Shown: positions 1 to 64,000 of the stretch, piece by piece
Position numbering within the stretch: the first letter of the stretch is position 1
How the letters are laid out: the number at the start of each line of letters is the position of its first letter
Program-made: the position numbers and the translations under genes
Source: a virus
Lineage: Duplodnaviria > Heunggongvirae > Uroviricota > Caudoviricetes
Strand: one strand, 5' to 3'
DNA: 64,000 nucleotides
Virus record (IMG/VR): IMGVR_UViG_3300012943_000028
Coordinates: 240,642 to 304,641 of that record
Notes under the pieces: model-generated
Database searches by the model: none
What the model was told of the DNA's origin: nothing
Seen by the model: the letters and a program-made list of their open reading frames with translations, nothing else

Positions 1-286
1 AGGAGTCTGGGTAGCGGTCCTCGACCCAGCCTTCCTTGACCATCAGCATGCGTGGGTCCACCTTGCTGTAGAGCGGGAAGATGGTGCGTGGCGTGCGGGT
101 GCCGTCGGGGTGGCGCCAGTAGTCGAGCGTCACGCCCTTCTGCTCGTCCGACATCTTGTCCAGCACCTCGTTCCACACCTTGCGGCTGTACTCGTGGTGC
201 GAGCCACGGTAGTCGACGACGTAGAAGATGTGCTGGTTGACCAGCGGCAGGGACTCGGCTGGCCACATCTTGATCCACTTGCTCAT
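1..286 (-). CDS. hypothetical protein; the 3' end is truncated by the window edge, N-terminal ~95 aa visible (MSKWIKMWPAESLPLVNQH...)
   Basis: The ATG at 286-284 overlaps the TGA of the upstream gene (ATGA junction). The ORF is open to position 1. Strand and packing match the neighbours. Confidence 0.45.
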   Translation of the reverse strand, partial: MSKWIKMWPAESLPLVNQHIFYVVDYRGSHHEYSRKVWNEVLDKMSDEQKGVTLDYWRHPDGTRTPRTIFPLYSKVDPRMLMVKEGWVEDRYPDS

Positions 287-735
287 GCGAACCTCTCGGT
301 CACGTCAGGAATTCGGATGGACTCGAGGAGCAGCTCGACCTTCCACTTCGTGGTGTAGCGGGTGAGGAAGTTGCCAGGCTCGCCAGTCAGGCCAAGCGAG
401 TCAAGGTCGGCCATCACGAGGTGGTACAGCGACTCATCGTCCATCTGGCTGGGGTCAGCGTCGTCCCATACCAGCGGGTGCTTCTTGGCGATGTCAAGAA
501 GGTCGGCCTTGAGGTTGTCCAGCTGCTCCTTGCCTGGCTCGTACATGTTGCCGAACCGGCCAGGGGCGTTCCAACCCGAGCTGGTGGTGCGGCAGCCCTT
601 CACGAGGTCGACGAGGTACGCTACGTTCTCCTCAGGCAGGCCCTCAAGAACGCGAGTGTGCCTGAGGTCGTCATCGTTCTCGCACGACTCAACGGTCAGG
701 CGGTAGCCGGCGGGGATGGTCGTGTGCTTAGTCAT
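283..735 (-). CDS. hypothetical protein (~150 aa)
   Basis: ORF 283..882 trimmed to the internal Met (MTKHTTIPAGY). Its ATG overlaps the TAA of gene 728..1105. The upstream extension has an abnormal Arg/Pro-rich composition. Confidence 0.5.
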   Translation of the reverse strand: MTKHTTIPAGYRLTVESCENDDDLRHTRVLEGLPEENVAYLVDLVKGCRTTSSGWNAPGRFGNMYEPGKEQLDNLKADLLDIAKKHPLVWDDADPSQMDDESLYHLVMADLDSLGLTGEPGNFLTRYTTKWKVELLLESIRIPDVTERFA

Positions 736-1105
736 CGGCCTTCTCCGCCTCGAGGATGTTACGAACGATGCCGTCTTCCAGCGAGTAGGTCTCCCACCCC
801 GATGCCTCGAGGATGGCCATGATCTTCTCGTACTGGCGGCAGGGCGAGAAGGCTGAGATGTCCGAGTGGGCGGCACCGTCATCGCCGAGGATCAGCCACG
901 TTGATGGCTTCCACCAGCGCCTCGCTGCCCGCAGCTCGAGCGTGCGCTCGACGAACTCCTTGCGCCACTGCTCTTCCTTGCGCTTCTGCTTCTCGTGCAG
1001 ACGCTTGACGCGCGACCACCAGATTTGGCGGTTGTCGTACTTGATCGTGATCATGGCGCCGCCCTGTTCTTCAGGTACTCGGTGGAGAAGTTGCTGATCT
1101 TCCAC
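728..1105 (-). CDS. hypothetical protein
   Basis: 125-aa ORF with protein-like composition, coupled to its neighbours. Confidence 0.5.
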   Translation of the reverse strand: MEDQQLLHRVPEEQGGAMITIKYDNRQIWWSRVKRLHEKQKRKEEQWRKEFVERTLELRAARRWWKPSTWLILGDDGAAHSDISAFSPCRQYEKIMAILEASGWETYSLEDGIVRNILEAEKADD

Positions 1106-1446
1106 TCAATGAGGGCGTGCAGCGCCACCGAGATGGCGAACGCACCGACCAGGTACCAGCGGTGCGTCAGCAGCGTGAGGTAGGCGGTGCCTCCAACGTA
1201 GAGGGTGTAGCACGCGAGCTGGAAGCTGGTGCGAGGACGCCGCATTGCCAGTATCCTTGCCACGCCCGCGCTGATTGGGCTCTTGATGAGGGCGTTGATG
1301 CCGATGAGCATCATCGCCTCAGCGAAGATGATCACGCACAGGCAGGCCGTCAGCAGGCCAGGGATGCCTGGAACCGGCCACTTGAGGTACAGCAGCAGGC
1401 TGATCGGCAGCCAGAAGACCTTCAGGATTGTGGTGATGAGCGGCAT
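1051..1446 (-). CDS. hypothetical membrane protein
   Basis: 131 aa with several hydrophobic transmembrane-like segments. Confidence 0.5.
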   Translation of the reverse strand: MPLITTILKVFWLPISLLLYLKWPVPGIPGLLTACLCVIIFAEAMMLIGINALIKSPISAGVARILAMRRPRTSFQLACYTLYVGGTAYLTLLTHRWYLVGAFAISVALHALIEWKISNFSTEYLKNRAAP

Positions 1447-1447
1447 C

Positions 1448-1732
1448 TCAGTTCACCTTTCCGCCTTCAGGACCACCGATGGTGACGACCTTCGGCTTCT
1501 GCTCGGCGGGCAGCGGGGTGAGAACGTCGGCGAAGGCGTAGTCCACCATCTTCATGATGTCCTGCGGCTTGTAGATGCCGGCGTCGTGGAGCTGACGAAG
1601 GATGTGGCTCGCGCGCGTGAGCAGCATGGCCGACAGGACCTTGGCGTCGTACGTCATCGACAGCGAGTTCAGCTGCGCGTTGATCTCGGTGGCGGCCTGG
1701 TTGAAGCGCTGGTCTGGGGTGAGCATGTCCAT
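1448..1732 (-). CDS. hypothetical protein
   Basis: 94-aa ORF immediately downstream of the previous gene. Confidence 0.5.
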   Translation of the reverse strand: MDMLTPDQRFNQAATEINAQLNSLSMTYDAKVLSAMLLTRASHILRQLHDAGIYKPQDIMKMVDYAFADVLTPLPAEQKPKVVTIGGPEGGKVN

Positions 1733-1733
1733 G

Positions 1734-1925
1734 TCAGGACTCCTTCTTCTTGGGAAGCCAGAGGGCGAGGACGGCGCTGATCATCGTCAAGATGACGAAG
1801 GTGGCGGCCATGTAGTGGGCGGCGGTCTGCAGCGGCTTCGTGCCGACGGTCACGAGACCGAAGAAGCACGACAGCACGACGCAGATCATGAAGGTGAAGG
1901 CCAGCTTGGTGAAGGTGTCGTTCAC
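1734..1925 (-). CDS. small hydrophobic protein
   Basis: 63 aa, mostly hydrophobic (two transmembrane-like segments). Confidence 0.4.
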   Translation of the reverse strand: MNDTFTKLAFTFMICVVLSCFFGLVTVGTKPLQTAAHYMAATFVILTMISAVLALWLPKKKES

Positions 1926-2134
1926 TTGTCGATCTCCTCTTTCAGCTCATAGCAGCGCCACACGCTGAGGTAGGTGGCGCTCTTTGGGCCTTGCTGCTTG
2001 AGGGCGCTGAACGCCTCCTCAGCGTTCTCGTAGCTGGTGAACGAGAGGACCTGCGACGTGATGGCGGCGGCTCGAAGGCCGTTGTCCTCGTTAGTGGTGG
2101 CGGTAACGAGCAGCTTGTAGCATTCATCAACCAT
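1922..2134 (-). CDS. hypothetical protein
   Basis: 70-aa ORF with overlapping start/stop to its neighbours. Confidence 0.4.
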   Translation of the reverse strand: MVDECYKLLVTATTNEDNGLRAAAITSQVLSFTSYENAEEAFSALKQQGPKSATYLSVWRCYELKEEIDK

Positions 2135-2135
2135 C

Positions 2136-2327
2136 TCAACCTCCTACAACGAGCCAGCGGGCGGCGGGGTACAGGCACACGAAGAAGTAGGCAGCGAGGC
2201 CTACGTCGAAGCAGAGCCACGCCTTCCAGTGCCGAGGCCGCTTCTTCCAGCTGTCACGGGCAAAGTAGATCGCCGCCAGCATGAGGGCCAGGGTGAGCAG
2301 CGTCTTGAAAGGATCAGGGGCGACCAT
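2136..2327 (-). CDS. small membrane protein
   Basis: 63 aa with a hydrophobic core. Confidence 0.4.
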   Translation of the reverse strand: MVAPDPFKTLLTLALMLAAIYFARDSWKKRPRHWKAWLCFDVGLAAYFFVCLYPAARWLVVGG

Positions 2328-2586
2328 GTGGTTCGAACCTCTTCTTCAGGGTAAGGTACGTCTGGTAGTCGGCGTTCTGCTCAAGCTGGAACTGCTCGAG
2401 GTCGGCCGCCCAGAAGGCAGGGAACGCCTTGATCAGCCCGCCTCGGAAGGCAGCGATCTCACGCTCGAGCGCCGATGCACCACCGTCGGTGTGGTAGCCG
2501 CCATACGCAGCATCATCACGCTTCTTGGCGGCCACCTTCTCGAGGTAGGCGAGGAACAGCTCAGCGTCGACGCCCTTGACCATCAT
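2314..2586 (-). CDS. hypothetical protein
   Basis: 90-aa ORF. Confidence 0.45.
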   Translation of the reverse strand: MMVKGVDAELFLAYLEKVAAKKRDDAAYGGYHTDGGASALEREIAAFRGGLIKAFPAFWAADLEQFQLEQNADYQTYLTLKKRFEPHGRP

Positions 2587-2993
2587 GACAGCACCTCACC
2601 GTGGTAGGTGCGGCAGTTGACGACCTTGCAGAGGTACTCGGCACCGGCCTCGTTGAACCAGCGGACCTCGAGGCCGGTTGGCCGTGCCATCATGCAGGCG
2701 CTCTCGTACTTCTTGTCGTAGCCGACGAGGTCGAGCAGCGCGTTGTAGTCGGTCTCACCGACCTCTTCAACCATCGCCTTCATGAGCGGGCGCTGTGCAC
2801 ACGTTGTGTTCCAGTCCAGGCCGAAGTAGGCGTTGAGCGCGCGCAGGTACGGCATGATGTCGTCGAGCGAACCATCGAGGCCGTTCGTTTCCTTGAAGTC
2901 AGCATCACCATGCTCGATGTTGATGGACAGCGAGTAGCAGTTGCGCTTCGTCGGGGCTGGAACGGCGAGCTTGTTGAGAATGACCTCGATCAT
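2583..2993 (-). CDS. hypothetical protein
   Basis: 136-aa ORF; ATGA-type coupling at both ends. Confidence 0.5.
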   Translation of the reverse strand: MIEVILNKLAVPAPTKRNCYSLSINIEHGDADFKETNGLDGSLDDIMPYLRALNAYFGLDWNTTCAQRPLMKAMVEEVGETDYNALLDLVGYDKKYESACMMARPTGLEVRWFNEAGAEYLCKVVNCRTYHGEVLS

Positions 2994-3553
2994 GCGGCCT
3001 CCTTCTGCTTGAACTCCATCACGGCGTGGTACTGGTGCTTGAGCACCTTGCTAGTGAACAGCTCGTACTCGCTCGGCATGGAGAGGATGTAGTCAAACGT
3101 GTGGGCGAGGTTGTTCTCCAGCAGCGCAATGTTGGCCTCGCGCTTGATGTTCTCCTCGCTTGGTTCAGCTGGCTCTTCAGGAACTTCGGGCACGTACACG
3201 AGCCAGCTCCACAGCCAGAAGGTGCTGCGCTTCTTGTCGAGGGCCTTGATGCGCTCTTCCTGCTTGGTGATGTACCCTTGGAGGGCGGCGACGTACGCCT
3301 TGTCAAGGGTCGCCCTCTCGGCAGCGAGCACCTCATCACGAAGTAGCTGCAGCCCTTTCGATGCGTCGCTCTTGAGCGAGACGACGAAGGAGTGGAAGGC
3401 GCGCCGCTCGTCACCATCATCGAACATGATGACGGTCTCGCTGCGGTTGTACGCGCGGCGGACCGACTCGTAGACAGGGTCGTCATAGCCGCAGCAACCT
3501 ACGTACTCACGCTCCCAGCGGTGCTCAACCCAGCGGTTGGTGTGCTCGTACAC
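2990..3553 (-). CDS. hypothetical protein
   Basis: 187-aa ORF. Confidence 0.5.
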   Translation of the reverse strand: MYEHTNRWVEHRWEREYVGCCGYDDPVYESVRRAYNRSETVIMFDDGDERRAFHSFVVSLKSDASKGLQLLRDEVLAAERATLDKAYVAALQGYITKQEERIKALDKKRSTFWLWSWLVYVPEVPEEPAEPSEENIKREANIALLENNLAHTFDYILSMPSEYELFTSKVLKHQYHAVMEFKQKEAA

Positions 3554-3555
3554 GT

Positions 3556-4185
3556 TCAGCTCCCGACACCGATGTACGACTCGTACTGCTCATTGAGCAT
3601 TGCGAGGTAGCTGACGATGTAGTTCTGCTGGCGGCGCAGTGCCTCCATCTGCTTCTCGATGATGCCCTGCGGCGGCACCTCGTTGCGGAAGAAGTCGAGG
3701 TGGTAGCGCTCGGCGTGGATGGCCCAGCTCTCGGCGATGTGGAGGATGTAGTCACGCACCGTCTCGTCGCCATCCTCGGCCTCGGCCGGGCAGAAGAGCC
3801 AGCGGTCTTCCTTCGAACCGCTGCCGCTCTTGTCCCAGATGCGGTAGCGAATCCAGCCGGTCGGCGCCTTCGGCAGCGCTTCCTCGGCATGCTTGAAGGA
3901 GCGGATGTGGCTGAGCATGACCAGCTTCGTCGTGCTGGGCACGCTCATGTCCGGGTTCAGGAGGTCCTTGCTCGGCTTGAGCCACACCTCGGCGTTCTCG
4001 CCTGACGCCTCGATGCCGAGCAGCCTGAAGAAGTGCCAGTCACCGGTACGGCCAGGTGCGGCCCACTCGATGTAGATTTCGTGGCCGATCAGCGCCATCA
4101 GGGACTTGCCCTTGTCGCTCGTGCCGGCGAAGATCGGTGACCAGCCTTTCGGACGGGCGCCTGGTTCGAGGGTCGATGTGGACAT
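3556..4185 (-). CDS. hypothetical protein
   Basis: 209-aa ORF. Confidence 0.5.
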   Translation of the reverse strand: MSTSTLEPGARPKGWSPIFAGTSDKGKSLMALIGHEIYIEWAAPGRTGDWHFFRLLGIEASGENAEVWLKPSKDLLNPDMSVPSTTKLVMLSHIRSFKHAEEALPKAPTGWIRYRIWDKSGSGSKEDRWLFCPAEAEDGDETVRDYILHIAESWAIHAERYHLDFFRNEVPPQGIIEKQMEALRRQQNYIVSYLAMLNEQYESYIGVGS

Positions 4186-4532
4186 CAGAAGTACCTCACC
4201 TCGTTGATGGTGACATCACCAGCCGGCGTGATGACAGCTCGTGCCTTCTCGAAGAGCGGCTTCTGCTCGTTCTCGAAGCGGCCGTCCATCTCACGCAGCA
4301 CGTAGACGTCCTCGCCGAGGGTGGCGGCCAGCTCCTTCAGCTTGGCCTCGTCGTTCGTGATGTCGATGTCGCCGTACCACAGCTTGCCGTGGCCCTTCGT
4401 GCAGACGTTGCCGTTGAACACGACCACGTGGGTCGGGAAGCGGCTCGAGTAGCTGGACTTCGACGCGCTGATCATGCGGCCGCAGTGGCCGAGGATGCGG
4501 TCGACGGTCTCGTAGTTGGTGTCAACGCCCAT
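4185..4532 (-). CDS. hypothetical protein
   Basis: 115-aa ORF. Confidence 0.5.
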   Translation of the reverse strand: MGVDTNYETVDRILGHCGRMISASKSSYSSRFPTHVVVFNGNVCTKGHGKLWYGDIDITNDEAKLKELAATLGEDVYVLREMDGRFENEQKPLFEKARAVITPAGDVTINEVRYF

Positions 4533-4800
4533 TGCGCTTGCTCCTTCTTTCGTTCATCAGGTTTGTCCATGCGTCGATGCCGTACATGTGGACCGGCTTC
4601 TCGACGATCTGCAGCTCAACGATGCAGGCTCCCTTCTCGTTGTAGATGCGCCGGTCGGTCGGTGACAGGCACTTCACGTGGTTCGATACCGCAGACGAGG
4701 ACGAGAAGTTCCTCGCGTGCTTGCCAAACTGAGGGCTGCCCCACTTGACGTTCCGCAGCCAAGTTCCGTCGGCGGCCTGAATTCGGTAGATCGTCTTCAT
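4522..4800 (-). CDS. hypothetical protein (~92 aa)
   Basis: ORF 4522..4893 trimmed to the internal Met (MKTIYRIQ). Its ATG at 4800 overlaps the TGA of the upstream gene. Confidence 0.45.
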   Translation of the reverse strand: MKTIYRIQAADGTWLRNVKWGSPQFGKHARNFSSSSAVSNHVKCLSPTDRRIYNEKGACIVELQIVEKPVHMYGIDAWTNLMNERRSKRNGR

Positions 4801-4988
4801 GCTGCGTCGACGACCTTCAACTTGCCGAAGCCACCGGTCCAGAGCTCCTGGCGGCGGTCGAGGTTGGAGCCGAGCGTGATGTTCATGTGCCACGTCGGGT
4901 TGGGGTTCCAGTTGCCCGACTCCAGCAGCTTGATGATCTGCTCCGAGCTCTCTTCGTTCAGCTCGAATACCACCTTCTTACGAGACAT
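4797..4988 (-). CDS. hypothetical protein
   Basis: 63-aa ORF. Confidence 0.4.
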   Translation of the reverse strand: MSRKKVVFELNEESSEQIIKLLESGNWNPNPTWHMNITLGSNLDRRQELWTGGFGKLKVVDAA

Positions 4989-6363
4989 ACTTGAACTCCT
5001 TCAGCTCGCGACGGAACATCTCGTCGGCGGAATCCGCCTCGAGGGAGGCGAGGACCTTCTTCAGGTCGGCGACCTCGTTCTTGAGCTCGTCGATCTTGTC
5101 CTTCGTGAGGTTCCACATCTGCATCTGCAGCAGGCGGTCGTAGTCGACGAACTTGTTCTTGAGCAGCAGCTCGACAAGGTCGTCCTTCTTGCGATTGCGG
5201 AACTTGTCCACGTTGTCGAGGTAGAAGAGGATGAAGCGCAGCTTCTCGCTCATCCACCTGATGGACTCCTTGGTGGTGGCGATCTGCAGCTGCCGACGGT
5301 CTTCGTAGCGGGCGACTCGCCAGGTGGTGAAGCGCTCGATGATGTCCTCGACCGAGTCGAACCGCTTCAGCGTGCCGTCGATGTCCCAGAGCGTGTAGTT
5401 CTCCGTGTCACGCGCAACCAGCTTGAACTTGCGGTACAGCTCCTCGACGTCGAGGGCGGTGGTGCTGCGCGGGACGGTGATGGTGAAGTCGAACTTCGTC
5501 TCGTCAGTCTTGCCGATGTCGTAGTCCTTGACGAAGCCGCTCTCCTCGAGCTTGTGGAGCGTGTCCTTGAAGTCGTCGAGGTAGGTGCCGACTGGAAGTT
5601 CGGTCACCTTGATGGTGGTCGAGTTGACGACCTCCAGCTTGCCAGTGATCACGACCTGGCCCGTTTCTGGGTTGCGCTCGATCGTGCCGCTGAAGCCCTT
5701 GTACCAGGGAGTCAGCGTGCCGGCCTTCAGCTTCTTGCCGTCGAGGACCTTCAGCACGGCATCACGCACGTGCAGTGGGTGGTACGCCATGATCAGTGAG
5801 GCGTGACCAGTGCCGGTGCCGACCGAGCCGTTGATGAGGGCGATCGGCAGCAGTGGCGCGTACGTCTTCGGTTCGATCTTCTCGCCGTCCGTCTCGTTGT
5901 GCTCGAGGATGGCGTCGTCGGCCTTGTTGAAGAGAGAGCGGAAGTAGGGTGAGAGCTTCGTCTCGATGTACCTCGCGGCGGCAGGCTCTGCTGTCAGGCG
6001 ACTGCCGAACTGGCCTTCAGGTACGAAGAGGTTCATGTTGTTCGAGCCAGCGTAGTTCGTAGCGAGGCCGACGATGGTGCTCTGCATCGAACCGATACCG
6101 TGGTGGTAGTCGGTGCTGGCGGCGATGGCGGCGGCGAGACGCTCGACCTGGATCAGGCCAGCGGATTCACCACGAAGGAAGGTGCCATAGAGCGCCTTGC
6201 GCTGCGACGGCTTGAGGCCGTCCGTCAGGCGAGGGATCGAGCGAACGTTGTCGTACAGCGAGAACTCCTTGAAGGCAGAGTTCATGAAGTGCTGCGCGCG
6301 AATCTGGCGGCTGGCACGATATGCAGCGGAATCAGTCATCGTGTTGGTTCCCTTTGTTGCCAT
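4978..6363 (-). CDS. DNA topoisomerase II medium subunit (T4 gp52-like, GyrA-like breakage-reunion domain)
   Basis: Contains DGLKPSQRK (GyrA/ParC active-site region). The length and domain order fit the T4 gp52 family. The start is uncertain: ATG at 6363 (MATKG; leaderless, 6 nt after the -10) or 6339 (MTDSAAY, with an AAAGGGAA ribosome-binding site). The ORF-track start at 6399 lies upstream of the predicted promoter -10. Confidence 0.85.
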   Translation of the reverse strand: MATKGTNTMTDSAAYRASRQIRAQHFMNSAFKEFSLYDNVRSIPRLTDGLKPSQRKALYGTFLRGESAGLIQVERLAAAIAASTDYHHGIGSMQSTIVGLATNYAGSNNMNLFVPEGQFGSRLTAEPAAARYIETKLSPYFRSLFNKADDAILEHNETDGEKIEPKTYAPLLPIALINGSVGTGTGHASLIMAYHPLHVRDAVLKVLDGKKLKAGTLTPWYKGFSGTIERNPETGQVVITGKLEVVNSTTIKVTELPVGTYLDDFKDTLHKLEESGFVKDYDIGKTDETKFDFTITVPRSTTALDVEELYRKFKLVARDTENYTLWDIDGTLKRFDSVEDIIERFTTWRVARYEDRRQLQIATTKESIRWMSEKLRFILFYLDNVDKFRNRKKDDLVELLLKNKFVDYDRLLQMQMWNLTKDKIDELKNEVADLKKVLASLEADSADEMFRRELKEFKYVS

Positions 6364-6420
6364 GTGGCTATTATACCTCGAACCTGTGTGAAAGTACACT
6401 TAACATAATGTGCCTCAGCC
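6361..6420 (-). promoter_or_regulatory. conserved phage promoter motif copy 1 (TTAACATAAT half-site, GTGTAC box, 18 nt, TATAAT)
   Basis: Minus strand reads CATTATGTTAA-GTGTAC-N18-TATAAT-AGCCAC-ATG. Same architecture as five other intergenic sites. Confidence 0.55.
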
Positions 6421-6421
6421 G

Positions 6422-6745
6422 TCAGAGCTTGACCGAGACAGTCGTGTGGAGCTTCACCTCGCCAGGGTGGGCGTAGAAGACCTTGAACTTCTTGCTGTAG
6501 TGGCTCTCGGCCTCCCGCAGAATCCACCAGTTCAGTGCCTCCTCGCTCTCGAACCAGGCCACCGTCAGGTAGTTGTCAGTGCAGCTGCTCGAACCGCCGT
6601 ACGGGTCGGGATACGACCGTGTCTCGTTCTGGAAAACGAAGAACTGGGCGGAACTTGGCAGCTTGTCCACGCTTGATACAACGTGGCACTGCTTGTTGTA
6701 CTTCGTGTAGGCGTCTCGCTCTGCGTCTGACATTCCCATGATCAT
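6422..6745 (-). CDS. hypothetical protein
   Basis: 107-aa ORF between the two topoisomerase subunit genes. Confidence 0.45.
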   Translation of the reverse strand: MIMGMSDAERDAYTKYNKQCHVVSSVDKLPSSAQFFVFQNETRSYPDPYGGSSSCTDNYLTVAWFESEEALNWWILREAESHYSKKFKVFYAHPGEVKLHTTVSVKL

Positions 6746-8694
6746 GCCTCGATGAAGTCTTCGAAGTTGGCGGCCGGCGTTTCGAGCCAGGACTTGCGAT
6801 CGTCGGCCCGCTGGCCGTTGAAGGCGAGGTCGATGGCGGCCTTGTCATCCTTGTCACGGACGCTGATCTTGAAGAGGTAGCGGTCCAGGCTCTCCATGTA
6901 GGGCTTGAAGTCGGGGGTCTTGGTCGTGCCGAGACCCTTGAAGTAGCGGTGCGTCCAGCCTCGCAGCTTCTCGCCGTCCTTCTTGACCCAGTCCTTGAAC
7001 TCCCGCTCGGTGAAGAACTCGTGGACGACCTTGTCCTTCACGTACACCTTCACGATCGGCGTGCGGAGGATGTGGACGAAGCCCATCTCGAAGAGCTCCG
7101 GCCAGAAGTGGTCGAAGAGGTTGATGAGCAGGCCAGAAATGTGGGCACCGTCAACGTCTGCGTCGGTGGCGAAGGCGACCCGCCCGAAGCGAAGCTCGCG
7201 GAGCGTGTTGACCTTGACGCCGATCTGCAGGCCGATGATCGTGAGAATCTTCTGGATTTCGTTCGGCTCCGTCTTGCCTTCCTTCCGCTTGTCGAGGCCG
7301 AGCACGCGGGCAATCTCCTTCTCGCGTACGTTGAGCGGCTTGCCCTTGAGCGGGAAGGTTGCGACATATTGGTGGTCAGCGGTTGCGAAGAGGGACTTGG
7401 ACGCCGAGTCACCTTCTGCCAGGAAGAGCGTGCACTTGCTGCGATCTGCCTTCTCGCTGGCGTCGTTGAACTTGTCGATGCGCTTGGGGTTGGCCTTGTC
7501 GAGGTCCTTGTTGAGCTTGCGCAGCTCGCGCAGCTCGTCCATCTGCTGCTTTGCCATGACCCAGTCGATGATGGCCTGGATGATCGACGACTTGACGATC
7601 TTGTTGATCATCTTGTCGGGCACCGTCCATGTCGTCTTGTAGTCCTTCACCTCGGTGATGAGGTCTTCCTTCGTCTGCGACGAGTAGCGAGGGTTGACGA
7701 TGTTGCAGTCGAGGAAGAGGGTGAGGTGCTGGCGGATGTCGGCGGGCTTGACCTCGACCTTGTGCTTGCGCTTGATGTGGTCTCGCAGGCTGTCGACGAT
7801 CTGGTTGATGACGTACGTGATGTGCGATCCGCCGATCTTCGTGTTCGTGCCGTTCACGAAGGAGACGTGCTGGAAGCCGTCGTCGCTGGAGGCGATGGCG
7901 ACCCGCCAGTTGTCGGTCTCGTCGAAGGCGTACTCGCCTTCCTCGCCGACGTACATCTCGACGTAGTCCTTGAAGGTGCGCGTCATGATGCGCTCACCGT
8001 TCCAGTAGACCTTCAGGTGGGTGTTGATGCCGGCGATGTCGACGACCCGCTTGAGCAGCATCGCCACGTTGCCCTCATCGAGGGTGCAGCCGAGCTTCGT
8101 GAAGTCGGGGCGGTAGGTGATGCGCGTGTAGCCCTTCGAGCCGTCAGCGTCGGTCACCTTGGCAGGCTTGCGGTCCTGCGAGTTCTCTTCGAAGACCATC
8201 TTGAACTTCTGCTTGCCGTCGCAGGTCTCGACGGTGAATCGTTCAGAGAAGATGTTGGTGAGGGCGGCACCTTCACCGTTCTGGCCAGTGAGCATTGCCT
8301 GGTCGTTGTCGTCGAAGTTCGAGCCGGCGCGCAGCTCGAAGATCATCTCAGGCACCCACTGGTTGTACTCCTTGTGCTTGACGACGGGGATACCACCGTT
8401 GTCGTACACGCTGATCTCCCCCTTCTCGGCGTCTACCTCGACTCGAATGATGTCGAGGTGCTTGCCTTCGGGCCGCTTCGAGTGGTCGACCGAGTTGGAG
8501 ATGACCTCGTCGAAAAGCTTGATGAAGCCGGGGTTGAAGGTGATTTCCTTCTTGACCATCCGCTTGGTGGCGGGGTCGTACGTGTAGGCCGTCTCGGTAT
8601 GGGCGGTGATGGAGCCGATGTAGCGGCCCGGGCGGAGCAGAACGTGTTCTACCTCGCTGAGCTTCTTGAACTTCTGTTCGATGGTCTTGACCAC
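6742..8694 (-). CDS. DNA topoisomerase II large subunit (T4 gp39/gp60-like, GyrB-like ATPase plus Toprim)
   Basis: The N-terminal LRPGRYIGS matches the GyrB LKRPGMYIG motif. The 650-aa length fits a fused gp39+gp60 arrangement. GTG start at 8694 with a TGAGG ribosome-binding site. Sits next to the gp52-like gene. Confidence 0.9.
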   Translation of the reverse strand: MVKTIEQKFKKLSEVEHVLLRPGRYIGSITAHTETAYTYDPATKRMVKKEITFNPGFIKLFDEVISNSVDHSKRPEGKHLDIIRVEVDAEKGEISVYDNGGIPVVKHKEYNQWVPEMIFELRAGSNFDDNDQAMLTGQNGEGAALTNIFSERFTVETCDGKQKFKMVFEENSQDRKPAKVTDADGSKGYTRITYRPDFTKLGCTLDEGNVAMLLKRVVDIAGINTHLKVYWNGERIMTRTFKDYVEMYVGEEGEYAFDETDNWRVAIASSDDGFQHVSFVNGTNTKIGGSHITYVINQIVDSLRDHIKRKHKVEVKPADIRQHLTLFLDCNIVNPRYSSQTKEDLITEVKDYKTTWTVPDKMINKIVKSSIIQAIIDWVMAKQQMDELRELRKLNKDLDKANPKRIDKFNDASEKADRSKCTLFLAEGDSASKSLFATADHQYVATFPLKGKPLNVREKEIARVLGLDKRKEGKTEPNEIQKILTIIGLQIGVKVNTLRELRFGRVAFATDADVDGAHISGLLINLFDHFWPELFEMGFVHILRTPIVKVYVKDKVVHEFFTEREFKDWVKKDGEKLRGWTHRYFKGLGTTKTPDFKPYMESLDRYLFKISVRDKDDKAAIDLAFNGQRADDRKSWLETPAANFEDFIEA

Positions 8695-8724
8695 GGTTTG
8701 CCTCAGGCTTCTGTTGAGATAGGA

Positions 8725-8790
8725 CTATCTTATCACGAACCTGTGGAAAGGTACACAGGTCACCCAGTTAACATAATGTCAGGCTACCTG
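8725..8790 (-). promoter_or_regulatory. conserved phage promoter motif copy 2
   Basis: Minus strand reads CATTATGTTAAC-N9-CCTGTGTAC-N18-TAAGAT, upstream of the topoisomerase large-subunit gene. Confidence 0.55.
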
Positions 8791-8946
8791 GCCGAGGGCC
8801 CGGTTGCACTCATATGAGCAGGCTGGTTTGTGACCGCTGATGGCCCGTGAGATGGCGTTCATGTCCCCGTCAGGGAACATCTTGCGGCAGTGCGCGCACT
8901 CGATGTCAGGCGGACGCTGGTATTTCGGCTCTTTCTTTGACTTCAT
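8779..8946 (-). CDS. small Cys-rich protein (possible zinc ribbon), weakly supported
   Basis: ORF 8779..8994 trimmed to the internal Met (MKSKKEPKYQRPPDIECAHCRK...). It overlaps the 3' end of queC and the promoter copy 2 elements. Confidence 0.3.
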   Translation of the reverse strand: MKSKKEPKYQRPPDIECAHCRKMFPDGDMNAISRAISGHKPACSYECNRALGQVA

Positions 8947-9613
8947 CTTTCGGTACCTCAACGTATCCCACCTCGACACCAGGTATCGATGCATCGCAGA
9001 CGACTTGATCGGTTTCTTTCTTCAGTTCATCGAGCAGACCGAGATCGACCATGCGCTTGCACGAGTTGCAGCGACGGCACGACCAACCGTGCTCCATCGT
9101 TTCATGCGACTCGCACCACGTGACATGGTCACGCAGCTTCGAAGGCAGCCAGCTGTGGACGTGCTGCTTCGGAGATTTCGAAAGTGGGAAGGTTACCTCC
9201 CACTTTGGGTTGACGAGGAGCCCCTTGAAGCCGTCGAACATCGCCTTGATCTCATTGAGGTACGAGATGGCGCAGTCGTTCATGACGTAGCCGATGGCGA
9301 TCTCGGTGATCCCGTCTGGAAGAACGTGCATCACGACGGGCCAGAGGATGGCCTGCTGGAGGGCGACGTGGTTGCCTGAGGTCTTGACGTCGACCTTGAC
9401 GACGGTGCCCATGTAGTTGAAGAGGTCGCCGAACTCTGCCTTCAAGAGCGGCACGAGTCTCTCGATGGCTTCCTGCTCACGCTTCGACTGCACCTCGTTG
9501 TTCATGATCTCAACGTAGCCAGCTGAGACCTTGTACCCTTCAGAGAGGCGACAGTAGATGAGGTAGGTCGAGTCGAGACCACCGCTCCACAGCGTGAACG
9601 TATGCGACTTCAC
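8906..9613 (-). CDS. queC: 7-cyano-7-deazaguanine synthase QueC (PP-loop ATPase)
   Basis: N-terminal SGGLDS PP-loop motif and a C-terminal Cys cluster (CRRCNSC) typical of the QueC zinc site; ~235 aa. Confidence 0.8.
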   Translation of the reverse strand: MKSHTFTLWSGGLDSTYLIYCRLSEGYKVSAGYVEIMNNEVQSKREQEAIERLVPLLKAEFGDLFNYMGTVVKVDVKTSGNHVALQQAILWPVVMHVLPDGITEIAIGYVMNDCAISYLNEIKAMFDGFKGLLVNPKWEVTFPLSKSPKQHVHSWLPSKLRDHVTWCESHETMEHGWSCRRCNSCKRMVDLGLLDELKKETDQVVCDASIPGVEVGYVEVPKDEVKERAEIPASA

Positions 9614-9825
9614 CTGAGCTCCACAAAGATTTCGTGCTTGAGTTCCTGGTCCTCGTAGATGTGGTACTCGTGGAGGATGCGGGTCACCTTCAGCATCAGC
9701 GGTCGCTCGCAGTCGTGGATGGTGACCATCTCGCCGATGCGTGGTACGACAGGCTCACGAGTCGTGTAGAGGATCGTGAGCTGCTTCTTGTAGTTTCTGT
9801 CGGTGAAATGAACTTCGACCTTCAT
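9610..9825 (-). CDS. hypothetical protein (~71 aa)
   Basis: ORF 9610..9864 trimmed to the internal Met (MKVEVHF) forming an ATGA overlap with the upstream gene. Confidence 0.4.
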   Translation of the reverse strand: MKVEVHFTDRNYKKQLTILYTTREPVVPRIGEMVTIHDCERPLMLKVTRILHEYHIYEDQELKHEIFVELR

Positions 9826-9974
9826 GCTGGCTCCATGAGAACTTGAACGAGACGCTGCCAACACTTCAGGCAGACGTGGTACTTCTTCACGTCCTGTCCG
9901 TCTGGTGGCGAGAAGACAAGGGCACCAGGAGTGTTTAGCTCCTGCTCACAGCGATCACACTTAACGGCGATCAT
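9822..9974 (-). CDS. small zinc-ribbon protein (~50 aa)
   Basis: Internal start MIAVKCDRCEQ...CLKCW has a CxxC...CxxC pattern. The long N-terminal extension in the ORF track has an abnormal composition and overlaps the next gene. Confidence 0.35.
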   Translation of the reverse strand: MIAVKCDRCEQELNTPGALVFSPPDGQDVKKYHVCLKCWQRLVQVLMEPA

Positions 9975-10177
9975 CGACGGTGAAAGCGGATCGCCCGTGA
10001 GATGGCGATAGGGAAGATGATGAGCGACAGGACGATGGTGATCCACATGCAGATGGCCGACTTGTCCATGAAGTTGAGGGCAAAAATCCAGATCGCCATC
10101 GGTGTGATGAAGTAGTAGAACCGTCGTGGGTTCTGGAGACTGTCGTACCAGTTGTTGAAGCGAGTGAAGATGTTCAT
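9971..10177 (-). CDS. small membrane protein
   Basis: 68 aa with two hydrophobic helices. Confidence 0.4.
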   Translation of the reverse strand: MNIFTRFNNWYDSLQNPRRFYYFITPMAIWIFALNFMDKSAICMWITIVLSLIIFPIAISRAIRFHRR

Positions 10178-10638
10178 TTGAGGATGTTCTCCGTCTGAAG
10201 CACACGCCGCATCTTCATGAGGCGTGAGCAGAACTCATTGCGTGTCAGCACCGTCTCTGACTGCTTTGTGCGGCCGATGGAGTGCTTGAGCACGGCATTG
10301 GCCGTATGGAGCAGCGCATTACGAAAGCCTTCGTTCTGATCGCACATGGCCTGATAGGCTCTGTCGAGGAGCTCCTGGTACTCGAGCCCCTTGCGCGCGT
10401 ACTCGACACCCTTCCAGTGGAGGGTCTGGCGTTCCTGCCAGTTCTTGTGCTTGCCCTTACGCTTGGCCATTACACCGACTAGCTTGCACACCTCCACCTG
10501 CATGTGCTCTTCCTTGAACTTGAAGGCCTGCAGCAGGCCTTCCATGGAGTTACACTGCACACCGTCGAACGTGAACGGGTGTGGGGCAAAGTTGGAGAGG
10601 GCGTTTGCTGGGTAGCCGCTGCCCGACTTGATGTCCAT
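10174..10638 (-). CDS. NADAR-domain protein (YbiA-like N-glycosidase family)
   Basis: LSNFAPHPFTFDGVQCNSMEGLLQAFKF matches the NADAR signature (SNF..PF..G..Y.S.E..fQA.Kf). Confidence 0.7.
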   Translation of the reverse strand: MDIKSGSGYPANALSNFAPHPFTFDGVQCNSMEGLLQAFKFKEEHMQVEVCKLVGVMAKRKGKHKNWQERQTLHWKGVEYARKGLEYQELLDRAYQAMCDQNEGFRNALLHTANAVLKHSIGRTKQSETVLTRNEFCSRLMKMRRVLQTENILK

Positions 10639-10949
10639 CAGCTGAAGTCCCCATGGTCATTGCACATCCAGCAATCGCACGTGACACCTTTGATCTGTCC
10701 AACGATGGAGCCACCCGGCCGGCGGTACCGAACACAGTCCGCCGGCGGGTGCTTTGCGGAGAATGGTGACAGCGGCTGGCGGAACACCTCACGGTTGCCA
10801 GAGTCCCTAACCACAGCGTCATGGCCGTGGCCGTCAGCGCTGTCCTCATAGCTGACGTTAAGCCTGAGGCCGGTGCCGAGACCTACGTCGATTTTATCAC
10901 CATGGGAGAGCTCAATGAGTGGGAGGATGAGCCGCATAGGGTTTCTCAA
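10638..10949 (-). CDS. possible 6-carboxy-tetrahydropterin synthase (QueD-like), weakly supported
   Basis: ~100 aa with H...DGHGH and a C-terminal TCDC, resembling the QueD Cys/His-Gly-His zinc motif; located 3 genes from queC. Confidence 0.4.
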   Translation of the reverse strand: MRNPMRLILPLIELSHGDKIDVGLGTGLRLNVSYEDSADGHGHDAVVRDSGNREVFRQPLSPFSAKHPPADCVRYRRPGGSIVGQIKGVTCDCWMCNDHGDFS

Positions 10950-11015
10950 TGGATTTCAAGGTCAGAGACGATAAATACTACACTGACCGTGCTGTAATGA
11001 AAACTGGAGCCGCAC

Positions 11016-12605
11016 ATGTACATCGTACAATGGACTAGCAAGGACCTAGAGTCAATCCCTGGAAAGGAGGATGTCTCTATCGCTGATGGTGCCCTTGACA
11101 CATCAACAACATCGCTCGTCCTGACCGGAAGCTTCCCACAGGATAACTTCCTGCGCCTCCTTGAGAACTTTGCATCAGCAAATGAACCAGCAAACCCAAC
11201 CATCGGCCAAATCTGGTTCGACTATGACAACAACCAGCTCAAGGTCTATGACGCAACGCAGTCATGGGCTGCCATTGGTGGAGGAGGCGGTGGTAGCGTG
11301 AACTCGGTTGCCGTTGCATCGTCAACGATCTCGGTCTCTGGCTCGCCAATTACGTCAAGCGGCACGATCACAATCAACCTTCCAGCTTCTGGCGTTACCG
11401 CTGGCTCGTACACCCTTTCGAACATCACGGTAGACGCATATGGTCGCATCACCGCTGCAAGCAACGGTTCTGCTGGATCAGGTACGGTCACGTCGGTCGG
11501 CGTCTCTGGCAACAACGGCATCAGCGTATCTGGCTCGCCAGTTACCTCAAGCGGTACGATCACTATCGGCCTTGGTGCCATCACTCCAACTTCTGTCGCA
11601 GCATCAGGTGCCGTTACCGGCAGCAACCTTTCTGGTACGCACAGTGGCTCATCATCAGGCACCAACACTGGTGACCAGACCATCACGCTTACTGGTGACG
11701 TAACCGGTTCAGGCACTGGCTCGTTTGCTACAACACTTGCCACGGTCAACGCTAACGTTGGCTCATTCACGAACGCCAACATCACCGTCGACGCCAAGGG
11801 CCGCATCACCGCAGCCGCCAACGGCTCGTCAGGTACTAGCTTCCCACTGCTTGCCCCAGATGGATCAGCCGCTGCACCATCGTACGCATTCGCTTCACAG
11901 ACCGGCATGGGTTGGTCGCTGCTCACGAGCTCAGCAATGCGCTTCTCGATCGGTGGCGTGTCGAATGGTTACTTCTCTGGTGGTGTCAACGCTGATGGTG
12001 CGCTGAACCTCAACCAGAACGGTTCGGCAACTCGCGCATACGTTAGTTGCGGTGGTGGTGGTGGCCACTCAACGCAGCTTGTCGATGACGCATCGGAAAG
12101 TCGTGGCTCCATCCGCAGCACGCGTTCAGAGCTCGCATTCGCACCAAGCTTCTCAGGCAGCACGAACGGTACGTTCATGCTCAAGGCCAACGAGGTCTAC
12201 CTCCCAACTGGCCTTGGTACGACAGCATCAGCCGCAAACGCATTCATCAACGCAAGCTCATCACCAGCTAACCAGCTGCTTCGTTCAACGTCGTCGATCC
12301 GCTACAAGCAGGACGTTGAGAACGTAACGGCTGAAGAAGCTGACGCCGTTCTTGAGCTTCAGCCTGTAACGTACTCTAGCAAGTGTGAGGCAGATGATCC
12401 AGCAAAGCGCTGGTACGGTCTCATCGCTGAAGACGTTTATGCTGTCGATCAGAAGCTCGTGCACTACATCAACATTGATGATGAGCTGGTACCAGACGGT
12501 GTTCAGTACGACCGTCTGACCGTACTGCTGCTTGACGTGGTCAAGCGCCAGAACGCAAGGATCGAAGCGCTTGAGGCAGCTGTCGCCGCCCTTCAGAATC
12601 CGTAA
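11016..12605 (+). CDS. tail fibre protein with C-terminal intramolecular chaperone (peptidase S74-like) domain
   Basis: Gly/Ser/Thr-rich repeats (VSGSP(I/V)TSSGTITI, ITVDA(Y/K)GRITAA). The C-terminal SSIRYKQDVENV...YGLIAEDV is typical of auto-cleaving chaperone domains of tail fibres and endosialidases. Confidence 0.8.
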   Translation: MYIVQWTSKDLESIPGKEDVSIADGALDTSTTSLVLTGSFPQDNFLRLLENFASANEPANPTIGQIWFDYDNNQLKVYDATQSWAAIGGGGGGSVNSVAVASSTISVSGSPITSSGTITINLPASGVTAGSYTLSNITVDAYGRITAASNGSAGSGTVTSVGVSGNNGISVSGSPVTSSGTITIGLGAITPTSVAASGAVTGSNLSGTHSGSSSGTNTGDQTITLTGDVTGSGTGSFATTLATVNANVGSFTNANITVDAKGRITAAANGSSGTSFPLLAPDGSAAAPSYAFASQTGMGWSLLTSSAMRFSIGGVSNGYFSGGVNADGALNLNQNGSATRAYVSCGGGGGHSTQLVDDASESRGSIRSTRSELAFAPSFSGSTNGTFMLKANEVYLPTGLGTTASAANAFINASSSPANQLLRSTSSIRYKQDVENVTAEEADAVLELQPVTYSSKCEADDPAKRWYGLIAEDVYAVDQKLVHYINIDDELVPDGVQYDRLTVLLLDVVKRQNARIEALEAAVAALQNP

Positions 12606-12845
12606 TTAGAGCTTCTTCGCCAGAACTGGGAAGATTGAGCGCACTGGCCAAAGGCCGATAAGCAGCAGTGCGAGCCCAACAAGGGCGATGACCATGTACC
12701 ATGGATCGCCATTCAGCTTCAACTCGAGGTAGGCTCGATAGCCGACGAGCAGCGCTGCCATCATGAAGAGAGGAATGGCTGTGTAGAAGACACCGTGAGG
12801 GTGCTTCTTCCAGTTGAACATTGTGCTGAGAGCTTCACGGATCAT
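12606..12845 (-). CDS. small membrane protein (~79 aa)
   Basis: ORF 12606..13007 trimmed to the internal Met (MIREAL...). Two hydrophobic helices. The upstream extension has an abnormal His/Arg-rich composition. Confidence 0.4.
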   Translation of the reverse strand: MIREALSTMFNWKKHPHGVFYTAIPLFMMAALLVGYRAYLELKLNGDPWYMVIALVGLALLLIGLWPVRSIFPVLAKKL

Positions 12846-12853
12846 GTCACACC

Positions 12854-13384
12854 TCACATCTGCTTGGACCACTGACGCACCACGATCTCGTACAGCTCGA
12901 GCAGCTTCGGATCGGAAAGCGTAGTGATGATCTCTGGCTTGATCCTCTTCATTGCGGCCTTGCCCTTCTTTGTGGTCGTGCTGCCGCCCATTTCCTTGTG
13001 GAGCCACTCTTTCACGCTGCTCCAGCGGTGCCCATCAGAGAAGCCGTGTACAGTCATGAAGTAGATGGCACGCTGCTCGATGGCAGAGCGGAACGAGAAA
13101 CCTTCGATGCGCCTCGGTGCCTTCGGCTCCACGTTGAGCTGATTGCAGACGAACTCTACAGCATCGCCGACGGTGCGCATGTTTTCACCGTCATCATCGG
13201 AGATGTTGAAGTCAAAGGCCTCCTCCAGCGCCATCACCAGCTCAACGGTGTCGAGCGAGTCGGTGCCAAGGTCGGCAACGAACTGGGTGTCGAGGGAGAG
13301 GAGGTGAACTTCAGTGTTGAACTCCTCAGCGACGATCTTCTTGATCGTGCTCTCGATCTCCTCGTACGAGTAGTACGTCTTCAC
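12854..13384 (-). CDS. acyl-carrier-protein domain protein (ACP fused to a C-terminal domain of unknown function)
   Basis: LGTDSLDTVELVMALEEAFDF is the canonical ACP phosphopantetheine-attachment motif (DSL). The C-terminal ~95 aa have no recognizable family. Confidence 0.75.
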   Translation of the reverse strand: MKTYYSYEEIESTIKKIVAEEFNTEVHLLSLDTQFVADLGTDSLDTVELVMALEEAFDFNISDDDGENMRTVGDAVEFVCNQLNVEPKAPRRIEGFSFRSAIEQRAIYFMTVHGFSDGHRWSSVKEWLHKEMGGSTTTKKGKAAMKRIKPEIITTLSDPKLLELYEIVVRQWSKQM

Positions 13385-13833
13385 TTCTGCTCCTTCGAGA
13401 GAGCGACCAGCTCCATGTAGAAGTGGAAGTAGCGGGCCATGCGGGCGATGTCCTTGTCGGCGACGCCACGCAGGCGTCGGATGTCAGTATTGTGCCGCAG
13501 ATCGCAGAGCTTCACGCGCACTGAGTCGGGGTTGCTCTTGACCTTCAGCTTGTACTCGTCGTACGTTTCGCCAGGCAGCTTCGTCAGGCACTTGATGCCC
13601 TCGATGACACGGTCTGTCATGCCCGCGTTCTTCAGGTCCTGGTACGTGGTGTCAGTGTCCTCGATGAGGTCGTGGCCGAGGGCGATACACAGCAGCTCCT
13701 CGTCTTCCGAGTTCAGGAGGTTCATCACCGCCAGCGGGTGCAGAATGTAAGGGTGTCCACCCTTGTCAAACTGGCCCGCGTGTTTGTTGGTCGCAATGAC
13801 CAACATTGCATTCAGCATTTCGCCCTTGTTCAT
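13381..13833 (-). CDS. HD-domain phosphohydrolase (RelA/SpoT-type (p)ppGpp-hydrolase-like)
   Basis: H...HPLAV...GHDLIEDT pattern of the SpoT/Mesh1 HD domain. ORF trimmed to the internal Met MNKGEML. Confidence 0.7.
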   Translation of the reverse strand: MNKGEMLNAMLVIATNKHAGQFDKGGHPYILHPLAVMNLLNSEDEELLCIALGHDLIEDTDTTYQDLKNAGMTDRVIEGIKCLTKLPGETYDEYKLKVKSNPDSVRVKLCDLRHNTDIRRLRGVADKDIARMARYFHFYMELVALSKEQK

Positions 13834-14369
13834 GATGCCTTCTTCTGTTCGTCCATGTACGCCCAGCTGGACGCGAGGTAGTCGTGGATGCGGGCCATGA
13901 ACTCCTTGTCGAAGGAGAACATGGTATGGTTGTCGATGTCCCACCAGAAGTCCGGCTTCCACAGCTCACGTTCGGCCTTCTGTTTCTCCCACACCTTCTT
14001 CTGCTGTGGGGTCTTGACGTAGTCAGGCATCGTCTCGTAGCGATCTTCCGGAGCAAACTTGCTCCACTCCTTCAGGCGCACCTTGTCGGCACGGAGATCG
14101 ATGAGCAGCGAGTTGTACTCGACAAACTGCTTGTCGTCGAGGAAGGAGAGGACACGCAGTGAGCGGTCCTGGTTGTCCTTGATGTGGTTGAGGGTGCGCA
14201 GCTTGATCAGCGCATCGCACGCCTGTAGGGCACGCAGCGACTTTGGCAGGGCGCCGAACTCGAACTCGGCGGAGCCCATGTAGTCGAGGTTGACAGCGCT
14301 GCCGATGCGCTCATTGGACTCGGCAAGCGGGCGACGAATCTTCGCACGTTGGATCAGCCACATCTTCAT
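13830..14369 (-). CDS. hypothetical protein
   Basis: 179-aa ORF downstream of promoter copy 3. Confidence 0.5.
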   Translation of the reverse strand: MKMWLIQRAKIRRPLAESNERIGSAVNLDYMGSAEFEFGALPKSLRALQACDALIKLRTLNHIKDNQDRSLRVLSFLDDKQFVEYNSLLIDLRADKVRLKEWSKFAPEDRYETMPDYVKTPQQKKVWEKQKAERELWKPDFWWDIDNHTMFSFDKEFMARIHDYLASSWAYMDEQKKAS

Positions 14370-14402
14370 AGGTCAGCTTCCTCGGACAACCTTGGTAGAA
14401 CC

Positions 14403-14452
14403 ATTGTAAGCTCCTGCAATCAACCTGTACACAGTCTCATTATGTAAAATGG
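14403..14452 (-). promoter_or_regulatory. conserved phage promoter motif copy 3 (in a divergent intergenic region)
   Basis: Minus strand reads CCATTTTACATAATG-N5-CTGTGTAC-N18-TACAAT, then a GAGGAAG ribosome-binding site and the ATG at 14369. Confidence 0.5.
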
Positions 14453-14510
14453 AACAGCACTACGTAAATACCTGATTAGAGATTTCACCAGCGAGCTTGA
14501 GTGATACGAT

Positions 14511-15095
14511 ATGAAGGTGCTTGAACTCCTTGAGCAGCACGAACCTGCGGGCCTTTCGTCCGTAGAGTTCTCAGCGCTCTCACCGCCATCGGCCAAGAAC
14601 ATCGACGACCGTTACAAGGTGGGTGATGTTGCCTTTGACAGCAAGGTTGGTATTGGTGCTGTGCCGCACAACCAGGATGTCAAGTACTTTGGTTTTGCGC
14701 TCGAGCTAACCCCGTCAGACTTCCTTCATCTTGCGGCTACAGGTGATCGCACCGAAACTGCAAAGCAGATTGAAAGGCTGATTGTCAAGAAGGTGCCAGT
14801 TGGGCCACCGCTGCTCAAGCTGAACGTGAACCTAGAGGACAAGGCTGGCAAGCCGTTTGCCGCTGTCGCTACTCACGAAGGCAGGGCCAGAATGGAGGCA
14901 CTTCAGCGCCTTGGAATGGGTGACGTAAAGTTCCCAGTCCACGTGGTCATGAATGGTGGAGTACGTGCGCATAGCCTCGACGAAAAGTTCTTTGAGAGAC
15001 TTCGTGATGAGGGCATCGTACCAGAAGACTTTGATTCCCTCGGTCCACACGAAGCTAACGTTGGTAGAATCTTCTGGAGAGGAAGAGAGCTGTAA
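14511..15095 (+). CDS. hypothetical protein
   Basis: 194-aa plus-strand ORF starting after the divergent intergenic region. Confidence 0.5.
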   Translation: MKVLELLEQHEPAGLSSVEFSALSPPSAKNIDDRYKVGDVAFDSKVGIGAVPHNQDVKYFGFALELTPSDFLHLAATGDRTETAKQIERLIVKKVPVGPPLLKLNVNLEDKAGKPFAAVATHEGRARMEALQRLGMGDVKFPVHVVMNGGVRAHSLDEKFFERLRDEGIVPEDFDSLGPHEANVGRIFWRGREL

Positions 15096-15721
15096 TGAAA
15101 CTTCATGAGGTTGCTGGTGCAAGCAAGCGCAGCGGAACGCTGTACGTGTTTGACATCGATGATACGCTGTTCCGCACTACGGCGCAGGTACGTGTCATCA
15201 AAGATGGTGAGCCACCAAAAACTCTAACCAGCCAGGAATTCAATGACTACAAGCTCAAACCTGGTGAACGCTTCGACTACGGTGAGTTCGTTGACGCAGA
15301 GAAGTTCAACACAGAGAGCAAGCCGATCCCAAAGATGATTCAGACGCTAGTGCGAGTGCACGACAAGGTCAAGCTGAACCTTACGCCTGGCTCAAAGGTG
15401 ATCATCAGCACCGCACGTGGCATCCTTGACGATCAAGACACCTTCGACGACACGTTCAGGTATCACGGCATCGACATCGACAACATTGAGGCCAACCACG
15501 CCGAGCATGGTAAGGGGTCGTCGCCGGCAGAACGCAAGAACTCTGTTGCTCGACGCTACCTCAGCGCACATGATTACGATGCGTGCTACATGTACGACGA
15601 CAGCAAGACCAACCTTACGTACTTTCTACAGCTGAAGCACGAATTTCCTGAGGTAGATTTCAGGGCCTTCATCATTAATGATGAAGGCGAGATGCATCAG
15701 TTTACCGCTGAAGCTCGCTGA
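15095..15721 (+). CDS. HAD-superfamily hydrolase (phosphatase)
   Basis: YVFDIDDTLF matches HAD motif I (DxDxT). Confidence 0.65.
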   Translation: MKLHEVAGASKRSGTLYVFDIDDTLFRTTAQVRVIKDGEPPKTLTSQEFNDYKLKPGERFDYGEFVDAEKFNTESKPIPKMIQTLVRVHDKVKLNLTPGSKVIISTARGILDDQDTFDDTFRYHGIDIDNIEANHAEHGKGSSPAERKNSVARRYLSAHDYDACYMYDDSKTNLTYFLQLKHEFPEVDFRAFIINDEGEMHQFTAEAR

Positions 15722-16505
15722 GCAACGGTTCAACCTTCTGCCAAAACGCATCGGCCACCTGAGAGTGGAACTCTGGGCCACGATGGTGGCCATCTCTTGC
15801 GCACGTTTCCTTGTGGTGTTTTGGAAAATCTACCCACTCTATCTGAGGAAATTTTTCCTTCAACACTTCCATGTTGTCAACGGCCGTTGAAAGCGTCTTT
15901 GCTCCCCACAGCTCACACACGGTGCTCATCAACCGCATGCTTCTGATGGATTGGTTGGTGAAGAAGTACCGATCAGTAAAGACTGGCATGAGTGTCTCGT
16001 TGATCACGGCCGGGTAGTTTGATAGATCATTCGGTGAGAAGTGAAATTCTCTGCTTGCCTTGAATGAGAAGTCTCTCCAGAAGAAGGCAGGAAGCCAGCT
16101 CAGCACAAGCTTTGGGCGCATCTTAAGGTGAGTGTGAGCATAGTAGATTTCAGATGCCACTGTGTCCACAGAAGCGCCAGACACAGATAGGTTCCAGTAC
16201 GGAATCTTCTTACCTGTCGCAGCCCTGATCCTTTCAAGCAGCACGTAAGCCCACACCTTCTCAAGTGGGAGGCCTACACCTTCAGTGTGGCTGCAACCAA
16301 CGAAGATGATTGGCAGCTCAGATGGGTCGGTGAACTCATCACAGCGTAGGCCTTCACTGTTAAAGTTGTAAGTGATATCGCCTGGCTTGAATTGATTTGG
16401 ACCGTAGAAGGTCTCTTCCTTGTAGTTTTCAAGCGTGTCAAGGCTGTGCCATTCCGTGGTGCACGCTTTTTGCTTCGTGAACCAGAACAGCGGATGCACG
16501 TTCAT
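15702..16505 (-). CDS. SGNH/GDSL-like hydrolase paralog 1
   Basis: IIFVGCSHTEGVG resembles SGNH block I with Ser retained. Strong similarity to the partial plus-strand ORF at 63654-64000 (RAATGKKIP(Y/F)WN). Confidence 0.55.
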   Translation of the reverse strand: MNVHPLFWFTKQKACTTEWHSLDTLENYKEETFYGPNQFKPGDITYNFNSEGLRCDEFTDPSELPIIFVGCSHTEGVGLPLEKVWAYVLLERIRAATGKKIPYWNLSVSGASVDTVASEIYYAHTHLKMRPKLVLSWLPAFFWRDFSFKASREFHFSPNDLSNYPAVINETLMPVFTDRYFFTNQSIRSMRLMSTVCELWGAKTLSTAVDNMEVLKEKFPQIEWVDFPKHHKETCARDGHHRGPEFHSQVADAFWQKVEPLLSELQR

Positions 16506-17047
16506 TAGTAGTCTCGTGGATCGCCAGGAACGACAGCATCAAGCTTACGCTTGATTTCCTGCCAGAGGATTGGAGCGTAGCCCTGCGCATCAACGCCAAC
16601 GTCTAGGCGCCTACGTGTTGGGTCGAATGGAATCGTGTTGTGGCAGTGACCATGTAGATTGTACGAGCCACGGTGTGCCTTATGCCACGTAAGAAGTGGG
16701 TAATGGCACATCGCAACATAGGTGCCTTCGATCGTCTCATGCCAGAGGTCTGGGTAGATTTTCTCGAAGAGGTCTTGTAGCGGCTTCTGGTTACGGATCA
16801 GCTTGTCGTGGTTGCCAAGGATCAGGCGCTTCTTGCCATTCAGGCGGTGCATGATCTGCTTTGCCTCATTAACTTGGCAGAAGAACACGTCACCCAGAAT
16901 GTAGATGATGTCGTCGTACCGGACTCGTGCGTTCCAGTTCTCGATCAACCCTTCATTCATCTCCTGAGCGGAGGCATACGGTCGATCGCAGTATTTGATG
17001 ATGTTTTCGTGTCCGAAATGAAGGTCGGACGTAAAGTAGATGTTCAT
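16505..17047 (-). CDS. calcineurin-like metallophosphoesterase
   Basis: MNIYFTSDLHFGH...GDVF...GNHD metallophosphatase motifs. ORF trimmed to the internal Met. Confidence 0.7.
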   Translation of the reverse strand: MNIYFTSDLHFGHENIIKYCDRPYASAQEMNEGLIENWNARVRYDDIIYILGDVFFCQVNEAKQIMHRLNGKKRLILGNHDKLIRNQKPLQDLFEKIYPDLWHETIEGTYVAMCHYPLLTWHKAHRGSYNLHGHCHNTIPFDPTRRRLDVGVDAQGYAPILWQEIKRKLDAVVPGDPRDY

Positions 17048-17057
17048 ACGCAGGTAT

Positions 17058-17834
17058 TTACGAGTCTCTACCGTAGTACCTTGGTGATCCACGTTGTTCT
17101 GGTGATGCTGGTGGCGTGTAGATTTTATGTTCAAGCTCAAAGCATTTTTCAAAGTCTGCAATTGGATCAAGGTGCTGCGTTTCAGGTCTGAGAATAGCGT
17201 ACATGCCAACAGTCGCAACACCTATGTTTATTCCACGCTCCATCAAGAATTTGCCAAGCCCGAGATTTGGATTCTTGAGATGGTCCTTCAGCGACCAAAA
17301 GTATTGAGTTGCGGTGTCCATGATCTGCGCAGGCGCAGCCCAAAATACATCGTCCATGACCATCGCCTCTGGCGGCCGCCACTCACCATTTTCCATGATG
17401 AAAGCGTTTTCGTTCATCGCCTGCTCGACAATGGTGGATAGGAGCTTATATCTTGGGAAGATGATATCAGGCCGCATCTTGACAACAGCATCATACTTCA
17501 CGTTGTTCGATGTCTCGTACTGACGCCTAAACTCTACGCTCTTCATCCAAGAGTAGTAGAGCGCAATCGGTGCGTTCATGCTGCCATGCATGTTTAGAGC
17601 CCTAGCGTTTTCGGCAATGAACACCTTTGGCTTAAGTAGTTCAACGTACCGTGAAATAATTGCAGTAGGCACGACCTCCTCATCTACATCCGACAACGCA
17701 TATCGCCTGTTCGTGTTTGTTGTCCACGTATGAACGAAAAAGTCGATGTCCATATCACCGAAGAACAGCTGCTGGTTTTCTAGCGCCTTCAGGCAGGTAC
17801 GAAGCTGGCCGCTAAAGCAAACTGCGACCTTCAT
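17058..17834 (-). CDS. CxSGQxRT-family protein paralog 1 (unassigned family; possible glycosyltransferase)
   Basis: N-terminal MKVAVCFSGQLRT...FFVHTW; the same architecture as 24848..25642 and 25629..26393. Confidence 0.5.
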   Translation of the reverse strand: MKVAVCFSGQLRTCLKALENQQLFFGDMDIDFFVHTWTTNTNRRYALSDVDEEVVPTAIISRYVELLKPKVFIAENARALNMHGSMNAPIALYYSWMKSVEFRRQYETSNNVKYDAVVKMRPDIIFPRYKLLSTIVEQAMNENAFIMENGEWRPPEAMVMDDVFWAAPAQIMDTATQYFWSLKDHLKNPNLGLGKFLMERGINIGVATVGMYAILRPETQHLDPIADFEKCFELEHKIYTPPASPEQRGSPRYYGRDS

Positions 17835-18841
17835 ACCGTATAGCGATCAAGAAGCTGGAACACGCGCCTCTCTACGTGTTCCTGAAAGTCCTCATGGTCG
17901 TTGATCTTCTCAACGAGGCTTAGGTATTCAGGGTCAGTGAAGTGATAGTGCCCAGCGCAGATCAGCTTGTCGTATGTAGAGAAGGCAGGACCATATTCCC
18001 ACTTCTTCCATTTGCCTGAAGCGGCAACGTGGTCCGTGAAAGCATTCAACCCATCAACAAATCCACAGCGCATTGCTAGATCAACAAGCACCTGAGTCTG
18101 GGCGGCACCGAACTCTGGAGCTACATTGATAGCGTGAACACCAATCGTCTTTCTGTGCTGTACCTCCGCATCACTAATGTAATCAGCGTTGTGCTCCTTT
18201 AGCTTCACCCCATATTTCTCAGCGATGCTGACGAGCTGCTTGACAACCTCTGGGCTAAATGAACCGACCTGCTGGTGGCTCTTTACGAGTGATCCAGTCT
18301 GACCAACAACGTAGCGTGGCATTAGAACGCCTGGATACAGAGATGTGATGAAGCGTACGTCGCTTTCAAACTTTTCAACGCTGACAGCCGTTCCAATGTT
18401 CTCTTCGGTGCCAAACTCATACTCAAGCCACTTTGAACTGAGCATTGAAAGGGAGAACAGCTCTTCGGCGGCTGCATATGGGTCGGGTGCAGCAGATGTA
18501 TCAATGTGAATCAGGTCCATCGCATACATGTCGGTGCTGAGGCTTTGTTTAGTGCGCTCCATCGCCTCCTTGTATGACATGCCCTTTTCTATGTCGTTAA
18601 GGAATGGGCCACAGTGATCACGACACAGCATCACGTGTCCGTCTGGGTCTCTCTCACGAACGTATTGGGCGAAAGTTCTGGTATTGAAGGCACCAACATA
18701 ACCACCACCAAGCTCTGCGCACTCTATCTGGTTGCGTGATGCGATCAGCATGAGCTGGATATTTTTGTGGCGCGCATATTTGATCACAGCGTCGATGATC
18801 TCAACGCTCATTGGTCCTACGCCAACTTCTAGCTTTTTCAT
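17831..18841 (-). CDS. GatZ/KbaZ-family protein (tagatose-bisphosphate aldolase accessory / tagatose-6-phosphate kinase family)
   Basis: ASRNQIECAELGGGYVGAFNTRTFAQYV and CRDHCGPF parallel the GatZ [24 protein letters not shown] and GGDHLGPN regions. Confidence 0.7.
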   Translation of the reverse strand: MKKLEVGVGPMSVEIIDAVIKYARHKNIQLMLIASRNQIECAELGGGYVGAFNTRTFAQYVRERDPDGHVMLCRDHCGPFLNDIEKGMSYKEAMERTKQSLSTDMYAMDLIHIDTSAAPDPYAAAEELFSLSMLSSKWLEYEFGTEENIGTAVSVEKFESDVRFITSLYPGVLMPRYVVGQTGSLVKSHQQVGSFSPEVVKQLVSIAEKYGVKLKEHNADYISDAEVQHRKTIGVHAINVAPEFGAAQTQVLVDLAMRCGFVDGLNAFTDHVAASGKWKKWEYGPAFSTYDKLICAGHYHFTDPEYLSLVEKINDHEDFQEHVERRVFQLLDRYTV

Positions 18842-19299
18842 TCGAGAATCCCCTTGAGGTAGAGGCATGCATCAAGCACTGCACCTTGTCCAGCCTTCGA
18901 CGTAGTAACGAAGTCACTTGCCCAACGTGCCTCCTGTCTTGCAGAGACCGGGCAGATACCAAGAGCAACTGCCTCAAGAACAGGTGCATCGTAGTAGCCA
19001 TCGCCCATGTAGGCAACGCTGTCGAGGCCCAGTCCAGCAACAAAGCCGAGCCTGTCCTGTTCAGATACAAGCGACAGCTTGAAACCGAGGTCGTCCTCAA
19101 TGCGGCGCTTCGTGATCTCAAAACCACGGTGGTCGGCTGTGATGAACTGGATGTTGATCATGTCCTTGATCATCTTTAGACCGTCAGCATCGTGCGGGCC
19201 AAATACCTTGGCCACCTTACCTTCAGCCGTGTAGACGAACGTGCCATCAGTCATGACACCGTCGACGTCAAGGACGAAGTGCTTGAGCTTGTCTTTCAT
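18838..19299 (-). CDS. HAD phosphatase of the KdsC/NeuAc-9-P phosphatase subfamily
   Basis: FVLDVDGVMTDG motif and ~150 aa size match KdsC-type sugar-acid phosphate phosphatases. Confidence 0.7.
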   Translation of the reverse strand: MKDKLKHFVLDVDGVMTDGTFVYTAEGKVAKVFGPHDADGLKMIKDMINIQFITADHRGFEITKRRIEDDLGFKLSLVSEQDRLGFVAGLGLDSVAYMGDGYYDAPVLEAVALGICPVSARQEARWASDFVTTSKAGQGAVLDACLYLKGILE

Positions 19300-20092
19300 T
19301 GAAGGCCTCTGTCATTGCATTTACCGGTGCTGGTGTGCCGGTGTAAAGTCCAAATTGTTCCATGGCACCGTACAGCGCCATGATTGAGCCGTTGAAAGCA
19401 GGTATCCCAAGCTTTCTTGCAGTAATCACCGTAGGGGAATCATTCACTCCGAGATCGAGAAGCTTGTGCGTTCTCAGCAGCTCGATACCAAGCAGCTCAC
19501 CATTCATACCAACTGGGGTGCAGTTGATCATGGTGCCGTAGATGTCTTCTGCCCAAAGTTCATCGTGAGTTTCCCTGTTCCACTTTTCCTCAATGAAGGA
19601 ATCTTTGGATGGGTCTTTGATTCTACCTCGCACCCACACAGAAACATCGCTGTAAGCGCTAAGGCACTCGAGCACCGCCCTAGCCGCACCACCAGAACCG
19701 AAGACGTGTATCTTGTCGCCAAGCTTGACGTCAGCTACATCGAGCAGTTTTGAAAATCCAATCAGGTCAGTGTTGTAGCCGTAGAGCTTGCCATTTCGAT
19801 TGACGACTGTATTTACCGCCCCAATTTTGACAGCTGAATCATCAATCCAATCGAGGTAGTCTAGGACCTCAACCTTGAATGGCATTGAGATGCTGGCACC
19901 ACGAATGTCGAAGGTCTTCATCTGCAGCATGGCGCGCTTGATGTTGTCTTCTGAGCAGGCAAGGTACTTGAAGTCTAGACCACGTGCCTTGTAGCCGGCA
20001 CTATGGACCGTCATTCCTAGATTTCCAGGGTTCGAGCTCAGTGAAATACAGAGCTCAGATTTCCCAGCCATTTTAACTGCTTCAAGCAAGTT
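19268..20092 (-). CDS. shikimate/quinate dehydrogenase-like oxidoreductase (AroE fold)
   Basis: ISMPFKVEV...GAVNTVV...GYNTDLIGF parallels the AroE motifs (NVTvPfK, avNT, GyNTDg.G); Rossmann GSGGAARA. Confidence 0.6.
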   Translation of the reverse strand, partial: NLLEAVKMAGKSELCISLSSNPGNLGMTVHSAGYKARGLDFKYLACSEDNIKRAMLQMKTFDIRGASISMPFKVEVLDYLDWIDDSAVKIGAVNTVVNRNGKLYGYNTDLIGFSKLLDVADVKLGDKIHVFGSGGAARAVLECLSAYSDVSVWVRGRIKDPSKDSFIEEKWNRETHDELWAEDIYGTMINCTPVGMNGELLGIELLRTHKLLDLGVNDSPTVITARKLGIPAFNGSIMALYGAMEQFGLYTGTPAPVNAMTEAFNERQAQALRP

Positions 20093-21596
20093 CATTGAGT
20101 CTCTCCAGTGCCAAGCTGAAAAGCAGCTTGTCAAATGGGGCAGCGTGCAGTGGCGCCATGTTTAGGAAGATGATGGTAGTAATCTGATCAATGAGTGGGC
20201 TAGGGAAACGCTGTCTAAGGCTCGCGGCCAGCTCATCATGATGGCGGCTGTGGTAAAAGTTGAACCATACGCTGTCACCGTTCTCATCGAACATGAAGCG
20301 GTTCTGCTTGACTGTTGAGTAGTCAAGTATGATTCCACCTAGAAGCTTTGCGGCGTCATAGTACAGGTCTCCAACGAGTAGCTCACCAGCAAAGTCCTGT
20401 CGCCAGTCGAGCAGCGTAAATGAAGGGCCCTGCGTATCCGGGAATGAGCACACAATGTTGTCGAACTGTAGATCACCATGGATGAAGGTCGAGCGCTGTT
20501 CGAGGTCGCTGTTGCAGATGCTCTTCCAATCTATCAGCTGAAGCGCGTTGTCAATGTCAACCTTCATTCGGTTTCCATTGATGAACTTTGGGTTGAAGTT
20601 TGGGTATTTCTCCCTGAACATCGCTAGGCGCTTCATCGTCTTCGTGTGATAGAAGTCGGTGCAGTGGGAGGCAGCTAACTGCCGTCCGAGGTTGTGCCAT
20701 ACGCGAAAGTCTAGGAACGCTAGCAGCTCATCAAAGATGTGAGCGTCAATAATTGGGTAGAGCGTCTGACCAGAAACGAACTTGTAAGTGTAGAAGCGTT
20801 CCTTATGCTTCACGATCTTTGGGAAGATGCCTGGAGAGTATGCGGCTCTACGCACACGATCTTCTGCGATCTCGTGGTTCTTGAACCACTTAATGACGTT
20901 GTCACCAACTATCCACAAGAACTCATCTGTCTTTGAGAAGTCGTATGGAGAGTTCTGAAGGTAAAAGCGCTGGTACTTTTCAAACGTGCCGAGGTCTACC
21001 CACTTGAGCGGGAACCCATGAACGTCAAGCCCTGACCATCCAGATGAGAGCTCTACATCACCAAGGTTGGCCCAAAACTGGTCCGTGTCTTTGATGTAGA
21101 AGGCACCATTGACGGCGAGACCTGAATCACAGTAGCGCTTGTCAACGATCTTCGTAATCCGGCCGTCGTACATCTCAACGTTGCAGTATGCTGGTGAGTC
21201 TGCTACGTCGACGTTGGATACACCAACGTAGTTCTTATCCGTTGGGATATCGTTAAGCCCTTCGTAGTAGGCATCGCAGGCGATCAGATAGAATGGTCCG
21301 CTGATCACACGATGACAGCGACGAAGGGAATGAGCTGGTCCAGAGTTTGGACCATCGTAGTTGTTGACCAACACGAATGAGAACTTCGTGTTCGGATGTG
21401 CGAGCTCTAGATACGTTCTAACGTCTTGACTGAGGAACCCAAGCGCAACCACGAACTGCGTTGAGCTGTCAAACTGCTCAATGATGTGAGAGATGATTGC
21501 CTTGTCGTTGACAGGAAGCAGTGTCTTGTTGATGACGCCAGCATACTTGCCCATGCGGCTGCCAATACCAGCGGTAAGAAGAACGACGGTCTTCAT
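20082..21596 (-). CDS. bifunctional sugar-phosphate nucleotidyltransferase / APH-family kinase
   Basis: N-terminal VLLTAGIGSRMG nucleotidyltransferase signature. C-terminal IHGDLQFDNIV is the HGDxxxxN motif of aminoglycoside/choline/sugar kinases. The layout resembles LicC-LicA or HddC-HddA type sugar-activation pairs. Confidence 0.75.
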   Translation of the reverse strand: MKTVVLLTAGIGSRMGKYAGVINKTLLPVNDKAIISHIIEQFDSSTQFVVALGFLSQDVRTYLELAHPNTKFSFVLVNNYDGPNSGPAHSLRRCHRVISGPFYLIACDAYYEGLNDIPTDKNYVGVSNVDVADSPAYCNVEMYDGRITKIVDKRYCDSGLAVNGAFYIKDTDQFWANLGDVELSSGWSGLDVHGFPLKWVDLGTFEKYQRFYLQNSPYDFSKTDEFLWIVGDNVIKWFKNHEIAEDRVRRAAYSPGIFPKIVKHKERFYTYKFVSGQTLYPIIDAHIFDELLAFLDFRVWHNLGRQLAASHCTDFYHTKTMKRLAMFREKYPNFNPKFINGNRMKVDIDNALQLIDWKSICNSDLEQRSTFIHGDLQFDNIVCSFPDTQGPSFTLLDWRQDFAGELLVGDLYYDAAKLLGGIILDYSTVKQNRFMFDENGDSVWFNFYHSRHHDELAASLRQRFPSPLIDQITTIIFLNMAPLHAAPFDKLLFSLALERLNELA

Positions 21597-22288
21597 TTGT
21601 GCTCGCTTTCAATCCTACCATTTCCACGGTTAGCATCGTCCTGAACACGAATGACATCATCAAGGTGCGGTGTCGACACCTCAAAGAGGTGGAGGTCAGT
21701 GTTAGCACGAAGACGGTGAATCGTGTTTGGCGTAACGTGCAGACAGACAGGACCATTGAAGCTGCTTTCACCGAGGTCTGCCTTGGTTACAGCATCGTTC
21801 TGTGCTTCACGGTTTGCCTTGAACACGAGCGTAACGTTGCCGCTCTCAATAAGGTTTGTCTCTTCCTTGAAGTTGTGGTACTGAAGGCTCGTCTGATTTC
21901 CAGCCTTGATGAAGATCTTCTTTGCACAGTACCTGTCATTGTCTTTAGTCAACCACAGCTCATAGCCCCAAGGCTTCACAACTTTGTAGTGAACACCAGC
22001 TCTGGTTATGGTGAGGTAGTTGAGCGGCGCATCGTGTGATGCTACCTGAGCAACGTATATTTGGCCGTTACCAATGAGAAGCACCTCACGGTTCTTGACG
22101 TCGATCGTATCACCAGCCTCTACCTTCAATTTGTCAGAGGCTATTGTAAATGAGCCGCTGATGACGTAGATCGTGCGCTCTACTTCACCAGCAAAATACA
22201 CCTCATCCTTCACGTTTGACGAGTAGAAGAGATACGCGCCGTTCGCATACACGTGATCGGCCGTTGTTGGTTGGAGTATCTTGATCAT
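21593..22288 (-). CDS. cupin-domain protein (phosphosugar isomerase-like)
   Basis: VVKPWGYELWL and a second cupin-like beta-barrel core (bicupin). Confidence 0.6.
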   Translation of the reverse strand: MIKILQPTTADHVYANGAYLFYSSNVKDEVYFAGEVERTIYVISGSFTIASDKLKVEAGDTIDVKNREVLLIGNGQIYVAQVASHDAPLNYLTITRAGVHYKVVKPWGYELWLTKDNDRYCAKKIFIKAGNQTSLQYHNFKEETNLIESGNVTLVFKANREAQNDAVTKADLGESSFNGPVCLHVTPNTIHRLRANTDLHLFEVSTPHLDDVIRVQDDANRGNGRIESEHK

Positions 22289-22369
22289 TTGTAGATGTAC
22301 GGGTCTCGTTTACGAATCTCTTTCATCTTCTTCCAGTATCGAATCTTCGAGCGGATTCGATAGATGATG

Positions 22370-23164
22370 TCACGGAAGAACTGCATGATCGTCTCCTAAA
22401 ATACCACGTGCCTTGAGTTCCTGCACCATGTGATCCGCCCATGCAACATGTGTGCTTGGTGTAGGGTGAATGCACTTGGTCAGTTCCAGCTTGTTGTCAT
22501 ACACCCACTTCATGCATGACTCGTTGAGGTTCATGATGCTAGTGTCGATGAGCTCTGGCAGCATGTGAGCGAGAGCCGGCTTGTATTCACCTTTCTTGTA
22601 CACAGCAAGCGATTCCAAGTTTGGAAGCGCCGAGAAGAACAGGAACTTTACACCCTGCGTTCTCAGGAAGGACTTGAGCATCACAACCTGCTTGAGAAAG
22701 GTGTCCATCGCCGAATAGAACTCGTACACTTCAGCCACAAACATCTGGTGATATTTATCGAGCTGGCGGGCCTTCTCTTCAGTCATTGAATAGCCAGAGC
22801 CGCTGTAGAAGCCGCTGTACATAGAAAATGGCTGTGCTGCGTTGAATCTGAACCAACGATCTGATGGGTCGGCGGCCTTGCGCTCGAAACCCTCGACGTA
22901 AATTTCACCACGCTCAATCGTTGACCAGCCAATGATGACCAGGAGGTTCTTCCTTTCCTCTGGCGGAAGGTTGAGCACGTAGTCGATCGTCATTCTGTAC
23001 ATGCGCGCATTGCTGCCGCCGCCCGCTGCCTGGTTGACATGTGTGATGTTTAGCTTACGAGCTAGAACGGTTGGCCAGCAATGGTCGCGAACCTTACCAC
23101 CCCATGCGGCTGTGCCATCACCGTTCGCCCAGCTGCATCCGTTTGTGTAGAGCTTGTTGATCAT
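22370..23164 (-). CDS. SGNH/GDSL-like hydrolase paralog 2
   Basis: LYTNGCSWANGDG N-terminal block I-like motif; similar to 23949..24848. Confidence 0.5.
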   Translation of the reverse strand: MINKLYTNGCSWANGDGTAAWGGKVRDHCWPTVLARKLNITHVNQAAGGGSNARMYRMTIDYVLNLPPEERKNLLVIIGWSTIERGEIYVEGFERKAADPSDRWFRFNAAQPFSMYSGFYSGSGYSMTEEKARQLDKYHQMFVAEVYEFYSAMDTFLKQVVMLKSFLRTQGVKFLFFSALPNLESLAVYKKGEYKPALAHMLPELIDTSIMNLNESCMKWVYDNKLELTKCIHPTPSTHVAWADHMVQELKARGILGDDHAVLP

Positions 23165-23952
23165 TTGACTAGCTTCCTGTAGAGCTCTTCAGCAACAATC
23201 GCGTGCGCTTCTTCAGATGCGTGCATGCTGCCGATCTTGTCTGGATATTTCTGTGAGAGGCCGAACCAGTTCATTGAGTGAATCTCATCAGCCGGCACGA
23301 GGTCAAGCAGCAGTGGATCATTAGAAAGAATGACGCACTTGATGCCACGCTTCTTTGCGTAGAGGTATGACTTGAGTAGCACACCAACGTCGTAGTTGCG
23401 CTTGATGTCACCGTTTAGAATTTCGACGTAGTACTGACACATGCGCTTGAGCTTCTCAATCGGCTCAGTGTGTAGGCGCTTATAGTAGTGAATGGCGCCC
23501 TGCACATTGGAGCTCTTTTCTCTCTCACGCACCTTGATGTAGTCATCGATACCACCTACCTGTTCCGTGAGGAGACAAGGATCATACTCGCTCTTGTTCA
23601 GGAAGTGATGGTCGAATGGGTTCTTGTTTGCCTCTGGATTGTGGTGTGGTGGGTAGAGATGGTAGTTGATGTGCCGTGCCTCAAGTGGGAATCGCTGTGT
23701 CTTACCCTCCTCGATCCACTCAATACGGTCATAGCTCGTGGTGCCGATGACGATGAGGTCGGGTTTTGGGTCCATCCTTGCAGCGTACTCTACTTGAAGG
23801 TGGACGGCAAAGTTGCTTGCGCTTCCTCTTGCGAGCGTTACGAGCTCTGCTCCGAGCTTCTGCGCAAGCAGCACACCGTACGGCTGTGTCTGAAGGTCCA
23901 GCACGCCGATGCCACAGTTGAAGCTGTCACCGCATACGACTATCTTCTTCAC
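23161..23952 (-). CDS. SGNH/GDSL-like hydrolase paralog 3
   Basis: IVVCGDSFNCGIGV contains the GDS(F) block I motif. Confidence 0.55.
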   Translation of the reverse strand: MKKIVVCGDSFNCGIGVLDLQTQPYGVLLAQKLGAELVTLARGSASNFAVHLQVEYAARMDPKPDLIVIGTTSYDRIEWIEEGKTQRFPLEARHINYHLYPPHHNPEANKNPFDHHFLNKSEYDPCLLTEQVGGIDDYIKVREREKSSNVQGAIHYYKRLHTEPIEKLKRMCQYYVEILNGDIKRNYDVGVLLKSYLYAKKRGIKCVILSNDPLLLDLVPADEIHSMNWFGLSQKYPDKIGSMHASEEAHAIVAEELYRKLVK

Positions 23953-24848
23953 TTGAACTTCCTCTCATAGAGATGGTTTGCCCAAGCCTCGTGGCTCTCA
24001 GGGCTTGGGTGCATGTTGATCATTCGAATTGGCTTAGGCACGTTCTCATCGATGAACGACTTGAAGGACCTGAAGTCCAGCTTGTCCAAGAACACATCAT
24101 CTGGAATGCTCTTCCACTGTGCACGAATCCTGTTGATGTCTTGACGGTTGTTCCATGCGCCATCAAGCCAACCATCGAATGGTTCTGCGTGCCAATTGTT
24201 GATCACCAACGAGAGATCACATGGTCTCCAATCATTGAGCGGTGACAGCTTGCCTTTCGGCATGTTTGGAACATAGAAGGAGTTGAAGAAGACGTGCTGG
24301 ATGGCGTTGCTCTTGAGGTAGGTGTGCAGCTGGAAATTCTGCTCAACGAAGCGAGTGATGGCCTCACGCTCATTCCACAGGTGCTGGATGTAGAACTTTG
24401 AGAAGCGCTTCATGACGTCAAGCTTGTAGTACTCATCTTGGATCATGGCTGGCCAGATGGTGTACTGATGAAGCTTGTCGTCAAACCCTTCTATTAGAAT
24501 GTTCTTTCGCTCAAGGCTCGACCAACCAACCACAACAACAAGCTCTGCCGGATCACCACCCTCTGACAGGTACTTCATCACCCAACCCATCGTGCTGTTG
24601 AAGATGGTGTCATTGCTCCTTGCGGGCCAGCTAATGTTGACTGACTTGTAACCGAGCTTGTTCGCAAGGTGCGTGGACCAAATCCTTGGCACTCGGTAGT
24701 AATCATTGTGCGGCTGACAGTCAAGCATGCCCGCCTTGAAGTTCTGAGTCATGCCTTCGCCCTTCTCTCCAGCAGGCACGAGCATGTGCGGGCCAGCTAT
24801 CTCGCTGCCAAATGCCCAGCTATCTCCATTTGTCAAGAGCGTCTTCAT
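23949..24848 (-). CDS. SGNH/GDSL-like hydrolase paralog 4
   Basis: LLTNGDSWAFGSE GDS motif; TAATG coupling to the upstream gene. Confidence 0.6.
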   Translation of the reverse strand: MKTLLTNGDSWAFGSEIAGPHMLVPAGEKGEGMTQNFKAGMLDCQPHNDYYRVPRIWSTHLANKLGYKSVNISWPARSNDTIFNSTMGWVMKYLSEGGDPAELVVVVGWSSLERKNILIEGFDDKLHQYTIWPAMIQDEYYKLDVMKRFSKFYIQHLWNEREAITRFVEQNFQLHTYLKSNAIQHVFFNSFYVPNMPKGKLSPLNDWRPCDLSLVINNWHAEPFDGWLDGAWNNRQDINRIRAQWKSIPDDVFLDKLDFRSFKSFIDENVPKPIRMINMHPSPESHEAWANHLYERKFK

Positions 24849-25642
24849 TAGAAATTCCTATATGCGTCTCTAAGGGCTTCATGGTCTAACGGCCAGTTGA
24901 GGTGCTCTGTACCCAGTCGAACTACAAAAGGTCCGATGTTGCGTGGTATGTCAACCATCTTGATGCACTTGTCGTTGACCCACTTGTACAGCATTACACC
25001 TACACCATAACGATCTAGCGTTGGGTTTCTTGTGCTGTTGTAGTTGTGTAAAGCATGGAAACGACGGTTGCTGTAGTAGTGCCAAAACCCATCAATCATC
25101 GTCATCACACGACTGCTACCATAGTAGAAGATGTCATCGATGCATGGCTGTCGATATTCAAACGCAAACGAATTGCGTGAACAGTAAACGGTGTCTGGCT
25201 CGATGACGTCAGGTATCGTGAGATCAACGTATGCGTGAGGTGAACACGCAAAGTCAAAGCGCACATGGTAGACCATGTCGAATGACCTACCAGTTTCGAT
25301 CTCGTACTGTGTCTTGAGGTGCATTGACTTGGCGCTGCTTTTGAGCATCGCTGACCACGGAAGAACCTTTCCACCATTGATGAACTGGTGTATCTGCTCA
25401 TCTATTATGAGGCGCTCAAAATTGAATGCAGCCTGCAGCTCTTCACGAAGTGTTTCTACACAGAGCTTTTCAGTAGTTCCAGGATGATCACTGCTAGCCC
25501 GCCAGGTATTTTCGTCCCACGTATGGCCAAAGAACTTCACATCAGCCTTAAGACTGTTGAAGAAGCGCTTGATAGCCGGTAGAGCCGTCTTCCACGTACG
25601 GCTCTGTCCGCTCATGCACACTGCGATGCTATACTGTTTCAT
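24848..25642 (-). CDS. CxSGQxRT-family protein paralog 2
   Basis: Internal start MKQYSIAVCMSGQSRT...FFGHTW aligns with the other two paralogs. The ORF-track N-terminal extension overlaps the upstream paralog. Confidence 0.5.
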   Translation of the reverse strand: MKQYSIAVCMSGQSRTWKTALPAIKRFFNSLKADVKFFGHTWDENTWRASSDHPGTTEKLCVETLREELQAAFNFERLIIDEQIHQFINGGKVLPWSAMLKSSAKSMHLKTQYEIETGRSFDMVYHVRFDFACSPHAYVDLTIPDVIEPDTVYCSRNSFAFEYRQPCIDDIFYYGSSRVMTMIDGFWHYYSNRRFHALHNYNSTRNPTLDRYGVGVMLYKWVNDKCIKMVDIPRNIGPFVVRLGTEHLNWPLDHEALRDAYRNF

Positions 25643-26393
25643 ACTGCTCCAGCTTTCCAGCTCGTGCAAGATGCTCAGCATCACGCATGATCTTGAAGTC
25701 AATGTGTGGTAGCGGAACATTGTCTACGCCGATTGAAGCGCAGTAGTAGAAGAGCGCAAGCTCTGGTGGAAAGATTGGCTCACTAGGCATCACAGACAGC
25801 GCGTCGATATACCTAAAGCTGTCATAGAACATGGCGATGTGGTCATACGTCAGGCTGTCCGACATGAAGAAGATGTCACCAATGCGCATCACGCCATTCG
25901 TTGCATCGATGGAATTGTGAACAGAATGGATAGTCGATGGCAGCATAGTGTCTGCACGCACTGGTGATGTGAACCCACCAGAAAAGAAAAGGTCGGACCG
26001 CAGTCTGACAACAACATCATACTCGAAGTCGTTTTCCATCTCGTGCTCGCGCTTCAGCGTGGCTGCACGCCACAGGCTGTAGAACTGCTCATGAGCAAAC
26101 CATGAGACGACGTTTGTTGGGCCAGTCTGCGAGACGTCCTTCTTGCTCTCGAACAAGAACTTCTTCGGCTTCAAGGTGCTGACGATGCGAGCCTTCTCAT
26201 CTTCAGACAGCGGAATTTCCTTAGGCCTACCGTCTATGAACTCAGCCCTTAGCTGAGGATGACTGTTGTAATCCCACAGGTGGAAGAACAGGTCAACCTC
26301 GCCCATGTTTCCTAGGGCTTGATACCATGAGGCATAGCACTTTTCCCAAGTGCGGGCTTGACCACTGAGGCAGAAGGCGATTCTTGAAGTCAT
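25629..26393 (-). CDS. CxSGQxRT-family protein paralog 3
   Basis: MTSRIAFCLSGQART...LFFHLWD; shared YD.VV..R.D..F central block. Confidence 0.5.
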   Translation of the reverse strand: MTSRIAFCLSGQARTWEKCYASWYQALGNMGEVDLFFHLWDYNSHPQLRAEFIDGRPKEIPLSEDEKARIVSTLKPKKFLFESKKDVSQTGPTNVVSWFAHEQFYSLWRAATLKREHEMENDFEYDVVVRLRSDLFFSGGFTSPVRADTMLPSTIHSVHNSIDATNGVMRIGDIFFMSDSLTYDHIAMFYDSFRYIDALSVMPSEPIFPPELALFYYCASIGVDNVPLPHIDFKIMRDAEHLARAGKLEQYETV

Positions 26394-26436
26394 GATGGCA
26401 GCTGTGATGTGATGCCATATTTATTGCCTTGCCCGA

Positions 26437-26470
26437 GGCAAAAAGAAGGGCCCTACATCGAGGGCCCTTC
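26437..26470 (-). terminator. intrinsic terminator (minus strand)
   Basis: GC hairpin AAGGGCCC/GGGCCCTT with a 9-nt loop, followed on the minus strand by TTCTTTTTGCC. Lies after gene 26496..26894. Confidence 0.5.
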
Positions 26471-26495
26471 CTATCGACCAGGCGGACGCTGAAAG

Positions 26496-26894
26496 TTACA
26501 GCGCCTTTGCGATCGCCGCGGCGATCTCCACCTGCGTGCCGGCGGCCGGCACCTTCACGTTGAACTTCTCGGCGGTCTTCAGCAGCTTCGGCATGTTCGA
26601 CGGGTGGACGGCGATGCCGCTGCCCGACTTCACCGACGCCAGCCACTTGGGACCGAACTGGAAGCCACGCTTGCCCTCGTTGTGCACGACCTTGCTGCGG
26701 TACTTGGCGACGCGCAGCTGGCCGCCGTTCTTGGCGATCTTGGCCAGGTACTTCGCCACGACTTCACCCAGGCGCTTGAACGAGCGGACTTCGTTCTTCT
26801 TGATCAGTTCACGGGCGGCGGCTTCGTCGCTCACGCCCAGGGAAGCGGCCTTCAGGACCAGATCACCAACTTTCGGCTGATTGCTCATTGTCAT
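26496..26894 (-). CDS. hypothetical protein (FGPKW-family paralog A)
   Basis: 132 aa; shares FGPKW..SVK.G.GIA.H with 26926..27372. Confidence 0.5.
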   Translation of the reverse strand: MTMSNQPKVGDLVLKAASLGVSDEAAARELIKKNEVRSFKRLGEVVAKYLAKIAKNGGQLRVAKYRSKVVHNEGKRGFQFGPKWLASVKSGSGIAVHPSNMPKLLKTAEKFNVKVPAAGTQVEIAAAIAKAL

Positions 26895-26925
26895 CGTCTC
26901 CTTCTTCAGTGGTTGTTCAACATCA

Positions 26926-27372
26926 TCACAGCTTCGGGCTCAGCATCTCGCAGAGCTCGAGGTCAGTGTACTTCTCGGGATTCTTCAAGCCGAGCACCAC
27001 GCGAGCGTGGTGGTCCAGCTTTTCCTTGTCGTGCAGGGCGATGCCCTTGCCACGCTTCACGCTGTCGTTCCACTTGGGACCGAAGGCGTAGCGGCGGCCG
27101 TTTGGAGCCGGCACTTCACAGCGCTTGCCCTTGATCGACGACTTGATCTTGAGGACGCGCGGGCCCTGCGGCTTCTGCTCTTCCTCGACGATCGGCCCTT
27201 CGGCCTCGACGACCGCTGCGGCAGCCATCACCTGCTTGCGGAAGGTGCGGTCGAGAAGATCGACGTTCACCTCGACCGGCAGCTTGCGTTCGATTCGACG
27301 AAGCAGCGCCAGTGCAGCGGGATTTCCGGCATCGTACGGCAGCTTCGTGATCTTTGAGATTTCCTGCAGCAT
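26926..27372 (-). CDS. hypothetical protein (FGPKW-family paralog B)
   Basis: 148 aa; the AFGPKWNDSVKRGKGIALH block is shared with the adjacent gene. Confidence 0.5.
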   Translation of the reverse strand: MLQEISKITKLPYDAGNPAALALLRRIERKLPVEVNVDLLDRTFRKQVMAAAAVVEAEGPIVEEEQKPQGPRVLKIKSSIKGKRCEVPAPNGRRYAFGPKWNDSVKRGKGIALHDKEKLDHHARVVLGLKNPEKYTDLELCEMLSPKL

Positions 27373-27396
27373 GTGTTCTCCTACTCGACAGGTGGA

Positions 27397-27448
27397 ATTG
27401 TACTACGAACTTCTTGACTTGTACACAACTTCGTGATTTTACATAATG
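27397..27448 (-). promoter_or_regulatory. conserved phage promoter motif copy 4
   Basis: Minus strand reads CATTATGTAAAA-N9-TGTGTAC-N18-TACAAT, then an AGGAGAA ribosome-binding site and the ATG at 27372. Confidence 0.5.
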
Positions 27449-27450
27449 TC

Positions 27451-27708
27451 CTAGGCGACAGGGAAGAGGTGGAACGAATAGATGTTGGCCGTGGGTGCGT
27501 CCTTCTTCCACGGTTCTGTCTGCTTGCCGTAGAGGAAGACGCGCCGTGACTCGATCTTGATCGTCACCATCTTCTTACCGATGCCCTTCACCACACCAAC
27601 AACGACCGTGCCGAAGCCATTGGCGGTGCTGGAATATCCGTACTTCTTTCCGATCTCAACCGGATTTCCGAGGGCGTCTACCTGTTCCATGTCAGCTCCT
27701 GTTTCCAA
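27451..27708 (-). CDS. hypothetical protein
   Basis: 85-aa ORF; the start is possibly the internal MEQVDAL. Confidence 0.4.
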   Translation of the reverse strand: METGADMEQVDALGNPVEIGKKYGYSSTANGFGTVVVGVVKGIGKKMVTIKIESRRVFLYGKQTEPWKKDAPTANIYSFHLFPVA

Positions 27709-28327
27709 GGTTGGCGTATTCGGCCTGAGCTGCCTGAATCAGCTTGCTCAAGTGCGGCAGCTTGATCTGAGAGTTGGAATACCAGATCGCTGCTGGATTC
27801 GGGTGTGTTGCGACGTCGAGCCTGTCCTGAAGCGACATGCGATTTCCCTTCTTCTCGTTACAGCGCCGGCACATGCACTGTGCGTTCTCGATGGTGTTGG
27901 CACCTTCACGGGAACGTGGAAGCACGTGGTCCCACGTCATCATGACGTGGTGACCGTCCTTGTCGATGGCGTAGAGGTTCACGCTGAACGGCATGACGCT
28001 GTCGTTCTTGTGACGCTCGATGCGGAAGTAGGAGCCTTGCAGCCCGCACTTGACGCACTTCGTTTGACCGCTGGCGAACATGTGCACGCGCACGTTGGCC
28101 TTCTTCTGTGTGTTCTCGACGATGAAGCCGTTCAGCTTCCGCCATGGCTGCTTCCTGATGTAGTCGATGCCCTCTTCGAAGGTCATCTGCTTCAGGAGCA
28201 CCATGCTGTCGAGCATCCGCTTCCAGCGGCTGTCGTTGCGCTTGTTGGCCCTGTCCAGGCTCATGAACTTCTTGGCCGAGATCAGGCCAGGAATTGAGTG
28301 CTGGTACGGCTCGCGTTCGACATCCAT
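27692..28327 (-). CDS. HNH endonuclease
   Basis: DHVLPRSREGANTIENAQCMCRRCNEKKGN is a canonical HNH motif with a zinc-binding Cys pair. Confidence 0.8.
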   Translation of the reverse strand: MDVEREPYQHSIPGLISAKKFMSLDRANKRNDSRWKRMLDSMVLLKQMTFEEGIDYIRKQPWRKLNGFIVENTQKKANVRVHMFASGQTKCVKCGLQGSYFRIERHKNDSVMPFSVNLYAIDKDGHHVMMTWDHVLPRSREGANTIENAQCMCRRCNEKKGNRMSLQDRLDVATHPNPAAIWYSNSQIKLPHLSKLIQAAQAEYANLGNRS

Positions 28328-28515
28328 TAGGCGGCCTCGACCTCATGACGGTTCGGGCGGTGCGGCCGGTGACCCTGCTTCTTCTTTGCGACACGGCCAC
28401 GGTTGTCGTCGTCGAAGCGCTGCTTCTTCGGCATGCGCTCGAAGCTGCCGACTTCGTCAGTGTCTTCATCGAGGAGCAGGTTGCGGAGGTTGGCGTTCAT
28501 CGTAATGTCCTTCAT
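28327..28515 (-). CDS. small basic protein (~62 aa)
   Basis: ORF trimmed to the internal Met MKDITMNANL; Lys/Arg-rich C-terminus. Confidence 0.35.
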   Translation of the reverse strand: MKDITMNANLRNLLLDEDTDEVGSFERMPKKQRFDDDNRGRVAKKKQGHRPHRPNRHEVEAA

Positions 28516-28835
28516 CAGATGGTGTTGAGAGTGTAGAGGCCCGTCTTCTTCAAACGCGTTTCGATGGCATGGGCCTCGGATTTGCCACGAACGAACTGCA
28601 AGATGCGGGTGGTGAAAGACTTGGCACCGTGCATGCGAATTGACTCGCACAGCCTCCAGTCCTTGTCGTGAAGCATGGCACGGCCAATGTGGCGTGTCCA
28701 GCGTGAAGCGAGTGATTTCTTTCCGGACCGATCGGTCCGAACGGTCAGGCCGACGTACTCCTCGCCAGTCACGAGGTTCGTCAGCACGTAGATCAGGTGT
28801 ACCCTGTCCGACCGGCGCTTTCGAGAAGTCTTCAT
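28515..28835 (-). CDS. GIY-YIG nuclease-domain protein
   Basis: HLIYVLTNLVTGEEYVGLT matches the GIY-x10-YIG motif. ATG at 28835 lies 7 nt downstream of the predicted -10 (possibly leaderless). Confidence 0.65.
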   Translation of the reverse strand: MKTSRKRRSDRVHLIYVLTNLVTGEEYVGLTVRTDRSGKKSLASRWTRHIGRAMLHDKDWRLCESIRMHGAKSFTTRILQFVRGKSEAHAIETRLKKTGLYTLNTI

Positions 28836-28842
28836 GGAGGCC

Positions 28843-28918
28843 ATTCTATCACAGCCCCGGGGAATGTACACAGGTCAGCCCGTTATGTTAACTTGACTGA
28901 CCGGACCGTTATGTAAAA
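28843..28918 (-). promoter_or_regulatory. conserved phage promoter motif copy 5 (two TTATGT half-sites)
   Basis: Minus strand reads CCATTTTACATAAC...GTTAACATAAC-N9-CCTGTGTAC-N17-TAGAAT. Confidence 0.5.
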
Positions 28919-28922
28919 TGGA

Positions 28923-29195
28923 TCAGGCCTTGGCCTTGATTAGTTCCTTGACAGGCGTGCCATTGAACTTGACGTCGATGAGCTTGTCGGCACCGTCTCC
29001 ATCGAAGAAGACCTTAGGGCCCTCGCCCTTGTCACCATCAACGATACCCCATTGGCGGCTGGCGCCAATGGCGCAGGTGTATGCAACTCCATTCAGCAGC
29101 TCAGCGAGGCGCTGCTTTGCATCACCACGCACCTTCATGGTGATGGTAAGCTCTTCAGCGTCTTTGCTAGCTTCTAGGAGCTGCTCTACCTTCAT
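28923..29195 (-). CDS. hypothetical protein
   Basis: 90-aa ORF. Confidence 0.45.
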   Translation of the reverse strand: MKVEQLLEASKDAEELTITMKVRGDAKQRLAELLNGVAYTCAIGASRQWGIVDGDKGEGPKVFFDGDGADKLIDVKFNGTPVKELIKAKA

Positions 29196-29710
29196 TCCTC
29201 GTCGTCCTCGTCTTCATCCTCATCATCGTAGTCACTCTCATCATAGTCATCGTCGTCGTGATCAACGAACCTAAATGGACCTTCTTCATCGTATGGATCA
29301 CCGACCTTTGGTTCCTTCCTGAGCTTCTCAACGAAGGCTTCGTCCTTAGCGAGGCCGTTCGAGATCGACTCGATCTGCTTCATGAGCTTATCGTAGTCAT
29401 GCTCAGTGTGCACACTCTTGAGAACTGCACCGTACTCTGGCTTCATGTACGAGTAGAGCCAGTTGGCGCTACCGCTGATGTCGTTTGCCCAGCCCTTGTG
29501 GTGGCCAGTGTTGTCGTAGACATCACCGTCATTCCACCACTTGTAGGAGAGCTTGTTGACCGCAACAAGCCACTGTGTCAGTCGGCTGTCACCATCGCCT
29601 GAACCAGGCATCTCCTTGTCGGCGAGGTTGAGGAAGTCACGCATGTGGGCGTGTTCATCTACCTTGTTTGACTCAGCCTCTGAAATTGCGAGTAGTTCTT
29701 GAATGAGCAT
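29192..29710 (-). CDS. hypothetical protein with acidic C-terminal tail
   Basis: 172 aa ending in a run of Asp/Glu (DHDDDDYDESDYDDEDEDEDDEE). Confidence 0.5.
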   Translation of the reverse strand: MLIQELLAISEAESNKVDEHAHMRDFLNLADKEMPGSGDGDSRLTQWLVAVNKLSYKWWNDGDVYDNTGHHKGWANDISGSANWLYSYMKPEYGAVLKSVHTEHDYDKLMKQIESISNGLAKDEAFVEKLRKEPKVGDPYDEEGPFRFVDHDDDDYDESDYDDEDEDEDDEE

Positions 29711-29712
29711 AG

Positions 29713-31221
29713 TTATGCGTAAAGCTCTACGAGCTTCTCCCAGTTTGGTGCGCCAGAGGCGGCAAGGTTGAGGGCACGGACGAGCTTACGAAGGGATACG
29801 TCACCCTTACGCTTCGAACCCTTGACCACATTGAGAACGTGCTGGCGCTCTTCCTTCGAGAGCGACATGCCGTCTTCAAGGCGGATGTCCATGAGAATCT
29901 TTTCCATGTGCTTGAACAGCTCATCGTCAGTTGGGTCAACGTTCACGATGAAGGCGCGAGTACGTAGCGCTCCATCTGGATCGAGCTTATCAAGTGGGAG
30001 GTTTGAGATGAAGATGATGCGGCCCTTGAAGTCGAAGTGACTTGGGGACATCGAGAGATCGTCTTCATACTTGTCGGCGTCAGGACCATCTGGATCGAAG
30101 ATGAATGAGGACTTCTTGTTCCACACCATCTTGCGTACCTTCTTGGTGTCGGTTGCGGCCTTGATAAGGTTGCGCGCGTCGACATCTCCCATTGCACCGT
30201 CAGAGTCATCGAACACGATGATGTCGTTGCGGTGGTGGTAGAGAAGGTTGTAGATGCCGGCTGCCGATGCGGAACCGGTGTTCTTGAAGTAACCGCTGCC
30301 GTCGGTAAGGCCATTCTGGTGCAGAACGCGCTCAACAGTCTGAGTCTTACCCGTACCGCCCTTGCCTGCGACAAACAGCGAATTGAAAGAGCCCTTGACG
30401 AGGGCTGAGACAAGTCCCTCAAGGTGCTCAAGAGTGTCGGCATATGGCACGTGTTCAGGCTTGTCCTTTTCAAGGGCCTCTTCACCACCAGACTTGCCGT
30501 ACGTTTCCTTCGTACCACCCTTTGTCACCTCAACGACGCCAGCCTTTGAGAGGATGGAGTCCTTGAGCTTGTCAAGACCCTTGTTGCTGGCCAGCGATAG
30601 ACGCTTGCCGTCAACGATGAAGCGGTCCTTGAAGTTGTTGACCACGGTGTCGAAGATACCAACGTTGTTGATGTGGTAGTTACCAGCAAACTCAGAACGG
30701 GTAAATGACTTGCCGTTGCCGAGCTTGTGAAGGAAGTCGTTGAGCGCCTCTTCGGCGGTGAATGCGTCTGCCTTCACCTCAAACATCTTAGCTTCTTTCA
30801 CTTCTTCTCCTGCAGACATCGCCTGCTTTGGGTCAACTGGAAATGCAGTGTGCTTACCGAGAGATGGGCGCTGTAGGAGTTCAATGACTACAGGCAGCGC
30901 CTGAAGAATGCTGATACCATCCGTCTTGATGGTGAAGCTTGGATCACGTGACTTGCCGTTGAAGACGTCGATTGAGCTGATGCGAGTCAGCTTACCTGCG
31001 TCCGATGCTGATGGCCAGTTGAAGCGAATGCAGCGAAGGCTGCCGTCTTCAACATAACGGGCACCAACACCCTTGTGGGAAGAGTTGCTGAACGACTCGA
31101 GGCCAGGAATTCTAGTCAAGCTGGAACCAATCTGGTTTCCGATGTATGAGGCAATCTTTGGCAGGGCCACCGGTGCGGTCTCGGCCTTCGTATCACGCTC
31201 AAACAGGTTGAGAAGTTTCAT
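29713..31221 (-). CDS. P-loop AAA+ family ATPase (unknown role)
   Basis: Walker A FVAGKGGTGKTQT and Walker B IIVFDDSD about 50 aa apart in the C-terminal half; the N-terminal 280 aa are unassigned. Confidence 0.6.
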   Translation of the reverse strand: MKLLNLFERDTKAETAPVALPKIASYIGNQIGSSLTRIPGLESFSNSSHKGVGARYVEDGSLRCIRFNWPSASDAGKLTRISSIDVFNGKSRDPSFTIKTDGISILQALPVVIELLQRPSLGKHTAFPVDPKQAMSAGEEVKEAKMFEVKADAFTAEEALNDFLHKLGNGKSFTRSEFAGNYHINNVGIFDTVVNNFKDRFIVDGKRLSLASNKGLDKLKDSILSKAGVVEVTKGGTKETYGKSGGEEALEKDKPEHVPYADTLEHLEGLVSALVKGSFNSLFVAGKGGTGKTQTVERVLHQNGLTDGSGYFKNTGSASAAGIYNLLYHHRNDIIVFDDSDGAMGDVDARNLIKAATDTKKVRKMVWNKKSSFIFDPDGPDADKYEDDLSMSPSHFDFKGRIIFISNLPLDKLDPDGALRTRAFIVNVDPTDDELFKHMEKILMDIRLEDGMSLSKEERQHVLNVVKGSKRKGDVSLRKLVRALNLAASGAPNWEKLVELYA

Positions 31222-31280
31222 TTTCTGGCTGTCCTCTAGCAGTCGGGTCTTAACGACCTATTTATCGCCATGGTGCCGGA

Positions 31281-31313
31281 TACAAGAAAGGGGACCTCCG
31301 AAGAGGTCCCCTT
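31281..31313 (-). terminator. intrinsic terminator (minus strand)
   Basis: Hairpin AAGGGGACCTC-cgaa-GAGGTCCCCTT followed on the minus strand by TCTTGT; lies after the SPFH gene. Confidence 0.45.
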
Positions 31314-31336
31314 GACCCGTAGGGTCCCGAAGGTCC

Positions 31337-32563
31337 TTACTTCTTGATCTGCATGTCGGCGCCAAGCTCCTTGGCAGCCTTCGAGGTCAGCAGGTCAACC
31401 AGTGCAGTGGCGTTGCCACTGCCACCCTTGCCGTCGCCGTTCATGACGACCGAAGGCGTCCAGGCGCCTGGCTGGGCGGACTTGATGGCATCGGCATATG
31501 CGGCGTTCACCTTCACGTACGCTTCCAGCTTCTGCGTCAGAGCGCCGTCGGCGTTGATGATCAGCTCACGCTTGCGGGCTTCACCTTCACCTTCGAGGAT
31601 CAAGCGGCGCTTGTACTCGACGGCCTGCTCGGCCTGCAGCACAGCGATCTGCTTGTTCTTCTCGGCCTCGGCGACCTGCTTGGCATTGACCGTTTCCTGC
31701 TCCCACTTGGCCTTGGCGGCCGCTGCACGACCTTCCTGCTCAGTGGTGATAGCGGCCTGTTCGGCCTTGCGGGCGTTGGCGATGCTGATCTGCACCTGCG
31801 TCGTCGCTTCCTGGCGCTGCTTGATCTGGTTCTCCACGACTTCATCGTACTTGATGTTCTCGATGGAGACCGGCTGCAGCTGGATGCCGTAGGTCGTCAG
31901 CGGAGAGATGGCCTCACGAACCGGCTTGCCAGTGGCGTCAGTGGCAATTTCGACGACGTTCTGCATCTTGTCCTGGCCCGTGATCTGGTCCTTCACCAAC
32001 CGCTGCACGGTCTTCGTAAGGTACGGACCATTCTCGAGCTGGTCATCAATGTACGTCGGAATCTGCGGCCGACGTTCGGCCGAGGATTCGGTCGAGGACA
32101 TCGTCGGGCCCACGTTGAACACGACCTTCTGCACGGCCCGGCGCAAGAGCTGCTGCTCGATCGCCTCGAAGCCACGGAAGTCCTTGTGCAGTGCGATCAC
32201 CTTGTCCGGCGACAACGGCATGGCCCAGTTGATGGAGCCGGAGATGTTGCCGTGACCACCGTCGTTGAAGCGAGTCGAGATGCTGTCGTCATGATCACGC
32301 TGTGCCTCGCCTTCCTTCTTGGTCAAGAAGGCAAACTGCGCGCGGCGCGGGTAGCGGGTGATCGTACCGAAACCCTGGTATTTCCAACCCGGTTCCGTGT
32401 ACACCGAAAGCTTGCCGCTCATGGGTGCCTGCACGACCACGATTTCACTCGCATCGACATCGACCCACATCTGCGTAAGCGTGTAGATGCCCACCAGAAT
32501 CGCAGCTACGACGCCGACGATTACCAGCATGCCTCTACGTGCCAGACCATTCACATCACTCAT
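31337..32563 (-). CDS. SPFH/band-7 domain membrane protein (stomatin/prohibitin/HflK-like)
   Basis: N-terminal transmembrane helix, SPFH core, then a long Ala/Glu/Lys/Gln coiled coil (EAEKNKQIAVLQAEQAVEYKRRLILEGEGEARKRE), typical of HflK/C and flotillin-like proteins. Confidence 0.75.
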   Translation of the reverse strand: MSDVNGLARRGMLVIVGVVAAILVGIYTLTQMWVDVDASEIVVVQAPMSGKLSVYTEPGWKYQGFGTITRYPRRAQFAFLTKKEGEAQRDHDDSISTRFNDGGHGNISGSINWAMPLSPDKVIALHKDFRGFEAIEQQLLRRAVQKVVFNVGPTMSSTESSAERRPQIPTYIDDQLENGPYLTKTVQRLVKDQITGQDKMQNVVEIATDATGKPVREAISPLTTYGIQLQPVSIENIKYDEVVENQIKQRQEATTQVQISIANARKAEQAAITTEQEGRAAAAKAKWEQETVNAKQVAEAEKNKQIAVLQAEQAVEYKRRLILEGEGEARKRELIINADGALTQKLEAYVKVNAAYADAIKSAQPGAWTPSVVMNGDGKGGSGNATALVDLLTSKAAKELGADMQIKK

Positions 32564-32592
32564 GCGTATCTCCTCGTGTTGAAGGGGTTGGA

Positions 32593-32955
32593 TTACTCGG
32601 ACTTCGATTCCGCCGTCGGCTCGGTGGCCGGCGTTGCGGTTTCTTCGGCGGCGACCGGCTGTTCAACAGCGGCAGCAGGAGGTGAAGCTGCCTCTTCGAG
32701 GCGGCGCTTCTGCTCTTGCAGGCGGTTCAGTTCGGCACGGTTTGCATTGTGCTCACGCAGTGTTTCGACTTCATCGCGCGTCTGCTCGACGGCACGTGCG
32801 AGTTCGTTGCTGCGGAATGCGGGGAAAAGCTTGCGACCTTGCGCAGCGGGAATCAGCACCTGCAGGATGAGCAGGGCGATCAGACCAAAGATCAGCAGGA
32901 ATGCCAACAGACGAAGAAGAATCATACGAACCTCCGGTTCAAACAGTGAGGACAT
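32593..32955 (-). CDS. small membrane protein with coiled-coil tail
   Basis: Hydrophobic N-terminus (ILLRLLAFLLIFGLIALLIL), then a charged coiled coil and a Pro/Ala/Thr/Glu-rich tail. Confidence 0.45.
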   Translation of the reverse strand: MSSLFEPEVRMILLRLLAFLLIFGLIALLILQVLIPAAQGRKLFPAFRSNELARAVEQTRDEVETLREHNANRAELNRLQEQKRRLEEAASPPAAAVEQPVAAEETATPATEPTAESKSE

Positions 32956-32976
32956 TCTATCATGCCCAAACCTGAG

Positions 32977-33012
32977 GCAAAACTAAGGGCACCTAACCTG
33001 CGCTAGGTGCCC
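32977..33012 (-). terminator. intrinsic terminator (minus strand)
   Basis: Hairpin GGGCACCTA/TAGGTGCCC followed on the minus strand by TTAGTTTTGCC; lies after gene 33053..33361. Confidence 0.45.
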
Positions 33013-33052
33013 TGTTCAACCTGAAAAATACAGGTTAAATCGACTTCTTGAC

Positions 33053-33361
33053 TTAGGCGGCGAGGCGCTTGTTCAGAAGCTCAGCAACGGCCTGGAAGCC
33101 TTCGCTGTACGTGTCGACGGTGCGAGCAACGAACTCGTTGCTGATGACGGCGCCGTTGGCGGTCACAACGAACGATGGGCGGATCGTCTTGCGGCCGGCC
33201 TTGAACTTGCCCGTGAAGGCGAGTGAGCCGTTGGCAGCCTGGCGGTCGGTCGTGACGTCGTTGAGGCCAGCTGCGAGAAGGGCCTTGTAAGCCTTCGAGC
33301 GCTGTGCAGTTGCGATTGACTTGGACATGAGAGTACTCCTATCTGATTTCTTATTCATCAA
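33053..33361 (-). CDS. hypothetical protein (weak HU/IHF-like resemblance)
   Basis: ~100 aa; the FTGKFKAGRKTIRP segment loosely resembles the HU beta-arm GFGTFKVNHRAER. Not conclusive. Confidence 0.4.
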   Translation of the reverse strand: MMNKKSDRSTLMSKSIATAQRSKAYKALLAAGLNDVTTDRQAANGSLAFTGKFKAGRKTIRPSFVVTANGAVISNEFVARTVDTYSEGFQAVAELLNKRLAA

Positions 33362-33406
33362 ACGATCGAGTCAGCTTAGGACCAACTCGTTTTGAAGCAA
33401 CATGCT

Positions 33407-33583
33407 TCAAATATGGTTACGGTCTGGGCCGGTGAGGGTGATATCCATACCACCGGCTTTTGCGGCGGCGATCAAGTCCTGAAGGGCTTCCATCGTGAAG
33501 GTCATAGTGCACATGAACGTTGGAACATCTACCTTCACTGGCATGATGTACTCGCCGTCATTGTGCTTGATCCTGATTTCCAT
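33407..33583 (-). CDS. small protein (~58 aa)
   Basis: MEIRIKHNDGEY...; its ATG overlaps the TAA of mazG (TAATG). The longer ORF in the track has an abnormal N-terminal extension. Confidence 0.35.
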   Translation of the reverse strand: MEIRIKHNDGEYIMPVKVDVPTFMCTMTFTMEALQDLIAAAKAGGMDITLTGPDRNHI

Positions 33584-33987
33584 TAGAAGAGCCTTGCGAT
33601 GGTGCCAACGTTGTCGGCATGCTGTGGACCAACCCAGCCTTCCGGCTTGATGAGGTCTGGCAGACCGAGCGGGTTTGGACGTTCCTTCTTGATTCCACGC
33701 TCCTTGGCCATGTTTGCCCTGTGAACACGGTTCCAAGCTTCCTGCGAGTCTACGTCGAAGGCGTCGAGAGTGCCAATCGCAACGACGCAAAGGTCGATCA
33801 TGGCATCAACGATGTCTTCAGCAGACTCAGCCGTCTTAGCTTCATCAAGCTCTTCCTGAAGGAACTTCAGGCGGAACTCAAGGAAGGCAGCGAGCTTCTC
33901 TTTCGGCAGCTCACGAATTACCTCACGAACACCAAACTTGGTGTGGAGGTCATGAATGTCGTCGATCCAAAATGTCTTATTTGACAT
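33583..33987 (-). CDS. mazG: MazG-like nucleoside triphosphate pyrophosphohydrolase
   Basis: E..E..D...DIVDAMIDLCVVAIGT matches the MazG/dUTPase-like all-alpha NTP-PPase core. Confidence 0.7.
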   Translation of the reverse strand: MSNKTFWIDDIHDLHTKFGVREVIRELPKEKLAAFLEFRLKFLQEELDEAKTAESAEDIVDAMIDLCVVAIGTLDAFDVDSQEAWNRVHRANMAKERGIKKERPNPLGLPDLIKPEGWVGPQHADNVGTIARLF

Positions 33988-34069
33988 GCGGTGTTCTTCT
34001 TCTTGTTGTGCATGTATTTAGCGCGGCTCGGACCCGAGCCGGATCACGGTCAAATCAACGTAGAAACAA

Positions 34070-34756
34070 TCACCAATCTTCAACTCCAAACAGGTATCCC
34101 TTCTCACGAACGACCTCAACGTCAGCCAAGATCTGAACGAGGTTCTGCGCAGGGTCAACATCACCCTTCAGCGTGCGGTCCCACACACACTTGTAGTGCC
34201 ACTGAGTTTCAGGACCGAGCATGCTCACGAAGCGGTTGTTGTAGTTGCGAACTACGCTGAGCACTGTGTCAGTGTGCTCACCTTGGAGAGTGGTGCTGTT
34301 GAGAAGCTCCATCTGCTTGATGGCCTTCAAAACGTCCGCCTCATAGCGCTTCTTGAAGCGTTCAATGCGAACTTCCTGTGGAACATCGACGAAGTACTTC
34401 AGCCACAGCGCACCAACGTCCAGCGCTGGCTTTGCGTAGTGCTCGATTCCTTCTGGCTCGACAACCAAGAACGCAAGACCCATGTCTAGCTTCTTCTTGA
34501 ACTCTTCCTTGGTAACGCCGTAGCGGAATCCACGGAAGGTCATGAGCTCGGCGAAGCCATCTGCTGCCTCAATCGCTCTCGACTCCTCATCGCTGATGAA
34601 GAAGTAGTCTACGCCGTCTACCTCACCATCACGCTTTGGGCGGGTGGTGGTTGAGACGAAACATGGAAGCTTTGCCACATCTCGAATGTAGCTGAGGAGA
34701 TAGCTCTTACCTGAGCAGGTAGGAGATGTGAAGGTGATCAGGACGGGCTTTGACAT
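34070..34756 (-). CDS. guanylate-kinase-like nucleoside monophosphate kinase
   Basis: [11 protein letters not shown] P-loop and [21 protein letters not shown] mirror the Gmk GPSGAGKST and [21 protein letters not shown] motifs. Confidence 0.7.
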   Translation of the reverse strand: [228 protein letters not shown]

Positions 34757-35238
34757 AGCTTTGGCGTCTTCTTGATGAGCAGCGCTACGACCTGGTCGTG
34801 CAAGCGCTGCGTGGACATGACTCTCTTCTCGAACTCTTCTGGGGTCAGCGATACAACCGTCGTCGGCCCCATGTTGATCCAGTCGAACTTGCCATCCTTA
34901 CCCTCAACGACGGTCGTGTAGTGTGCGTCATGCTCGTTGATAGAGTGGTAGAGGATGAAAGCACCACCTGAGCTGACATGCTTCTTGAGCTGGTCGAGGT
35001 GGACTACTGGGATGGCCTTCGTCTTCAGCCGACCTCGGCTCATCCTGTTGAGGGCACGCCGAAGGTCCCACTGGTGGGTACCAGAGAAGTCCTCGTCATG
35101 CTTGTAGCGAGCCATATTCTTTATGTACTCGATGGACGAATCGTACGTCGCCCTGAGCCCAGCCCACTTGAGGATGTTCAGGATGGCAACAGGCCCACAG
35201 TCACTCTGCGTTCTTTGTCTTGTGTAGCGGGGCTTCAT
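34738..35238 (-). CDS. papain-like cysteine peptidase (C39-like) candidate
   Basis: QSDCGPVAILNILKWAG resembles the C39 QxxxxDCGxAxL catalytic Cys region; downstream HYTTVV fits the His motif. Confidence 0.5.
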   Translation of the reverse strand: MKPRYTRQRTQSDCGPVAILNILKWAGLRATYDSSIEYIKNMARYKHDEDFSGTHQWDLRRALNRMSRGRLKTKAIPVVHLDQLKKHVSSGGAFILYHSINEHDAHYTTVVEGKDGKFDWINMGPTTVVSLTPEEFEKRVMSTQRLHDQVVALLIKKTPKLCQSPS

Positions 35239-35534
35239 GCTTGATCGGTTGAAAGAGCGGAATTTAGAAATTCATCAAGGTCTGCCTGTGCAGGCAGCCA
35301 CGACTTGTCTGTTTTTATTGAGCGTGCCCATTGAACACGCATGAACATATTGTAACACACTCTGAAAATCTGTTCGTCCTTGATGCTGCGTGGCATCAAG
35401 GCTAGCACCTCTTCAGGGTGAATTGGCAGCCAGCTGTTGTCCTTTCGAAACTTGCGCAGGACCTTCAAATTTTCAAGGGTCTCTGCGCAGGCATCGATCT
35501 CAGCTTGCGACAGCCTGCTGTTCCTCTTCTCCAT
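35235..35534 (-). CDS. hypothetical protein (~99 aa)
   Basis: ORF trimmed to the internal Met MEKRNSRLSQ; the upstream extension has an abnormal composition. Confidence 0.4.
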   Translation of the reverse strand: MEKRNSRLSQAEIDACAETLENLKVLRKFRKDNSWLPIHPEEVLALMPRSIKDEQIFRVCYNMFMRVQWARSIKTDKSWLPAQADLDEFLNSALSTDQA

Positions 35535-36534
35535 TGCGCAAGAACCTCTTGGCTGCGGCGAGAGAGCTGCCGACGGCCTGGTGCATGTCGATGTAGACGT
35601 ACTGCCCACAGCGACCGATGAATGTCATCTTCGGCGTATCGATGGCGGCGTACTTCTTGTACGTCTCACGATTCTTTCCGTCGACGTCCTTGACTGGGTA
35701 GTACCGCTCCATGTTGTTGTAGCGGTAGTCGCATGGCTCTTCGAGCGTCAGCGTTGTGATGCTGTCGTTCTGACCGTGTACTGGGTAGTTCTTCCACTCG
35801 GTGATGCGGGTGTGTGGGCCATCATGAGTGAAGTTGACGACTGGGACAGGCAGAATCTTCGACATTGGGAGGTCGAAGGTCGTGAACTTGATTGAGCGGT
35901 ACGGCAGCTCACCGAAGCAGAAGTCGTGGTACTCGTCGATCGGCATCGAGTTGAAGATGTGATCAAACATGCCCTCGAAAATCTTGCTGAACGTGCAGCC
36001 GGTCTTGACGAAGATGTTCTCGTGCTTCAGCATCGCCTCAACCATGGCAGTGTAGCCATTGGTTGGCATTCCCTGGTATGGGTCGTTCGGGAAGTAGAAC
36101 TCGTTGTCGTCATCACGGATCGGCACGCGCTTCATGATTGATGGGTCGAGCCGCTCGAGCGGCATGCCCCACATCTTGAGGGTGTACGGCTTGAAGAAGA
36201 TGTCGAGGACGTTCTCCTCACCTACCATCGCCTTCGTTTCACGGTTGACCGGCAGCGTAGCGTAGCGGCCATCGGCCAGCAGCGCCTTCACCTTGTGCTT
36301 GTATGGAGTCCACTCGGTGAAACGAGACAGGAAGTTCCAGACCTCTTCATTGGCCGTGTGGAAGATGTGCGAGCCATACTTGTGAACACGGATGCCGTGC
36401 TCGTTGGTGTAGTCATAGGCGTTGCCTGCGATATGACCACGCTTGTCGATGACGGTGATGTCGTGTCCAGCTTCTGCCAGCACGCGAGCGACGGTTGCGC
36501 CGGCAAGGCCGGCACCCACTACAAGTATCTTCAT
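35500..36534 (-). CDS. glf: UDP-galactopyranose mutase
   Basis: MKILVVGAGLAGATVARVLAEAGHDITVIDKRGHIAGNAYDY...GIRVHKYGSHIFHT is near-canonical for Glf (FAD-binding GxGxxG then HIGGN then HKYGPHIFHT). Confidence 0.85.
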   Translation of the reverse strand: MKILVVGAGLAGATVARVLAEAGHDITVIDKRGHIAGNAYDYTNEHGIRVHKYGSHIFHTANEEVWNFLSRFTEWTPYKHKVKALLADGRYATLPVNRETKAMVGEENVLDIFFKPYTLKMWGMPLERLDPSIMKRVPIRDDDNEFYFPNDPYQGMPTNGYTAMVEAMLKHENIFVKTGCTFSKIFEGMFDHIFNSMPIDEYHDFCFGELPYRSIKFTTFDLPMSKILPVPVVNFTHDGPHTRITEWKNYPVHGQNDSITTLTLEEPCDYRYNNMERYYPVKDVDGKNRETYKKYAAIDTPKMTFIGRCGQYVYIDMHQAVGSSLAAAKRFLRNGEEEQQAVAS

Positions 36535-36719
36535 TTGAGCACCATGATCATGTCGTAGATGATAGCGACGTCAGTAAAATTGTATGAACCCTTCTGCAGC
36601 ACCGCCTCTTTGGCCCGCGCAAAGATCGCCTCATCGATAGTCCCATGCTGTGACATGATAATTTCTCTGGCAGTTTCAGTTGTCAGCGCAACTGCAAGCT
36701 CGTGTTCAACGTCGATCAT
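36531..36719 (-). CDS. hypothetical small protein
   Basis: 62-aa ORF. Confidence 0.35.
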   Translation of the reverse strand: MIDVEHELAVALTTETAREIIMSQHGTIDEAIFARAKEAVLQKGSYNFTDVAIIYDMIMVLK

Positions 36720-37885
36720 TTGACTGCCTTTAGCACGGCCTCGATCTCGCCGATCTGAATGAGCTTGTCGAGTGGGTGGATGCGATACAGTGCCTGCCTC
36801 TGCAGGGTGGCGATGTACTCAAGCTCAGTGGTGGCAGCTGTTGTGATGTCGGCTGCCGTTAGGTCGAGGAACGGGAAGTCGCTTCCGTAGTAAACAGCGA
36901 GCTCCTTCTTGTCACCAATGAGGATGCTGCCAGCGTCTGCGCACTGCAGCGGGCGTGCTCGCCACCAGCCGGAACCAGCGTGCTCATAACCAGGCATCAA
37001 GCACGCCCAATCACGGTTGATGACCTTGACCATCTCATCTTCGGTGAGGCGCTTCTGCGTCTCCGCCTTTGACCCGTAGAGGTCGACAGGCCAGTCAAGG
37101 ATTGTTCCTTCTTCATCATTCTTCGGGTTGCCAGTGTAGCCCTGCTTCTTGAGCCACTTCTGTGTCTTCGACTGCACGAGGCTGGCAAAGTTGAAGCGCT
37201 TCTCTTTACTCGGTAGGTCTCCAGCCTTCTCAAAGAGGTTGTCAAGAGATGGGTTCCACGTCGGGTCCTCTGCGCCCTCATGACGAATGTCATACCACGT
37301 GCGGTTGCGGTGGTATGGGTTCGGGTTGTAAACGAACAGCCGATCCCGCGGGTAGTCGATCTTGTCGAACAGCAGGTGAGGTCCGAAGTTCTCCGGATCA
37401 TTGAGGTGCTCAGTGCGGAAGGCGCTGATGAGCATGCGGTTCTTCTTCGCAGTGATCACCTTGATGGCGCTGATGAACTGCGTCATGTATGGGTTGAGGT
37501 CTTCCTCGGTCTTCTTGTTGACCCCGAGAATAAAGTCGGCTGACAGCTCGCTCCAATCCTCGCACTTGGCGACGCCCTTGAAAAGGTCTGGCACCTGCCA
37601 ATCGTCGAAGGCGAGGATGCAGTCTGGGCGCTGTGAGATGGCCCACAGTCCCTCGAACACTGTGGTGGCAACTAACTGGCGCGGGCCGGCGATGAAGACG
37701 ATGACCTCATCATATCCGCTGAGGTCCTCGCCAAGTGATACTTGACGCTGATCAACCTCGTAGCCCATTGCCGTAAGGCAGTTGAAGAGCGAGTAGTGAG
37801 ATGGTACCACCTTCAGCTGCTGACGAAGGTAGAACTTGCGGGTACACTGGTTCTTGTTGAAGCCAGTGATCAGAATTCTTTTCAT
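36716..37885 (-). CDS. T4 beta-glucosyltransferase-like DNA glycosyltransferase (GT-B fold), tentative
   Basis: N-terminus MKRILITGFNKNQ...VPSHYSLFNCLTAMGYEVD parallels T4 BGT MKIAIINMGNNV...VPSSETIYLFKVISEMGLNVD. C-terminal ILIGDKK aligns with BGT LIIGDKN. Confidence 0.55.
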   Translation of the reverse strand: MKRILITGFNKNQCTRKFYLRQQLKVVPSHYSLFNCLTAMGYEVDQRQVSLGEDLSGYDEVIVFIAGPRQLVATTVFEGLWAISQRPDCILAFDDWQVPDLFKGVAKCEDWSELSADFILGVNKKTEEDLNPYMTQFISAIKVITAKKNRMLISAFRTEHLNDPENFGPHLLFDKIDYPRDRLFVYNPNPYHRNRTWYDIRHEGAEDPTWNPSLDNLFEKAGDLPSKEKRFNFASLVQSKTQKWLKKQGYTGNPKNDEEGTILDWPVDLYGSKAETQKRLTEDEMVKVINRDWACLMPGYEHAGSGWWRARPLQCADAGSILIGDKKELAVYYGSDFPFLDLTAADITTAATTELEYIATLQRQALYRIHPLDKLIQIGEIEAVLKAVK

Positions 37886-37937
37886 GTGTTCTCCAAAATC
37901 CGGGGTCGGGCGTATTTACCGTGCCTTCGACCGCACT

Positions 37938-38240
37938 TCAACCGCCTGCGTTGTTGCTGCCCTTTCCAGAGCTCAGCGATCTTGCTGTTTCACGCGCCTT
38001 TTCTTCGGCATCAGAGATGGCGCTTTGAAGCTGACGGTAGAACATGGTGAGCTCGAAGGAGCCTGGAACTCTGCCCTTCCCTGCTGCCTCAAGACCACCG
38101 CAGAACTGAATCATTGCCTGCAGGCCGTCGAGGTTCGACTGCGTGATCCACACTGGAACCCTAACGCTGTCGTCATGGTTTGGGTGCCTGTCGCAGATCG
38201 ACAGACGAGCAAGGTGGATAGGACGATCGTTGAAGCTCAT
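37938..38240 (-). CDS. hypothetical protein
   Basis: 100-aa ORF. Confidence 0.4.
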   Translation of the reverse strand: MSFNDRPIHLARLSICDRHPNHDDSVRVPVWITQSNLDGLQAMIQFCGGLEAAGKGRVPGSFELTMFYRQLQSAISDAEEKARETARSLSSGKGSNNAGG

Positions 38241-38449
38241 GGTGAATCTCCAAGCTTTGCTCGCTCTTCACGGAGTTCGGCGAGCTTTGCATCGTTGTTA
38301 GCTGTCAGCGCTGCGATCTCACGATCGAGCTTATGGCGTCGAGCTTCTTTGTACACGAGTGATTGTGCTTCGTGGTAGAGCGCATGCTCTGCATCAGTCA
38401 TCCAGCCAGAGTTGATGATGCAAAGTGCCTGTGTAAGGGTCAAGCTCAT
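38237..38449 (-). CDS. hypothetical protein
   Basis: 70-aa ORF. Confidence 0.4.
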   Translation of the reverse strand: MSLTLTQALCIINSGWMTDAEHALYHEAQSLVYKEARRHKLDREIAALTANNDAKLAELREERAKLGDSP

Positions 38450-39054
38450 GATAGCGCTGCCTCGAGGATGGCTTCCTTCGGCAGGAAACCGCCAGTGGTT
38501 GGGTCAGTGACAACGATCTCGCGCTTGTCCTTGATGTTCGAGCGGTCAAATGCTGCGATGAACCGCGCCTGTTCTTCTTGACGCTTCTCGATGGGACCAA
38601 GCGACTGCCCATCGTCAACGAAGTGCTTTGCTGACGCAAAGTCCTCGAGCAGAAGTATGAGGCGCAGGCTCGGGTGCTCGTTCAACCCTGTGAGAAGCTC
38701 CTGCTTGTAGACGTAGTCGCCGCTGTAACCACGGTACATTGGAGAGTAGACGACCTCGCCGATGTGCCAGCGGTCAAAGATGATTCGTGAGTTGGACTTT
38801 GCCATCAGCATGGAGTTGCGGAAACTTTCCTGCTGGTAGAAGAACGCTGAGCGGTGCTGCTCTGGAACGAGCTCGATACCGCCGTCGCCCTGGTATGCAG
38901 GCTTCTTGGCCGCTTCTTCGTACAGCTTGAGCTTCTGCGGCTTTGCAAAGTGGACCACCTGATAGAAGCCGAAGGTGTCCATGATTCCCTGGATGAGCGT
39001 GCTCTTGCCGAGACGGTCAAGCCCCTCAATGCCGTAGACTGTGCATGGCTTCAT
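38446..39054 (-). CDS. deoxynucleoside monophosphate kinase (thymidylate-kinase family)
   Basis: VYGIEGLDRLGKSTLIQ matches the Tmk P-loop (ieGiDGaGKsT); ~200 aa. Confidence 0.7.
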   Translation of the reverse strand: MKPCTVYGIEGLDRLGKSTLIQGIMDTFGFYQVVHFAKPQKLKLYEEAAKKPAYQGDGGIELVPEQHRSAFFYQQESFRNSMLMAKSNSRIIFDRWHIGEVVYSPMYRGYSGDYVYKQELLTGLNEHPSLRLILLLEDFASAKHFVDDGQSLGPIEKRQEEQARFIAAFDRSNIKDKREIVVTDPTTGGFLPKEAILEAALS

Positions 39055-39189
39055 TTCATTTCCTCAGGTGTGACCAAATAAGAACAGTCGCTGCGATGAT
39101 CGCCGCTACAGTTCTGATGATGCTCATGATGAACTCCGCTTTCTTGCGGCGTTCCTTGAATTCTGGTTGCTCCATCGTATCACCAACCT

Positions 39190-39519
39190 CTAATCAGATA
39201 CAACCTTCCCGTTCGACCTGACAATATCAGGAATTGAGAAGAACACCGGTATGCCAAGCTCCTTGGCACGTGCGACCTCTGCATCGGCGCCCGACGATTC
39301 ACCAGGAAGGCGCAGGACGCAGTCACAGTCCTCGATCCACGCCATGCACCACTTCAGCCAGTCCGAGTATTCACGCTTGTGAACTTGGTCATGGAAGTGA
39401 ACGAGCAGCGGCATGAACGGAATATAACCGAGGTTCATGAGAACATTGGCCGCATCCATCTGGCGCCTGACGTTACCGTCAACGTCTCCGCTGTAGCCGC
39501 TTGAGATGAAGACCTTCAC
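39190..39519 (-). CDS. nucleoside 2-deoxyribosyltransferase-like protein (DUF4406-like), tentative
   Basis: MKVFISSGYSGD...YIPFMPLL layout resembles the small Rossmann-like deoxyribosyltransferase-like family. Weak. Confidence 0.45.
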   Translation of the reverse strand: MKVFISSGYSGDVDGNVRRQMDAANVLMNLGYIPFMPLLVHFHDQVHKREYSDWLKWCMAWIEDCDCVLRLPGESSGADAEVARAKELGIPVFFSIPDIVRSNGKVVSD

Positions 39520-39857
39520 TCTTCATCCTTCTTCTGAGAGTCAAGAAGGCGCTGGTATTCATCGGCCGTGAGGAGCAGACGTTCACGATAGCACTCAACG
39601 AGGGTGCTGATGTCATGCCCCCACATGTTGTGGTCCATCGAGCTCTTGCCAACTTCAACGAGAGTTGGCTCATCCATGATCATGCGAATCTCGTAGACGG
39701 TGTCAGGCTTGAGAAAGCTTTCACCCTTCTTCGGAGCTGTGCCGATGATCATGTCGACTCGACCTTTGCCTTTAGGGCCGGTACCACGCGTGACGAACCT
39801 CGTCACCAGCGGAAAGGCCTGGCTCATTGGTATCTTCTTCGGTGTCTGTGCTTTCAT
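39516..39857 (-). CDS. hypothetical protein
   Basis: 113 aa from ATG 39857 (MKAQTPKK); the track start at 39860 is TTG. Confidence 0.45.
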   Translation of the reverse strand: MKAQTPKKIPMSQAFPLVTRFVTRGTGPKGKGRVDMIIGTAPKKGESFLKPDTVYEIRMIMDEPTLVEVGKSSMDHNMWGHDISTLVECYRERLLLTADEYQRLLDSQKKDEE

Positions 39858-40024
39858 CAAACTCTCTCCTTTTCAACGATGTAGCCAGCTCCCATGCAAG
39901 AACCGCAGTGCATGTATGGATCAACGCATGGGATCATGCGCGTACCGCTTCCGTTGCAGGAGTTGCACTGTCTCCTGCTTTCACGGTACTGAACTCGCTT
40001 CTTGGCCTTCTTACGCTTTGCCAT
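39857..40024 (-). CDS. small zinc-ribbon protein (55 aa; not in ORF track because <60 aa)
   Basis: MAKRKKAKKRVQYRESRRQCNSCNGSGTRMIPCVDPYMHCGSCMGAGYIVEKERV has four CxxC-type pairs. TGATG coupling to the downstream gene. Fills an otherwise empty gap. Confidence 0.4.
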   Translation of the reverse strand: MAKRKKAKKRVQYRESRRQCNSCNGSGTRMIPCVDPYMHCGSCMGAGYIVEKERV

Positions 40025-40514
40025 GAAGCGCCTTAGCGCGAGCCTGTCTCACGCTCACTTCATTTGCCACGGGCCAAGGCACAAACGGGCCGACATTGCT
40101 GCCGAGACGGATCATCTCACGGATCATCGTCGATGAGATGAACGTGTGATCAGACTTTGCCGTAAGAAACACCGTCTCTATTGTGGGGTCAAGGTGGCGG
40201 TTGAAGTGGGCGATCTGTAGCTCGTACTCGAAGTCTGACATTGCACGCAGGCCACGAACCAGCACGGTAGCCTTGTGTGCCTTAGCGTAATGAACCGTGA
40301 AGCCATCGTAGTGACTGACCTCAATGTTCGGAACATCCTTGAACGTCTCAACGATGAACTTGGCTCGTTCTGCTGGAGTAAACATTGTGCTCTTTGCGGA
40401 TGTAATCGGCAAAGCAACGATCACCTTTTCAAACATTGATGCTGCACGCAGTGCAATGTCAGCGTGACCGATGGTGATCGGGTCGAAGGTACCAGCGTAG
40501 ACTGCGATTGTCAT
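40011..40514 (-). CDS. coaD: phosphopantetheine adenylyltransferase (PPAT/CoaD)
   Basis: MTIAVYAGTFDPITIGHADIA matches the CoaD N-terminus (AVYPGSFDPITNGHLDI, T/HxGH nucleotidyltransferase motif). ORF trimmed to the internal Met. Confidence 0.8.
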   Translation of the reverse strand: MTIAVYAGTFDPITIGHADIALRAASMFEKVIVALPITSAKSTMFTPAERAKFIVETFKDVPNIEVSHYDGFTVHYAKAHKATVLVRGLRAMSDFEYELQIAHFNRHLDPTIETVFLTAKSDHTFISSTMIREMIRLGSNVGPFVPWPVANEVSVRQARAKALHGKA

Positions 40515-42259
40515 AGGAACTTTGTGAACCTCGTGTTGAACTCGTCCTTCCATACGTTGAAGCTGCCAGTCCACAGGCGTTGAAGGTTGGCGTCCATGCA
40601 GTACGTGACAGCATGATCGTCGGCGCTGCGGACTGATCGGCCTGCACCCTGCACGGCCTTCATCACGGTGATGATGTTGTACAGGGACGGGTGCTTGTCG
40701 AGAATGAACTTCATGCGCTTGTCGGCGAGTGATGGGAACGGAGCCTTCACTAGAATCTGCCAACGTGACAGATCGCCGGGAAGGTCGATGCCCTCGAACA
40801 TTGACGGCGAGATGAGAACGGCTGGCCCGCCCTGGTAAGCCTTGAAGGCGACGAGGATGTTCTCAAGCTTCTCACCCTGGCGGTGCTCGAAGAGCTTGTA
40901 GCCCTTGATGCCGACGAGCTCTGCGACGAGCTCGTTCTGCAGCTTGAAGCTTGGTGTCAACACAATGCCACGCTCGCCCTTCTCAACGTGGTGCTTCACC
41001 ACCTTTGCCACGTTCTTGCGCAGTTGCGTGACCACCTTCGGGTCCTGCAGCGACTTGTAGCCGAGCGAGAGAGGGTCGAAGAACACAACCTCCTTGTTCT
41101 CCTTCGGAAAGGTAGGTGGCAGCTTGATGAACTTCGTCTGCATTGGGTCGAGGTTCAGGGTCTTCACCATGAACTCTTCAGATACCGTTGCCGACATGAA
41201 GAGATTGTAGTCGGCTGACTGCAGTGCGTCGATCATCGTGCCAACGAAGATTGGCTTCACAGAGATGGCACGCTCTTCTTCCTTGTACTCAAAGACGTGA
41301 TCGTAACCATAGTTGAAGAAGTCGTCGATCTTGCAGCAGAGCCCTTCGTACTTCTTTGCAAAGCGGTTCAGCTTCGTGTACTTGCCCATGTTGCCTGAGC
41401 GCAAGGCGATGTCAGCTTCTGCCTGTCCAGCCTGCTTGGCATAGGTGTACACCTCCATGAGAGCACGAAGGTAGGCCTGGTAGTTGCCAAGATCGCTTGT
41501 TCCGTTGCCATCGTGGATTTTTCCTGGGGTACCAACATCCTTTGCCAGCGACTGAAGCAGCTTGGCGATCTTGACGTCTGTCAGGCCGACAGAGGTGTTG
41601 ATCTCTTCGGCGTACTGCTGCGCCCGCTTTTGTGAGAAGTAGATGGCGTTGTGCTCGCTGAAGAGGTCATTGACGAGGTGGGCTTCGTCCCACACAACAA
41701 GGTCACGGTTCTCAAACTTGCCCGTGTACATGCGGTCAATGAAGTAGTACGAGTAGTTCGTCGTGATGTGACGTACCAGGTTCTTCTTCTGCTTGATCTT
41801 CAGGTAGTCGCAGCCATTGCAGTGCTGCTGGAGAACGGCCTCAAACGAGGAGTCCTTCACCATCGTGTACCAGGCACATGACTCGGCGGTAGCTGGTTCG
41901 GCCGGCGTGCTGAGGGCATCGCAGTCGTAGTTGCCTGCGCCCTTGATCATCACGTACTTACCGTCCTTCTCAAGCTCACGGAATGTGGCGCCGTACTGCT
42001 TTGCAAGAACGTTGGTTGCGGTCAGTGAGATGGAGGACTTGATCGTGCTGGCACTTCCGCCACGGGCGGCCGTCAGCGCCTCGGCTGCGGCGGCGCCGAT
42101 GATGGACTTACCTGTACCAGTAGAAGCATTGAGGATGACGTTCTTGGCCTTGTCGTCGATGAAAGCGGTGATGATTCGATCGACGGCTTCCTTCTGGCCT
42201 GGGCGTGGCGCAAAACCTAGGCGAGCAAACGCTGCGTCAATTTGTTCTTCGTACTTCAT
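40511..42259 (-). CDS. dinG: DinG/Rad3-family ATP-dependent helicase (iron-sulfur type)
   Basis: RPGQKEAV...ASTGTGKS Walker A, a four-Cys cluster (CAWY..CNGCDY), VVWDEAHLVND DEAH box, and the C-terminal LISPSMFEGIDLPGD...VKAPFP typical of DinG. Confidence 0.85.
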   Translation of the reverse strand: MKYEEQIDAAFARLGFAPRPGQKEAVDRIITAFIDDKAKNVILNASTGTGKSIIGAAAAEALTAARGGSASTIKSSISLTATNVLAKQYGATFRELEKDGKYVMIKGAGNYDCDALSTPAEPATAESCAWYTMVKDSSFEAVLQQHCNGCDYLKIKQKKNLVRHITTNYSYYFIDRMYTGKFENRDLVVWDEAHLVNDLFSEHNAIYFSQKRAQQYAEEINTSVGLTDVKIAKLLQSLAKDVGTPGKIHDGNGTSDLGNYQAYLRALMEVYTYAKQAGQAEADIALRSGNMGKYTKLNRFAKKYEGLCCKIDDFFNYGYDHVFEYKEEERAISVKPIFVGTMIDALQSADYNLFMSATVSEEFMVKTLNLDPMQTKFIKLPPTFPKENKEVVFFDPLSLGYKSLQDPKVVTQLRKNVAKVVKHHVEKGERGIVLTPSFKLQNELVAELVGIKGYKLFEHRQGEKLENILVAFKAYQGGPAVLISPSMFEGIDLPGDLSRWQILVKAPFPSLADKRMKFILDKHPSLYNIITVMKAVQGAGRSVRSADDHAVTYCMDANLQRLWTGSFNVWKDEFNTRFTKFL

Positions 42260-42443
42260 TCTCGTAGTGTGCCTTGTTGAACTTCACGCCGTCGTTGCAC
42301 TCTTCGCAAATCCAGGCGTCCCAGAAGCCCTTGTTCTCGTTGTAGTCGCTTTCGTGTATGTCCCAACATAGTGAGATGCCGCAGCTATTGCAGATCGGCG
42401 TCACACCTTCATCCATCGTACCATGATGGATGTGAACACCCAT
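42237..42443 (-). CDS. small Cys-rich protein
   Basis: 68 aa with CNSCG...C...CEEC. Confidence 0.4.
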   Translation of the reverse strand: MGVHIHHGTMDEGVTPICNSCGISLCWDIHESDYNENKGFWDAWICEECNDGVKFNKAHYENEVRRTN

Positions 42444-42754
42444 CAGTCGGTTGACCAGCTGATCAGCAGATCGTACTCGTCTTGTGTCAGCGTGATGGAG
42501 TTCGTGTTCGGGTTCGTCACGGCGTGCAGCAGCACCCTGGCGATCTCGAGCGTACGATCAGCATGAAGACCGGCGACCACGCGCTCGTCGATAGAGTGGT
42601 CGCTGTACTTGTACAGCCAGCGGCTGATGGCGCCCATCTTTGCAATGTCGGCATCGATCTCGTCGATGCGCTTCTTGCGCTCAGCCTTGATCGTCTCGAT
42701 GACCTTGTTGCAGATCAGCTGCCATTGGTGACGGTTGTCGAGCTCGATTTTCAT
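42443..42754 (-). CDS. hypothetical protein
   Basis: 103-aa ORF. Confidence 0.45.
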   Translation of the reverse strand: MKIELDNRHQWQLICNKVIETIKAERKKRIDEIDADIAKMGAISRWLYKYSDHSIDERVVAGLHADRTLEIARVLLHAVTNPNTNSITLTQDEYDLLISWSTD

Positions 42755-43149
42755 ACTGAGTCCTCGTCTCTTGCGTCTTTGGGGTGCATTGGGCCAGGCT
42801 TGCGATCGGTGTAGTACACATCGTCTTCAACAGCAAAGATGTTGGCACCGCTCATGCATGGAACGTGCGCCTCAACTGCGGTCAAGGCAGCTCGGCGCGT
42901 GCAGGGATAGGTGCTGTGCTCAGTGTCGTTCTTGACAAGCGTGCACGCAGTCGCTTCACCAGCCTTCGCTCTGTCAAGCTTCGACAGTAGCGTCGTGATG
43001 TTGCGACGAGAGATGTAGATCGTGTCTGCCTGTTGGTCTGGGTAATGATCACCCATGGCTGACTTCACGATGCGTGGGGCTGGGGCCTTGGCATTCAGGG
43101 CCGCAAGCAGCAGGCTGAGATCATTGCGAGTCAAGAAGAGTTGAATCAT
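42751..43149 (-). CDS. hypothetical protein
   Basis: ORF trimmed to the internal Met MIQLFLTRNDLSL. Confidence 0.4.
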   Translation of the reverse strand: MIQLFLTRNDLSLLLAALNAKAPAPRIVKSAMGDHYPDQQADTIYISRRNITTLLSKLDRAKAGEATACTLVKNDTEHSTYPCTRRAALTAVEAHVPCMSGANIFAVEDDVYYTDRKPGPMHPKDARDEDSV

Positions 43150-43218
43150 GGCTCTACCTAGGGGAACTGGTGGTCCATTGTAACACGGTGACAATCAGCA
43201 GTAAACCAACAACCTCGA

Positions 43219-43249
43219 GGCAAAAGAAGGGGGACCGAAGTCCCCCTTC
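43219..43249 (-). terminator. intrinsic terminator (minus strand)
   Basis: Perfect hairpin GAAGGGGGAC-cgaa-GTCCCCCTTC followed on the minus strand by TTTTGCC, 20 nt after the stop of the outer-membrane beta-barrel gene. Confidence 0.6.
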
Positions 43250-43271
43250 AACCTGCGAGCTTGCGTGAAGC

Positions 43272-43859
43272 TTAGAACTTGTACGCGAGCGATGCCACAA
43301 CACCATTGTACGTGGTGTTCGTCCAGGCCTTCTGACCACCAACCTTGCCAACGAGCTTTTCGTTGATGTTGATGTAGGCGCCCAGTGAAGCGTACTTGTC
43401 GCCTTCCTTCTCGAGGGAAGCGCTGTAGCCGCCGAAGAGCGTTACGTTCTTGATGAACGTTGGAACGCTGATTTCGCCGAAGGCTACGGTGTCGTCGGTG
43501 TGGTTTGCACCACGATCAACACCAGTCCAGTTCACACCACCAACGAGGGCGATCGAACCGAGCTTCAGACCATTGGCATAGCCTACCGAGTACGTGAGCT
43601 GATCTGCGCGGGCGCCACCGGCATACGTTGAAACGTTGCCAACAGAACCGAATGCCGAACCGAGCACGCCTGCATTCAGCTGCAGGCCGGCGAGACCGAC
43701 GTGGCTCGAGACCCATGGGGTTGAGCTGTCAGCACGACGCAGGTACGAATAGTCAACGGTGGCTTCGACTCCCTTCGAACCAACTGACGAGAGGTCAGCA
43801 GCCGCAGCAGCGCCTGCAAAGCCCAGCGTCAGAGCGAGGGCGAGTAGAATCTTCTTCAT
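43272..43859 (-). CDS. outer-membrane beta-barrel protein (OmpW/OmpX/Ail-like) with signal peptide
   Basis: MKKILLALALTLGFAGAAAA signal peptide, alternating amphipathic beta-strand pattern rich in Gly/Tyr/Ala, and the C-terminal ...LAYKF with terminal Phe typical of Gram-negative outer-membrane proteins. Confidence 0.65.
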   Translation of the reverse strand: MKKILLALALTLGFAGAAAAADLSSVGSKGVEATVDYSYLRRADSSTPWVSSHVGLAGLQLNAGVLGSAFGSVGNVSTYAGGARADQLTYSVGYANGLKLGSIALVGGVNWTGVDRGANHTDDTVAFGEISVPTFIKNVTLFGGYSASLEKEGDKYASLGAYININEKLVGKVGGQKAWTNTTYNGVVASLAYKF

Positions 43860-43911
43860 GCAATACTCCTTATGATTGAACAATTTCGATCATTGCTGAT
43901 CGACGGGGTAT

Positions 43912-44151
43912 TTACTGTGCGCAGGTTGCGTTCTTTTCAGACTCACGAGCGATTGAAAGTGATCGCTCTAGAATCTCTACAGAACCTGGCCAACGTCCAG
44001 CAAAAACTTCTTGTGCAACGACAGCATCCGTTTCTGCCGCTTCGAGGCGCATTAGCATCTCTTCAAACGCTTCTTTCGCCTCTGGTGTTTCGGGTTTGAG
44101 TGCCTTCGCCCAGCGATCTATCGCCGTACATGTCTCACACGTGCAGCTCAT
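43912..44151 (-). CDS. hypothetical small protein
   Basis: ORF trimmed to the internal Met MSCTCETC. Confidence 0.35.
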   Translation of the reverse strand: MSCTCETCTAIDRWAKALKPETPEAKEAFEEMLMRLEAAETDAVVAQEVFAGRWPGSVEILERSLSIARESEKNATCAQ

Positions 44152-44489
44152 GATTTTCTCCTGAGGTATGCCATCTTGTGTGGGCCTGCAGGCATGGCCT
44201 CGATTTCCCACGTAGCTTCCATCTCATCTAGCTGAGAGCGCCAGCACTTCAGCACCTCAACATCATTTGGTTTGCGATGGAAGAAGTAGAGCTCCATGTC
44301 ACCAACAGATGACTTGTAGTCTTCAATCCGTTTGGCGGCTGTCGCCTTAGCCTTCTCAACATCGCCATGATGTACGATGGTGTAGAACTCGACTGCCTGC
44401 TCAAAGGTCATCTCATGGTCAGCAAGATAGTCGCCGGTGCTCGGCGTGAGATTGCCAATCCAGGACTCGAAGGCGGTGATCAGCTTCAT
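44148..44489 (-). CDS. hypothetical protein
   Basis: ORF trimmed to the internal Met MKLITAFESW. Confidence 0.4.
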   Translation of the reverse strand: MKLITAFESWIGNLTPSTGDYLADHEMTFEQAVEFYTIVHHGDVEKAKATAAKRIEDYKSSVGDMELYFFHRKPNDVEVLKCWRSQLDEMEATWEIEAMPAGPHKMAYLRRKS

Positions 44490-45229
44490 GGCGTGTAGTT
44501 TGGGTCGACAAGCGTGTAATGACGAGCGTAGACGTGAAGCGATCCGGCGTTCCAGAAGATGTTGCCAACTGGAACGTCGAGGTCGGCTGCGAGCTTGGTT
44601 AGCACGTGGTGCTGCCATGCCCAATCATTCTTGTAACCGAACACCGCATCATTGCTGCGCATCTGAACGATGGCATGCAGCTCGCCGTTACGGATGAGGT
44701 ACTGCACGGCGTTCGTGCACATGAAGTCCGAACGACCATTCTTGTTGTAGTCCAGCCACATGGATGGGCGGGTGTAGATCATCATGGCTCGCCGAGACTC
44801 TGGGTTCTTGCGGAGCTCGATGGCACAGCGCGTGTACTGGCTGTCGTTGTCAATCAGCTGGCTGACGATGTCGTCGTAGTGCGTGAAACCGTTGGCGCTA
44901 GAGTAGATGCACCAGCCGTAGTTCGAGTTGATAAAGCCGTCCTTGTCGGCGACGGTCTTCCAAATCTGTGGTGGTCCGCCGGGGATGTCGTTGACGTTCA
45001 GCGACATTGAGTTGTACCATTCCTCTTCACGCTGCACGTAGTCTTGGTTGACTTCGCCGAAGATTGACGGCTCATCAGCGATGAAGGATGCATTGACGAT
45101 CTCAATCGTTGTAGCGCCGGTAAATCCTAGAAGGTTTGCCTCTCTGTTGACTGAGGTGAACTGCTTGTTGGCGAGTAACGCTTTGAAGAGGTTGCGCACG
45201 TCATTTGTCTTGAGGCTGAGTCCTAGCAT
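44486..45229 (-). CDS. thymidylate-synthase-family pyrimidine hydroxymethylase (dCMP hydroxymethylase-like)
   Basis: RRAMMIYTRP...FMCTNAVQY...QMRSNDAVFGYKND aligns with ThyA RRIIMSAWNP...PCHALFQFY...QRSCDVFLGLPFN. An Asp sits at the position of ThyA Asn177, the cytosine-versus-uracil discriminator. The N-terminal half is divergent. Confidence 0.75.
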   Translation of the reverse strand: MLGLSLKTNDVRNLFKALLANKQFTSVNREANLLGFTGATTIEIVNASFIADEPSIFGEVNQDYVQREEEWYNSMSLNVNDIPGGPPQIWKTVADKDGFINSNYGWCIYSSANGFTHYDDIVSQLIDNDSQYTRCAIELRKNPESRRAMMIYTRPSMWLDYNKNGRSDFMCTNAVQYLIRNGELHAIVQMRSNDAVFGYKNDWAWQHHVLTKLAADLDVPVGNIFWNAGSLHVYARHYTLVDPNYTP

Positions 45230-45877
45230 TTACTTTCTCACTTTCTGGTTGTATTTTTCGAAGAGAGTAACGAACTTGTTGATCGTGTCACGGTAGTCGT
45301 CAGCGTCGATGTAGAAGTTCTTCTTCAGGTATTCGTCAGGGCTCGTTGCGAGGTATGCGTGTGTTTCATCTGCAAACACGTTCTCACCGTAGCCCATCAT
45401 GTCAGAGAAGCGCTGGTTGAAGATCATCTGCAGCGCTGGGTCTATCTGATTTATCGCTTCCAGAACCTCATTTCGGTAGTCTTCATAGAGGAAGAACATC
45501 GCGTGAGCGATCTCATGATCAACGGCGTGGCTACCGCCTGACAGAGTGCCGATCACGTAGAATGGTCGGCTGTCAGTGTTGGCCTTGATCATTCTCAACA
45601 GGTCACGTTCAGGTTTTGTGATCGCTGTGTGGAGGTTGCGCCAGTTGTGGAAGACGTAGGACGGAAAGTTGAAGCCACTCCACGAATGGAAATAGTCAAA
45701 GTGCCCCTCATCGTTCGTGTACGCCTGCACGAACTCGAAGAAGTCGAACTTCTTACCACGAATGTTCTCGAACGGCGATTCGTAGAATTCCTGAATTCTA
45801 CAAAACGTGAGCACGAGTTCTTTCTGGGTATCTGCCTCGAAGTGCAGAATTTGGTCGGTGATCTTAGTGAGGTTCAT
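45230..45877 (-). CDS. hypothetical protein with HExxH motif
   Basis: 215 aa containing AVDHEIAHAMF (zincin-like HExxH). Confidence 0.45.
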   Translation of the reverse strand: MNLTKITDQILHFEADTQKELVLTFCRIQEFYESPFENIRGKKFDFFEFVQAYTNDEGHFDYFHSWSGFNFPSYVFHNWRNLHTAITKPERDLLRMIKANTDSRPFYVIGTLSGGSHAVDHEIAHAMFFLYEDYRNEVLEAINQIDPALQMIFNQRFSDMMGYGENVFADETHAYLATSPDEYLKKNFYIDADDYRDTINKFVTLFEKYNQKVRK

Positions 45878-45948
45878 TTGTGGTCGCCGTGAAGCGGCGA
45901 GGCTTATTCTAAGCCCTAATCATACCACAGTTGAGTGCGTAGAAAAAC

Positions 45949-46812
45949 TTACAGCTCTTCTGGGATTGGGAGCTTTGCTTTCTTCAACTCTGACCTGCTT
46001 GCACGCAGGATTTGATCTGCGTTCTTCAGGCCCTTGACGTGCTTGATGACGTCCTCAGCCGTGAGAAGGTCGCTAGGCTTAACGTCTGATCCGAAGATGT
46101 GGGCGGCAACCTTAGCTGGATCGCTAGTTGCATCTTCCTTGTCTGAAAACTCTGCGCTCTTGCCGATTGACTTGAGATGAGAGCGCAGCTCATCTGGTGT
46201 TGCTTTGATCAGCGTCTTGTTACCAGGCTTGGCATACTTGAACATGCGCTTCATGCCGTCAGCAAGCGTGATGGACTTAGATGCCCTTGCGATGGCCTTA
46301 CCGTCCTCATCACGGATAACAAAGTCTTCGCCAGGCTTTTGTGAGTGCGCAAGAGCCGTAAACAGAATGATGTTGCGCACCGCTCCAGGATATTTTGAGC
46401 CAGCACCGTGAGCTGAGTGGTAGATAAAGTTTGCCCAGTTCTTGTCCTTAACGTACATAAGGTCCACTTGAACCTTCTTACCGCCAACTGGAACGGCATA
46501 CGAACCGACCTTGGTGCCCGTGTTGTATGTGCCCTGATCACCGGTGGCTGCCATCATCTTCTTGTGCACGTCATCGGCATTTACCTCTTTGTATGGAAGT
46601 GCAATGTCGACATCGCCGCTGTCCTTCTTTTTGCCGGCAAGGGTAAGCCGTGTTGAACCTAGCAGTCCATTCTTGAGCTCTATGGATGGGATACCAATGG
46701 TCTTTGACACGAACTTGATTGCAGTGTCGACATCCTTCTGAGATGCACGTACAGTGTTGTACTTTGCCGTGGCGTGACCACCTTCTGTAAGGAATTGCTT
46801 GAACGAGACCAT
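45949..46812 (-). CDS. Pol-beta-superfamily nucleotidyltransferase-fold protein
   Basis: LLGSTRLTLAGKKKDSGDVDIALP fits hG[GS]-x9-13-DhD. ORF trimmed to the internal Met MVSFKQFL. Confidence 0.5.
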   Translation of the reverse strand: MVSFKQFLTEGGHATAKYNTVRASQKDVDTAIKFVSKTIGIPSIELKNGLLGSTRLTLAGKKKDSGDVDIALPYKEVNADDVHKKMMAATGDQGTYNTGTKVGSYAVPVGGKKVQVDLMYVKDKNWANFIYHSAHGAGSKYPGAVRNIILFTALAHSQKPGEDFVIRDEDGKAIARASKSITLADGMKRMFKYAKPGNKTLIKATPDELRSHLKSIGKSAEFSDKEDATSDPAKVAAHIFGSDVKPSDLLTAEDVIKHVKGLKNADQILRASRSELKKAKLPIPEEL

Positions 46813-46918
46813 TAGACACCTCAGGACGATACGGATATTTATGCCCACCGGCGTCGATCTGATAAATATCGTAGGGAGAAAGTCACCTGGCTGGTGACGC
46901 CTATTAGGAGTATCGGAA

Positions 46919-49120
46919 ATGCTATTCGACGGTATCAAGCTTGTAGAAGGCTCTGAGGTTCAGAACCTGGTTGTTGACACTGGATCAGTGTTTCCCGCCT
47001 CACCAAACGACGGTGAGCTGTTCTACATCAACAACACTGGCGATGGTAATGACATCGGCCTGTACGTCTACTCTGAAACGGACACCGCATGGTTCCGCCA
47101 AGTAGCTGAAGGTGATGACATCGGCGACATTCTCCCAGACGTCGTCTCACCTGGTACCTACAAGTCCGTCACGGTTAGCGCCAAGGGTATCGTAACGGCC
47201 GGCACCAACCCAACCACTCTCTCAGGCTACGGCATCACCGATGCCCAGCCGCTCGATGCCGACCTCACCGCAATTGGTGCGATCTCGGCTACCTCAGGTC
47301 TGCTCCGTAAGACGGCAGCAAACACCTGGTCGCTCGACACCTCAACTTACCTCACCACGAACGAAACAATCACGCTTTCTGGTGACATCTCCGGTTCAGG
47401 CACGTCCTCAATTTCCACGACGCTGGCTAACACTGCCGTTGGTCCAGGTTCGTACGGCACTGCAACCAACGTTGCCACCTTCACCGTCGATTCCAAGGGT
47501 CGCCTCACGAACGCTTCGAACACGCCGATCGCAATTGACGCTTCAGCAGTAACATCTGGCAGCTTCGCAAACGGTCGCATCTCACAGGCAAGCGTAACGC
47601 AGCATGAGTCTGCTCTGACGATCCTCGAGTCACAGATCACCGACGGCGCAACGCTCGCTCGCGTTGGTGCAAGCGAGACCATCTCTGGAGCATGGACGTT
47701 CAACAACGCTATCACCCAGAACACCGCCCCAACGGTCAGCACGCACGTAGCAACCAAGGGCTATGTGGACAACGTCGCCTCTGGCATGAACGTCCACCTC
47801 GCCTGCCGTGCTGCAACCACTGCCAACCTTTCGTCTACGTATGACAACGGCGCATCTGGTGTCGGCGCAACGCTCACCGGTTCAGGTGCCCTCGGTACAA
47901 TTGATGGTGTCACGATGGTCGTCGCAGACCGCGTGCTCGTCAAAAACCAGACCGACCCAAAGCAGAACGGCGTCTACGTCGTAACGCAGACCACAGCAAA
48001 CTGGGTACTTACCCGTGCTGATGACTTCGACAACTCACCAACTGGTGAAGTCGTTGCAGGTGACAGCACCTTCATCCAGGAAGGTACACAGGCCACCACG
48101 CAGTGGGTGCAGACCACAACCGGCTCTATCACGATCGGTACCAGCAACCTAGTCTTCACGCAGTTCGGCGGTCCAGGTACCTACCTCGCCGGCGCCGGCA
48201 TCAACATCACTGGCACGACCATCGCCAACACCGGCGTTACGTCGGCTGCTGGTGGCACCGGCATCTCAGTCAACGCCGCAACTGGCGCAGTAACGTTCAC
48301 CAACACTGGCGTAACGAGCCTCACTGGTGGTACGAACATCAACGTGTCAGCCGCAACTGGTGCGGTAACCATCAGCATTACCGGCACGGTCGCTTCAGCT
48401 ACCTCTGCAACCACTTCAACGAACGTCGCTGGCGGTGCTGCAAACAGCCTTGTCTACCAGACTGGTTCAGGTACGACTGGATTCATTGCAACTGGTACCG
48501 GCGTTCTCGCCGCATCTGGTGGCGCTCCAGCTTACACGACTGCACCATCAATCGCTGGTACAAACTTCAGCGCAATTCCAAACTCGGCCCTTACCAACAG
48601 CAGCGTCACGGTTACCGCAGGTACCGGCATGTCTGGCGGTGGTGCAGTATCTCTCGGTGGTTCAGTCACGCTCAACAACACAGGCGTTACCTCACTGGCC
48701 GGTACTTCAAACCAGGTGTCGGTGTCTGGCGCAACTGGTTCAGTCACGATCTCAATTCCATCAACATTCGTCGCACCTGGTTCGGTTCAGGCCACCACAT
48801 TCGTCAAGAAGTCAGTCACGACTGGCGTCACCGCAGCTGGTTCAAACTCAGCTGGTGCAACGCTGCTTACAACTGAAATCAACGACGTTGGTGCAGGCAG
48901 CGGTGGTGTTCGCCTTCCAAACTCGCTTGGTACTACGTTCATCGTTCGCAACTCACTCGGTTCGGCGCTCAATGTTTACCCAACGTCTGGCGGTACCATC
49001 TACAGCAGCAACGTCAGCTATGGCACGGACGGCGCATACGCGCTGCCAGTTGGTGCAACGATCATGTTCATTCAGGTGACCTCATCTGTATACGTGGTAC
49101 TGAACTCAGCATACGTTTAA
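46919..49120 (+). CDS. tail fibre protein
   Basis: 733 aa, Gly/Thr/Ser-rich, with the LSGYGITDA phage tail-fibre repeat, FTVDSKGRLTNAS shared with the 11016 fibre, and three NTGVTS...AATGAVT repeats. Confidence 0.8.
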   Translation: MLFDGIKLVEGSEVQNLVVDTGSVFPASPNDGELFYINNTGDGNDIGLYVYSETDTAWFRQVAEGDDIGDILPDVVSPGTYKSVTVSAKGIVTAGTNPTTLSGYGITDAQPLDADLTAIGAISATSGLLRKTAANTWSLDTSTYLTTNETITLSGDISGSGTSSISTTLANTAVGPGSYGTATNVATFTVDSKGRLTNASNTPIAIDASAVTSGSFANGRISQASVTQHESALTILESQITDGATLARVGASETISGAWTFNNAITQNTAPTVSTHVATKGYVDNVASGMNVHLACRAATTANLSSTYDNGASGVGATLTGSGALGTIDGVTMVVADRVLVKNQTDPKQNGVYVVTQTTANWVLTRADDFDNSPTGEVVAGDSTFIQEGTQATTQWVQTTTGSITIGTSNLVFTQFGGPGTYLAGAGINITGTTIANTGVTSAAGGTGISVNAATGAVTFTNTGVTSLTGGTNINVSAATGAVTISITGTVASATSATTSTNVAGGAANSLVYQTGSGTTGFIATGTGVLAASGGAPAYTTAPSIAGTNFSAIPNSALTNSSVTVTAGTGMSGGGAVSLGGSVTLNNTGVTSLAGTSNQVSVSGATGSVTISIPSTFVAPGSVQATTFVKKSVTTGVTAAGSNSAGATLLTTEINDVGAGSGGVRLPNSLGTTFIVRNSLGSALNVYPTSGGTIYSSNVSYGTDGAYALPVGATIMFIQVTSSVYVVLNSAYV

Positions 49121-49141
49121 TCAAAGAAGAGAGCGCATAGA

Positions 49142-51148
49142 ATGAGTTACTCTCATGGACAAGTGATCACACGTGCAGACTACAATGCACTTGCTGGTCA
49201 AACGGGAACAGCAGGCTCTCTTAGCACCGGTCTGCTCTTCACCAACATCGTCACATCTCCTGGTTCTGACTACACGGTTGTAGGTGTAACCAGCCCAGAG
49301 AATGCCGTTATCGTTCGCAAGACGAGCGGCGTCGGTTCATGGAGCAGCGGCTTCAATTCGAACCTCACTGAAGTCAGCGTTTGCGCTATTGAGTTCCAGT
49401 TTGAAGGTCAGTACGGCGCCGGCAATGGTGACGCAATGTGCGGTCTGTCTAACGGCGCAGCTTCACGTGACGGTGGCTATCCATCAATTGAGTTCGCCTT
49501 CCACAACTCTGAAGGCCGTACTCCATACATCTTTGAGAGCAACTCTGCCGTTTGGTCAGGTGGCGTAGGTTCAGTCGGTCCAGACACCAAGTATGCCATC
49601 AAGTACGATGGCAAGCACGTTCGCTACTACATCGACGGCGTTCTCATCCGCACCGTCGCGCGCACTGGTACCCTTGGTCTTGACGGTTCCATCTACTACC
49701 CAGGCGCAAACCTCGGCATCAAGAACCTTCGCTACACGCGTGATTCTGGTGGAACCACGCTCATGACAGCTGGCTCCATTTGGGGCGTCGGCTATGGTGA
49801 TCGTGGTTACGGCCAGTCAAGCCCAGCCCTCGTTAATGTTTCCGCTGGCAACCCAGTGGGTCAGGGATATCCAAACCTTCGCAGCGTAATTGCAAACCTC
49901 TGCTCATGGCAGAACACCTCAACGTCGCTTCTCCCATCTTCTGGTGCTGTGTCTGCGGGTGCGGTCATCTCAGCATACCCAGTGAACGAAACCCCATCGT
50001 TCCCTGACATCATTCCTCTGGTAGACACAAACCGCTTTAACTACCAGGTCGGCAACATGACGCTCACGTCATCGGCTGCATCTACAACGCGTTCAACGAA
50101 GTGGGGCTTTACGCCGAACTTGACTGAGCGCGTGCTTGGTGGTGGTGGTGGCGTAACTGGCACCAACGGCTCATACACCATTCACAAGGGAACCGGCGCT
50201 GGTTCAGGCTGGCACCTGATCGCCTACACACCTGAGGTGTTCGGAACGTTCCGCGTTGACTGGCGCTGCGACACCAGCAACCACACGATGATCGGTCTGA
50301 TCCCACAGCCAAACGCTTATGAGACGCCGTGGGAACAGCCAAGTTCGTTCTTCATCTACAATGACTGGTTCAACGGTCCAGCCGTTCGCTGCTACGAAAG
50401 CAACACGAACCCAGCCACGTTCATGGGTGCATGGACGACGTCTGACATCTTCACTATCACGTATGACGGTTCAAATGTTCGTTACTACGTGAACGGCGCC
50501 CTGCAGCGCACTACGGCGTACTCAGCAGGCCCGCTTGGCCTTGCCATCAGCCAGTACTACGATTATGGTCAGTACCCAGCAAACGTGTTCGGTCTCGGCT
50601 ACACACCTGACGTCTCTGGTAACCTTGCTCCAGCCTTCATTCAGGGTGGATTCCAGGTGGACTTCGCAAGCGAAGACGCGGCACGTTACTTCTTTAACAC
50701 TGGTGGTGAGATTCGTGTTGCATTCGCTCACCCAAATACTAGCACATCTCAGGACAGCAACTGGAACTCGACACTAAGCAACCTGAACATCGCGTTCAGG
50801 GCCAACAGCTCAGCGAAGCTTTCAGGAAATGGAACTACAACGACGAACGTTGGTTACTACCAGCTCACCACTGACTGGCAGGTAATCCACACTGTAGATG
50901 GTAGCGGTGCATACTCGTCTAATATCATGCAGGTTTACGCTAAGGCACTGTCGATTAGTGGCTCAAATGGCGCAAAGGGTTATCAGATACAATTCTTCGC
51001 CAACTTCTACGACAACCATGACTCGAACTACTACGACGTCGTGAACTCTGGAACGGTCATGACGCTGTCGCACCTGCGTGCAACGGCATCGCCTCTCACT
51101 ACCGCTATCGCTGCACCAACATGCAGCGTTGCTCAGGCCCTCGGATAA
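49142..51148 (+). CDS. tail fibre / receptor-binding protein with internally duplicated domain
   Basis: 668 aa immediately after the fibre gene. Two copies of the block YDG..VRYY(I/V)(D/N)G.L.RT.A..G.LGL suggest a tandem lectin-like domain. Confidence 0.6.
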   Translation: MSYSHGQVITRADYNALAGQTGTAGSLSTGLLFTNIVTSPGSDYTVVGVTSPENAVIVRKTSGVGSWSSGFNSNLTEVSVCAIEFQFEGQYGAGNGDAMCGLSNGAASRDGGYPSIEFAFHNSEGRTPYIFESNSAVWSGGVGSVGPDTKYAIKYDGKHVRYYIDGVLIRTVARTGTLGLDGSIYYPGANLGIKNLRYTRDSGGTTLMTAGSIWGVGYGDRGYGQSSPALVNVSAGNPVGQGYPNLRSVIANLCSWQNTSTSLLPSSGAVSAGAVISAYPVNETPSFPDIIPLVDTNRFNYQVGNMTLTSSAASTTRSTKWGFTPNLTERVLGGGGGVTGTNGSYTIHKGTGAGSGWHLIAYTPEVFGTFRVDWRCDTSNHTMIGLIPQPNAYETPWEQPSSFFIYNDWFNGPAVRCYESNTNPATFMGAWTTSDIFTITYDGSNVRYYVNGALQRTTAYSAGPLGLAISQYYDYGQYPANVFGLGYTPDVSGNLAPAFIQGGFQVDFASEDAARYFFNTGGEIRVAFAHPNTSTSQDSNWNSTLSNLNIAFRANSSAKLSGNGTTTTNVGYYQLTTDWQVIHTVDGSGAYSSNIMQVYAKALSISGSNGAKGYQIQFFANFYDNHDSNYYDVVNSGTVMTLSHLRATASPLTTAIAAPTCSVAQALG

Positions 51149-51190
51149 AACAAAGGGCGCTTGGAGAAATCCAGCGCCCTTTGTTTGGCC
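51147..51190. terminator. intrinsic terminator, probably bidirectional
   Basis: Hairpin AAAGGGCGCT-loop-AGCGCCCTTT flanked by an A-run upstream and TTGTTTGG downstream, 1 nt after the fibre-gene stop. Confidence 0.5.
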
Positions 51191-51326
51191 TCGAACTTGT
51201 GATCAGCTGTAGATGAACTGCTTGAAGCTGTTCAGTGCCAGTGCGATTCGGAATTCCACCTGCGTCATGAACATCTGGAAGCGGAGCTTGCGGATGTCAC
51301 GGTTGATCTGACGAACTGCGTCCATG

Positions 51327-51860
51327 TTACTCTCCAGCGTAGAAGGTTGAGGTGATGATGATCATGACGTCTTCACCGACGTTCGGCTGTCGGACCATGA
51401 CGCCTTGCATCTGAAGACCCGCGTAGGTGGCCGTGTAGTTCCAGCCGACCGTTCGCATCTCGAAGACCGTGACGCAGCCGTTCGAATCGGCCGCAGAGGT
51501 GCGCTTCTCGTAGGAGCGCTTGTCGATGTTGTTGCCGATGGCGCCGCCAGCTGCAGCGCCTGCCACCGTCGCAACCCCATTCTTGTCGCTGATGACGTAG
51601 CCTGCTGCAGCACCTGTGATGGCACCGATGATCGTGCCTTTGTTCACGACGCTGTGCGGCTTGGGCTTGGTGGGATCGGGGCAGTCGTAGCCGACGTTGA
51701 TCGGCTTGGTGATGGGCGACCCGACCGAAATGATCGTGCCAACCACTCGCTGGGTGAATTGAACGCCGGGACCAGATGCGCCGTCAGGGCGGTTGGCAGG
51801 AATGTCCTGCGCATTTGCCGTTGCGGCGGCGATCAGAAGAGCAGCGGTCAGGGCTTTCAT
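51327..51860 (-). CDS. secreted glycine-zipper protein (Gly-zipper_2TM / 17-kDa surface-antigen-like)
   Basis: Signal peptide MKALTAALLIAAATANA and GTIIGAITGAAAGYVISDKNGVATVAGAAAGGAIG glycine zipper. Confidence 0.65.
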   Translation of the reverse strand: MKALTAALLIAAATANAQDIPANRPDGASGPGVQFTQRVVGTIISVGSPITKPINVGYDCPDPTKPKPHSVVNKGTIIGAITGAAAGYVISDKNGVATVAGAAAGGAIGNNIDKRSYEKRTSAADSNGCVTVFEMRTVGWNYTATYAGLQMQGVMVRQPNVGEDVMIIITSTFYAGE

Positions 51861-51891
51861 CGTGATGCTCCAGTGTGTCGAAGTAGGAGCA

Positions 51892-51960
51892 TCATATCAA
51901 GAACTGGGGAATTGTACACAGGTTGACAGTTATGTTAACTGGAACGGTCAGTTAACATAA
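51892..51960 (-). promoter_or_regulatory. conserved phage promoter motif copy 6 (two inverted TTATGTTAAC sites)
   Basis: Minus strand reads TTATGTTAAC-N12-GTTAACATAAC-N9-CCTGTGTAC-N16-TATGAT. Confidence 0.5.
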
Positions 51961-51984
51961 TATCCCAGTCTTGGAGTTGACCGG

Positions 51985-52293
51985 CTAGAATATAGAAAGG
52001 ATGAGGAACGACGCGATGATCGTTCCACCGGCCACAAGGATCACGCTGACGGTGTTCTTGTGCCCAAGCTTCTTTGCCTGAGCGATGGCTGGCTGGATGG
52101 CGGGTGCAAGAAGGCACATGCCGATGAGCATGAGGATTCGGCTCTTCAGCTCTACACCGATGCAGAAGCCTAGAAGACCGAGAGTCAGGAAGAGCATGAA
52201 CAGAAATACGCGCTTCGGCTCTGGCTGTCTTTCAAACCACTCGTCAAACCGATTGATGATGCGCGGGATTTTCATGCGCGTATTTACGCGCAT
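51985..52293 (-). CDS. membrane protein
   Basis: 102 aa with three hydrophobic helices; the start is possibly the internal MKIPRIINRF. Confidence 0.45.
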   Translation of the reverse strand: MRVNTRMKIPRIINRFDEWFERQPEPKRVFLFMLFLTLGLLGFCIGVELKSRILMLIGMCLLAPAIQPAIAQAKKLGHKNTVSVILVAGGTIIASFLILSIF

Positions 52294-52302
52294 GCGGCAT
52301 CG

Positions 52303-52527
52303 CTATTTCTTTTTCGGCGCTTCTTCGTCTGGAACGAGGATTGGACGCTCAGCACGCCAGTAGATGTCTGGCACGTAGTTCAAGTTGTTCTGCTTGTTGT
52401 GCTCAACAACGAACGCCTCGGCCTCCTTCAAGGAATTTGGGCCAGTGAAGTACTTGCGGTCGTCCACCTTTTGACCCCAGCCACGCTCACTCTCAATGAT
52501 GTCAACTCTGTAGGTTGTCATGTTCAA
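52303..52527 (-). CDS. hypothetical protein
   Basis: 74-aa ORF. Confidence 0.4.
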   Translation of the reverse strand: MNMTTYRVDIIESERGWGQKVDDRKYFTGPNSLKEAEAFVVEHNKQNNLNYVPDIYWRAERPILVPDEEAPKKK

Positions 52528-53111
52528 ATACCATAGTCAATGGACAGCTTGGTGTACGCCTTCAAGTTGCCGATGGCATCATGAAGTGCGTTGTGACGGA
52601 CCACCTTTGGGTCCGAAAAGTATTCTTCAAGGGCCTTCTGGAAGGTCTCAACTCCACGGTTGTAGACAGCGGTCGCTTCATCAAGCGCCATGCCTTCTGC
52701 AAGGGCCTGTCTAGCAAAGCGAGCCATGTTGTCAAACACGAACTCCACGTGGCTGAACTTTGGGTGTTCGGCAAGGCCGTGCGCCTTGAAGAGAAGCCAG
52801 TCGGTTGGGTAGTCTACGATAACCGAGAACTTGTCCGCCGGCAGCTCGTCAAGCCATTCCCAGAGACGAGCGACAAGCGTTGAGCGCTTCATGCCGTACT
52901 TGACTGGATCAAGAAGCGGATAGATGTTCTGGACCACCCACGTCGATGACAACGACTGATCAAAGTCCAGGTTCTCTGCGTAAAACGTAAGATCAGTCGA
53001 TGCGGCGATGCCGATCGAGATCATGTCCGCCTTAGCAAAGTCGGTGAACTCTGTGTCAATATGAAGGCGGAGGGTCTTTTGAGAACTCTGTGAAGCAGTA
53101 GTCGTAGCCAT
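52524..53111 (-). CDS. DEDDh 3'-5' exonuclease (DnaQ/RNase T-like)
   Basis: LHIDTEFTDF (Exo I) and HNALHDAIG (Exo III) motifs. The start is uncertain because the ORF overlaps the DHFR 3' end. Confidence 0.65.
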   Translation of the reverse strand: MATTTASQSSQKTLRLHIDTEFTDFAKADMISIGIAASTDLTFYAENLDFDQSLSSTWVVQNIYPLLDPVKYGMKRSTLVARLWEWLDELPADKFSVIVDYPTDWLLFKAHGLAEHPKFSHVEFVFDNMARFARQALAEGMALDEATAVYNRGVETFQKALEEYFSDPKVVRHNALHDAIGNLKAYTKLSIDYGI

Positions 53112-53595
53112 TTTCGTGCAGCTTTGCTGATGTGTAGCGGTTGTAGTACAGCGTTGAGCAGCCTGATGGCATGAAGATGCCACCCTTGAACTGCCACCCC
53201 TCGTATGGGAACTTCACGTCACCTTCTGGATCAGCATCAACGACGGTGATGTAGAACGTTGCGGGACGAAGTGAGCATGCCTCTTCGTAGATTCTCTGGC
53301 CACCGATGGCAAAGACATCACCATCTTCCTGCGAGAGGGCCTCAGCAAGAGTTGGGTAGGTGATGACCTTATGGCGCCAGCGGAACTGAGGGTCTGACGT
53401 GATGACGATGTTCTTGCGCTTCGGCAACGGTCGGCCGATCGACTCAAAGGTCTTGCGACCCATGACGACGGTCTTCTCAGCCGTCACGCGCTTGAAGTTG
53501 AACAGGTCCGCTGGCAGGTGCCATGGGATCGTGTTGGTGCGTGAATCGCCGATGACGCCGTTGAGCGCCACCGCAGCAATGACGTTGAGGTTCAT
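53056..53595 (-). CDS. folA: dihydrofolate reductase
   Basis: NVIAAVALNGVIGDSRTNTIPWHLPADLFNFKRVT...VVMGRKTFESIGRPLPKRKNIVIT is near-canonical for FolA. Confidence 0.85.
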   Translation of the reverse strand: MNLNVIAAVALNGVIGDSRTNTIPWHLPADLFNFKRVTAEKTVVMGRKTFESIGRPLPKRKNIVITSDPQFRWRHKVITYPTLAEALSQEDGDVFAIGGQRIYEEACSLRPATFYITVVDADPEGDVKFPYEGWQFKGGIFMPSGCSTLYYNRYTSAKLHENGYDYCFTEFSKDPPPSY

Positions 53596-53801
53596 CGAAC
53601 CTTCTTGACCGTTGCGGTACCAGCTTCGAGGTCGACCTCGACGTCAACGTACTCGGTTGAGCCGAGAATTTCGATGAGGCGCTCCATGTAGGCCTCACGC
53701 TTTTCACGAAGCTCGACGATGCTGCCAGTCTCATTGGCCATCAGATCGTCGACGGCAAAGTAGAGGGCGTCAGGGGATTTGTATGTCACTCGGATTTTCA
53801 T
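53592..53801 (-). CDS. hypothetical small protein
   Basis: ORF trimmed to the internal Met MKIRVTYK. Confidence 0.4.
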   Translation of the reverse strand: MKIRVTYKSPDALYFAVDDLMANETGSIVELREKREAYMERLIEILGSTEYVDVEVDLEAGTATVKKVR

Positions 53802-54060
53802 CGATGTCCTTAATCGGTTCCCAGGTATCTGGATCAAATGGGTCGCCAGTGAAAAAGCCTTTCTTTTCGCCATCGTCACCAGAAAAGTAGCAGTCGTGAC
53901 CGAGCTTTTTGACTATCCGTGCGTGAAGATCAGGCGCAAGCATCTCGTAGATGGTGCGGCTGACGACGGAGACCGGTTCACCCTCTTCTATCTTCCACCC
54001 AGTCAGATCGACTTGACGGTGGCGGGCATGAACCTCGATCTTCTCAACTTCTATCTTCAT
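53770..54060 (-). CDS. hypothetical protein
   Basis: 96-aa ORF. Confidence 0.4.
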   Translation of the reverse strand: MKIEVEKIEVHARHRQVDLTGWKIEEGEPVSVVSRTIYEMLAPDLHARIVKKLGHDCYFSGDDGEKKGFFTGDPFDPDTWEPIKDIDENPSDIQIP

Positions 54061-54066
54061 GTTCCA

Positions 54067-54111
54067 GGCAAAACAAAGGGCGAGAGGTTCATTCTAAACC
54101 TGTCGCCCTTT
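54067..54111 (-). terminator. intrinsic terminator (minus strand)
   Basis: Hairpin AAAGGGCGA-loop-TCGCCCTTT followed on the minus strand by GTTTTGCC. Confidence 0.45.
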
Positions 54112-54118
54112 GGGTAAA

Positions 54119-54313
54119 CTATGACCTGCGCTTCGGTGGTACTCTACGAATTGGAACTAGCGGAGTTCGAAAAGCATTCCATAGACCACGTAGTTCGTCT
54201 TCTGTGAAGTCCTTCGGTGTACCGAAGAGCTCGATCACATCAGCAGTGGATTTCACTTCAACCACCTTCTCAGGTGGCGTAGTTACTCCGGTTCGACCGC
54301 TTTTTCTACGCAT
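54119..54313 (-). CDS. hypothetical small protein
   Basis: 64-aa ORF downstream of rsr. Confidence 0.35.
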   Translation of the reverse strand: MRRKSGRTGVTTPPEKVVEVKSTADVIELFGTPKDFTEDELRGLWNAFRTPLVPIRRVPPKRRS

Positions 54314-54468
54314 TCGCCCGCCGTCTTGAGCATCTTCTCGGTTGAACCGAAAGCTGGCTCGTTGTTGTACGCAGTTGATGGAAGCTTGGCAATGTCAACG
54401 GCCACGGCAACAGGGGTCAGAGCGGTCGCTACTGCGGCCTTACTCAGATTTGTCAGCATCTTGAACAT
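54283..54468 (-). CDS. hypothetical small protein
   Basis: 61-aa ORF. Confidence 0.35.
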   Translation of the reverse strand: MFKMLTNLSKAAVATALTPVAVAVDIAKLPSTAYNNEPAFGSTEKMLKTAGECVEKAVEPE

Positions 54469-54625
54469 TGACCTTCTCCTTCGGCTTCCTGAACCTATTT
54501 AACTCGAGCTCAATCTCAAGATCAGTGTAGCCTTCCATCTCCATGTTGGACGCGATGGCCGCCTCCCCCATTGCTTCCCAAGATTCCTTGAAGAACTTGG
54601 AAATGCGATGGAGGAGGCGCTTCAT
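54440..54625 (-). CDS. hypothetical small protein
   Basis: 61-aa ORF. Confidence 0.35.
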   Translation of the reverse strand: MKRLLHRISKFFKESWEAMGEAAIASNMEMEGYTDLEIELELNRFRKPKEKVNVQDADKSE

Positions 54626-54626
54626 C

Positions 54627-56243
54627 TTAGAAGGACTGAATCAGCTGCGGAGCGGCTGAGTCGAATCCAACGATGTCGAGCATGCCTGGGTCCTTCGGGT
54701 CAGCGATGGTGAAGTTCGTCGTAGACGTACCACACACGATCAGCTTCGCGTTCTTGACGTACTGCTTGCGGTAGCGAGCGAGGGCCTCGACCGGCTGCAT
54801 GCGACCAGCGTAGGTCTCGTTGTCAGTGATGACAACGAACTTCTCAACACCGTCCATCTTGTGCTCGAGGGCGTGCGTCATCGGCAGAGAGCAGTCGGTG
54901 CTGCCCCACGAGAATGCCTGGATGACCTTCAGCACCTTGTCGAGGCGCATTGCTGGCGTGATCTTGAGCTCACCCATCTTGTGGTTGAAACCACCGATCC
55001 AGTAGTTCGGCTCGCGCTTCGCTACGGCCAGGGCCATAACACCAGCCACCTCGGCGGCGGTGAGGTTGTTTGCGCCAGTCACGCGCGCGCCGAACATCGA
55101 GCCAGAGCAGTCCACGCCGATGAGGTGACCCTTACCGGTTGACTCAATGAACTCGAACGACTCGTAGAACGCATCGTTCAGGGCGTCAAGCACCTGCTGA
55201 ACTGGAGTCCAGGTCAGCGAGCCCTTGTCACCATGACCCTGCTTGTACTGGTTGAAGGCGTTGAGGATCGTGATCGGGTGAACACGGCCTGCCTTGATCG
55301 CCTCCTTGTCAGTCAGCTTCTCGATGACGACCTTCATGTCGGCCGACAGCGGCTTGAGCACACCCACATTCGTGAGCTGGCCCAGCTTGCGGATGAGTGC
55401 CGTCATACCCATGCCTGGGAGCAGGGCTGACATCACCTTCACATCACGCTGCAGCTCAGTTGGGATCATCTCCCAAGTGATTGCGTCGTTCGACTCGATC
55501 AGCTTGATGGCCTTCTTCGCATCGGCACCCTTGAGCGCCTCGAAGTCGTTGAGCAGCTGCGGAACAACTGCACCAGCCTCCAGGCCTTCAGCACCCTTCA
55601 CGACGTAGCGGAAGAGGTTCGACTGAACGTCAGAGAGCGGCTTCACGTGCGCCAGGCGGAGCACGTCACGGTGAGCCCAGCCATCACGTGACTGGTACTT
55701 GAGCAGCTGGAGGGCCAGCTTGTCCTCACCACGCTTGGTGTACCACGCAGCGACACCACGCTTTGCAGCAGCGTTCCACTTGCCGAGCTCATCGAGCGCA
55801 GCAACGAACTGGAACAGGTGCGTGCCGATACGGCAGACCTTTGGCAGCGCCTCGTAGGCGGCCTTCACGGTCTCCTCGTTACCATGCACAGCGCACATGG
55901 CAAGAGCAAAGACCGATGGATCGTTCTTCGGAGCACGGCCGGCGAGCGACAGCTCGGTGATGCGGTTGACAGTGCGGACACCGTCAGCCTTGATGCACTC
56001 GAGAAGGTTCTTCGACGCGCCGAGGGTCAGCTTCTTGGCAGAAGCGTAGTACGAAGGCGTGTCTGAGCCGAGGATCAGGAAGCGGTCGAGGTAGCCCCAC
56101 TGATCAAGCTGGAAGGTCATTCCGCCTGCAGAGTTGCGCACCATTTCTGCCTCGCGACCTGGGAGCGCCTGCGTCTGTGGGGTCACAGTCGAAGCTGGCT
56201 TGCGAGTGTTGGTTGAAACGTAGATTGCCGATGAACGTGCCAT
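54627..56243 (-). CDS. rsr: Ro60-related protein (TROVE domain plus C-terminal vWA-like domain), Rsr homolog
   Basis: AGGMTFQLDQWGYLDRFLILGSDTPSYYA is the TROVE signature; a vWA-type DxSGS motif (VDCSGSM) lies in the C-terminal part. Start set at ATG 56243, preceded by an AAGGAG ribosome-binding site. The ORF-track extension to 56390 lacks a ribosome-binding site. Confidence 0.8.
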   Translation of the reverse strand: MARSSAIYVSTNTRKPASTVTPQTQALPGREAEMVRNSAGGMTFQLDQWGYLDRFLILGSDTPSYYASAKKLTLGASKNLLECIKADGVRTVNRITELSLAGRAPKNDPSVFALAMCAVHGNEETVKAAYEALPKVCRIGTHLFQFVAALDELGKWNAAAKRGVAAWYTKRGEDKLALQLLKYQSRDGWAHRDVLRLAHVKPLSDVQSNLFRYVVKGAEGLEAGAVVPQLLNDFEALKGADAKKAIKLIESNDAITWEMIPTELQRDVKVMSALLPGMGMTALIRKLGQLTNVGVLKPLSADMKVVIEKLTDKEAIKAGRVHPITILNAFNQYKQGHGDKGSLTWTPVQQVLDALNDAFYESFEFIESTGKGHLIGVDCSGSMFGARVTGANNLTAAEVAGVMALAVAKREPNYWIGGFNHKMGELKITPAMRLDKVLKVIQAFSWGSTDCSLPMTHALEHKMDGVEKFVVITDNETYAGRMQPVEALARYRKQYVKNAKLIVCGTSTTNFTIADPKDPGMLDIVGFDSAAPQLIQSF

Positions 56244-56790
56244 GTGATATCTCCTTGATGACGGCTGCCACTGCGGCAGCAAAGAACTTAACTTAGAGAG
56301 GCTGACTCCGACAAAGGTTAGTGTCGGGCCTTCGGATACTTCAGCTGCGGCCAGGTTTGCAACCCTAACCGCGTGTTGCCGCTGGGACAACGCTTGGTTC
56401 CTACACCAGTTGATTTGGCAACTGGTAACCTATCGACTTAATTCGTGTCGCAACTATTGGGTGTTTCAGTCCCACAAATATCGAGTGTTCTACCTCGCAC
56501 TATCTCTTGTTGGGTTGTTGCGGCATACGCCTGGGCCGGTCAAGAGAACCCGCATGCGATTCGGCACATGCGCCTATCCGATCACAAACTGCTGGTCTGC
56601 TTTCGGAACCTACCGTTAAGTATTGGGTAACCAACACCATCGGTGAAGTCAGCTTTTCTAAGTCAAGTTTTCGAAGATGAAGAGTTCAGAGAAGGGAACA
56701 AAAGAGTACAAGTCGTTCATAACCAAGATAACCAACTTGTTCCGGTTCCAAAGAACTCTTTAAGATGAGAATTCTACCACAGAGGTGCGT
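56244..56790 (-). ncRNA. candidate Y-RNA-like noncoding RNA locus (ORF-free region adjacent to rsr)
   Basis: About 550 nt without a credible minus-strand ORF in an otherwise gene-dense genome. It contains several stem-loops (GGTTAG...CTAACC, CCAGTTG...CAACTGG) and UCCGAAGG / CUUGACC-like segments on the minus strand. Bacterial and phage Rsr genes are usually accompanied by Y RNAs. Confidence 0.35.
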
Positions 56791-56814
56791 GGCAGTAAAC
56801 TCTCGTGCGGCTAT

Positions 56815-57402
56815 TTATACGGTTTCGTCAACCTGACGAATGACAATCGGGAGTTCATCGTCCATCTTGTAGATGATGCCAGGCGGAACGATGATGCAAC
56901 CTTCGGGAAGGTTTATGCGCTGTGCTGGTGTCTGTGCAACAGAATGGTAGGTGAAGCGGCGCACGACACCGTCACCGCCGACGAAGTGCAGCCATTCGTA
57001 GATGTTAGCGTCCATGAACTTGCCAAGTGGTTTTTCCGGGCCGGCCACAACGAAGAATGGCTGGATGGCGGCGAGGTTCAACTTACCTGGGTCTGTCGGC
57101 GCCTTTTCGGTCTGAGGGGCTCCAGTCAACAGGCCTTGAAAATGGTTGATGGCGCCGTCTGTGTCGATGATGAACTCTCGAAGATCACCTTTGTAGATGC
57201 GGCGCTGGAGATAGAAGAAGTGAAGGGCTGAGCCGACCTTCATGATGCTGAAGGCGGCGAGGGCGGCCAGAACGAATGACGGCCACCCGAGAAAGAAGGT
57301 CTTCCATAGAAGGAGGATTCCAACTATGGAAGACAGAAGACCGATGATGAGCGACCCACGACGTTGAGCTTCAAGAAATTGCTGCATGCGTGGGTCGATC
57401 AT
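56815..57402 (-). CDS. membrane-anchored hypothetical protein
   Basis: 195 aa with N-terminal transmembrane helices. Confidence 0.5.
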   Translation of the reverse strand: MIDPRMQQFLEAQRRGSLIIGLLSSIVGILLLWKTFFLGWPSFVLAALAAFSIMKVGSALHFFYLQRRIYKGDLREFIIDTDGAINHFQGLLTGAPQTEKAPTDPGKLNLAAIQPFFVVAGPEKPLGKFMDANIYEWLHFVGGDGVVRRFTYHSVAQTPAQRINLPEGCIIVPPGIIYKMDDELPIVIRQVDETV

Positions 57403-57411
57403 CTCTACTCC

Positions 57412-57984
57412 TTACCGTGCCTTGGCTGCGTGCTGTCGAACGCGCGACTTCTCATCGACGAACGACAGCAAGAACTCCATCTGATCCGCAAGGATGTTGC
57501 GGTTGGCCAAGATGAGGTGCTCAGCCCGGTTCGGCACATACGGCGCATAGAGCAGCGGCATGTTTGCCTGCTCAGGCGTGCGGTCGTCCTTCTTCTGGTT
57601 GCACTTCGTGCAGGCCGAAACGCAGTTCATCCATGAGTCAGCACCCTTCTGTGCCTTTGGGATGATGTGGTCACGCGTGAGGTTCGACTCACCGAAGATG
57701 TCGCCGCAGTATGCGCACACGTGATGGTCACGGCGGAACAGCTCCTTGTTGTTGAGAGCTGGAACGCGCGTCTTGCGCTTCGTCTTGCCCTTGACGGCCA
57801 TGATCGAGGAGGTGACAACGACAGTCTGGGTTCCCGTCTTGGACGAGGTACCACCCTTCACGACCGTTTCTACCTCACCAATTTCCCAGGCGACCAGGTT
57901 CTTGGCGTGATAGGTCACTGCGGCCTTCCACGAAATCCACTTGCTCGGTTGACCCGAAGCGTCAAGCTGAAGAATCAATGCCAT
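57412..57984 (-). CDS. HNH endonuclease
   Basis: HHVCAYCGD...LTRDHIIPKAQKGADSWMNCVSACTKCNQKK is a canonical HNH motif. Confidence 0.8.
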   Translation of the reverse strand: MALILQLDASGQPSKWISWKAAVTYHAKNLVAWEIGEVETVVKGGTSSKTGTQTVVVTSSIMAVKGKTKRKTRVPALNNKELFRRDHHVCAYCGDIFGESNLTRDHIIPKAQKGADSWMNCVSACTKCNQKKDDRTPEQANMPLLYAPYVPNRAEHLILANRNILADQMEFLLSFVDEKSRVRQHAAKAR

Positions 57985-58303
57985 TACACGTCAGCTCAAT
58001 TTCTCAAGCTGCTCCTTCTTATTGTGGCCACATAAACAGCAGCCGTATGATGAAGATGTCTACCATCAGCACGTGTTCACATTCGTCATCAATCGGTGTC
58101 ACGTACTCTACACCACACGAAACACCAGTGATCACGTCTAGTCCAATGTTCATAGAAGTCCTTTGAACCAGGCTTGATCTGGTTCGATTGTATCACATCG
58201 ACCTGAGCAGATAAACTGCAGGTCGATAGGGTTGATTGGCTCATCTGGACAACCTGAGCGCTCGTAAATACCCTAGCGCAATCGTATTCAACCGGAGATC
58301 ATC

Positions 58304-59062
58304 GTGAACAAGAAAGCCTTAGTGCTGGCCTTCGTACTATTTACATCGGCATTTGCAGCAGTTCCAGCACATGGGCTGGATCAAGCAGAATGTCTGAAGA
58401 TGGTCTACGCAGAAACCTTCCCAAAGATGAAGGATCAGACGATCATTTGCCACAAGAGCTACGTTGTTGGTTATTCGGCAACCGTGAAGGGACCACTATG
58501 GTCGGCGCAGCTGCTCACCGCCGATGATCTCAAGATCGAGGCTGTAGATCGAGATGGCAGCTTCAAACCAGACCCTGATTTTCCAAAGGACAAGCAGTCG
58601 TCAGCAGCAGCATACACGAACACCGGTTTTGACCGTGGGCATTTGACGAGCTTTGCTGACATCGCAGATGATCCAGTGTCGGCAGAAGAATCGTTCTTCA
58701 TGACCAACATTGTGCCGCAAAAAGCTGGCAACAACCGTGGAATTTGGAATGCGCTAGAGGGTCGTGTTAGGAAAATCGCAGCTAGAGAAGGTGCTGTCTA
58801 CATCGTAAGCGGTGTGCTCTATGATGGTAAGGTCTCAACGCTTGTCGACGGCACTGCAATTCCAACCCGTCTATTCAAGCTCGTCTATGCGCCTGCATCT
58901 GGAAAGGTGTATGCGCTCATTATTCCGAATCTCGAAGGGCTACCTTCATCAACGCTTCCTGCATACCTTATCACGTTGAAAAATCTCAAGCTGATTCTTG
59001 GTGATCTGAATGTTCTACCAAAGATGCCGGCGAAATACACTGACATGACGGTCATCGAATAA
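58304..59062 (+). CDS. secreted DNA/RNA non-specific endonuclease (Serratia NucA / EndA family)
   Basis: Signal peptide MNKKALVLAFVLFTSAFAA and the GFDRGHL beta-beta-alpha-Me DRGH active-site motif. GTG start with a GGAGA ribosome-binding site. Confidence 0.8.
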   Translation: MNKKALVLAFVLFTSAFAAVPAHGLDQAECLKMVYAETFPKMKDQTIICHKSYVVGYSATVKGPLWSAQLLTADDLKIEAVDRDGSFKPDPDFPKDKQSSAAAYTNTGFDRGHLTSFADIADDPVSAEESFFMTNIVPQKAGNNRGIWNALEGRVRKIAAREGAVYIVSGVLYDGKVSTLVDGTAIPTRLFKLVYAPASGKVYALIIPNLEGLPSSTLPAYLITLKNLKLILGDLNVLPKMPAKYTDMTVIE

Positions 59063-59087
59063 GAAAAGGGGCTCGTAAGAGCCCCTT
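59060..59087. terminator. intrinsic terminator (serves minus gene 59116..59379; possibly bidirectional)
   Basis: Hairpin AAGGGGCTC-gtaa-GAGCCCCTT followed on the minus strand by TTTTCTTATT. Confidence 0.45.
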
Positions 59088-59115
59088 CTGCTATGATGGT
59101 CAGCAAACGAAGAAC

Positions 59116-59379
59116 TTACTTCTTCGTCTTCTTCTCGAGCTTCTTCTCAAGCTTGTCGGCGACTGGGTCGGCGACATCCTGCAGCTGGTCTACGGTGCTC
59201 TCAACCTTCGTGAAGAAGATTGCCAGGAATGGAACCTTGGCAAGAATCTTGTACTTTGCGAAGTTGTAGGCAGCGATCCAGAGTGGTGAGAAGAGAGCGC
59301 CAAGAACGATACCGACGTAGGTGTATGGGCTGATGACGCTCTTTGCGAGCAGGCCCAGAATGTAGGTCATGAAGTCCAT
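59116..59379 (-). CDS. small membrane protein (holin-like size)
   Basis: 87 aa with two hydrophobic helices and a Lys-rich C-terminus. Confidence 0.45.
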   Translation of the reverse strand: MDFMTYILGLLAKSVISPYTYVGIVLGALFSPLWIAAYNFAKYKILAKVPFLAIFFTKVESTVDQLQDVADPVADKLEKKLEKKTKK

Positions 59380-59459
59380 GGTTTTTCTCCTAAAGAATAA
59401 ACAGACGCAACCGCTATTGCGGCTTGATATTCCTTATGAGATGAGCTAGTTGGTCGAAC

Positions 59460-59960
59460 TTACTTGTTCGACGGATTGTTCTTCGACTTCTTCCATTTGC
59501 GAGTGAGCTCGCTGATGGCAGAGTCATAGGTCTTCACGAGTGACTTGACTGGATCGCCTGAGACCATGCGTGGCTTCGGAGATGCAAGGCGTGTACGAGC
59601 TTCACCGCCCCAGTTGTTATCGCTTGAGCTACGAATCTGGCCGTTAGCATGAACGATGTAGGTGTTCTGCTCACGACCAAGGCGGCCAGGCTGGTTGTCA
59701 TAGCCCTTACGTGCTACCTTGAAGTAGAAGGTGCCGTTCTTTTCGGCCTTGGAATTTGGCGAGTAGATCAGACCTGCTTCCTTGGCCTTTGCGAAGGCAT
59801 CACCGCCACGAACGTGGTCCATTGCCTGCTTGATGTGCTCAGGCTTTACACCGCCGGCATCGAGCCAATCCTTTACAGAGCCAAGAAGGTTTTTGTCCTT
59901 GTAGGCAGGATTGTAGTAGGCGCCAGACTGACGCTCTAGAAGCAGTTCAGATACCTTCAT
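59460..59960 (-). CDS. hypothetical protein
   Basis: 166-aa ORF. Confidence 0.45.
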   Translation of the reverse strand: MKVSELLLERQSGAYYNPAYKDKNLLGSVKDWLDAGGVKPEHIKQAMDHVRGGDAFAKAKEAGLIYSPNSKAEKNGTFYFKVARKGYDNQPGRLGREQNTYIVHANGQIRSSSDNNWGGEARTRLASPKPRMVSGDPVKSLVKTYDSAISELTRKWKKSKNNPSNK

Positions 59961-59991
59961 GGTGTTCTCCAGAAACCGATGCAGGTATTTA

Positions 59992-60519
59992 TCAGAACCG
60001 AGTTGTAAGGCTCTTTAGAGCAGAGATGCTCTTGGTGTGATCCGTGTACTCGTGGAGGATGCCGAAGCCCATTCCGTGGTTGATCCATTCCTGGATGTTG
60101 CTGTGGCGGTCGTCAACCAGGACGTCACCAGGCTTTGCATGCTTCCACTTGTCAGCCGAGAACGGACCGAAGTTCACCTTGATGTCTGGGCCGAGGTGCT
60201 TGAGGGCCCAGTCAATCTTGTCCTGGTTTGCCGAAGGCATCTCGACACGACGTGGGATTGCAGTCAGAATCTCTACCTTGGCACCGGTAGCTAGAGCGGC
60301 TTCAACCAGCTCATGGCAGTATGGGGTTGGTTCGAGGTGCAGGTACATGTTCGGCACCGACTTGAGGAAGTCCCACATTTCTAGGTCGGCGCCTGGGCCG
60401 TCGGCGTGGATGAAGGTGCGGCCAAGGTTCTGAAGAACGAAGAGGTCGAAGTCGGCAAGCACTCCGTCCATGTCAAGGTAGACGATGTTGACCTTGTTGC
60501 TGAACGTTCTGCGTACCAT
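59992..60519 (-). CDS. HAD-family 5'(3')-deoxyribonucleotidase-like
   Basis: YLDMDGVLADF motif I and the ~175-aa size of NT5C-type nucleotidases. Confidence 0.65.
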   Translation of the reverse strand: MVRRTFSNKVNIVYLDMDGVLADFDLFVLQNLGRTFIHADGPGADLEMWDFLKSVPNMYLHLEPTPYCHELVEAALATGAKVEILTAIPRRVEMPSANQDKIDWALKHLGPDIKVNFGPFSADKWKHAKPGDVLVDDRHSNIQEWINHGMGFGILHEYTDHTKSISALKSLTTRF

Positions 60520-60665
60520 TAGCTTGCCTTCTTGATCTGTGAAAATGAAACGTGGCTGATCATCTTTTTCTTCTTGCTCGCCTTTGAAACGTGCGAGGCG
60601 GTACTGAGCACAGACGTCACCTGCTGGGAAACTACCCTCTTCAGCTTTTTCTGCTTCTCATCCAT
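60519..60665 (-). CDS. small Lys-rich protein (48 aa; below ORF-track cutoff)
   Basis: MDEKQKKLKRVV...; its ATG overlaps the TGA of the upstream small ORF (ATGGATGA); TAATG coupling to the nucleotidase gene. Confidence 0.25.
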   Translation of the reverse strand: MDEKQKKLKRVVSQQVTSVLSTASHVSKASKKKKMISHVSFSQIKKAS

Positions 60666-60804
60666 CTGTCGTCTTCACCTTGCCATCTTTCTTCTGCTTC
60701 CAAATTTGGAACAGACGCTCAGCCTCTTCCTGAACCTTCTTGTCACGAGCGATGGCGGCGGCCTTACGCTCTTCGAAGGTTCCCCTTCGTTTTGCTTCTC
60801 CCAT
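60658..60804 (-). CDS. small basic protein (48 aa; below ORF-track cutoff)
   Basis: MGEAKRRGTFEERKAAAIARDKK...; an AAGAGG ribosome-binding site lies 8 nt upstream. Confidence 0.3.
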   Translation of the reverse strand: MGEAKRRGTFEERKAAAIARDKKVQEEAERLFQIWKQKKDGKVKTTDG

Positions 60805-60847
60805 GTGGGATACCTCTTATTGTACTTTGATTTGGGTTGCCGGTAAA

Positions 60848-61288
60848 CTATACCAGCGCAGCGGCCTTCCTGACAATGTGCTGCTGTGGCTGACGACCCT
60901 TCTTGACGAAGTCCTTGGCTGTCAGCCAGGCGGTCTCAGCTGTTTCGTGCGTTGGCTCTTTGAAGTTGTCTTTCTTCTTGATCTCGCCCATGTACACTGA
61001 CATGGTGTAGACCTCTTCAGCCCCGCGCATCTTACCACGCCATACGAGTTGAACAGTATCGTCCTTGACGTTTGAGCGGCGCAGGCCAAGTTCCTCTTTG
61101 GCCTCACGGAGGGCGGCGTCAAGCGATGTCTCACCACTTTCCAATCCACCCTTGGCGATCTGGAACTGGGCGCCACCAAACTTGGCCTTCGATGGCTTCA
61201 TGAAGTAAAACACTGGCTCGTCATCTTCAATGACGTATGGCAGAAAGCCTGCACGTTCGGTGATCTTTGCCACTTCAAGAAGCTTCAT
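60848..61288 (-). CDS. Nudix hydrolase
   Basis: GGLESGETSLDAALREAKEELGL matches the Nudix box GX5EX7REUXEEXGU. ORF trimmed to the internal Met MKLLEVAK. Confidence 0.75.
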   Translation of the reverse strand: MKLLEVAKITERAGFLPYVIEDDEPVFYFMKPSKAKFGGAQFQIAKGGLESGETSLDAALREAKEELGLRRSNVKDDTVQLVWRGKMRGAEEVYTMSVYMGEIKKKDNFKEPTHETAETAWLTAKDFVKKGRQPQQHIVRKAAALV

Positions 61289-61638
61289 ACGGCAAACGAT
61301 GAGCCGCAACCGCATGAGCCTGTTGCGTTCGGGTTGACGATCTTGAACGTTGAGCCCATGATGTCCTCAACATAATCGATGGATGCGCCATCAAGATAGT
61401 TTCCAGAGATAGCGTCGACGATGAACAGCACCCCATGCTGTGAAACGAGGTTATCACCGTCTTCAAACTCACTTTCGAAGGCAAAACCGTACTTCATACC
61501 TGAACACCCACCGCCCTCAACATAGACGCGCAGACCTTTATTGTTCGGTCCATTGCTTCCGGGATTTGGGTTGATAGGGTTCTGCTCGAGCAGTGAGGCA
61601 ACCTTCTTTGCTGCGGCTTCGGTGATGGTCAAATTCAT
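61285..61638 (-). CDS. erpA: A-type iron-sulfur cluster carrier (ErpA/IscA/HesB family)
   Basis: GGGCSGMKYGFAF...VDAISGNYLDGASIDYVED...FKIVNPNATGSCGCGSSF carries the three conserved Cys of HesB-family proteins. Confidence 0.8.
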   Translation of the reverse strand: MNLTITEAAAKKVASLLEQNPINPNPGSNGPNNKGLRVYVEGGGCSGMKYGFAFESEFEDGDNLVSQHGVLFIVDAISGNYLDGASIDYVEDIMGSTFKIVNPNATGSCGCGSSFAV

Positions 61639-61964
61639 GCTACGGCCTTCGTGAGCTTCTTCCAGATGAGTTCGAGGACGTCGTTAGACACTGCATCTGG
61701 ATGGTCAGCTGAATAGTCGACACCACCACGGATGTCGTGCGTCTCTGGTTTGGTGCGCCAGCTTTCAGTCAGAGCATTCGTATGCCACAGACCGTAGGTG
61801 TTGCGAATCCACTGGCCAACGGAGTGGTGCATGGCACACACGTTGTCGAGAGAGTGTTTCGTAACCCATACCTTGTCTTCATCGCTCATCTTGCTGATGA
61901 CGTCATCCGCAATGCCTTCGATGGTGTTGATGTTGGAGAGTTCCATGTCTGTATTTATCTCCAC
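61635..61964 (-). CDS. hypothetical protein
   Basis: 109-aa ORF. Confidence 0.45.
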   Translation of the reverse strand: MEINTDMELSNINTIEGIADDVISKMSDEDKVWVTKHSLDNVCAMHHSVGQWIRNTYGLWHTNALTESWRTKPETHDIRGGVDYSADHPDAVSNDVLELIWKKLTKAVA

Positions 61965-62629
61965 AAAAGTTGGAAGTTACCTGCTAGAACTGCGTCAGTC
62001 GGTGCCTGCCGTTCAGTGCGGTGGTCTTTGACGATGTTGTCTTGGAAGCGATAGGTACGAATCTTGTCGCCCCTCTCACCACTTCCAACCTGCTGTTTTC
62101 TATCAACTGCCATTGTATCACGAACCTGTTGGTGTTGGAACTGGTTCAACCTGCGCAGAATTTCTTCCTTCGCCTGTTGAAGCGAGCTCTGTCTGCTCCT
62201 AGTTTGTGACGTGACAATGACTCCACTTTTGATGTGGGTGATGCGGCAAGAGTTTTGGTGCTTGTTGCGGTGTTGACCACCGGCGCCTGAGCCCGAGTAC
62301 CACTCTACCTTGAAGTCACGGTCATTGAATTCAACTCGCTTTGTCTCAAGCGGGTTGATGACGGCGACGGTCACGGTAGACGAGTGGACTCGCCCATTGC
62401 GTTCAGTTGGTGGTATGCGCTGGATGCGGTGGCCTCCGGCTTCTCCATCTAGAACATGGAGGTTGTCGCCTTCGACCTCGATCGTTGCTTCCCCAAGACG
62501 CGGGAAAGCGAGCCGATACTTTCAGCCGACCTTGAGAAGGTACTTCGTGTATGCGTTGGCCAAGTCTCTTACGAAGAGCTTGGAGTCTGCTCCGCCTTCT
62601 GCGGAACGAATTTCGATGATGCGCTTCAT
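61955..62629 (-). CDS. class I peptide-chain release-factor homolog (domains 2-4 only) interrupted by an in-frame TGA at 62522-62524
   Basis: Reading from ATG 62629 gives MKRIIEIRSAEGGADSKLFVRDLANAYTKYLLKVG-TGA-KYRLAFPRLGEATIEVEGDNLHVLDGEAGGHRIQRIPPTERNGRVHSSTVTVAVINPLE...SGSGAGGQHRNKHQNSCRITHIKSGVIVTSQ...IRTYRFQDNIVKDHRT. It has the GGQ motif and a PxT-type (PPT) codon-recognition tripeptide. The TGA aligns with the conserved Trp of GWK in RF1/RF2, and the frame is identical before and after it. Confidence 0.6.
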
Positions 62630-62877
62630 GTTCGCTCCTTTAGTCGTGGACATTCTTTGAGAATCACAATCCACATTTCTCGCGTTTGAGTAAATGCTTC
62701 TTGCTTTTGGTTGAGGGACTTCATCTGTTCGAGAAGCCCTGGGGATGGGGAAAGTTTCAAGCGCTTGAGCTCTAGGAGCTCGGCGTTGACTTGCGCTATG
62801 CGCTCACCTATCTCGGCGAGGCGATCGTCAATGCGTTGGAGTTGATCTATATCAACAGCTTGATGTTCATGTGGCAA
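62626..62877 (-). CDS. hypothetical coiled-coil protein
   Basis: 83-aa ORF directly downstream of the tRNA. Confidence 0.45.
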   Translation of the reverse strand: MPHEHQAVDIDQLQRIDDRLAEIGERIAQVNAELLELKRLKLSPSPGLLEQMKSLNQKQEAFTQTREMWIVILKECPRLKERT

Positions 62878-62889
62878 GATTCCGGTAGG

Positions 62890-62964
62890 TGGTGCTCGCT
62901 GTAGGGATCGAACCTACGACCTCTTCTATGTCAAAGAAGTGCTCTACCACTGAGCTAAGCGAGC
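62890..62964 (-). tRNA. tRNA-Val (anticodon GAC)
   Basis: Minus strand GCTCGCT-TA-GCTC-AGTGGTA-GAGC-A-CTTCT-TTGACAT-AGAAG-AGGTC-GTAGG-TTCGATC-CCTAC-AGCGAGC-A-CCA gives a full cloverleaf with canonical U8, GG in the D-loop, U33/A37, TTCGATC T-loop and an encoded CCA. Confidence 0.8.
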
Positions 62965-63455
62965 CCGAGTTTCTTCATCTTCTTCTTGATCCAGTCCTTC
63001 TTGACTGGGCTCAAGTGATCGTAAAACGTAATTCCATTCAGGTGATCAAGCTCATGCTGAAAGCAGACTGCGTCAATGCCATCAAGCGTAAGCTCAAACT
63101 CTTCAAACTTGTCGTCACGAGCCTTCACCTTTACCCAGCTTGGGCGCTTCACGATGGCAAACAGGCCAGGGAAGCTCAAGCAGCCTTCGTTGAAGGGCAC
63201 GATCTCTGTCGATGCTTCAACGATCTCTGGGTTGAAGAACACACGGCGCTCCATCTTTCCACCCATGGAACTTGTGTCCATGATGAAGATGCGGAACGGG
63301 TATCCAATCTGAATGGCCGAAAGCCCAATGCCATTCTGGCGCTTCATCACCTCAAACATCTCAACGATCGTCGCCTCATCAACGTTAGTGATGCGGGAAA
63401 CCGGGTTGCTGATCATCTTCAGCGTCTTGTCTGGGTAGTGAAGAACTTTCATCAA
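62955..63455 (-). CDS. def: peptide deformylase
   Basis: GIGLSAIQIG (motif 1), EGCLSFPG (motif 2) and QHELDHLNG (HExxH motif 3). Confidence 0.85.
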   Translation of the reverse strand: MMKVLHYPDKTLKMISNPVSRITNVDEATIVEMFEVMKRQNGIGLSAIQIGYPFRIFIMDTSSMGGKMERRVFFNPEIVEASTEIVPFNEGCLSFPGLFAIVKRPSWVKVKARDDKFEEFELTLDGIDAVCFQHELDHLNGITFYDHLSPVKKDWIKKKMKKLGLA

Positions 63456-63556
63456 GGTGGTGCCCTCACACAGAATCGAACTGTGGTTTCAGCCTTACCA
63501 AAGCCGCGTAATAGCCACTATACTATGAGGGCATAATCTCGTACATCTCTATTTAT

Positions 63557-63632
63557 TGGAGCGCCCAGTGGGAATCGGACCCACGACCTTCGCCTTCGGA
63601 TGACGACGCTCTATCCACTGAGCTACAGGCGC
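63557..63632 (-). tRNA. tRNA-Arg (anticodon CCG)
   Basis: Minus strand GCGCCTG-TA-GCTC-AGTGGATA-GAGC-G-TCGTC-ATCCGAA-GGCGA-AGGTC-GTGGG-TCCGATT-CCCAC-TGGGCGC-T-CCA gives a cloverleaf with two G-U pairs in the acceptor stem. The T-loop has C at position 55 (unusual). Confidence 0.7.
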
Positions 63633-63653
63633 ATTGGAACCACGGTAAATACA

Positions 63654-64000
63654 CCATGGAAACCGTCATTGAACATTACATGAACCGTCTGGATTCTCGC
63701 CGTGGTGCACTGCACCAGTGGTGCGGAACAGACAATGCAGAATCGTACCGTGAGCAACATGGCAATGGTCCAAATCCGTTCAAGCCGGAGGACTTCGATT
63801 ACCGCTTCAACTCAAATGGGTTCAGGTGCGACGAGTTCACAGAAGAAAGCGAGCTGCCGGTTCTATTCAACGGCTGCAGCATCACTGAAGGGATAGGAGT
63901 TCCTGTCACTGGAACTTGGGCCTATCAGCTCGTTGAGAAGCTGCGCGCTGCAACTGGCAAGAAGATTCCATTCTGGAACATTGCCATTGGCGGTGGTGGA
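63654..64000 (+). CDS. SGNH/GDSL-like hydrolase paralog 5, 3' end truncated by window edge
   Basis: METVIEHYMN...GPNPFKPEDFDYRFNSNGFRCDEFTEESELPVLFNGCSITEGIGVP...RAATGKKIPFWNIAIGGGG is strongly similar to the gene 15702..16505 product. Open to the window end, so absent from the ORF track. Confidence 0.5.

What the first reader, a model, noticed from the sequence alone, without database searches (positions are those of the whole stretch)
15702..26393. 11-kb glycan / sugar-nucleotide island with an unusual enzyme combination
One strand carries a gene run with no described pathway match as a set. In order: an SGNH-like hydrolase; a metallophosphoesterase; a CxSGQxRT-family protein; a GatZ/KbaZ-family protein; a KdsC-type HAD phosphatase; an AroE-fold NAD(P) oxidoreductase; a nucleotidyltransferase fused to an APH-type kinase (sugar-1-kinase plus NDP-sugar pyrophosphorylase logic, like LicA/LicC or HddA/HddC); a bicupin isomerase-like protein; three more SGNH-like hydrolases; and two more CxSGQxRT proteins. 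The kinase-nucleotidyltransferase, phosphatase, cupin and dehydrogenase together look like a route to an activated unusual sugar, possibly a keto-deoxy or sugar-acid type given the KdsC and GatZ relatives. The paralog families look like transferases and esterases that decorate an acceptor. Elsewhere the genome encodes a DNA glycosyltransferase-like protein and Glf, so the acceptor could be hydroxymethylated DNA. It could equally be virion proteins or host surface glycans.
Basis: partly seen in the sequence, partly recalled or inferred. Interest (0 to 1): 0.8.

Follow-up and report, generated by a model that had tools for sequence, protein, structure and literature searches.

The report
Jumbo-phage sugar-activation and glycan-decoration island
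A giant phage carries an 11-kb gene block that most likely makes an unusual activated sugar through a widespread, uncharacterised five-enzyme route and attaches and tailors it with virus-enriched transferases and esterases, but the target molecule is unknown and is probably not the phage DNA.

Summary
Thirteen co-directional minus-strand genes (15702-26393) have the predicted identities, and two unknown families were resolved by structure prediction. CxSGQxRT (DUF7796) is a GT-A-fold glycosyltransferase. DUF6071 is an SGNH/GDSL-fold enzyme.

The centre is a five-gene operon: cupin isomerase, nucleotidyltransferase/anomeric-kinase fusion, shikimate-dehydrogenase-like reductase, KdsC-like phosphatase, GatZ-like zinc enzyme. 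It recurs as a unit in at least 225 bacterial and archaeal species genomes and 272 viral contigs. No curated family names it, and no paper in the searched library describes it. Its logic matches ADP/GDP-heptose synthesis and the phage UDP-arabinose route AfhE/AfhF. The fusion is a remote homologue of an uncharacterised AfhE-like protein in a syntenic Morganella phage cluster.

The GT-A and SGNH paralogs are virus-enriched partners, and all 13 products are soluble. The island fills a variable, low-GC slot of a ~358-kb phage.

The phage does encode a T4 gp42-type dCMP hydroxymethylase. That gene belongs to a separate module (34-45 kb) with its own candidate transferase and Glf. None of 80 viral loci carrying the core has a gp42-type hydroxymethylase, the Tmk-like kinase or the candidate DNA transferase nearby. 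The DNA-acceptor reading is therefore possible but disfavoured. A virion protein or another cytoplasmic acceptor is more likely. The sugar is unidentified. Verdict: new variant of a known kind.

The parts
15702..16505 (-). g01, SGNH-like paralog a (267 aa; block I 'VGCSHTEG', C-terminal 'DGHH'); lies downstream of the backbone phosphoesterase
   Evidence: Weak Lipase_GDSL match, E 0.008. Sequence motifs seen directly. No homologue at this position in L003.
16505..17047 (-). g02, calcineurin-type metallophosphoesterase; a conserved backbone gene rather than island cargo. The longest ORF runs to 17221, but the likely start is the ATG at 17047.
   Evidence: phrog_547 at 2.6e-58. 67% identical in relative L017, where the island is absent.
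17058..17834 (-). g03, DUF7796 / CxSGQxRT paralog a; GT-A-fold glycosyltransferase candidate
17831..18868 (-). g04, GatZ/KbaZ-like zinc-dependent TIM-barrel enzyme; predicted ketose-phosphate C4 epimerase or aldolase
   Evidence: Pfam GatZ_KbaZ-like at 7.9e-6. D87, H88, E171 and H257 of E. coli GatZ are invariant; C20, E44 and K279 are not kept. Residue roles come from PMC11907403.
18838..19299 (-). g05, KdsC/YrbI-type HAD phosphatase (motif I 'DVDGVMTDG'); predicted to remove the distal phosphate
   Evidence: TIGR01670 at 9.6e-17, KdsC at 1.6e-15, KDN-9-P phosphatase at 1.1e-14; all below the curated cut-offs.
19268..20134 (-). g06, shikimate-dehydrogenase-fold NAD(P) oxidoreductase; not AroE. 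The likely start is at 20071 or 20095.
   Evidence: NF009202 at 6.7e-45. Best solved relative is SdhL HI0607; 5-ketofructose reductase is also in the list. K65, N86 and D102 are 100% conserved in 70 relatives, while S14, S16 and Y215 are replaced.
20082..21596 (-). g07, fusion of a sugar-1-phosphate nucleotidyltransferase (N-terminal) and an APH-fold kinase (C-terminal)
   Evidence: Pfam NTP_transf_3 plus APH. The GxGxR...K and HGDxxxxN/D motifs are invariant. hhalign probability 97.4% over 465 columns to the AfhE-like gp39 of Morganella phage Rgz1. At least 739 homologues.
21593..22288 (-). g08, PMI-type cupin ('SLQYHNFKEE...H'); predicted aldose-ketose isomerase of a sugar phosphate
   Evidence: MannoseP_isomer at 1.9e-6. 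GMP_PMI at 2e-7. Fused to the NT-kinase in P0093. Adjacent in 64 of 80 viral and 59 of 80 genome loci.
22370..23164 (-). g09, DUF6071; SGNH/GDSL-fold esterase or acyltransferase, paralog b
23161..23952 (-). g10, GDSL-like SGNH paralog c
   Evidence: Lipase_GDSL at 0.0015 over the full profile. Aligns with g09 and g11.
23949..24848 (-). g11, DUF6071 SGNH paralog d
   Evidence: Pfam DUF6071 at 4.8e-17. Alignment.
24848..25642 (-). g12, DUF7796 GT-A paralog b. The longest ORF runs to 25720; the likely start is M27 at 25642.
   Evidence: phrog_13607. Alignment A1.
25629..26393 (-). g13, DUF7796 GT-A paralog c
   Evidence: DUF7796 at 2.7e-4. phrog_13607 at 6e-14. Alignment A1.
34070..45229 (-). Context, not part of the island: a separate predicted DNA-modification module. 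It holds a gp42-type dCMP hydroxymethylase (44486-45229), a Tmk-like kinase (38446-39054), a 389-aa candidate furanosyl transferase (36716-37885), Glf (35500-36534) and a guanylate kinase (34070-34756).

Best explanation
The block is a horizontally mobile glycosylation module sitting in a variable slot of a ~358-kb jumbo myovirus. It has two layers.

(1) A five-gene sugar-nucleotide operon, in the order cupin, NT/kinase, SDH-like, KdsC-like, GatZ-like. Inferred route:
- A central ketose phosphate (fructose-6-P or sedoheptulose-7-P) is epimerised at C4, or assembled, by the GatZ-like zinc enzyme.
- The PMI-type cupin converts it to an aldose phosphate.
- The APH-fold domain phosphorylates the anomeric carbon, giving a 1,n-bisphosphate.
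- The KdsC-like HAD removes the distal phosphate.
- The N-terminal domain of the same fusion couples the sugar-1-phosphate to an NTP.
- The SDH-like enzyme, which is dispensable in many relatives, adds one NAD(P)-dependent redox change.
The product is an NDP-activated rare hexose or heptose of unknown identity.

(2) Three GT-A-fold DUF7796 paralogs and four SGNH-fold paralogs, all soluble and without signal peptides. They would transfer the sugar(s) and add or remove O-acyl groups on an acceptor available in the infected cell's cytoplasm.

Shown: gene identities, folds, catalytic residues, operon conservation, virus-enrichment of the decorating enzymes, and the variable-slot position. Inferred: reaction order, substrate and acceptor. 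I favour virion protein(s) as the acceptor, by analogy with chlorovirus and mycobacteriophage virion glycosylation, over DNA or host lipid-linked glycans.
For: - Identities and motifs.
- Folds: GT-A and SGNH.
- Core operon conserved as a unit. In 80 viral loci (of 272 found): GatZ-like 72, cupin 64, KdsC-like 43, SDH-like 24, usually in the window's gene order. In 80 genome loci (of 225 species found): 61, 59, 49 and 46.
- Natural fusions link the NT-kinase to the cupin (P0093) and to a GT2 (P0047).
- The fusion is a full-length remote homologue (hhalign 97.4%) of Morganella phage Rgz1 gp39, an uncharacterised AfhE-like protein in a cluster syntenic to RB69's arabinosylation cluster. HY126 AfhE itself has a demonstrated mechanism: sugar-5-P to 1,5-bisP, then phosphatase, then UDP-sugar (PMC13326640).
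- GatZ/KbaZ are F6P/T6P 4-epimerases (PMC11907403).
- DUF7796 and SGNH partners are virus-enriched: about 15 and about 6-10 of 80 viral loci, against 3 and 0 of 80 cellular loci.
- The same composition (several GT-A, several SGNH, plus the core) recurs in a distant 385-kb phage contig, L068, with only 33% fusion identity, and in L083, L088 and L096.
- No transmembrane segment or signal peptide in any of the 13 proteins.
- No flippase, polymerase or priming transferase in the island.
- Variable slot: relative L017 has only the fusion at this locus. Low GC and GC3.
- Viral neighbours of the core are NDP-sugar tailoring enzymes, not nucleotide-metabolism genes.
Against: - No enzyme here or in the cassette has been assayed. 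The sugar, the nucleotide and the reaction order are inferred.
- All matches to named enzymes fall below the curated NCBIfam cut-offs.
- The GatZ-like protein lacks three of the signature residues of true GatZ, so C4 epimerisation of F6P is only one option.
- Nothing in the sequence identifies the acceptor. The virion-protein preference is by exclusion and analogy.
- The phage has hmC machinery, and scattered DNA glycosyltransferases are known in RL38J1, so a DNA acceptor is not excluded.
- In some T4-like marine contigs the core lies beside the DNA polymerase gene. In T-even phages that is where DNA-modification genes sit.
Confidence: 0.5

Rival explanations
1. DNA hypermodification. The island makes the donor sugar and its GT-A/SGNH enzymes add and acylate it on 5-hydroxymethylcytosine in phage DNA, or on a first furanose already placed there by the 389-aa transferase. 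This would diversify the DNA glycan against restriction, GmrSD-type or CRISPR defences.
For: - The phage encodes a gp42-type dCMP hydroxymethylase: 51% identical to T4 gp42, with C146 and D169 kept and N177D.
- It also encodes a Tmk-like kinase and a candidate transferase paired with Glf.
- The island's isomerase, NT/kinase fusion and HAD phosphatase mirror the characterised phage UDP-arabinose route for DNA arabinosylation, and the fusion is a remote homologue of an uncharacterised AfhE-like protein, Rgz1 gp39.
- DNA glycosyltransferases can be scattered around a genome, as in RL38J1.
- All island enzymes are cytoplasmic.
- A variable, HGT-prone island fits arms-race diversification.
- The core sits beside DNA polymerase B in some marine myovirus contigs.
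Against: - The DNA module is self-contained and about 8 kb away. In a relative, the candidate transferase's slot next to the Tmk-like kinase carries a T4-type beta-glucosyltransferase, while the island locus there holds only the fusion.
- None of 80 viral loci with the core has a hydroxymethylase, the Tmk-like kinase or the 389-aa transferase within 10 kb. The one TS found nearby is an ordinary ThyA.
- DNA glycosyltransferases of T4, RB69, DLP3 and RL38J1 have their top structural hits to sucrose-phosphate-synthase/BshA/PimA-type enzymes, which I recognise as GT-B fold. DUF7796 is GT-A.
- Among isolates, DUF7796 occurs only in Synechococcus cyanomyoviruses beside ordinary GTs. From general knowledge, these phages lack gene 42.
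- No O-acylated DNA sugar is known.
- The same core in bacteria and archaea sits in cell-surface glycan loci.
Confidence: 0.2
2. Host-envelope remodelling. The island's product is added to host lipid-linked LPS, capsule or teichoic-type intermediates on the cytoplasmic face. This would change the cell surface during infection, for example to exclude superinfecting phages.
For: - In bacteria the five-gene core lies next to GT1/GT2/GT4 transferases, CDP-alcohol phosphatidyltransferase and phosphonate genes, i.e. envelope-glycan loci.
- Depositors annotate the cyanophage DUF7796 neighbourhood as capsular-polysaccharide genes.
- The SGNH structural matches include carbohydrate esterases and peptidoglycan O-acetyltransferases.
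Against: - The island has no priming phosphoglycosyl transferase, flippase, polymerase or membrane protein.
- Envelope O-acetyl SGNH enzymes normally act outside the cytoplasm and carry signal peptides or membrane partners. These four have the catalytic Ser within the first ~12 residues (g09-g11) and no signal peptide.
- The decorating families are nearly absent from cellular copies of the cassette: 3 and 0 of 80.
Confidence: 0.2
3. A non-glycan role. The genes are an auxiliary catabolic or central-carbon module (tagatose/galactitol-type sugar use), or they make a soluble NDP-sugar-like signalling or inhibitory metabolite with no transfer to a macromolecule.
For: - GatZ/KbaZ and cupin isomerases are classically catabolic.
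- Relative L017 keeps only the NT/kinase fusion, which hints at a stand-alone activity.
Against: - A nucleotidyltransferase domain with intact GxGxR/K motifs is fused to the kinase.
- Three GT-A paralogs lie in the same co-directional gene run.
- There are fusions to GT2.
- Neighbours in viruses and cells are glycan-building enzymes.
Confidence: 0.05

Closest known systems
Phage UDP-arabinofuranose route for DNA arabinosylation (arabinose-5-P isomerase + AfhE bifunctional kinase/pyrophosphorylase + AfhF HAD phosphatase; phages HY126, RB69, DLP3)
   Same: - Phage-encoded.
- Sugar-phosphate isomerase, then anomeric kinase giving a bisphosphate, then HAD removal of the distal phosphate, then nucleotidyl transfer.
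- Kinase and nucleotidyltransferase are one polypeptide with the NT domain N-terminal and an APH-like kinase C-terminal.
- hhalign probability 97.4% (E 1.4e-11, 465 columns) to the uncharacterised AfhE-like gp39 of Morganella phage Rgz1, which sits in a cluster syntenic to RB69's.
   Different: - Only about 22% identity; no BLAST-level match to RB69.
- The isomerase is a cupin, not SIS.
- The phosphatase is KdsC-type, not the 1xpj-type HAD.
- There are two extra enzymes (GatZ-like, SDH-like).
- The transferases are GT-A DUF7796, not the sucrose-phosphate-synthase/BshA-type (GT-B) enzymes of those clusters.
- The island is not adjacent to the TS homologue or the nucleotide kinase.
- The acceptor is unknown.
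ADP-/GDP-D-glycero-D-manno-heptose synthesis (GmhA, HldE or HddA+HddC, GmhB, HldD)
   Same: - Ketose-phosphate isomerase, then 1-kinase, then distal HAD phosphatase, then nucleotidyltransferase.
- HldE is likewise a kinase/nucleotidyltransferase fusion (established knowledge).
- The best solved relative of the NT domain is a putative 6-deoxy-D-mannoheptose pathway protein (5xhw; HddC by my recollection).
   Different: Every step uses a different fold: cupin for SIS, APH for PfkB/GHMP, KdsC-type for GmhB-type HAD, SDH fold for SDR. The GatZ-like enzyme has no counterpart.
GatZ/KbaZ fructose-6-P / tagatose-6-P 4-epimerases
   Same: TIM-barrel class II aldolase relatives. The catalytic Asp and the His/Glu/His metal ligands (D87, H88, E171, H257) are invariant in the island family.
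   Different: - About 18-22% identity, and about 80 residues shorter.
- C20, E44 and K279 are not conserved.
- Pfam score is just under the gathering threshold, and the NCBIfam equivalog cut-offs are missed by far.
- The context is biosynthetic, not catabolic.
Type II phosphomannose isomerase / GDP-mannose pyrophosphorylase (AlgA/ManC/XanB)
   Same: A PMI-type cupin working with a nucleotidyltransferase. Natural fusions of the cupin to the NT-kinase exist.
   Different: Mutase chemistry is replaced by kinase plus phosphatase. The cupin is a separate, longer protein with an extra N-terminal half.
Glycan islands of marine T4-like cyanophages and virion glycosylation systems of chloroviruses and mycobacteriophages
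   Same: - Virus-encoded soluble GT-A enzymes plus sugar-tailoring genes in hypervariable regions.
- DUF7796 homologues lie in such islands.
- PBCV-1 A064R is among the structural matches.
   Different: No acceptor has been shown for the cyanophage islands. The window's combination of multiple SGNH paralogs with this particular five-gene core has not been described.
T4 gp42 / glucosyltransferase hmC system (for the neighbouring module, not the island)
   Same: The TS homologue is 51% identical to gp42 with the same active-site substitutions. A relative carries a PF09198 T4-type glucosyltransferase in the same slot as the window's 389-aa protein.
   Different: The window has a 389-aa protein paired with Glf instead. 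It shows no profile similarity to the T4-type enzyme. The same pair occurs in a cyanophage-family genome with no TS homologue.

Membership tests
SGNH/GDSL hydrolase superfamily (g09, g11 = DUF6071; g10, g01 by alignment) | Flavodoxin-like SGNH fold | tested here: met
SGNH/GDSL hydrolase superfamily | Block I Ser, block II Gly, block III Asn, block V His | tested here: met
   G9, S11, N52 and H233 are invariant in 38 family members. The block V Asp three residues before His is not evident, so a Ser-His dyad is possible.
GT-A-fold nucleotide-sugar glycosyltransferases (g03, g12, g13 = DUF7796) | GT-A Rossmann-like fold | tested here: met
GT-A-fold nucleotide-sugar glycosyltransferases | DxD-type metal/nucleotide-binding motif at the end of beta-4 | tested here: inconclusive
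   Invariant acidic residues D115, D123 (in 'R-x-D') and D162 exist. They were not mapped onto a template's DxD.
GatZ/KbaZ-like family (PF08013) | Pfam gathering score | tested here: not met
   The window protein scores 25.2 bits against a cut-off of 26.7. Bacterial orthologues of the same cassette carry precomputed PF08013 hits.
GatZ/KbaZ-like family (PF08013) | Catalytic Asp plus His/Glu/His metal ligands (D87, H88, E171, H257) | tested here: met
   Invariant in alignment A4. Residue roles are from PMC11907403.
GatZ/KbaZ-like family (PF08013) | Family-specific C20, E44, K279 | tested here: not met
   Replaced by V, I and N in the window protein.
KdsC (Kdo-8-P phosphatase, YrbI subfamily) | NCBIfam curated cut-off | tested here: not met
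   TIGR01670 scores 61.3 bits against 106.95; NF007019 scores 57.2 against 208. HAD motif I DxDGxxTD is present. This is a relative, not an equivalog.
Shikimate dehydrogenase AroE | Catalytic Lys65/Asp102 dyad | tested here: met
   K65, N86 and D102 are 100% conserved in 70 cassette homologues and in the window protein.
Shikimate dehydrogenase AroE | Shikimate carboxylate-binding Ser14, Ser16, Tyr215; curated cut-offs | tested here: not met
   Replaced by N, G and V (family: R/K/N, G, V/I). All NCBIfam scores are below cut-off.
AfhE-type bifunctional sugar-phosphate kinase / NDP-sugar pyrophosphorylase | N-terminal NT domain plus C-terminal APH-like kinase in one chain, with intact motifs | tested here: met
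   Pfam. Invariant G-x-G-x-R...K and H-G-D-x4-N...D. hhalign 97.4% across both domains to Rgz1 gp39, an uncharacterised AfhE-like protein.
AfhE-type bifunctional sugar-phosphate kinase / NDP-sugar pyrophosphorylase | Phosphorylates a sugar omega-phosphate at C1 and uridylylates the 1-phosphate | not testable with these tools
   Needs an enzyme assay.
AfhE-type bifunctional sugar-phosphate kinase / NDP-sugar pyrophosphorylase | Genomic linkage to a TS-homologue/Tmk/DNA-glycosyltransferase cluster | tested here: not met
   The island is 18 kb from the TS homologue. None of 80 viral loci shows a gp42-type hydroxymethylase, the Tmk-like kinase or the 389-aa transferase within 10 kb; one has an ordinary ThyA.
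T4 gp42 dCMP hydroxymethylase (context gene 44486-45229) | Catalytic Cys146; Asn177 to Asp; Asp169 retained (not the D169N of 5-hydroxy-dCMP synthases) | tested here: met
   51% identical to T4 gp42, against 24% to RB69 gp48. The criterion is from PMC13326640.

The most novel reading that the evidence does not exclude
The island is a second-tier DNA-glycan diversification cassette. Its product, a rare hexose or heptose made by a pathway never characterised, is added by GT-A DUF7796 enzymes onto furanosyl-hydroxymethylcytosine and then O-acylated by cytoplasmic SGNH enzymes. That would give an acylated, branched DNA hypermodification of a kind not yet seen.
Probability: 0.12. Interest if true: 0.9.

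Novelty: new variant of a known kind. Interest (0 to 1): 0.55.

Why it matters
- The five-gene operon (cupin, NT/kinase fusion, SDH-like, KdsC-like, GatZ-like) is a widespread sugar-nucleotide pathway that has no curated name and no paper in the library I searched. It was found in at least 225 species genomes, many of them CPR bacteria, DPANN archaea and Bdellovibrionota, and in at least 272 viral contigs. Working it out would name a new activated sugar and annotate hundreds of loci at once.
- DUF7796 and DUF6071 now have fold-level assignments (GT-A, SGNH) and a clear virus bias. That makes them candidate markers of virus-specific glycosylation.
- The same phage appears to combine T4-type hydroxymethylcytosine with a furanosyl-transferase/Glf pair. 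An isolate or a synthetic reconstruction would therefore test both DNA and virion glycosylation in a jumbo phage.

Tried and rejected
- Nucleotide searches of the island and of 25 kb of the window against isolated phages found nothing. A single-sequence pattern scan of IMG/VR also failed until an alignment was used.
- Literature searches returned no description of the cassette. Terms tried: GatZ + shikimate dehydrogenase + nucleotidyltransferase; DUF6071/DUF7796; GatZ + phage.
- The promoter/terminator scan gave no more sites than shuffled sequence.
- Sequence-profile searches of the SGNH-like families against solved structures were only suggestive (E 0.1-0.24 to GDSL proteins). The fold was settled by modelling instead.
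- The idea that the TS homologue makes 5-hydroxy-dCMP, as in RB69, was rejected because D169 is retained.
- The idea that the TS near the core in viral locus L065 links the pathway to DNA modification was rejected. It is an ordinary ThyA.
- The expectation that the 389-aa protein is a T4-type beta-glucosyltransferase relative was not borne out: hhalign probability 0.1% and no solved-structure relative. Its transferase role rests on gene context only. A complete Kyanoviridae genome has the 389-aa/Glf pair but no TS homologue.
- The 363-aa protein that follows the GatZ-like gene in 34 of 80 viral loci has no Pfam match, no solved-structure relative and no relation to DUF7796. It is absent from the window.
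- No organism with a chemically characterised glycan turned up among the cellular carriers, so the sugar could not be inferred from known structures.

Full report
**What is there**

The region 15702-26393 holds thirteen ORFs on the minus strand. Their stops and starts abut or overlap, with one 82-nt gap between the cupin gene and the next gene.

- SGNH-like: g01, g09, g10, g11
- Metallophosphoesterase: g02
- The CxSGQxRT family: g03, g12, g13
- GatZ/KbaZ-like: g04
- KdsC-type HAD: g05
- Shikimate-dehydrogenase fold: g06
- NTP-transferase fused to an APH-type kinase: g07
- PMI-type cupin: g08

Likely true starts are 17047 for g02, 25642 for g12 and 20071 or 20095 for g06. Each lies about 11 nt after the upstream stop (sequence).

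The island is compositionally distinct. Its GC is 0.502 against 0.583 to the left and 0.544 to the right. Its GC3 is 0.53-0.68 against 0.73-0.86 in topoisomerase, helicase, TS and Glf.

**Where the window comes from**

The window is part of a ~358-kb contig (P0001). It encodes topoisomerase II subunits, a tail fibre with an S74 chaperone domain, a helicase, a Ro60/TROVE protein and three tRNAs. Its topoisomerase is 48% identical to those of Ralstonia phage RsoM2USA and Xanthomonas phages BUDD and X1. It is therefore an uncultured jumbo myovirus with no close isolate.

**The two unknown families**

**The core pathway**

The NT/kinase fusion has at least 739 homologues. Its neighbours are strikingly constant.
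- In Thalassomonas viridans: HAD, cupin, fusion, SDH-like, GatZ-like.
- In Roizmanbacteria: HAD, GatZ-like, a 274-aa protein, SnoaL, cupin, fusion, SDH-like, beside glycosyltransferase and phosphonate genes.

A scan of IMG/VR found 272 viral contigs. In the 80 fetched loci, the counts within 10 kb were GatZ-like 72, cupin 64, KdsC-like 43 and SDH-like 24, usually in the window's order: cupin, fusion, (SDH), KdsC, GatZ.

A scan of one genome per species found 225 carriers, mainly Bdellovibrionota, CPR bacteria, DPANN archaea, Planctomycetota, Verrucomicrobiota, a Legionella MAG and SAR86. In the 80 fetched loci the counts were 61, 59, 49 and 46. Many loci are cut by contig ends, so all these counts are lower bounds.

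Natural fusions join the NT-kinase to the cupin (P0093) and to a GT2 domain (P0047).

**Catalytic residues**

- The fusion keeps the G-x-G-x-R...K nucleotidyltransferase signature and the H-G-D-x4-N...D kinase motifs.
- The GatZ-like family keeps D87 and the H88/E171/H257 metal ligands of E. coli GatZ, but not C20, E44 or K279 (residue roles from PMC11907403).
- The SDH-like family keeps K65, N86 and D102 in 70 of 70 members. It has lost the Ser14/Ser16/Tyr215 positions, which in AroE bind the shikimate carboxylate (residue roles are from my knowledge of AroE). 5-ketofructose reductase is in the same structural family, so a sugar substrate is plausible.
- None of the proteins reaches an NCBIfam equivalog cut-off.

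**Mechanism proposed**

The logic is: ketose-phosphate processing, then aldose phosphate, then anomeric phosphorylation, then distal dephosphorylation, then nucleotidyl transfer.

This is the logic of ADP/GDP-heptose synthesis (established knowledge). It is also the logic of the phage UDP-arabinofuranose route. In that route AfhE, a bifunctional NT/APH-like kinase, and AfhF, a HAD phosphatase, act after arabinose-5-P isomerase (PMC13326640).

A profile of the island's fusion family aligns end to end with gp39 of Morganella phage Rgz1: hhalign probability 97.4%, E 1.4e-11, 465 columns. Rgz1 gp39 is itself uncharacterised. It is AfhE-like by its size, annotation and position in a cluster syntenic to RB69's arabinosylation cluster.

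GatZ and KbaZ are fructose-6-P/tagatose-6-P 4-epimerases. One concrete possibility is therefore F6P to T6P, then a talose- or galactose-type 6-phosphate, then the 1,6-bisphosphate, then the 1-phosphate, then the NDP-sugar. A sedoheptulose-7-P start is equally compatible.

The SDH-like step is optional in relatives (24 of 80 viral loci), which suggests it creates a variant sugar. All of this paragraph is inference.

**The decorating enzymes are viral**

DUF7796 occurs in about 15 of 80 viral loci and SGNH-like genes in about 6-10. In cellular loci the counts are 3 and 0 of 80.

The full composition (several GT-A, several SGNH, plus the core) recurs in a 385-kb phage contig whose fusion is only 33% identical (L068). 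It also recurs in L083, L088 and L096. A marine single-cell virus has DUF7796 next to the fusion and the GatZ-like gene, inside a larger sugar island.

Among isolates, DUF7796 is found only in Synechococcus T4-like cyanophages, beside annotated glycosyltransferases. In a 204-kb marine contig it sits among GT11, GT6, GT25, methyltransferase and carbamoyltransferase genes.

None of the 13 island proteins has a hydrophobic segment or a signal peptide. The island has no priming transferase, flippase or polymerase.

**Position in the phage genome**

A 338,660-bp relative has conserved flanks: topoisomerase, an HD protein, the g02 phosphoesterase at 67% identity, and the 26929-27402 homologue. Between them it carries only the fusion gene. 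The locus is therefore a variable slot, and g02 is a backbone gene.

Two other contigs, L003 and L023, carry the whole island at about 60% fusion identity.

**Is DNA the acceptor?**

The window does encode a TS homologue (44486-45229). It is 51% identical to T4 gp42, with C146 and D169 kept and N177D. It is only 24% identical to RB69 gp48, the 5-hydroxy-dCMP synthase that carries D169N (criteria). Hydroxymethylcytosine DNA is therefore likely.

Downstream of the TS homologue lie a helicase, a Tmk-like kinase, a 389-aa protein and Glf. In the relative the order is TS, helicase, Tmk-like kinase, SIR2, then a PF09198 T4-type glucosyltransferase. The 389-aa protein thus occupies the DNA-glucosyltransferase slot.

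Homologues of the 389-aa protein sit in three other contexts:
- beside Glf in Aeromonas phage Aes508;
- beside Glf in Kyanoviridae phage C48C1;
- inside the arabinosylation cluster of Rgz1.

Against a DNA role for this protein, C48C1 has no TS homologue at all. No sequence-profile similarity to the T4-type enzyme was found either.

Whatever the 389-aa protein does, this module is separate from the island. Across 80 viral loci the core pathway never lies within 10 kb of a gp42-type hydroxymethylase, the Tmk-like kinase or the 389-aa family. The single TS nearby is an ordinary ThyA. Typical neighbours are NDP-sugar dehydratases and epimerases, RmlC, DegT aminotransferases, C- and O-methyltransferases, acetyltransferases and SAH hydrolase.

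One point in favour of DNA remains. In some T4-like marine contigs the core lies next to DNA polymerase B. In T-even phages that is where DNA-modification genes sit.

**Verdict**

The island is best described as a mobile, virus-adapted glycosylation module. It is built around an uncharacterised but widespread NDP-sugar pathway whose logic parallels heptose and AfhE/AfhF chemistry.

The acceptor is unresolved. My rough estimates are:
- cytoplasmic non-DNA acceptors, chiefly virion proteins: about 0.4;
- DNA: about 0.2;
- host lipid-linked glycans: about 0.2.

It is a new variant of a known kind rather than a new kind of system. Its value lies in the testable pathway and in the fold assignments for DUF7796 and DUF6071.

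Noticed in passing
window 34070-45229 (minus strand): A separate predicted DNA-modification module: gp42-type dCMP hydroxymethylase (44486-45229; N177D, D169 kept), Tmk-like kinase (38446-39054), 389-aa candidate transferase (36716-37885), UDP-galactopyranose mutase Glf (35500-36534) and guanylate kinase (34070-34756). A related 338-kb phage has a T4-type beta-glucosyltransferase plus SIR2 in the same slot. The window phage may carry galactofuranosyl-hmC DNA.
   Followed up: partly
window 35500-37885; L014 8995-11027; L022 3892-6074: The 389-aa protein and Glf form a conserved gene pair in three phage lineages: this jumbo phage, Kyanoviridae phage C48C1 and Aeromonas Tulanevirus Aes508. C48C1's complete genome has no thymidylate-synthase homologue, so the pair does not always accompany hmC. 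The 389-aa family has no Pfam or solved-structure relative.
   Followed up: partly
L017 10001-11515 (338,660-bp relative): At the island's locus this relative carries only the NT/kinase fusion (50% identical), with no isomerase, phosphatase, GatZ-like or transferase genes. This is either a remnant or a stand-alone activity on host sugar phosphates.
   Followed up: no
L056 13024-14115 and 33 other viral loci: A conserved protein of about 363 aa (invariant N117, D119 and H120 in a 'GNDDH' stretch) directly follows the GatZ-like gene in 34 of 80 viral loci. It has no Pfam, solved-structure or DUF7796 similarity, and it is absent from the window. It may be the dedicated transferase in those phages.
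   Followed up: partly
L106, L112, L118, L119, L128 (bacterial loci): A protein of about 274 aa recurs between the GatZ-like and cupin genes in several bacterial copies of the cassette. It could be a sixth pathway member, and it is absent from the phage island.
   Followed up: no
window 12854-13962 (minus strand): An acyl-carrier-protein-like gene (PP-binding, 6.9e-11) and an HD phosphohydrolase (phrog_990, 1.8e-55) lie about 2 kb left of the island. An ACP near four SGNH-fold enzymes could hint at acyl transfer. The HD gene is backbone (conserved in L017). The ACP had no match in L017's 21.5-kb stretch.
   Followed up: no
window 15095-15721 (plus strand): A 208-aa HAD-like protein with a 'FDIDDTLF' DxDxT motif and a weak polynucleotide-kinase-phosphatase match. 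It converges on the island's last gene, and no homologue was seen in the relative L017.
   Followed up: no
window 27692-28327 (minus strand): An HNH endonuclease lies about 1.3 kb beyond the island's upstream end, with a 37% identical homologue in the relative.
   Followed up: no
window 54627-56390 and 62890-63632: A Ro60/TROVE-vWA protein (PF25045 at 1e-52) and three tRNA genes (Val-GAC, Thr-GGT, Arg-CCG). A Ro60 homologue suggests there may be a Y-RNA-like partner.
   Followed up: no
L001 7704-20167 (Marine virus AG-345-E15): A large sugar island. It holds an APH kinase, a HAD, two SDR dehydratase/epimerases, DUF7796, the NT/kinase fusion, a GatZ-like gene, a 2OG-Fe oxygenase, a GHMP kinase, a cupin and a separate nucleotidyltransferase. 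That amounts to two parallel sugar-activation routes in one virus.
   Followed up: partly

What the first reader, a model, noticed from the sequence alone, without database searches (positions are those of the whole stretch)
15702..64000. Five-member SGNH/GDSL-like paralog family, three with Cys replacing the block-I Asp
Genes at 15702..16505, 22370..23164, 23161..23952, 23949..24848 and the truncated plus-strand gene at 63654-64000 all begin with a hydrophobic beta-strand followed by G(D/C)S(W/F/H/I) and a Gly two to three residues later, the block-I arrangement of SGNH hydrolases with the nucleophilic Ser retained. Two have classical GDS. Three have GCS (GCSW, GCSH, GCSI), an unusual substitution. 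The 15702 and 63654 copies are near-identical in long stretches (RAATGKKIP(Y/F)WN) yet lie 47 kb apart on opposite strands. Five stand-alone SGNH-type enzymes in one phage suggests serial O-acyl transfer or removal on a glycan, possibly on modified DNA bases.
Basis: seen in the sequence. Interest (0 to 1): 0.6.

Follow-up and report, generated by a model that had tools for sequence, protein, structure and literature searches.

The report
Phage SGNH-fold esterase-like gene set
A giant T4-like phage carries five genes for esterase-type (SGNH-fold) enzymes from three distinct uncharacterised families: four sit in a widespread, unstudied phage sugar-pathway module and the fifth sits inside a transfer-RNA gene array, so they are real and probably active enzymes whose substrates are still unknown.

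Summary

The five are not one paralog family. A/E form an unnamed 'GCSxTEG' family, B/D are Pfam DUF6071, and C belongs to a DUF6071-related 'CGDS' family. A and E are 38% identical, not near-identical. The Cys is invariant across the large, phage-centred A/E family. No copy has the block-III Asn, and only A/E keep DxxH.

B, C and D, and often an A-type gene, belong to a conserved phage module. Of 79 loci found through C alone, 73 carry DUF6071, 71 carry DUF7796-like paralogs, and 54–59 carry each of the NTase–kinase, cupin, aldolase-like and shikimate-DH-like genes. Copy E lies antisense inside a 31-tRNA array, as do relatives in 13 of 46 other loci.

Best reading: cytoplasmic Ser–His acyl esterases or transferases that tailor a phage-made glycan. 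The acceptor is unknown. DNA is possible, because a gp42-like hydroxymethylase is present, but it is unproven.

The parts
15702..16505 (-). Gene A, 267 aa. SGNH-fold enzyme of the unnamed 'GCSxTEG' family. Block I is VGCSHTEG (C71, S72), block II is WNLSVSGAS, and block V is ARDGHH (D238, H241). It has a roughly 60-residue N-terminal extension with the invariant Y46, N49 and R54.
16505..17047 (-). Metallophosphoesterase (phrog_547), about 180 aa. Its stop overlaps the start of gene A. Homologs recur near A-type genes in tRNA-array loci.
   Evidence: Pfam Metallophos_2. phrog_547 E=2.6e-58. Homologs in L014, L017, L038, L084 and L085. Gene call.
17058..17834 (-). DUF7796-like / phrog_13607 paralog 1, 258 aa (motifs CxSGQxRT, HTWD, RxD, DxFFYG). 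Function unknown; it travels with the module.
   Evidence: Present in 71 of 79 C-family loci.
17831..18811 (-). GatZ/KbaZ-like class II aldolase/epimerase-like protein of the sugar cassette.
   Evidence: Pfam and NCBIfam weak hits. Homolog in 54 of 79 loci.
18838..19299 (-). Small HAD (KdsC-like) phosphatase of the cassette.
   Evidence: Pfam Hydrolase_3, weak. Homolog in 17 of 79 loci.
19268..20095 (-). Shikimate-dehydrogenase-like oxidoreductase of the cassette.
   Evidence: Shikimate_dh_N E=3.8e-15. NCBIfam PRK12550 E=6.7e-45, below its cutoff. Homolog in 54 of 79 loci.
20082..21596 (-). Bifunctional sugar-1-phosphate nucleotidyltransferase (N-terminal) plus APH-type kinase (C-terminal), 504 aa. 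It has the same architecture as the RB69 gp52:53 / DLP3 gp82 / AfhE enzymes that make UDP-arabinose.
   Evidence: Pfam NTP_transf_3 + APH. NCBIfam. Paper PMC13326640. Homolog in 59 of 79 loci.
21593..22288 (-). Cupin protein resembling the mannose-6-phosphate isomerase C-terminal domain; part of the cassette.
   Evidence: Homolog in 55 of 79 loci.
22370..23164 (-). Gene B, 264 aa, Pfam DUF6071. Block I is NGCSW (S11), block II is GGGSN, the block-III position reads GWSTIER (no Asn), and block V is IHPTPSTH (H233, no Asp at -3).
   Evidence: DUF6071 75.3 bits against a cutoff of 27. Alignment A3. hhalign to the C family, 96.4%. The A-family HMM also hits B at E=1.2e-5.
23161..23952 (-). Gene C, 263 aa, GTG start, from a DUF6071-related family with an invariant CGDS (C7, G8, D9, S10). 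Other features are LARGSASN, TTSYDR (R76 invariant), H244/H250, and a conserved NYHLYPPHH insertion.
23949..24848 (-). Gene D, 299 aa, Pfam DUF6071. Block I is NGDSW (S10), the block-III position reads GWSSLER, and block V is MHPSPESH.
   Evidence: DUF6071 62.8 bits. B-D BLASTP E=2.6e-16. Alignment A3.
24848..25681 (-). DUF7796-like paralog 2, about 277 aa.
25629..26393 (-). DUF7796-like paralog 3, 254 aa.
63656..64000 (+). Gene E, the first 115 codons of a 263-aa protein. It is a second member of the GCSxTEG family (NGCSITEG; ARDDLH downstream). It lies antisense inside a 31-gene tRNA array.
   Evidence: Translation. Full gene from the source contig. Its own ortholog at 64% identity in L010. 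tRNA array.
62893..63632 (-). The three tRNA genes of the array that lie in the window (62893-62964, 63461-63532, 63560-63632), plus a peptide deformylase gene (62955..63452). The last tRNA is 24 nt from the ATG of E.
   Evidence: Rfam tRNA hits. ARAGORN on L097. Pep_deformylase. Sequence.

Best explanation
The five genes encode soluble, cytoplasmic SGNH-fold enzymes from three sequence families. They work by covalent Ser-His catalysis. The block-I Ser sits at the N-terminus of helix 1. It is activated by the block-V His, which is backed by an Asp only in A and E. The Ser attacks an ester carbonyl and forms an acyl-enzyme, which is then resolved by water (esterase) or by a sugar hydroxyl (O-acyltransferase). 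The canonical block-III Asn of the oxyanion hole is missing in all five. Its place is taken by a family-specific loop carrying a conserved Arg: R143 in A, R85 in B and R76 in C. B, C and D also carry a conserved Asn in block II. B, C and D, and in many phages an A-type gene, are fixed components of a widespread phage gene module. That module also holds 2-9 DUF7796-like paralogs and a nucleotide-sugar cassette: a GatZ-like aldolase/epimerase, an HAD phosphatase, a shikimate-DH-like reductase, a bifunctional kinase-nucleotidyltransferase and a cupin. In this module the SGNH-fold enzymes most likely add or remove O-acyl groups on the sugar or growing glycan, with each paralog having its own position or substrate. 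Copy E belongs to the same family as A but is an old, separately conserved paralog that resides in the tRNA array. Shown: gene existence, fold, conserved catalytic Ser/His, family structure, module conservation and tRNA-array residence. Inferred: esterase or acyltransferase activity, a sugar substrate, cytoplasmic location (no signal peptide is visible), and the role of the Arg. Unknown: the sugar made and the final acceptor (DNA, protein, lipid or polysaccharide).
Against: No activity has been measured, and no member of any of the three families has been studied; there were no papers on DUF6071. The block-III Asn, which is a defining SGNH catalytic residue, is absent in all five. B, C and D also lack the DxxH Asp, so the chemistry may differ from a textbook esterase. 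B and D were not modelled; their fold is inferred from homology to C. Model A has a low-confidence segment (residues 145-169) next to the block-III position, and I could not inspect model coordinates to verify active-site geometry. No acyl donor is identified. The module contains no recognised glycosyltransferase within its core, so one of the two multi-copy families might be the transferase. The tRNA-array context of E and many relatives is not explained by a glycan role.
Confidence: 0.55

Rival explanations
1. The SGNH scaffold has been repurposed for non-acyl chemistry. Under this reading the multi-copy SGNH-like proteins are themselves the module's transferases, for example transferring a glycosyl, phosphosugar, carbamoyl or cyclitol unit from the nucleotide-activated donor, rather than acting as O-acyl tailoring enzymes.
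For: The core module lacks any recognisable GT-A or GT-B gene. The SGNH-like genes occur in 2-6 copies per locus, a pattern typical of transferases with different acceptors. The oxyanion-hole Asn is lost and replaced by conserved Arg residues, which suit a diphosphate-bearing substrate. The Cys next to the Ser is invariant in A/E.
Against: Every structural neighbour is an esterase or acyltransferase. The Ser-His(-Asp) arrangement is the one used for acyl-enzyme chemistry. The DUF7796-like family (1-9 copies per locus) is an equally good candidate for the missing transferase. GT7 and GT2 genes do occur in the flanks of some loci.
Confidence: 0.15
2. The A/E (GCS) family acts on an ester at the ribose of a tRNA 3' end. 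It would either hydrolyse aminoacyl- or peptidyl-tRNA, or use aminoacyl-tRNA as an acyl donor. This would explain why E and many relatives live inside tRNA arrays.
For: E lies inside a 31-tRNA array, antisense, with its stop codon 3 nt from a tRNA 3' end. The same holds in 13 of 46 non-redundant loci, where the arrays have 9-41 tRNAs all on the opposite strand, and the stop is 1-15 nt from a tRNA in 12 of them. These genes fall in at least 5 clades of an NJ tree, with varying flanking tRNAs. A peptide deformylase and a release-factor-like fragment share the array. The conserved R54, R143 and R237 fit an anionic substrate. An aminoacyl-tRNA is chemically an O-acyl sugar ester (established chemistry).
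Against: Co-location may reflect inherited synteny or the use of tRNA arrays as permissive insertion sites; the loci examined are the best 80 hits and so are biased towards one phage lineage. The NJ tree has no support values. The same family also sits inside sugar cassettes, next to radical SAM and UDP-glucose dehydrogenase genes, and next to Fe-S and SOD genes. There is no resemblance to known peptidyl-tRNA hydrolases and no literature precedent.
Confidence: 0.15
3. They are ordinary esterases or lipases aimed at host envelope components (LPS, capsule or peptidoglycan O-acetyl groups, or lipids). Their role would be entry, lysis or superinfection exclusion, like the SGNH domains of phage tail fibres.
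Against: All five are about 265-300-aa stand-alone proteins. B, C and D have the first beta-strand at residues 2-7, and no signal peptide, transmembrane segment or fibre domain is visible. They are embedded in, and conserved with, cytoplasmic nucleotide-sugar enzymes.
Confidence: 0.07
4. Some or all copies are non-catalytic SGNH-like binding proteins (pseudoenzymes).
For: The block-III Asn is missing in all five, and the block-V Asp is missing in B, C and D.
Confidence: 0.03

Closest known systems
Classical SGNH/GDSL hydrolases, especially the carbohydrate esterase families CE2 and CE3 and TesA-like esterases (e.g. PDB 1vjg, 2vpt, 2wao, 3hp4, 9otv)
   Same: They share the three-layer alpha/beta/alpha fold. 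The nucleophile Ser lies in a G-x-S-x-x-x-G block at the start of helix 1, and a His lies just before the last helix. A and E have a full DxxH. B, C and D resemble CE2 in having a Ser-His pair without the Asp.
   Different: The block-III GxND Asn is absent from all five and is replaced by a loop with a conserved Arg. The block-I Asp is replaced by an invariant Cys in A/E. Sequence identity to any solved enzyme is 11-20%. The proteins are cytoplasmic, phage-encoded and multi-copy within a sugar module.
Pfam DUF6071 (PF19547)
   Same: B and D score 75 and 63 bits against a threshold of 27, so they are members. The C family is a detectable relative.
   Different: DUF6071 has no known function and no literature. 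A, C and E are not captured by it.
SGNH-fold O-acyltransferases (PatB 7tjb, OatA 6vjp/5ufy, SsfX3 3skv)
   Different: PatB and OatA act outside the cytoplasm on peptidoglycan. There is no sequence-level relationship, and no donor has been identified here.
Phage tail-fibre SGNH esterase domains (G7C gp63.1, 4qnl)
   Different: They are C-terminal domains of large virion fibres that act on host O-antigen. The proteins here are small, stand-alone and sit among biosynthetic genes.
DNA arabinosylation/glycosylation clusters of T4-like phages RB69, DLP3 and RL38J1 (PMC13326640)
   Same: The host is a T4-like phage. The shared elements are a gp42-type thymidylate-synthase-fold enzyme, an HAD phosphatase, a bifunctional MurU-like nucleotidyltransferase + APH-type kinase, and, in RL38J1, a UDP-galactopyranose mutase. 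The window has counterparts of all of these (paper).
   Different: Those clusters use GT-B glycosyltransferases and contain no SGNH or DUF7796-like genes. The window's NTase-kinase has no detectable sequence similarity to RB69's by tblastn. A link between this module and DNA is not shown.

Membership tests
SGNH/GDSL hydrolase superfamily | Three-layer alpha/beta/alpha fold with a five-stranded parallel sheet | tested here: met
SGNH/GDSL hydrolase superfamily | Block I: nucleophilic Ser in GxSxxxG after strand 1 | tested here: met
   The Ser is present in all five. It is invariant in the A family (S72), the C family (S10) and in B/D (S11). It aligns to the GDS Ser of 9otv and 3hp4.
SGNH/GDSL hydrolase superfamily | Block I: Asp preceding the Ser (GDS) | tested here: not met
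   The position is Cys in A, B and E and Asp in C and D. The Cys is invariant in the A/E family. By established knowledge this Asp is conserved but is not one of the four catalytic S-G-N-H residues.
SGNH/GDSL hydrolase superfamily | Block II: Gly (backbone NH of the oxyanion hole) | tested here: inconclusive
   A has SGAS (G110), E has GGGG, B has GGGSN and C has RGSASN (G43 invariant). D reads PARSN with no Gly at the aligned position. The geometry was not inspected.
SGNH/GDSL hydrolase superfamily | Block III: Asn of GxND (side-chain oxyanion-hole donor) | tested here: not met
   The sequences after strand 3 are SWLPAFFWRD (A), SLFPSMYRRD (E), GWSTIER (B), GTTSYDR (C) and GWSSLER (D). None has a conserved Asn, and all have a conserved Arg instead.
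SGNH/GDSL hydrolase superfamily | Block V: catalytic His (DxxH) before the last helix | tested here: met
   The His is conserved in all: A H241, E ARDDLH, B H233, C H244 and D MHP. The Asp at -3 is present only in A and E. B, C and D have a Ser-His pair like CE2.
Pfam DUF6071 (PF19547) | Score above the curated gathering threshold (27 bits) | tested here: met
   B scores 75.3 bits and D 62.8 bits. A, C and E have no hit, so they are not members.
Pfam Lipase_GDSL (PF00657) | Score above the gathering threshold (23.6 bits) | tested here: not met
   A scores 16.8 bits and C 19.2 bits; B, D and E have no hit. 9 of 55 A-family members hit weakly.
Phage DNA glycosylation systems (RB69/DLP3/RL38J1 type) | Base-modifying TS-fold enzyme, sugar activation genes and a DNA glycosyltransferase acting on phage DNA | tested here: inconclusive
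   A gp42-like enzyme (E=1e-72 to 1b49), UGM and an NTase-kinase are present in the window. No GT-B or T4 a-gt/b-gt homolog was found next to gene 42. The chemistry of the DNA cannot be tested with these tools.

The most novel reading that the evidence does not exclude
The 'GCSxTEG' SGNH family (A and E) may be a phage-specific enzyme class that handles acyl groups esterified to a nucleotide-linked ribose or sugar. Specifically, it may take aminoacyl or peptidyl groups from the 3' end of tRNA, either as a new kind of peptidyl- or aminoacyl-tRNA hydrolase or as an aminoacyl-tRNA-dependent acyltransferase that decorates phage glycans or hypermodified DNA. The invariant Cys-Ser pair would act as an acyl relay. 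This reading would tie together the family's two main homes, tRNA arrays and sugar-modification clusters.
Probability: 0.1. Interest if true: 0.85.

Novelty: new variant of a known kind. Interest (0 to 1): 0.55.

Why it matters
The fold is ordinary, but three things are not. First, there are three uncharacterised SGNH-fold families with an altered active site: no oxyanion Asn, a conserved Arg, and an invariant Cys next to the nucleophile in A/E. One of them has thousands of members, is almost confined to phages, and has no Pfam model. Second, two to six such genes per locus are fixed parts of a widespread phage module. That module also contains a multi-copy DUF7796-like family and a conserved nucleotide-sugar cassette with shikimate-pathway-like enzymes, and nothing has been published on it. 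It points to a phage-made, tailored glycan (or pseudo-sugar) of unknown structure and target in large T4-like phages that also make 5-substituted cytosine DNA. Third, the A/E family is a recurrent protein-coding resident of phage tRNA arrays, an association with no description that I could find. Each point is directly testable with recombinant proteins. If the acceptor proves to be DNA or tRNA, that would open a new area of phage nucleic-acid or glycan chemistry.

Tried and rejected
- Megablast of the cluster against 50,697 GenBank phages found no match. tblastn of A, C, D, a divergent marine A-type protein and the HAD-like neighbour against the same collection found no match. No cultured phage could therefore be used as a reference.
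- The word-indexed homolog search badly under-counted the A family (6 hits) and B (2 hits). An initial impression of rarity was rejected after the exhaustive profile search.
- Single-sequence and C-profile searches of PDB sequences gave nothing useful.
- NCBIfam and PHROGs gave no hit for any of the five proteins.
- The search for related loci with the broad alignment A4 failed because no block was conserved enough. The genome scan with A1 is pattern-limited, so 'nearly absent from cellular genomes' is provisional.
- Three exact-sequence contig look-ups failed or gave only a short contig because of start-codon differences.
- The two ORFs beside the gp42-like gene are not recognisable glucosyltransferases.
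- Promoter and terminator scans of the cluster were at or below chance.
- The idea that the neighbouring radical SAM/SPASM enzymes mature the Cys/Ser, as anaerobic sulfatase maturases do, was considered and set aside because no C/S-x-P-x-R motif is present.
- Recent duplication or gene conversion between A and E was rejected: DNA identity is 65% and each has its own ortholog.

Full report
**1. What is in the sequence**

The four internal ORFs are exactly where the finding places them.
- A: 15702..16505(-), 267 aa.
- B: 22370..23164(-), 264 aa.
- C: 23161..23952(-), 263 aa, with a GTG start.
- D: 23949..24848(-), 299 aa.

The fifth gene, E, starts at 63656. Frames 63654 and 63655 contain stops. 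E runs off the window after 115 codons. Each protein has a hydrophobic strand followed by G(D/C)S and a Gly a few residues later: A IIFVGCSHTEGVG, B LYTNGCSWANGDG, C IVVCGDSFNCGIG, D LLTNGDSWAFGSE, E VLFNGCSITEGIG. A regular expression for this arrangement hits 7 times in 262 window ORFs, against 0.84 +/- 0.90 in shuffled ORFs, and five of the seven are these genes. Family HMMs find no sixth copy in the window.

The window comes from a 358,285-bp metagenomic contig. That contig carries T4-type genes: Phage_30_3, topoisomerase II subunits and a gp42-type enzyme. It is therefore a T4-like jumbo phage.

**2. One family or several**

BLASTP links A with E (49.5% over the 109 residues in the window) and B with D (20%, E=3e-16). 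C is marginal to B and D (E about 0.01), and A/E has no significant match to B, C or D.

I recovered full-length E (263 aa) from the source contig. A and E are 38% identical over 256 residues. The longest identical run is 9 residues (RAATGKKIP), and the DNA is 65% identical over 217 nt. E has its own ortholog (64% identity, L010) on a foreign contig that also carries an A ortholog (49% identity, L007). The duplication is therefore old and both copies have been kept. 'Near-identical' is not correct.

Profile-profile comparison shows that B/D and the C family are homologous over nearly their full length (hhalign probability 96.4%, E=1.2e-9). A/E aligns with the C family and with B/D only weakly (E=8e-4 and 2e-3). 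The alignment is nevertheless in the correct register over blocks I-III, and the broad A-family HMM picks up B at E=1.2e-5.

So there are three sequence families within one superfamily:
- A/E, an unnamed 'GCSxTEG' family.
- B/D, which are members of Pfam DUF6071 (75 and 63 bits against a threshold of 27).
- C, a DUF6071-related family with an invariant CGDS.

**3. Fold and catalytic blocks**

*Sequence.* A 55-sequence A-family profile reaches solved GDSL esterases (9otv at E=1.1e-5, 3hp4 at E=3.4e-4). It aligns GCS on GDS, the N..G block on block II, and ARDglHpG on the DGiHPN block V.

*Conservation.*
- In the A family, Y46, N49, R54, G70, C71, S72, G76, D238 and H241 are invariant, and R143, A236 and R237 nearly so.
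- In the C family, C7, G8, D9, S10, L40-G43, N47, R76 and D188 are invariant, and H244 and H250 are at least 90% conserved.
- B and D share N8, G9, S11, W12, S51, N52, G79, W80, R85, H233, P234 and H239.

The nucleophile Ser and the block-V His are therefore kept everywhere, and the superfamily assignment stands.

Two canonical features are not met.
- The block-III Asn (GxND) is absent from all five. The sequences there are SWLPAFFWRD (A), SLFPSMYRRD (E), GWSTIER (B), GTTSYDR (C) and GWSSLER (D), all with a conserved Arg.
- The Asp of DxxH is present only in A and E. B, C and D have a Ser-His pair, as in CE2 esterases; this last comparison rests on established knowledge.

I could not inspect model coordinates, so the roles of the Arg and the Cys are inferred.

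**4. The Cys**

The Cys does occupy the position of the block-I Asp. However, it is the family norm rather than an oddity of this phage.
- GCS occurs in 118 of the 149 best profile hits. The remainder mostly fail my regular expression rather than carrying GDS, which was seen only twice.
- GCS occurs in 77 of 79 unique A-type proteins from fetched loci.
- DUF6071-type proteins are mixed, with 5 GCS and 7 GDS among 13.
- The C family always has a Cys two residues earlier, as CGDS (57 of 57).

By established knowledge, the block-I Asp is not one of the four catalytic S-G-N-H residues, and other SGNH families replace it (for example GQSN in sialate O-acetylesterase-like proteins).

**5. How big and where**

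The word-indexed search suggested that the A family was tiny, with 6 clusters. This was an artefact of that method. An exhaustive profile search of 1.84 billion representatives found 5,690 clusters at E<=1e-3, 2,847 at E<=1e-10 and 218 at E<=1e-30. The weakest of these may include other SGNH families.

IMG/VR holds at least 496 relatives. A pattern-limited scan of 185,579 prokaryotic species genomes found only 9 weak partial hits. No cultured phage in GenBank has a tblastn-detectable relative of A, C or D. No Pfam, NCBIfam or PHROG family covers A, C or E. No paper mentions DUF6071 or DUF7796.

**6. Context of A-D: a conserved sugar module**

On the minus strand, with 1-4-nt overlaps between neighbouring genes, the order is:
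- two DUF7796-like paralogs;
- D, C and B;
- a cupin;
- a 504-aa nucleotidyltransferase + APH-type kinase;
- a shikimate-DH-like gene;
- a small HAD phosphatase;
- a GatZ-like aldolase/epimerase;
- a third DUF7796-like paralog;
- a metallophosphoesterase;
- A.

The block has lower G+C (0.50) than its flanks (0.56-0.61).

The arrangement recurs in 423-485-kb contigs carrying seven SGNH-like genes. It also recurs in L012, L018 and L021, where the A-type gene, only 32% identical, sits between the NTase-kinase and the ShikDH-like gene.

As an independent test I fetched 79 IMG/VR loci through the C family alone and scanned them with local HMMs.

| Gene family | Loci of 79 |
|---|---|
| DUF6071-type | 73 |
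| DUF7796-like (1-9 copies) | 71 |
| NTase-kinase | 59 |
| Cupin | 55 |
| Aldolase-like | 54 |
| ShikDH-like | 54 |
| A-type | 36 |
| HAD | 17 |
| Any tRNA | 2 |

The median number of SGNH-like genes per locus is 3 and the maximum is 6.

Among 147 non-module proteins flanking the module in 42 non-redundant loci, the commonest families were radical SAM (14), NodU/CmcH-type carbamoyltransferase (8), NAD-dependent epimerase/dehydratase and GDP-mannose dehydratase (5-6), GT7 (4), RmlC (3), GT2 (2) and DHQ-synthase-like (2). A thymidylate-synthase-like protein appeared only once.

In a sister phage (L001) the central cassette is replaced by NTP-transferase + DHQ-synthase-like + SDR genes, while the SGNH and DUF7796-like genes remain. 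One A-family protein is fused to a TylF-like sugar O-methyltransferase domain. All of this points to tailoring of a nucleotide-activated sugar or glycan.

**7. Context of E: a tRNA array**

Rfam finds three tRNAs just upstream of E. ARAGORN on the contig beyond the window finds 31 tRNA genes on the opposite strand. E lies between tRNA-Arg(ccg), which is 24 nt from its ATG, and tRNA-Arg(tct), which is 3 nt from its stop. A peptide deformylase gene lies in the same array.

Of 46 non-redundant A-family loci, 13 show the same picture: arrays of 9-41 tRNAs, all antisense to the gene. In 12 of them the stop codon is 1-15 nt from a tRNA. The flanking tRNAs differ among loci (Asn, Gln, Arg, His, Val, Ser, Thr). 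In an unsupported NJ tree these genes fall in at least five clades interleaved with sugar-cluster members, and window A + L007 is sister to window E + L010.

Besides the SGNH gene, only the metallophosphoesterase that precedes A recurs in the divergent tRNA loci. A tRNA array occupies about 2% of such a genome, so 13 of 46 is far above a naive expectation. However, the loci are the best hits to one query and share ancestry, so this is an association and not proof of function. I found no literature on it.

Other A-type genes sit next to radical SAM/SPASM and UDP-glucose-dehydrogenase-like genes, or next to Fe-S-biogenesis and superoxide dismutase genes. E itself is about 2 kb from an Fe-S_biosyn gene.

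**8. Is the target DNA?**

The window encodes the following.
- A close homolog of T4 gp42 dCMP hydroxymethylase at 44486..45229 (E=1e-72 to PDB 1b49; about 54% identity to T4-like Citrobacter phages).
- A UDP-galactopyranose mutase at 35500..36534 (E=6e-52).
- A nucleotide kinase.

A 2026 paper shows that T4-like phages RB69 and DLP3 and phage RL38J1 glycosylate 5-hydroxycytosine. They use a TS-fold enzyme, an HAD phosphatase, a bifunctional MurU-like nucleotidyltransferase/APH-type kinase, an isomerase, GT-B transferases and, in RL38J1, a UGM (PMC13326640). The window's 504-aa enzyme has that bifunctional architecture.

Against it:
- no GT-B or T4-type glucosyltransferase was found in the module or beside gene 42;
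- the module's flanks elsewhere look like general glycan tailoring rather than nucleotide metabolism;
- the NTase-kinase shows no sequence similarity to RB69's.

I put the DNA-acceptor reading at roughly 0.2.

**9. Mechanism and verdict**

The best-supported model is that these are soluble Ser-His acyl-enzyme catalysts, either esterases or O-acyltransferases. No signal peptide is apparent, and strand 1 starts at residues 2-7 in B, C and D. B, C, D and module-resident A-type genes would tailor the sugar or glycan made by the adjacent cassette, with each paralog having its own specificity. The lost Asn, the conserved Arg residues and the invariant Cys indicate a modified active site, possibly adapted to a phosphate-bearing substrate such as a nucleotide-sugar or a nucleic acid.

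The rivals are set out in the Rival explanations section: a repurposed scaffold acting as the module's transferase, a tRNA-ester substrate for the A/E family, host-envelope esterases, and pseudoenzymes.

The finding is real. It is partly mis-described and sits within a known fold class, but the altered catalytic blocks, the unstudied widespread module and the tRNA-array residence make it a worthwhile lead.

Noticed in passing
window 62893..63632 and beyond the window end (L097:1504-8426): There is a 31-gene tRNA array on the minus strand. Embedded in it are protein genes for peptide deformylase (window 62955..63452 -), a weak release-factor-like fragment, and SGNH gene E. An RNA ligase gene lies just beyond the array.
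   Followed up: partly
window 44486..45229 (-): This is a close homolog of T4 gp42 dCMP hydroxymethylase (E=1e-72 to PDB 1b49), implying 5-substituted cytosine in this phage's DNA. The two adjacent ORFs (45230..45877 and 45949..46938) have no recognisable function.
   Followed up: partly
window 35500..36534 (-) and 34070..34756 (-): A UDP-galactopyranose mutase (GLF, E=6e-52) and a guanylate-kinase-like nucleotide kinase lie here. A second, separate hint of sugar (galactofuranose) chemistry sits 10 kb from the main cluster.
   Followed up: no
window 17058..17834, 24848..25681, 25629..26393 (all -): Three paralogs of an uncharacterised family (weak DUF7796, phrog_13607; motifs CxSGQxRT, HTWD, RxD, DxFFYG). 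This family co-occurs with the SGNH-like genes in 71 of 79 loci, in 1-9 copies. It is a candidate for the module's missing transferase.
   Followed up: partly
L001:5224-8677 (sister phage, 198-kb contig from the same sample): The central sugar cassette is swapped for NTP-transferase + a 322-aa unknown + a DHQ-synthase-like sugar-phosphate cyclase + SDR, while the flanking SGNH and DUF7796-like genes are retained. Both cassette versions contain a shikimate-pathway-like enzyme, which hints at cyclitol or carbasugar chemistry.
   Followed up: no
window ~54627..56243 (-): A TROVE/Ro60-like protein with a vWA domain (538 aa in the contig's gene call). Rfam at gathering thresholds found no Y-RNA-like partner in the window.
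   Followed up: partly
window 12854..13384 (-) and 11016..12605 (+): A PP-binding (acyl-carrier-like) protein of 176 aa and a Peptidase_S74 (fibre chaperone) protein of 529 aa lie 2-4 kb from gene A. The carrier protein could be an acyl donor, but its conservation was seen only in close relatives.
   Followed up: no
gene C, window 23161..23952, residues 96-103: The C family has a nearly invariant His-rich insertion, NYHLYPPHH, between strand 3 and the next core element. It is absent from classical SGNH enzymes and may be a lid or a metal site.
   Followed up: no
P0194 (496 aa) and BFVD A0A6J5LTW5 (602 aa): These are domain fusions of the A-type SGNH domain: one with a TylF-like O-methyltransferase, and one in a protein annotated as containing a radical SAM domain.
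   Followed up: partly
L003:19517-19592, L026:1272-1348 and 3323-3398, L034:14193-14266: ARAGORN calls tRNAs with a CUA anticodon (reported as tRNA-Pyl) in several related jumbo-phage loci. These may be amber-suppressor tRNAs.
   Followed up: no
window 14001..26000: The sugar and SGNH cluster has a G+C content of about 0.50, against 0.56-0.62 in the flanking regions, consistent with a cassette of different origin.
   Followed up: no
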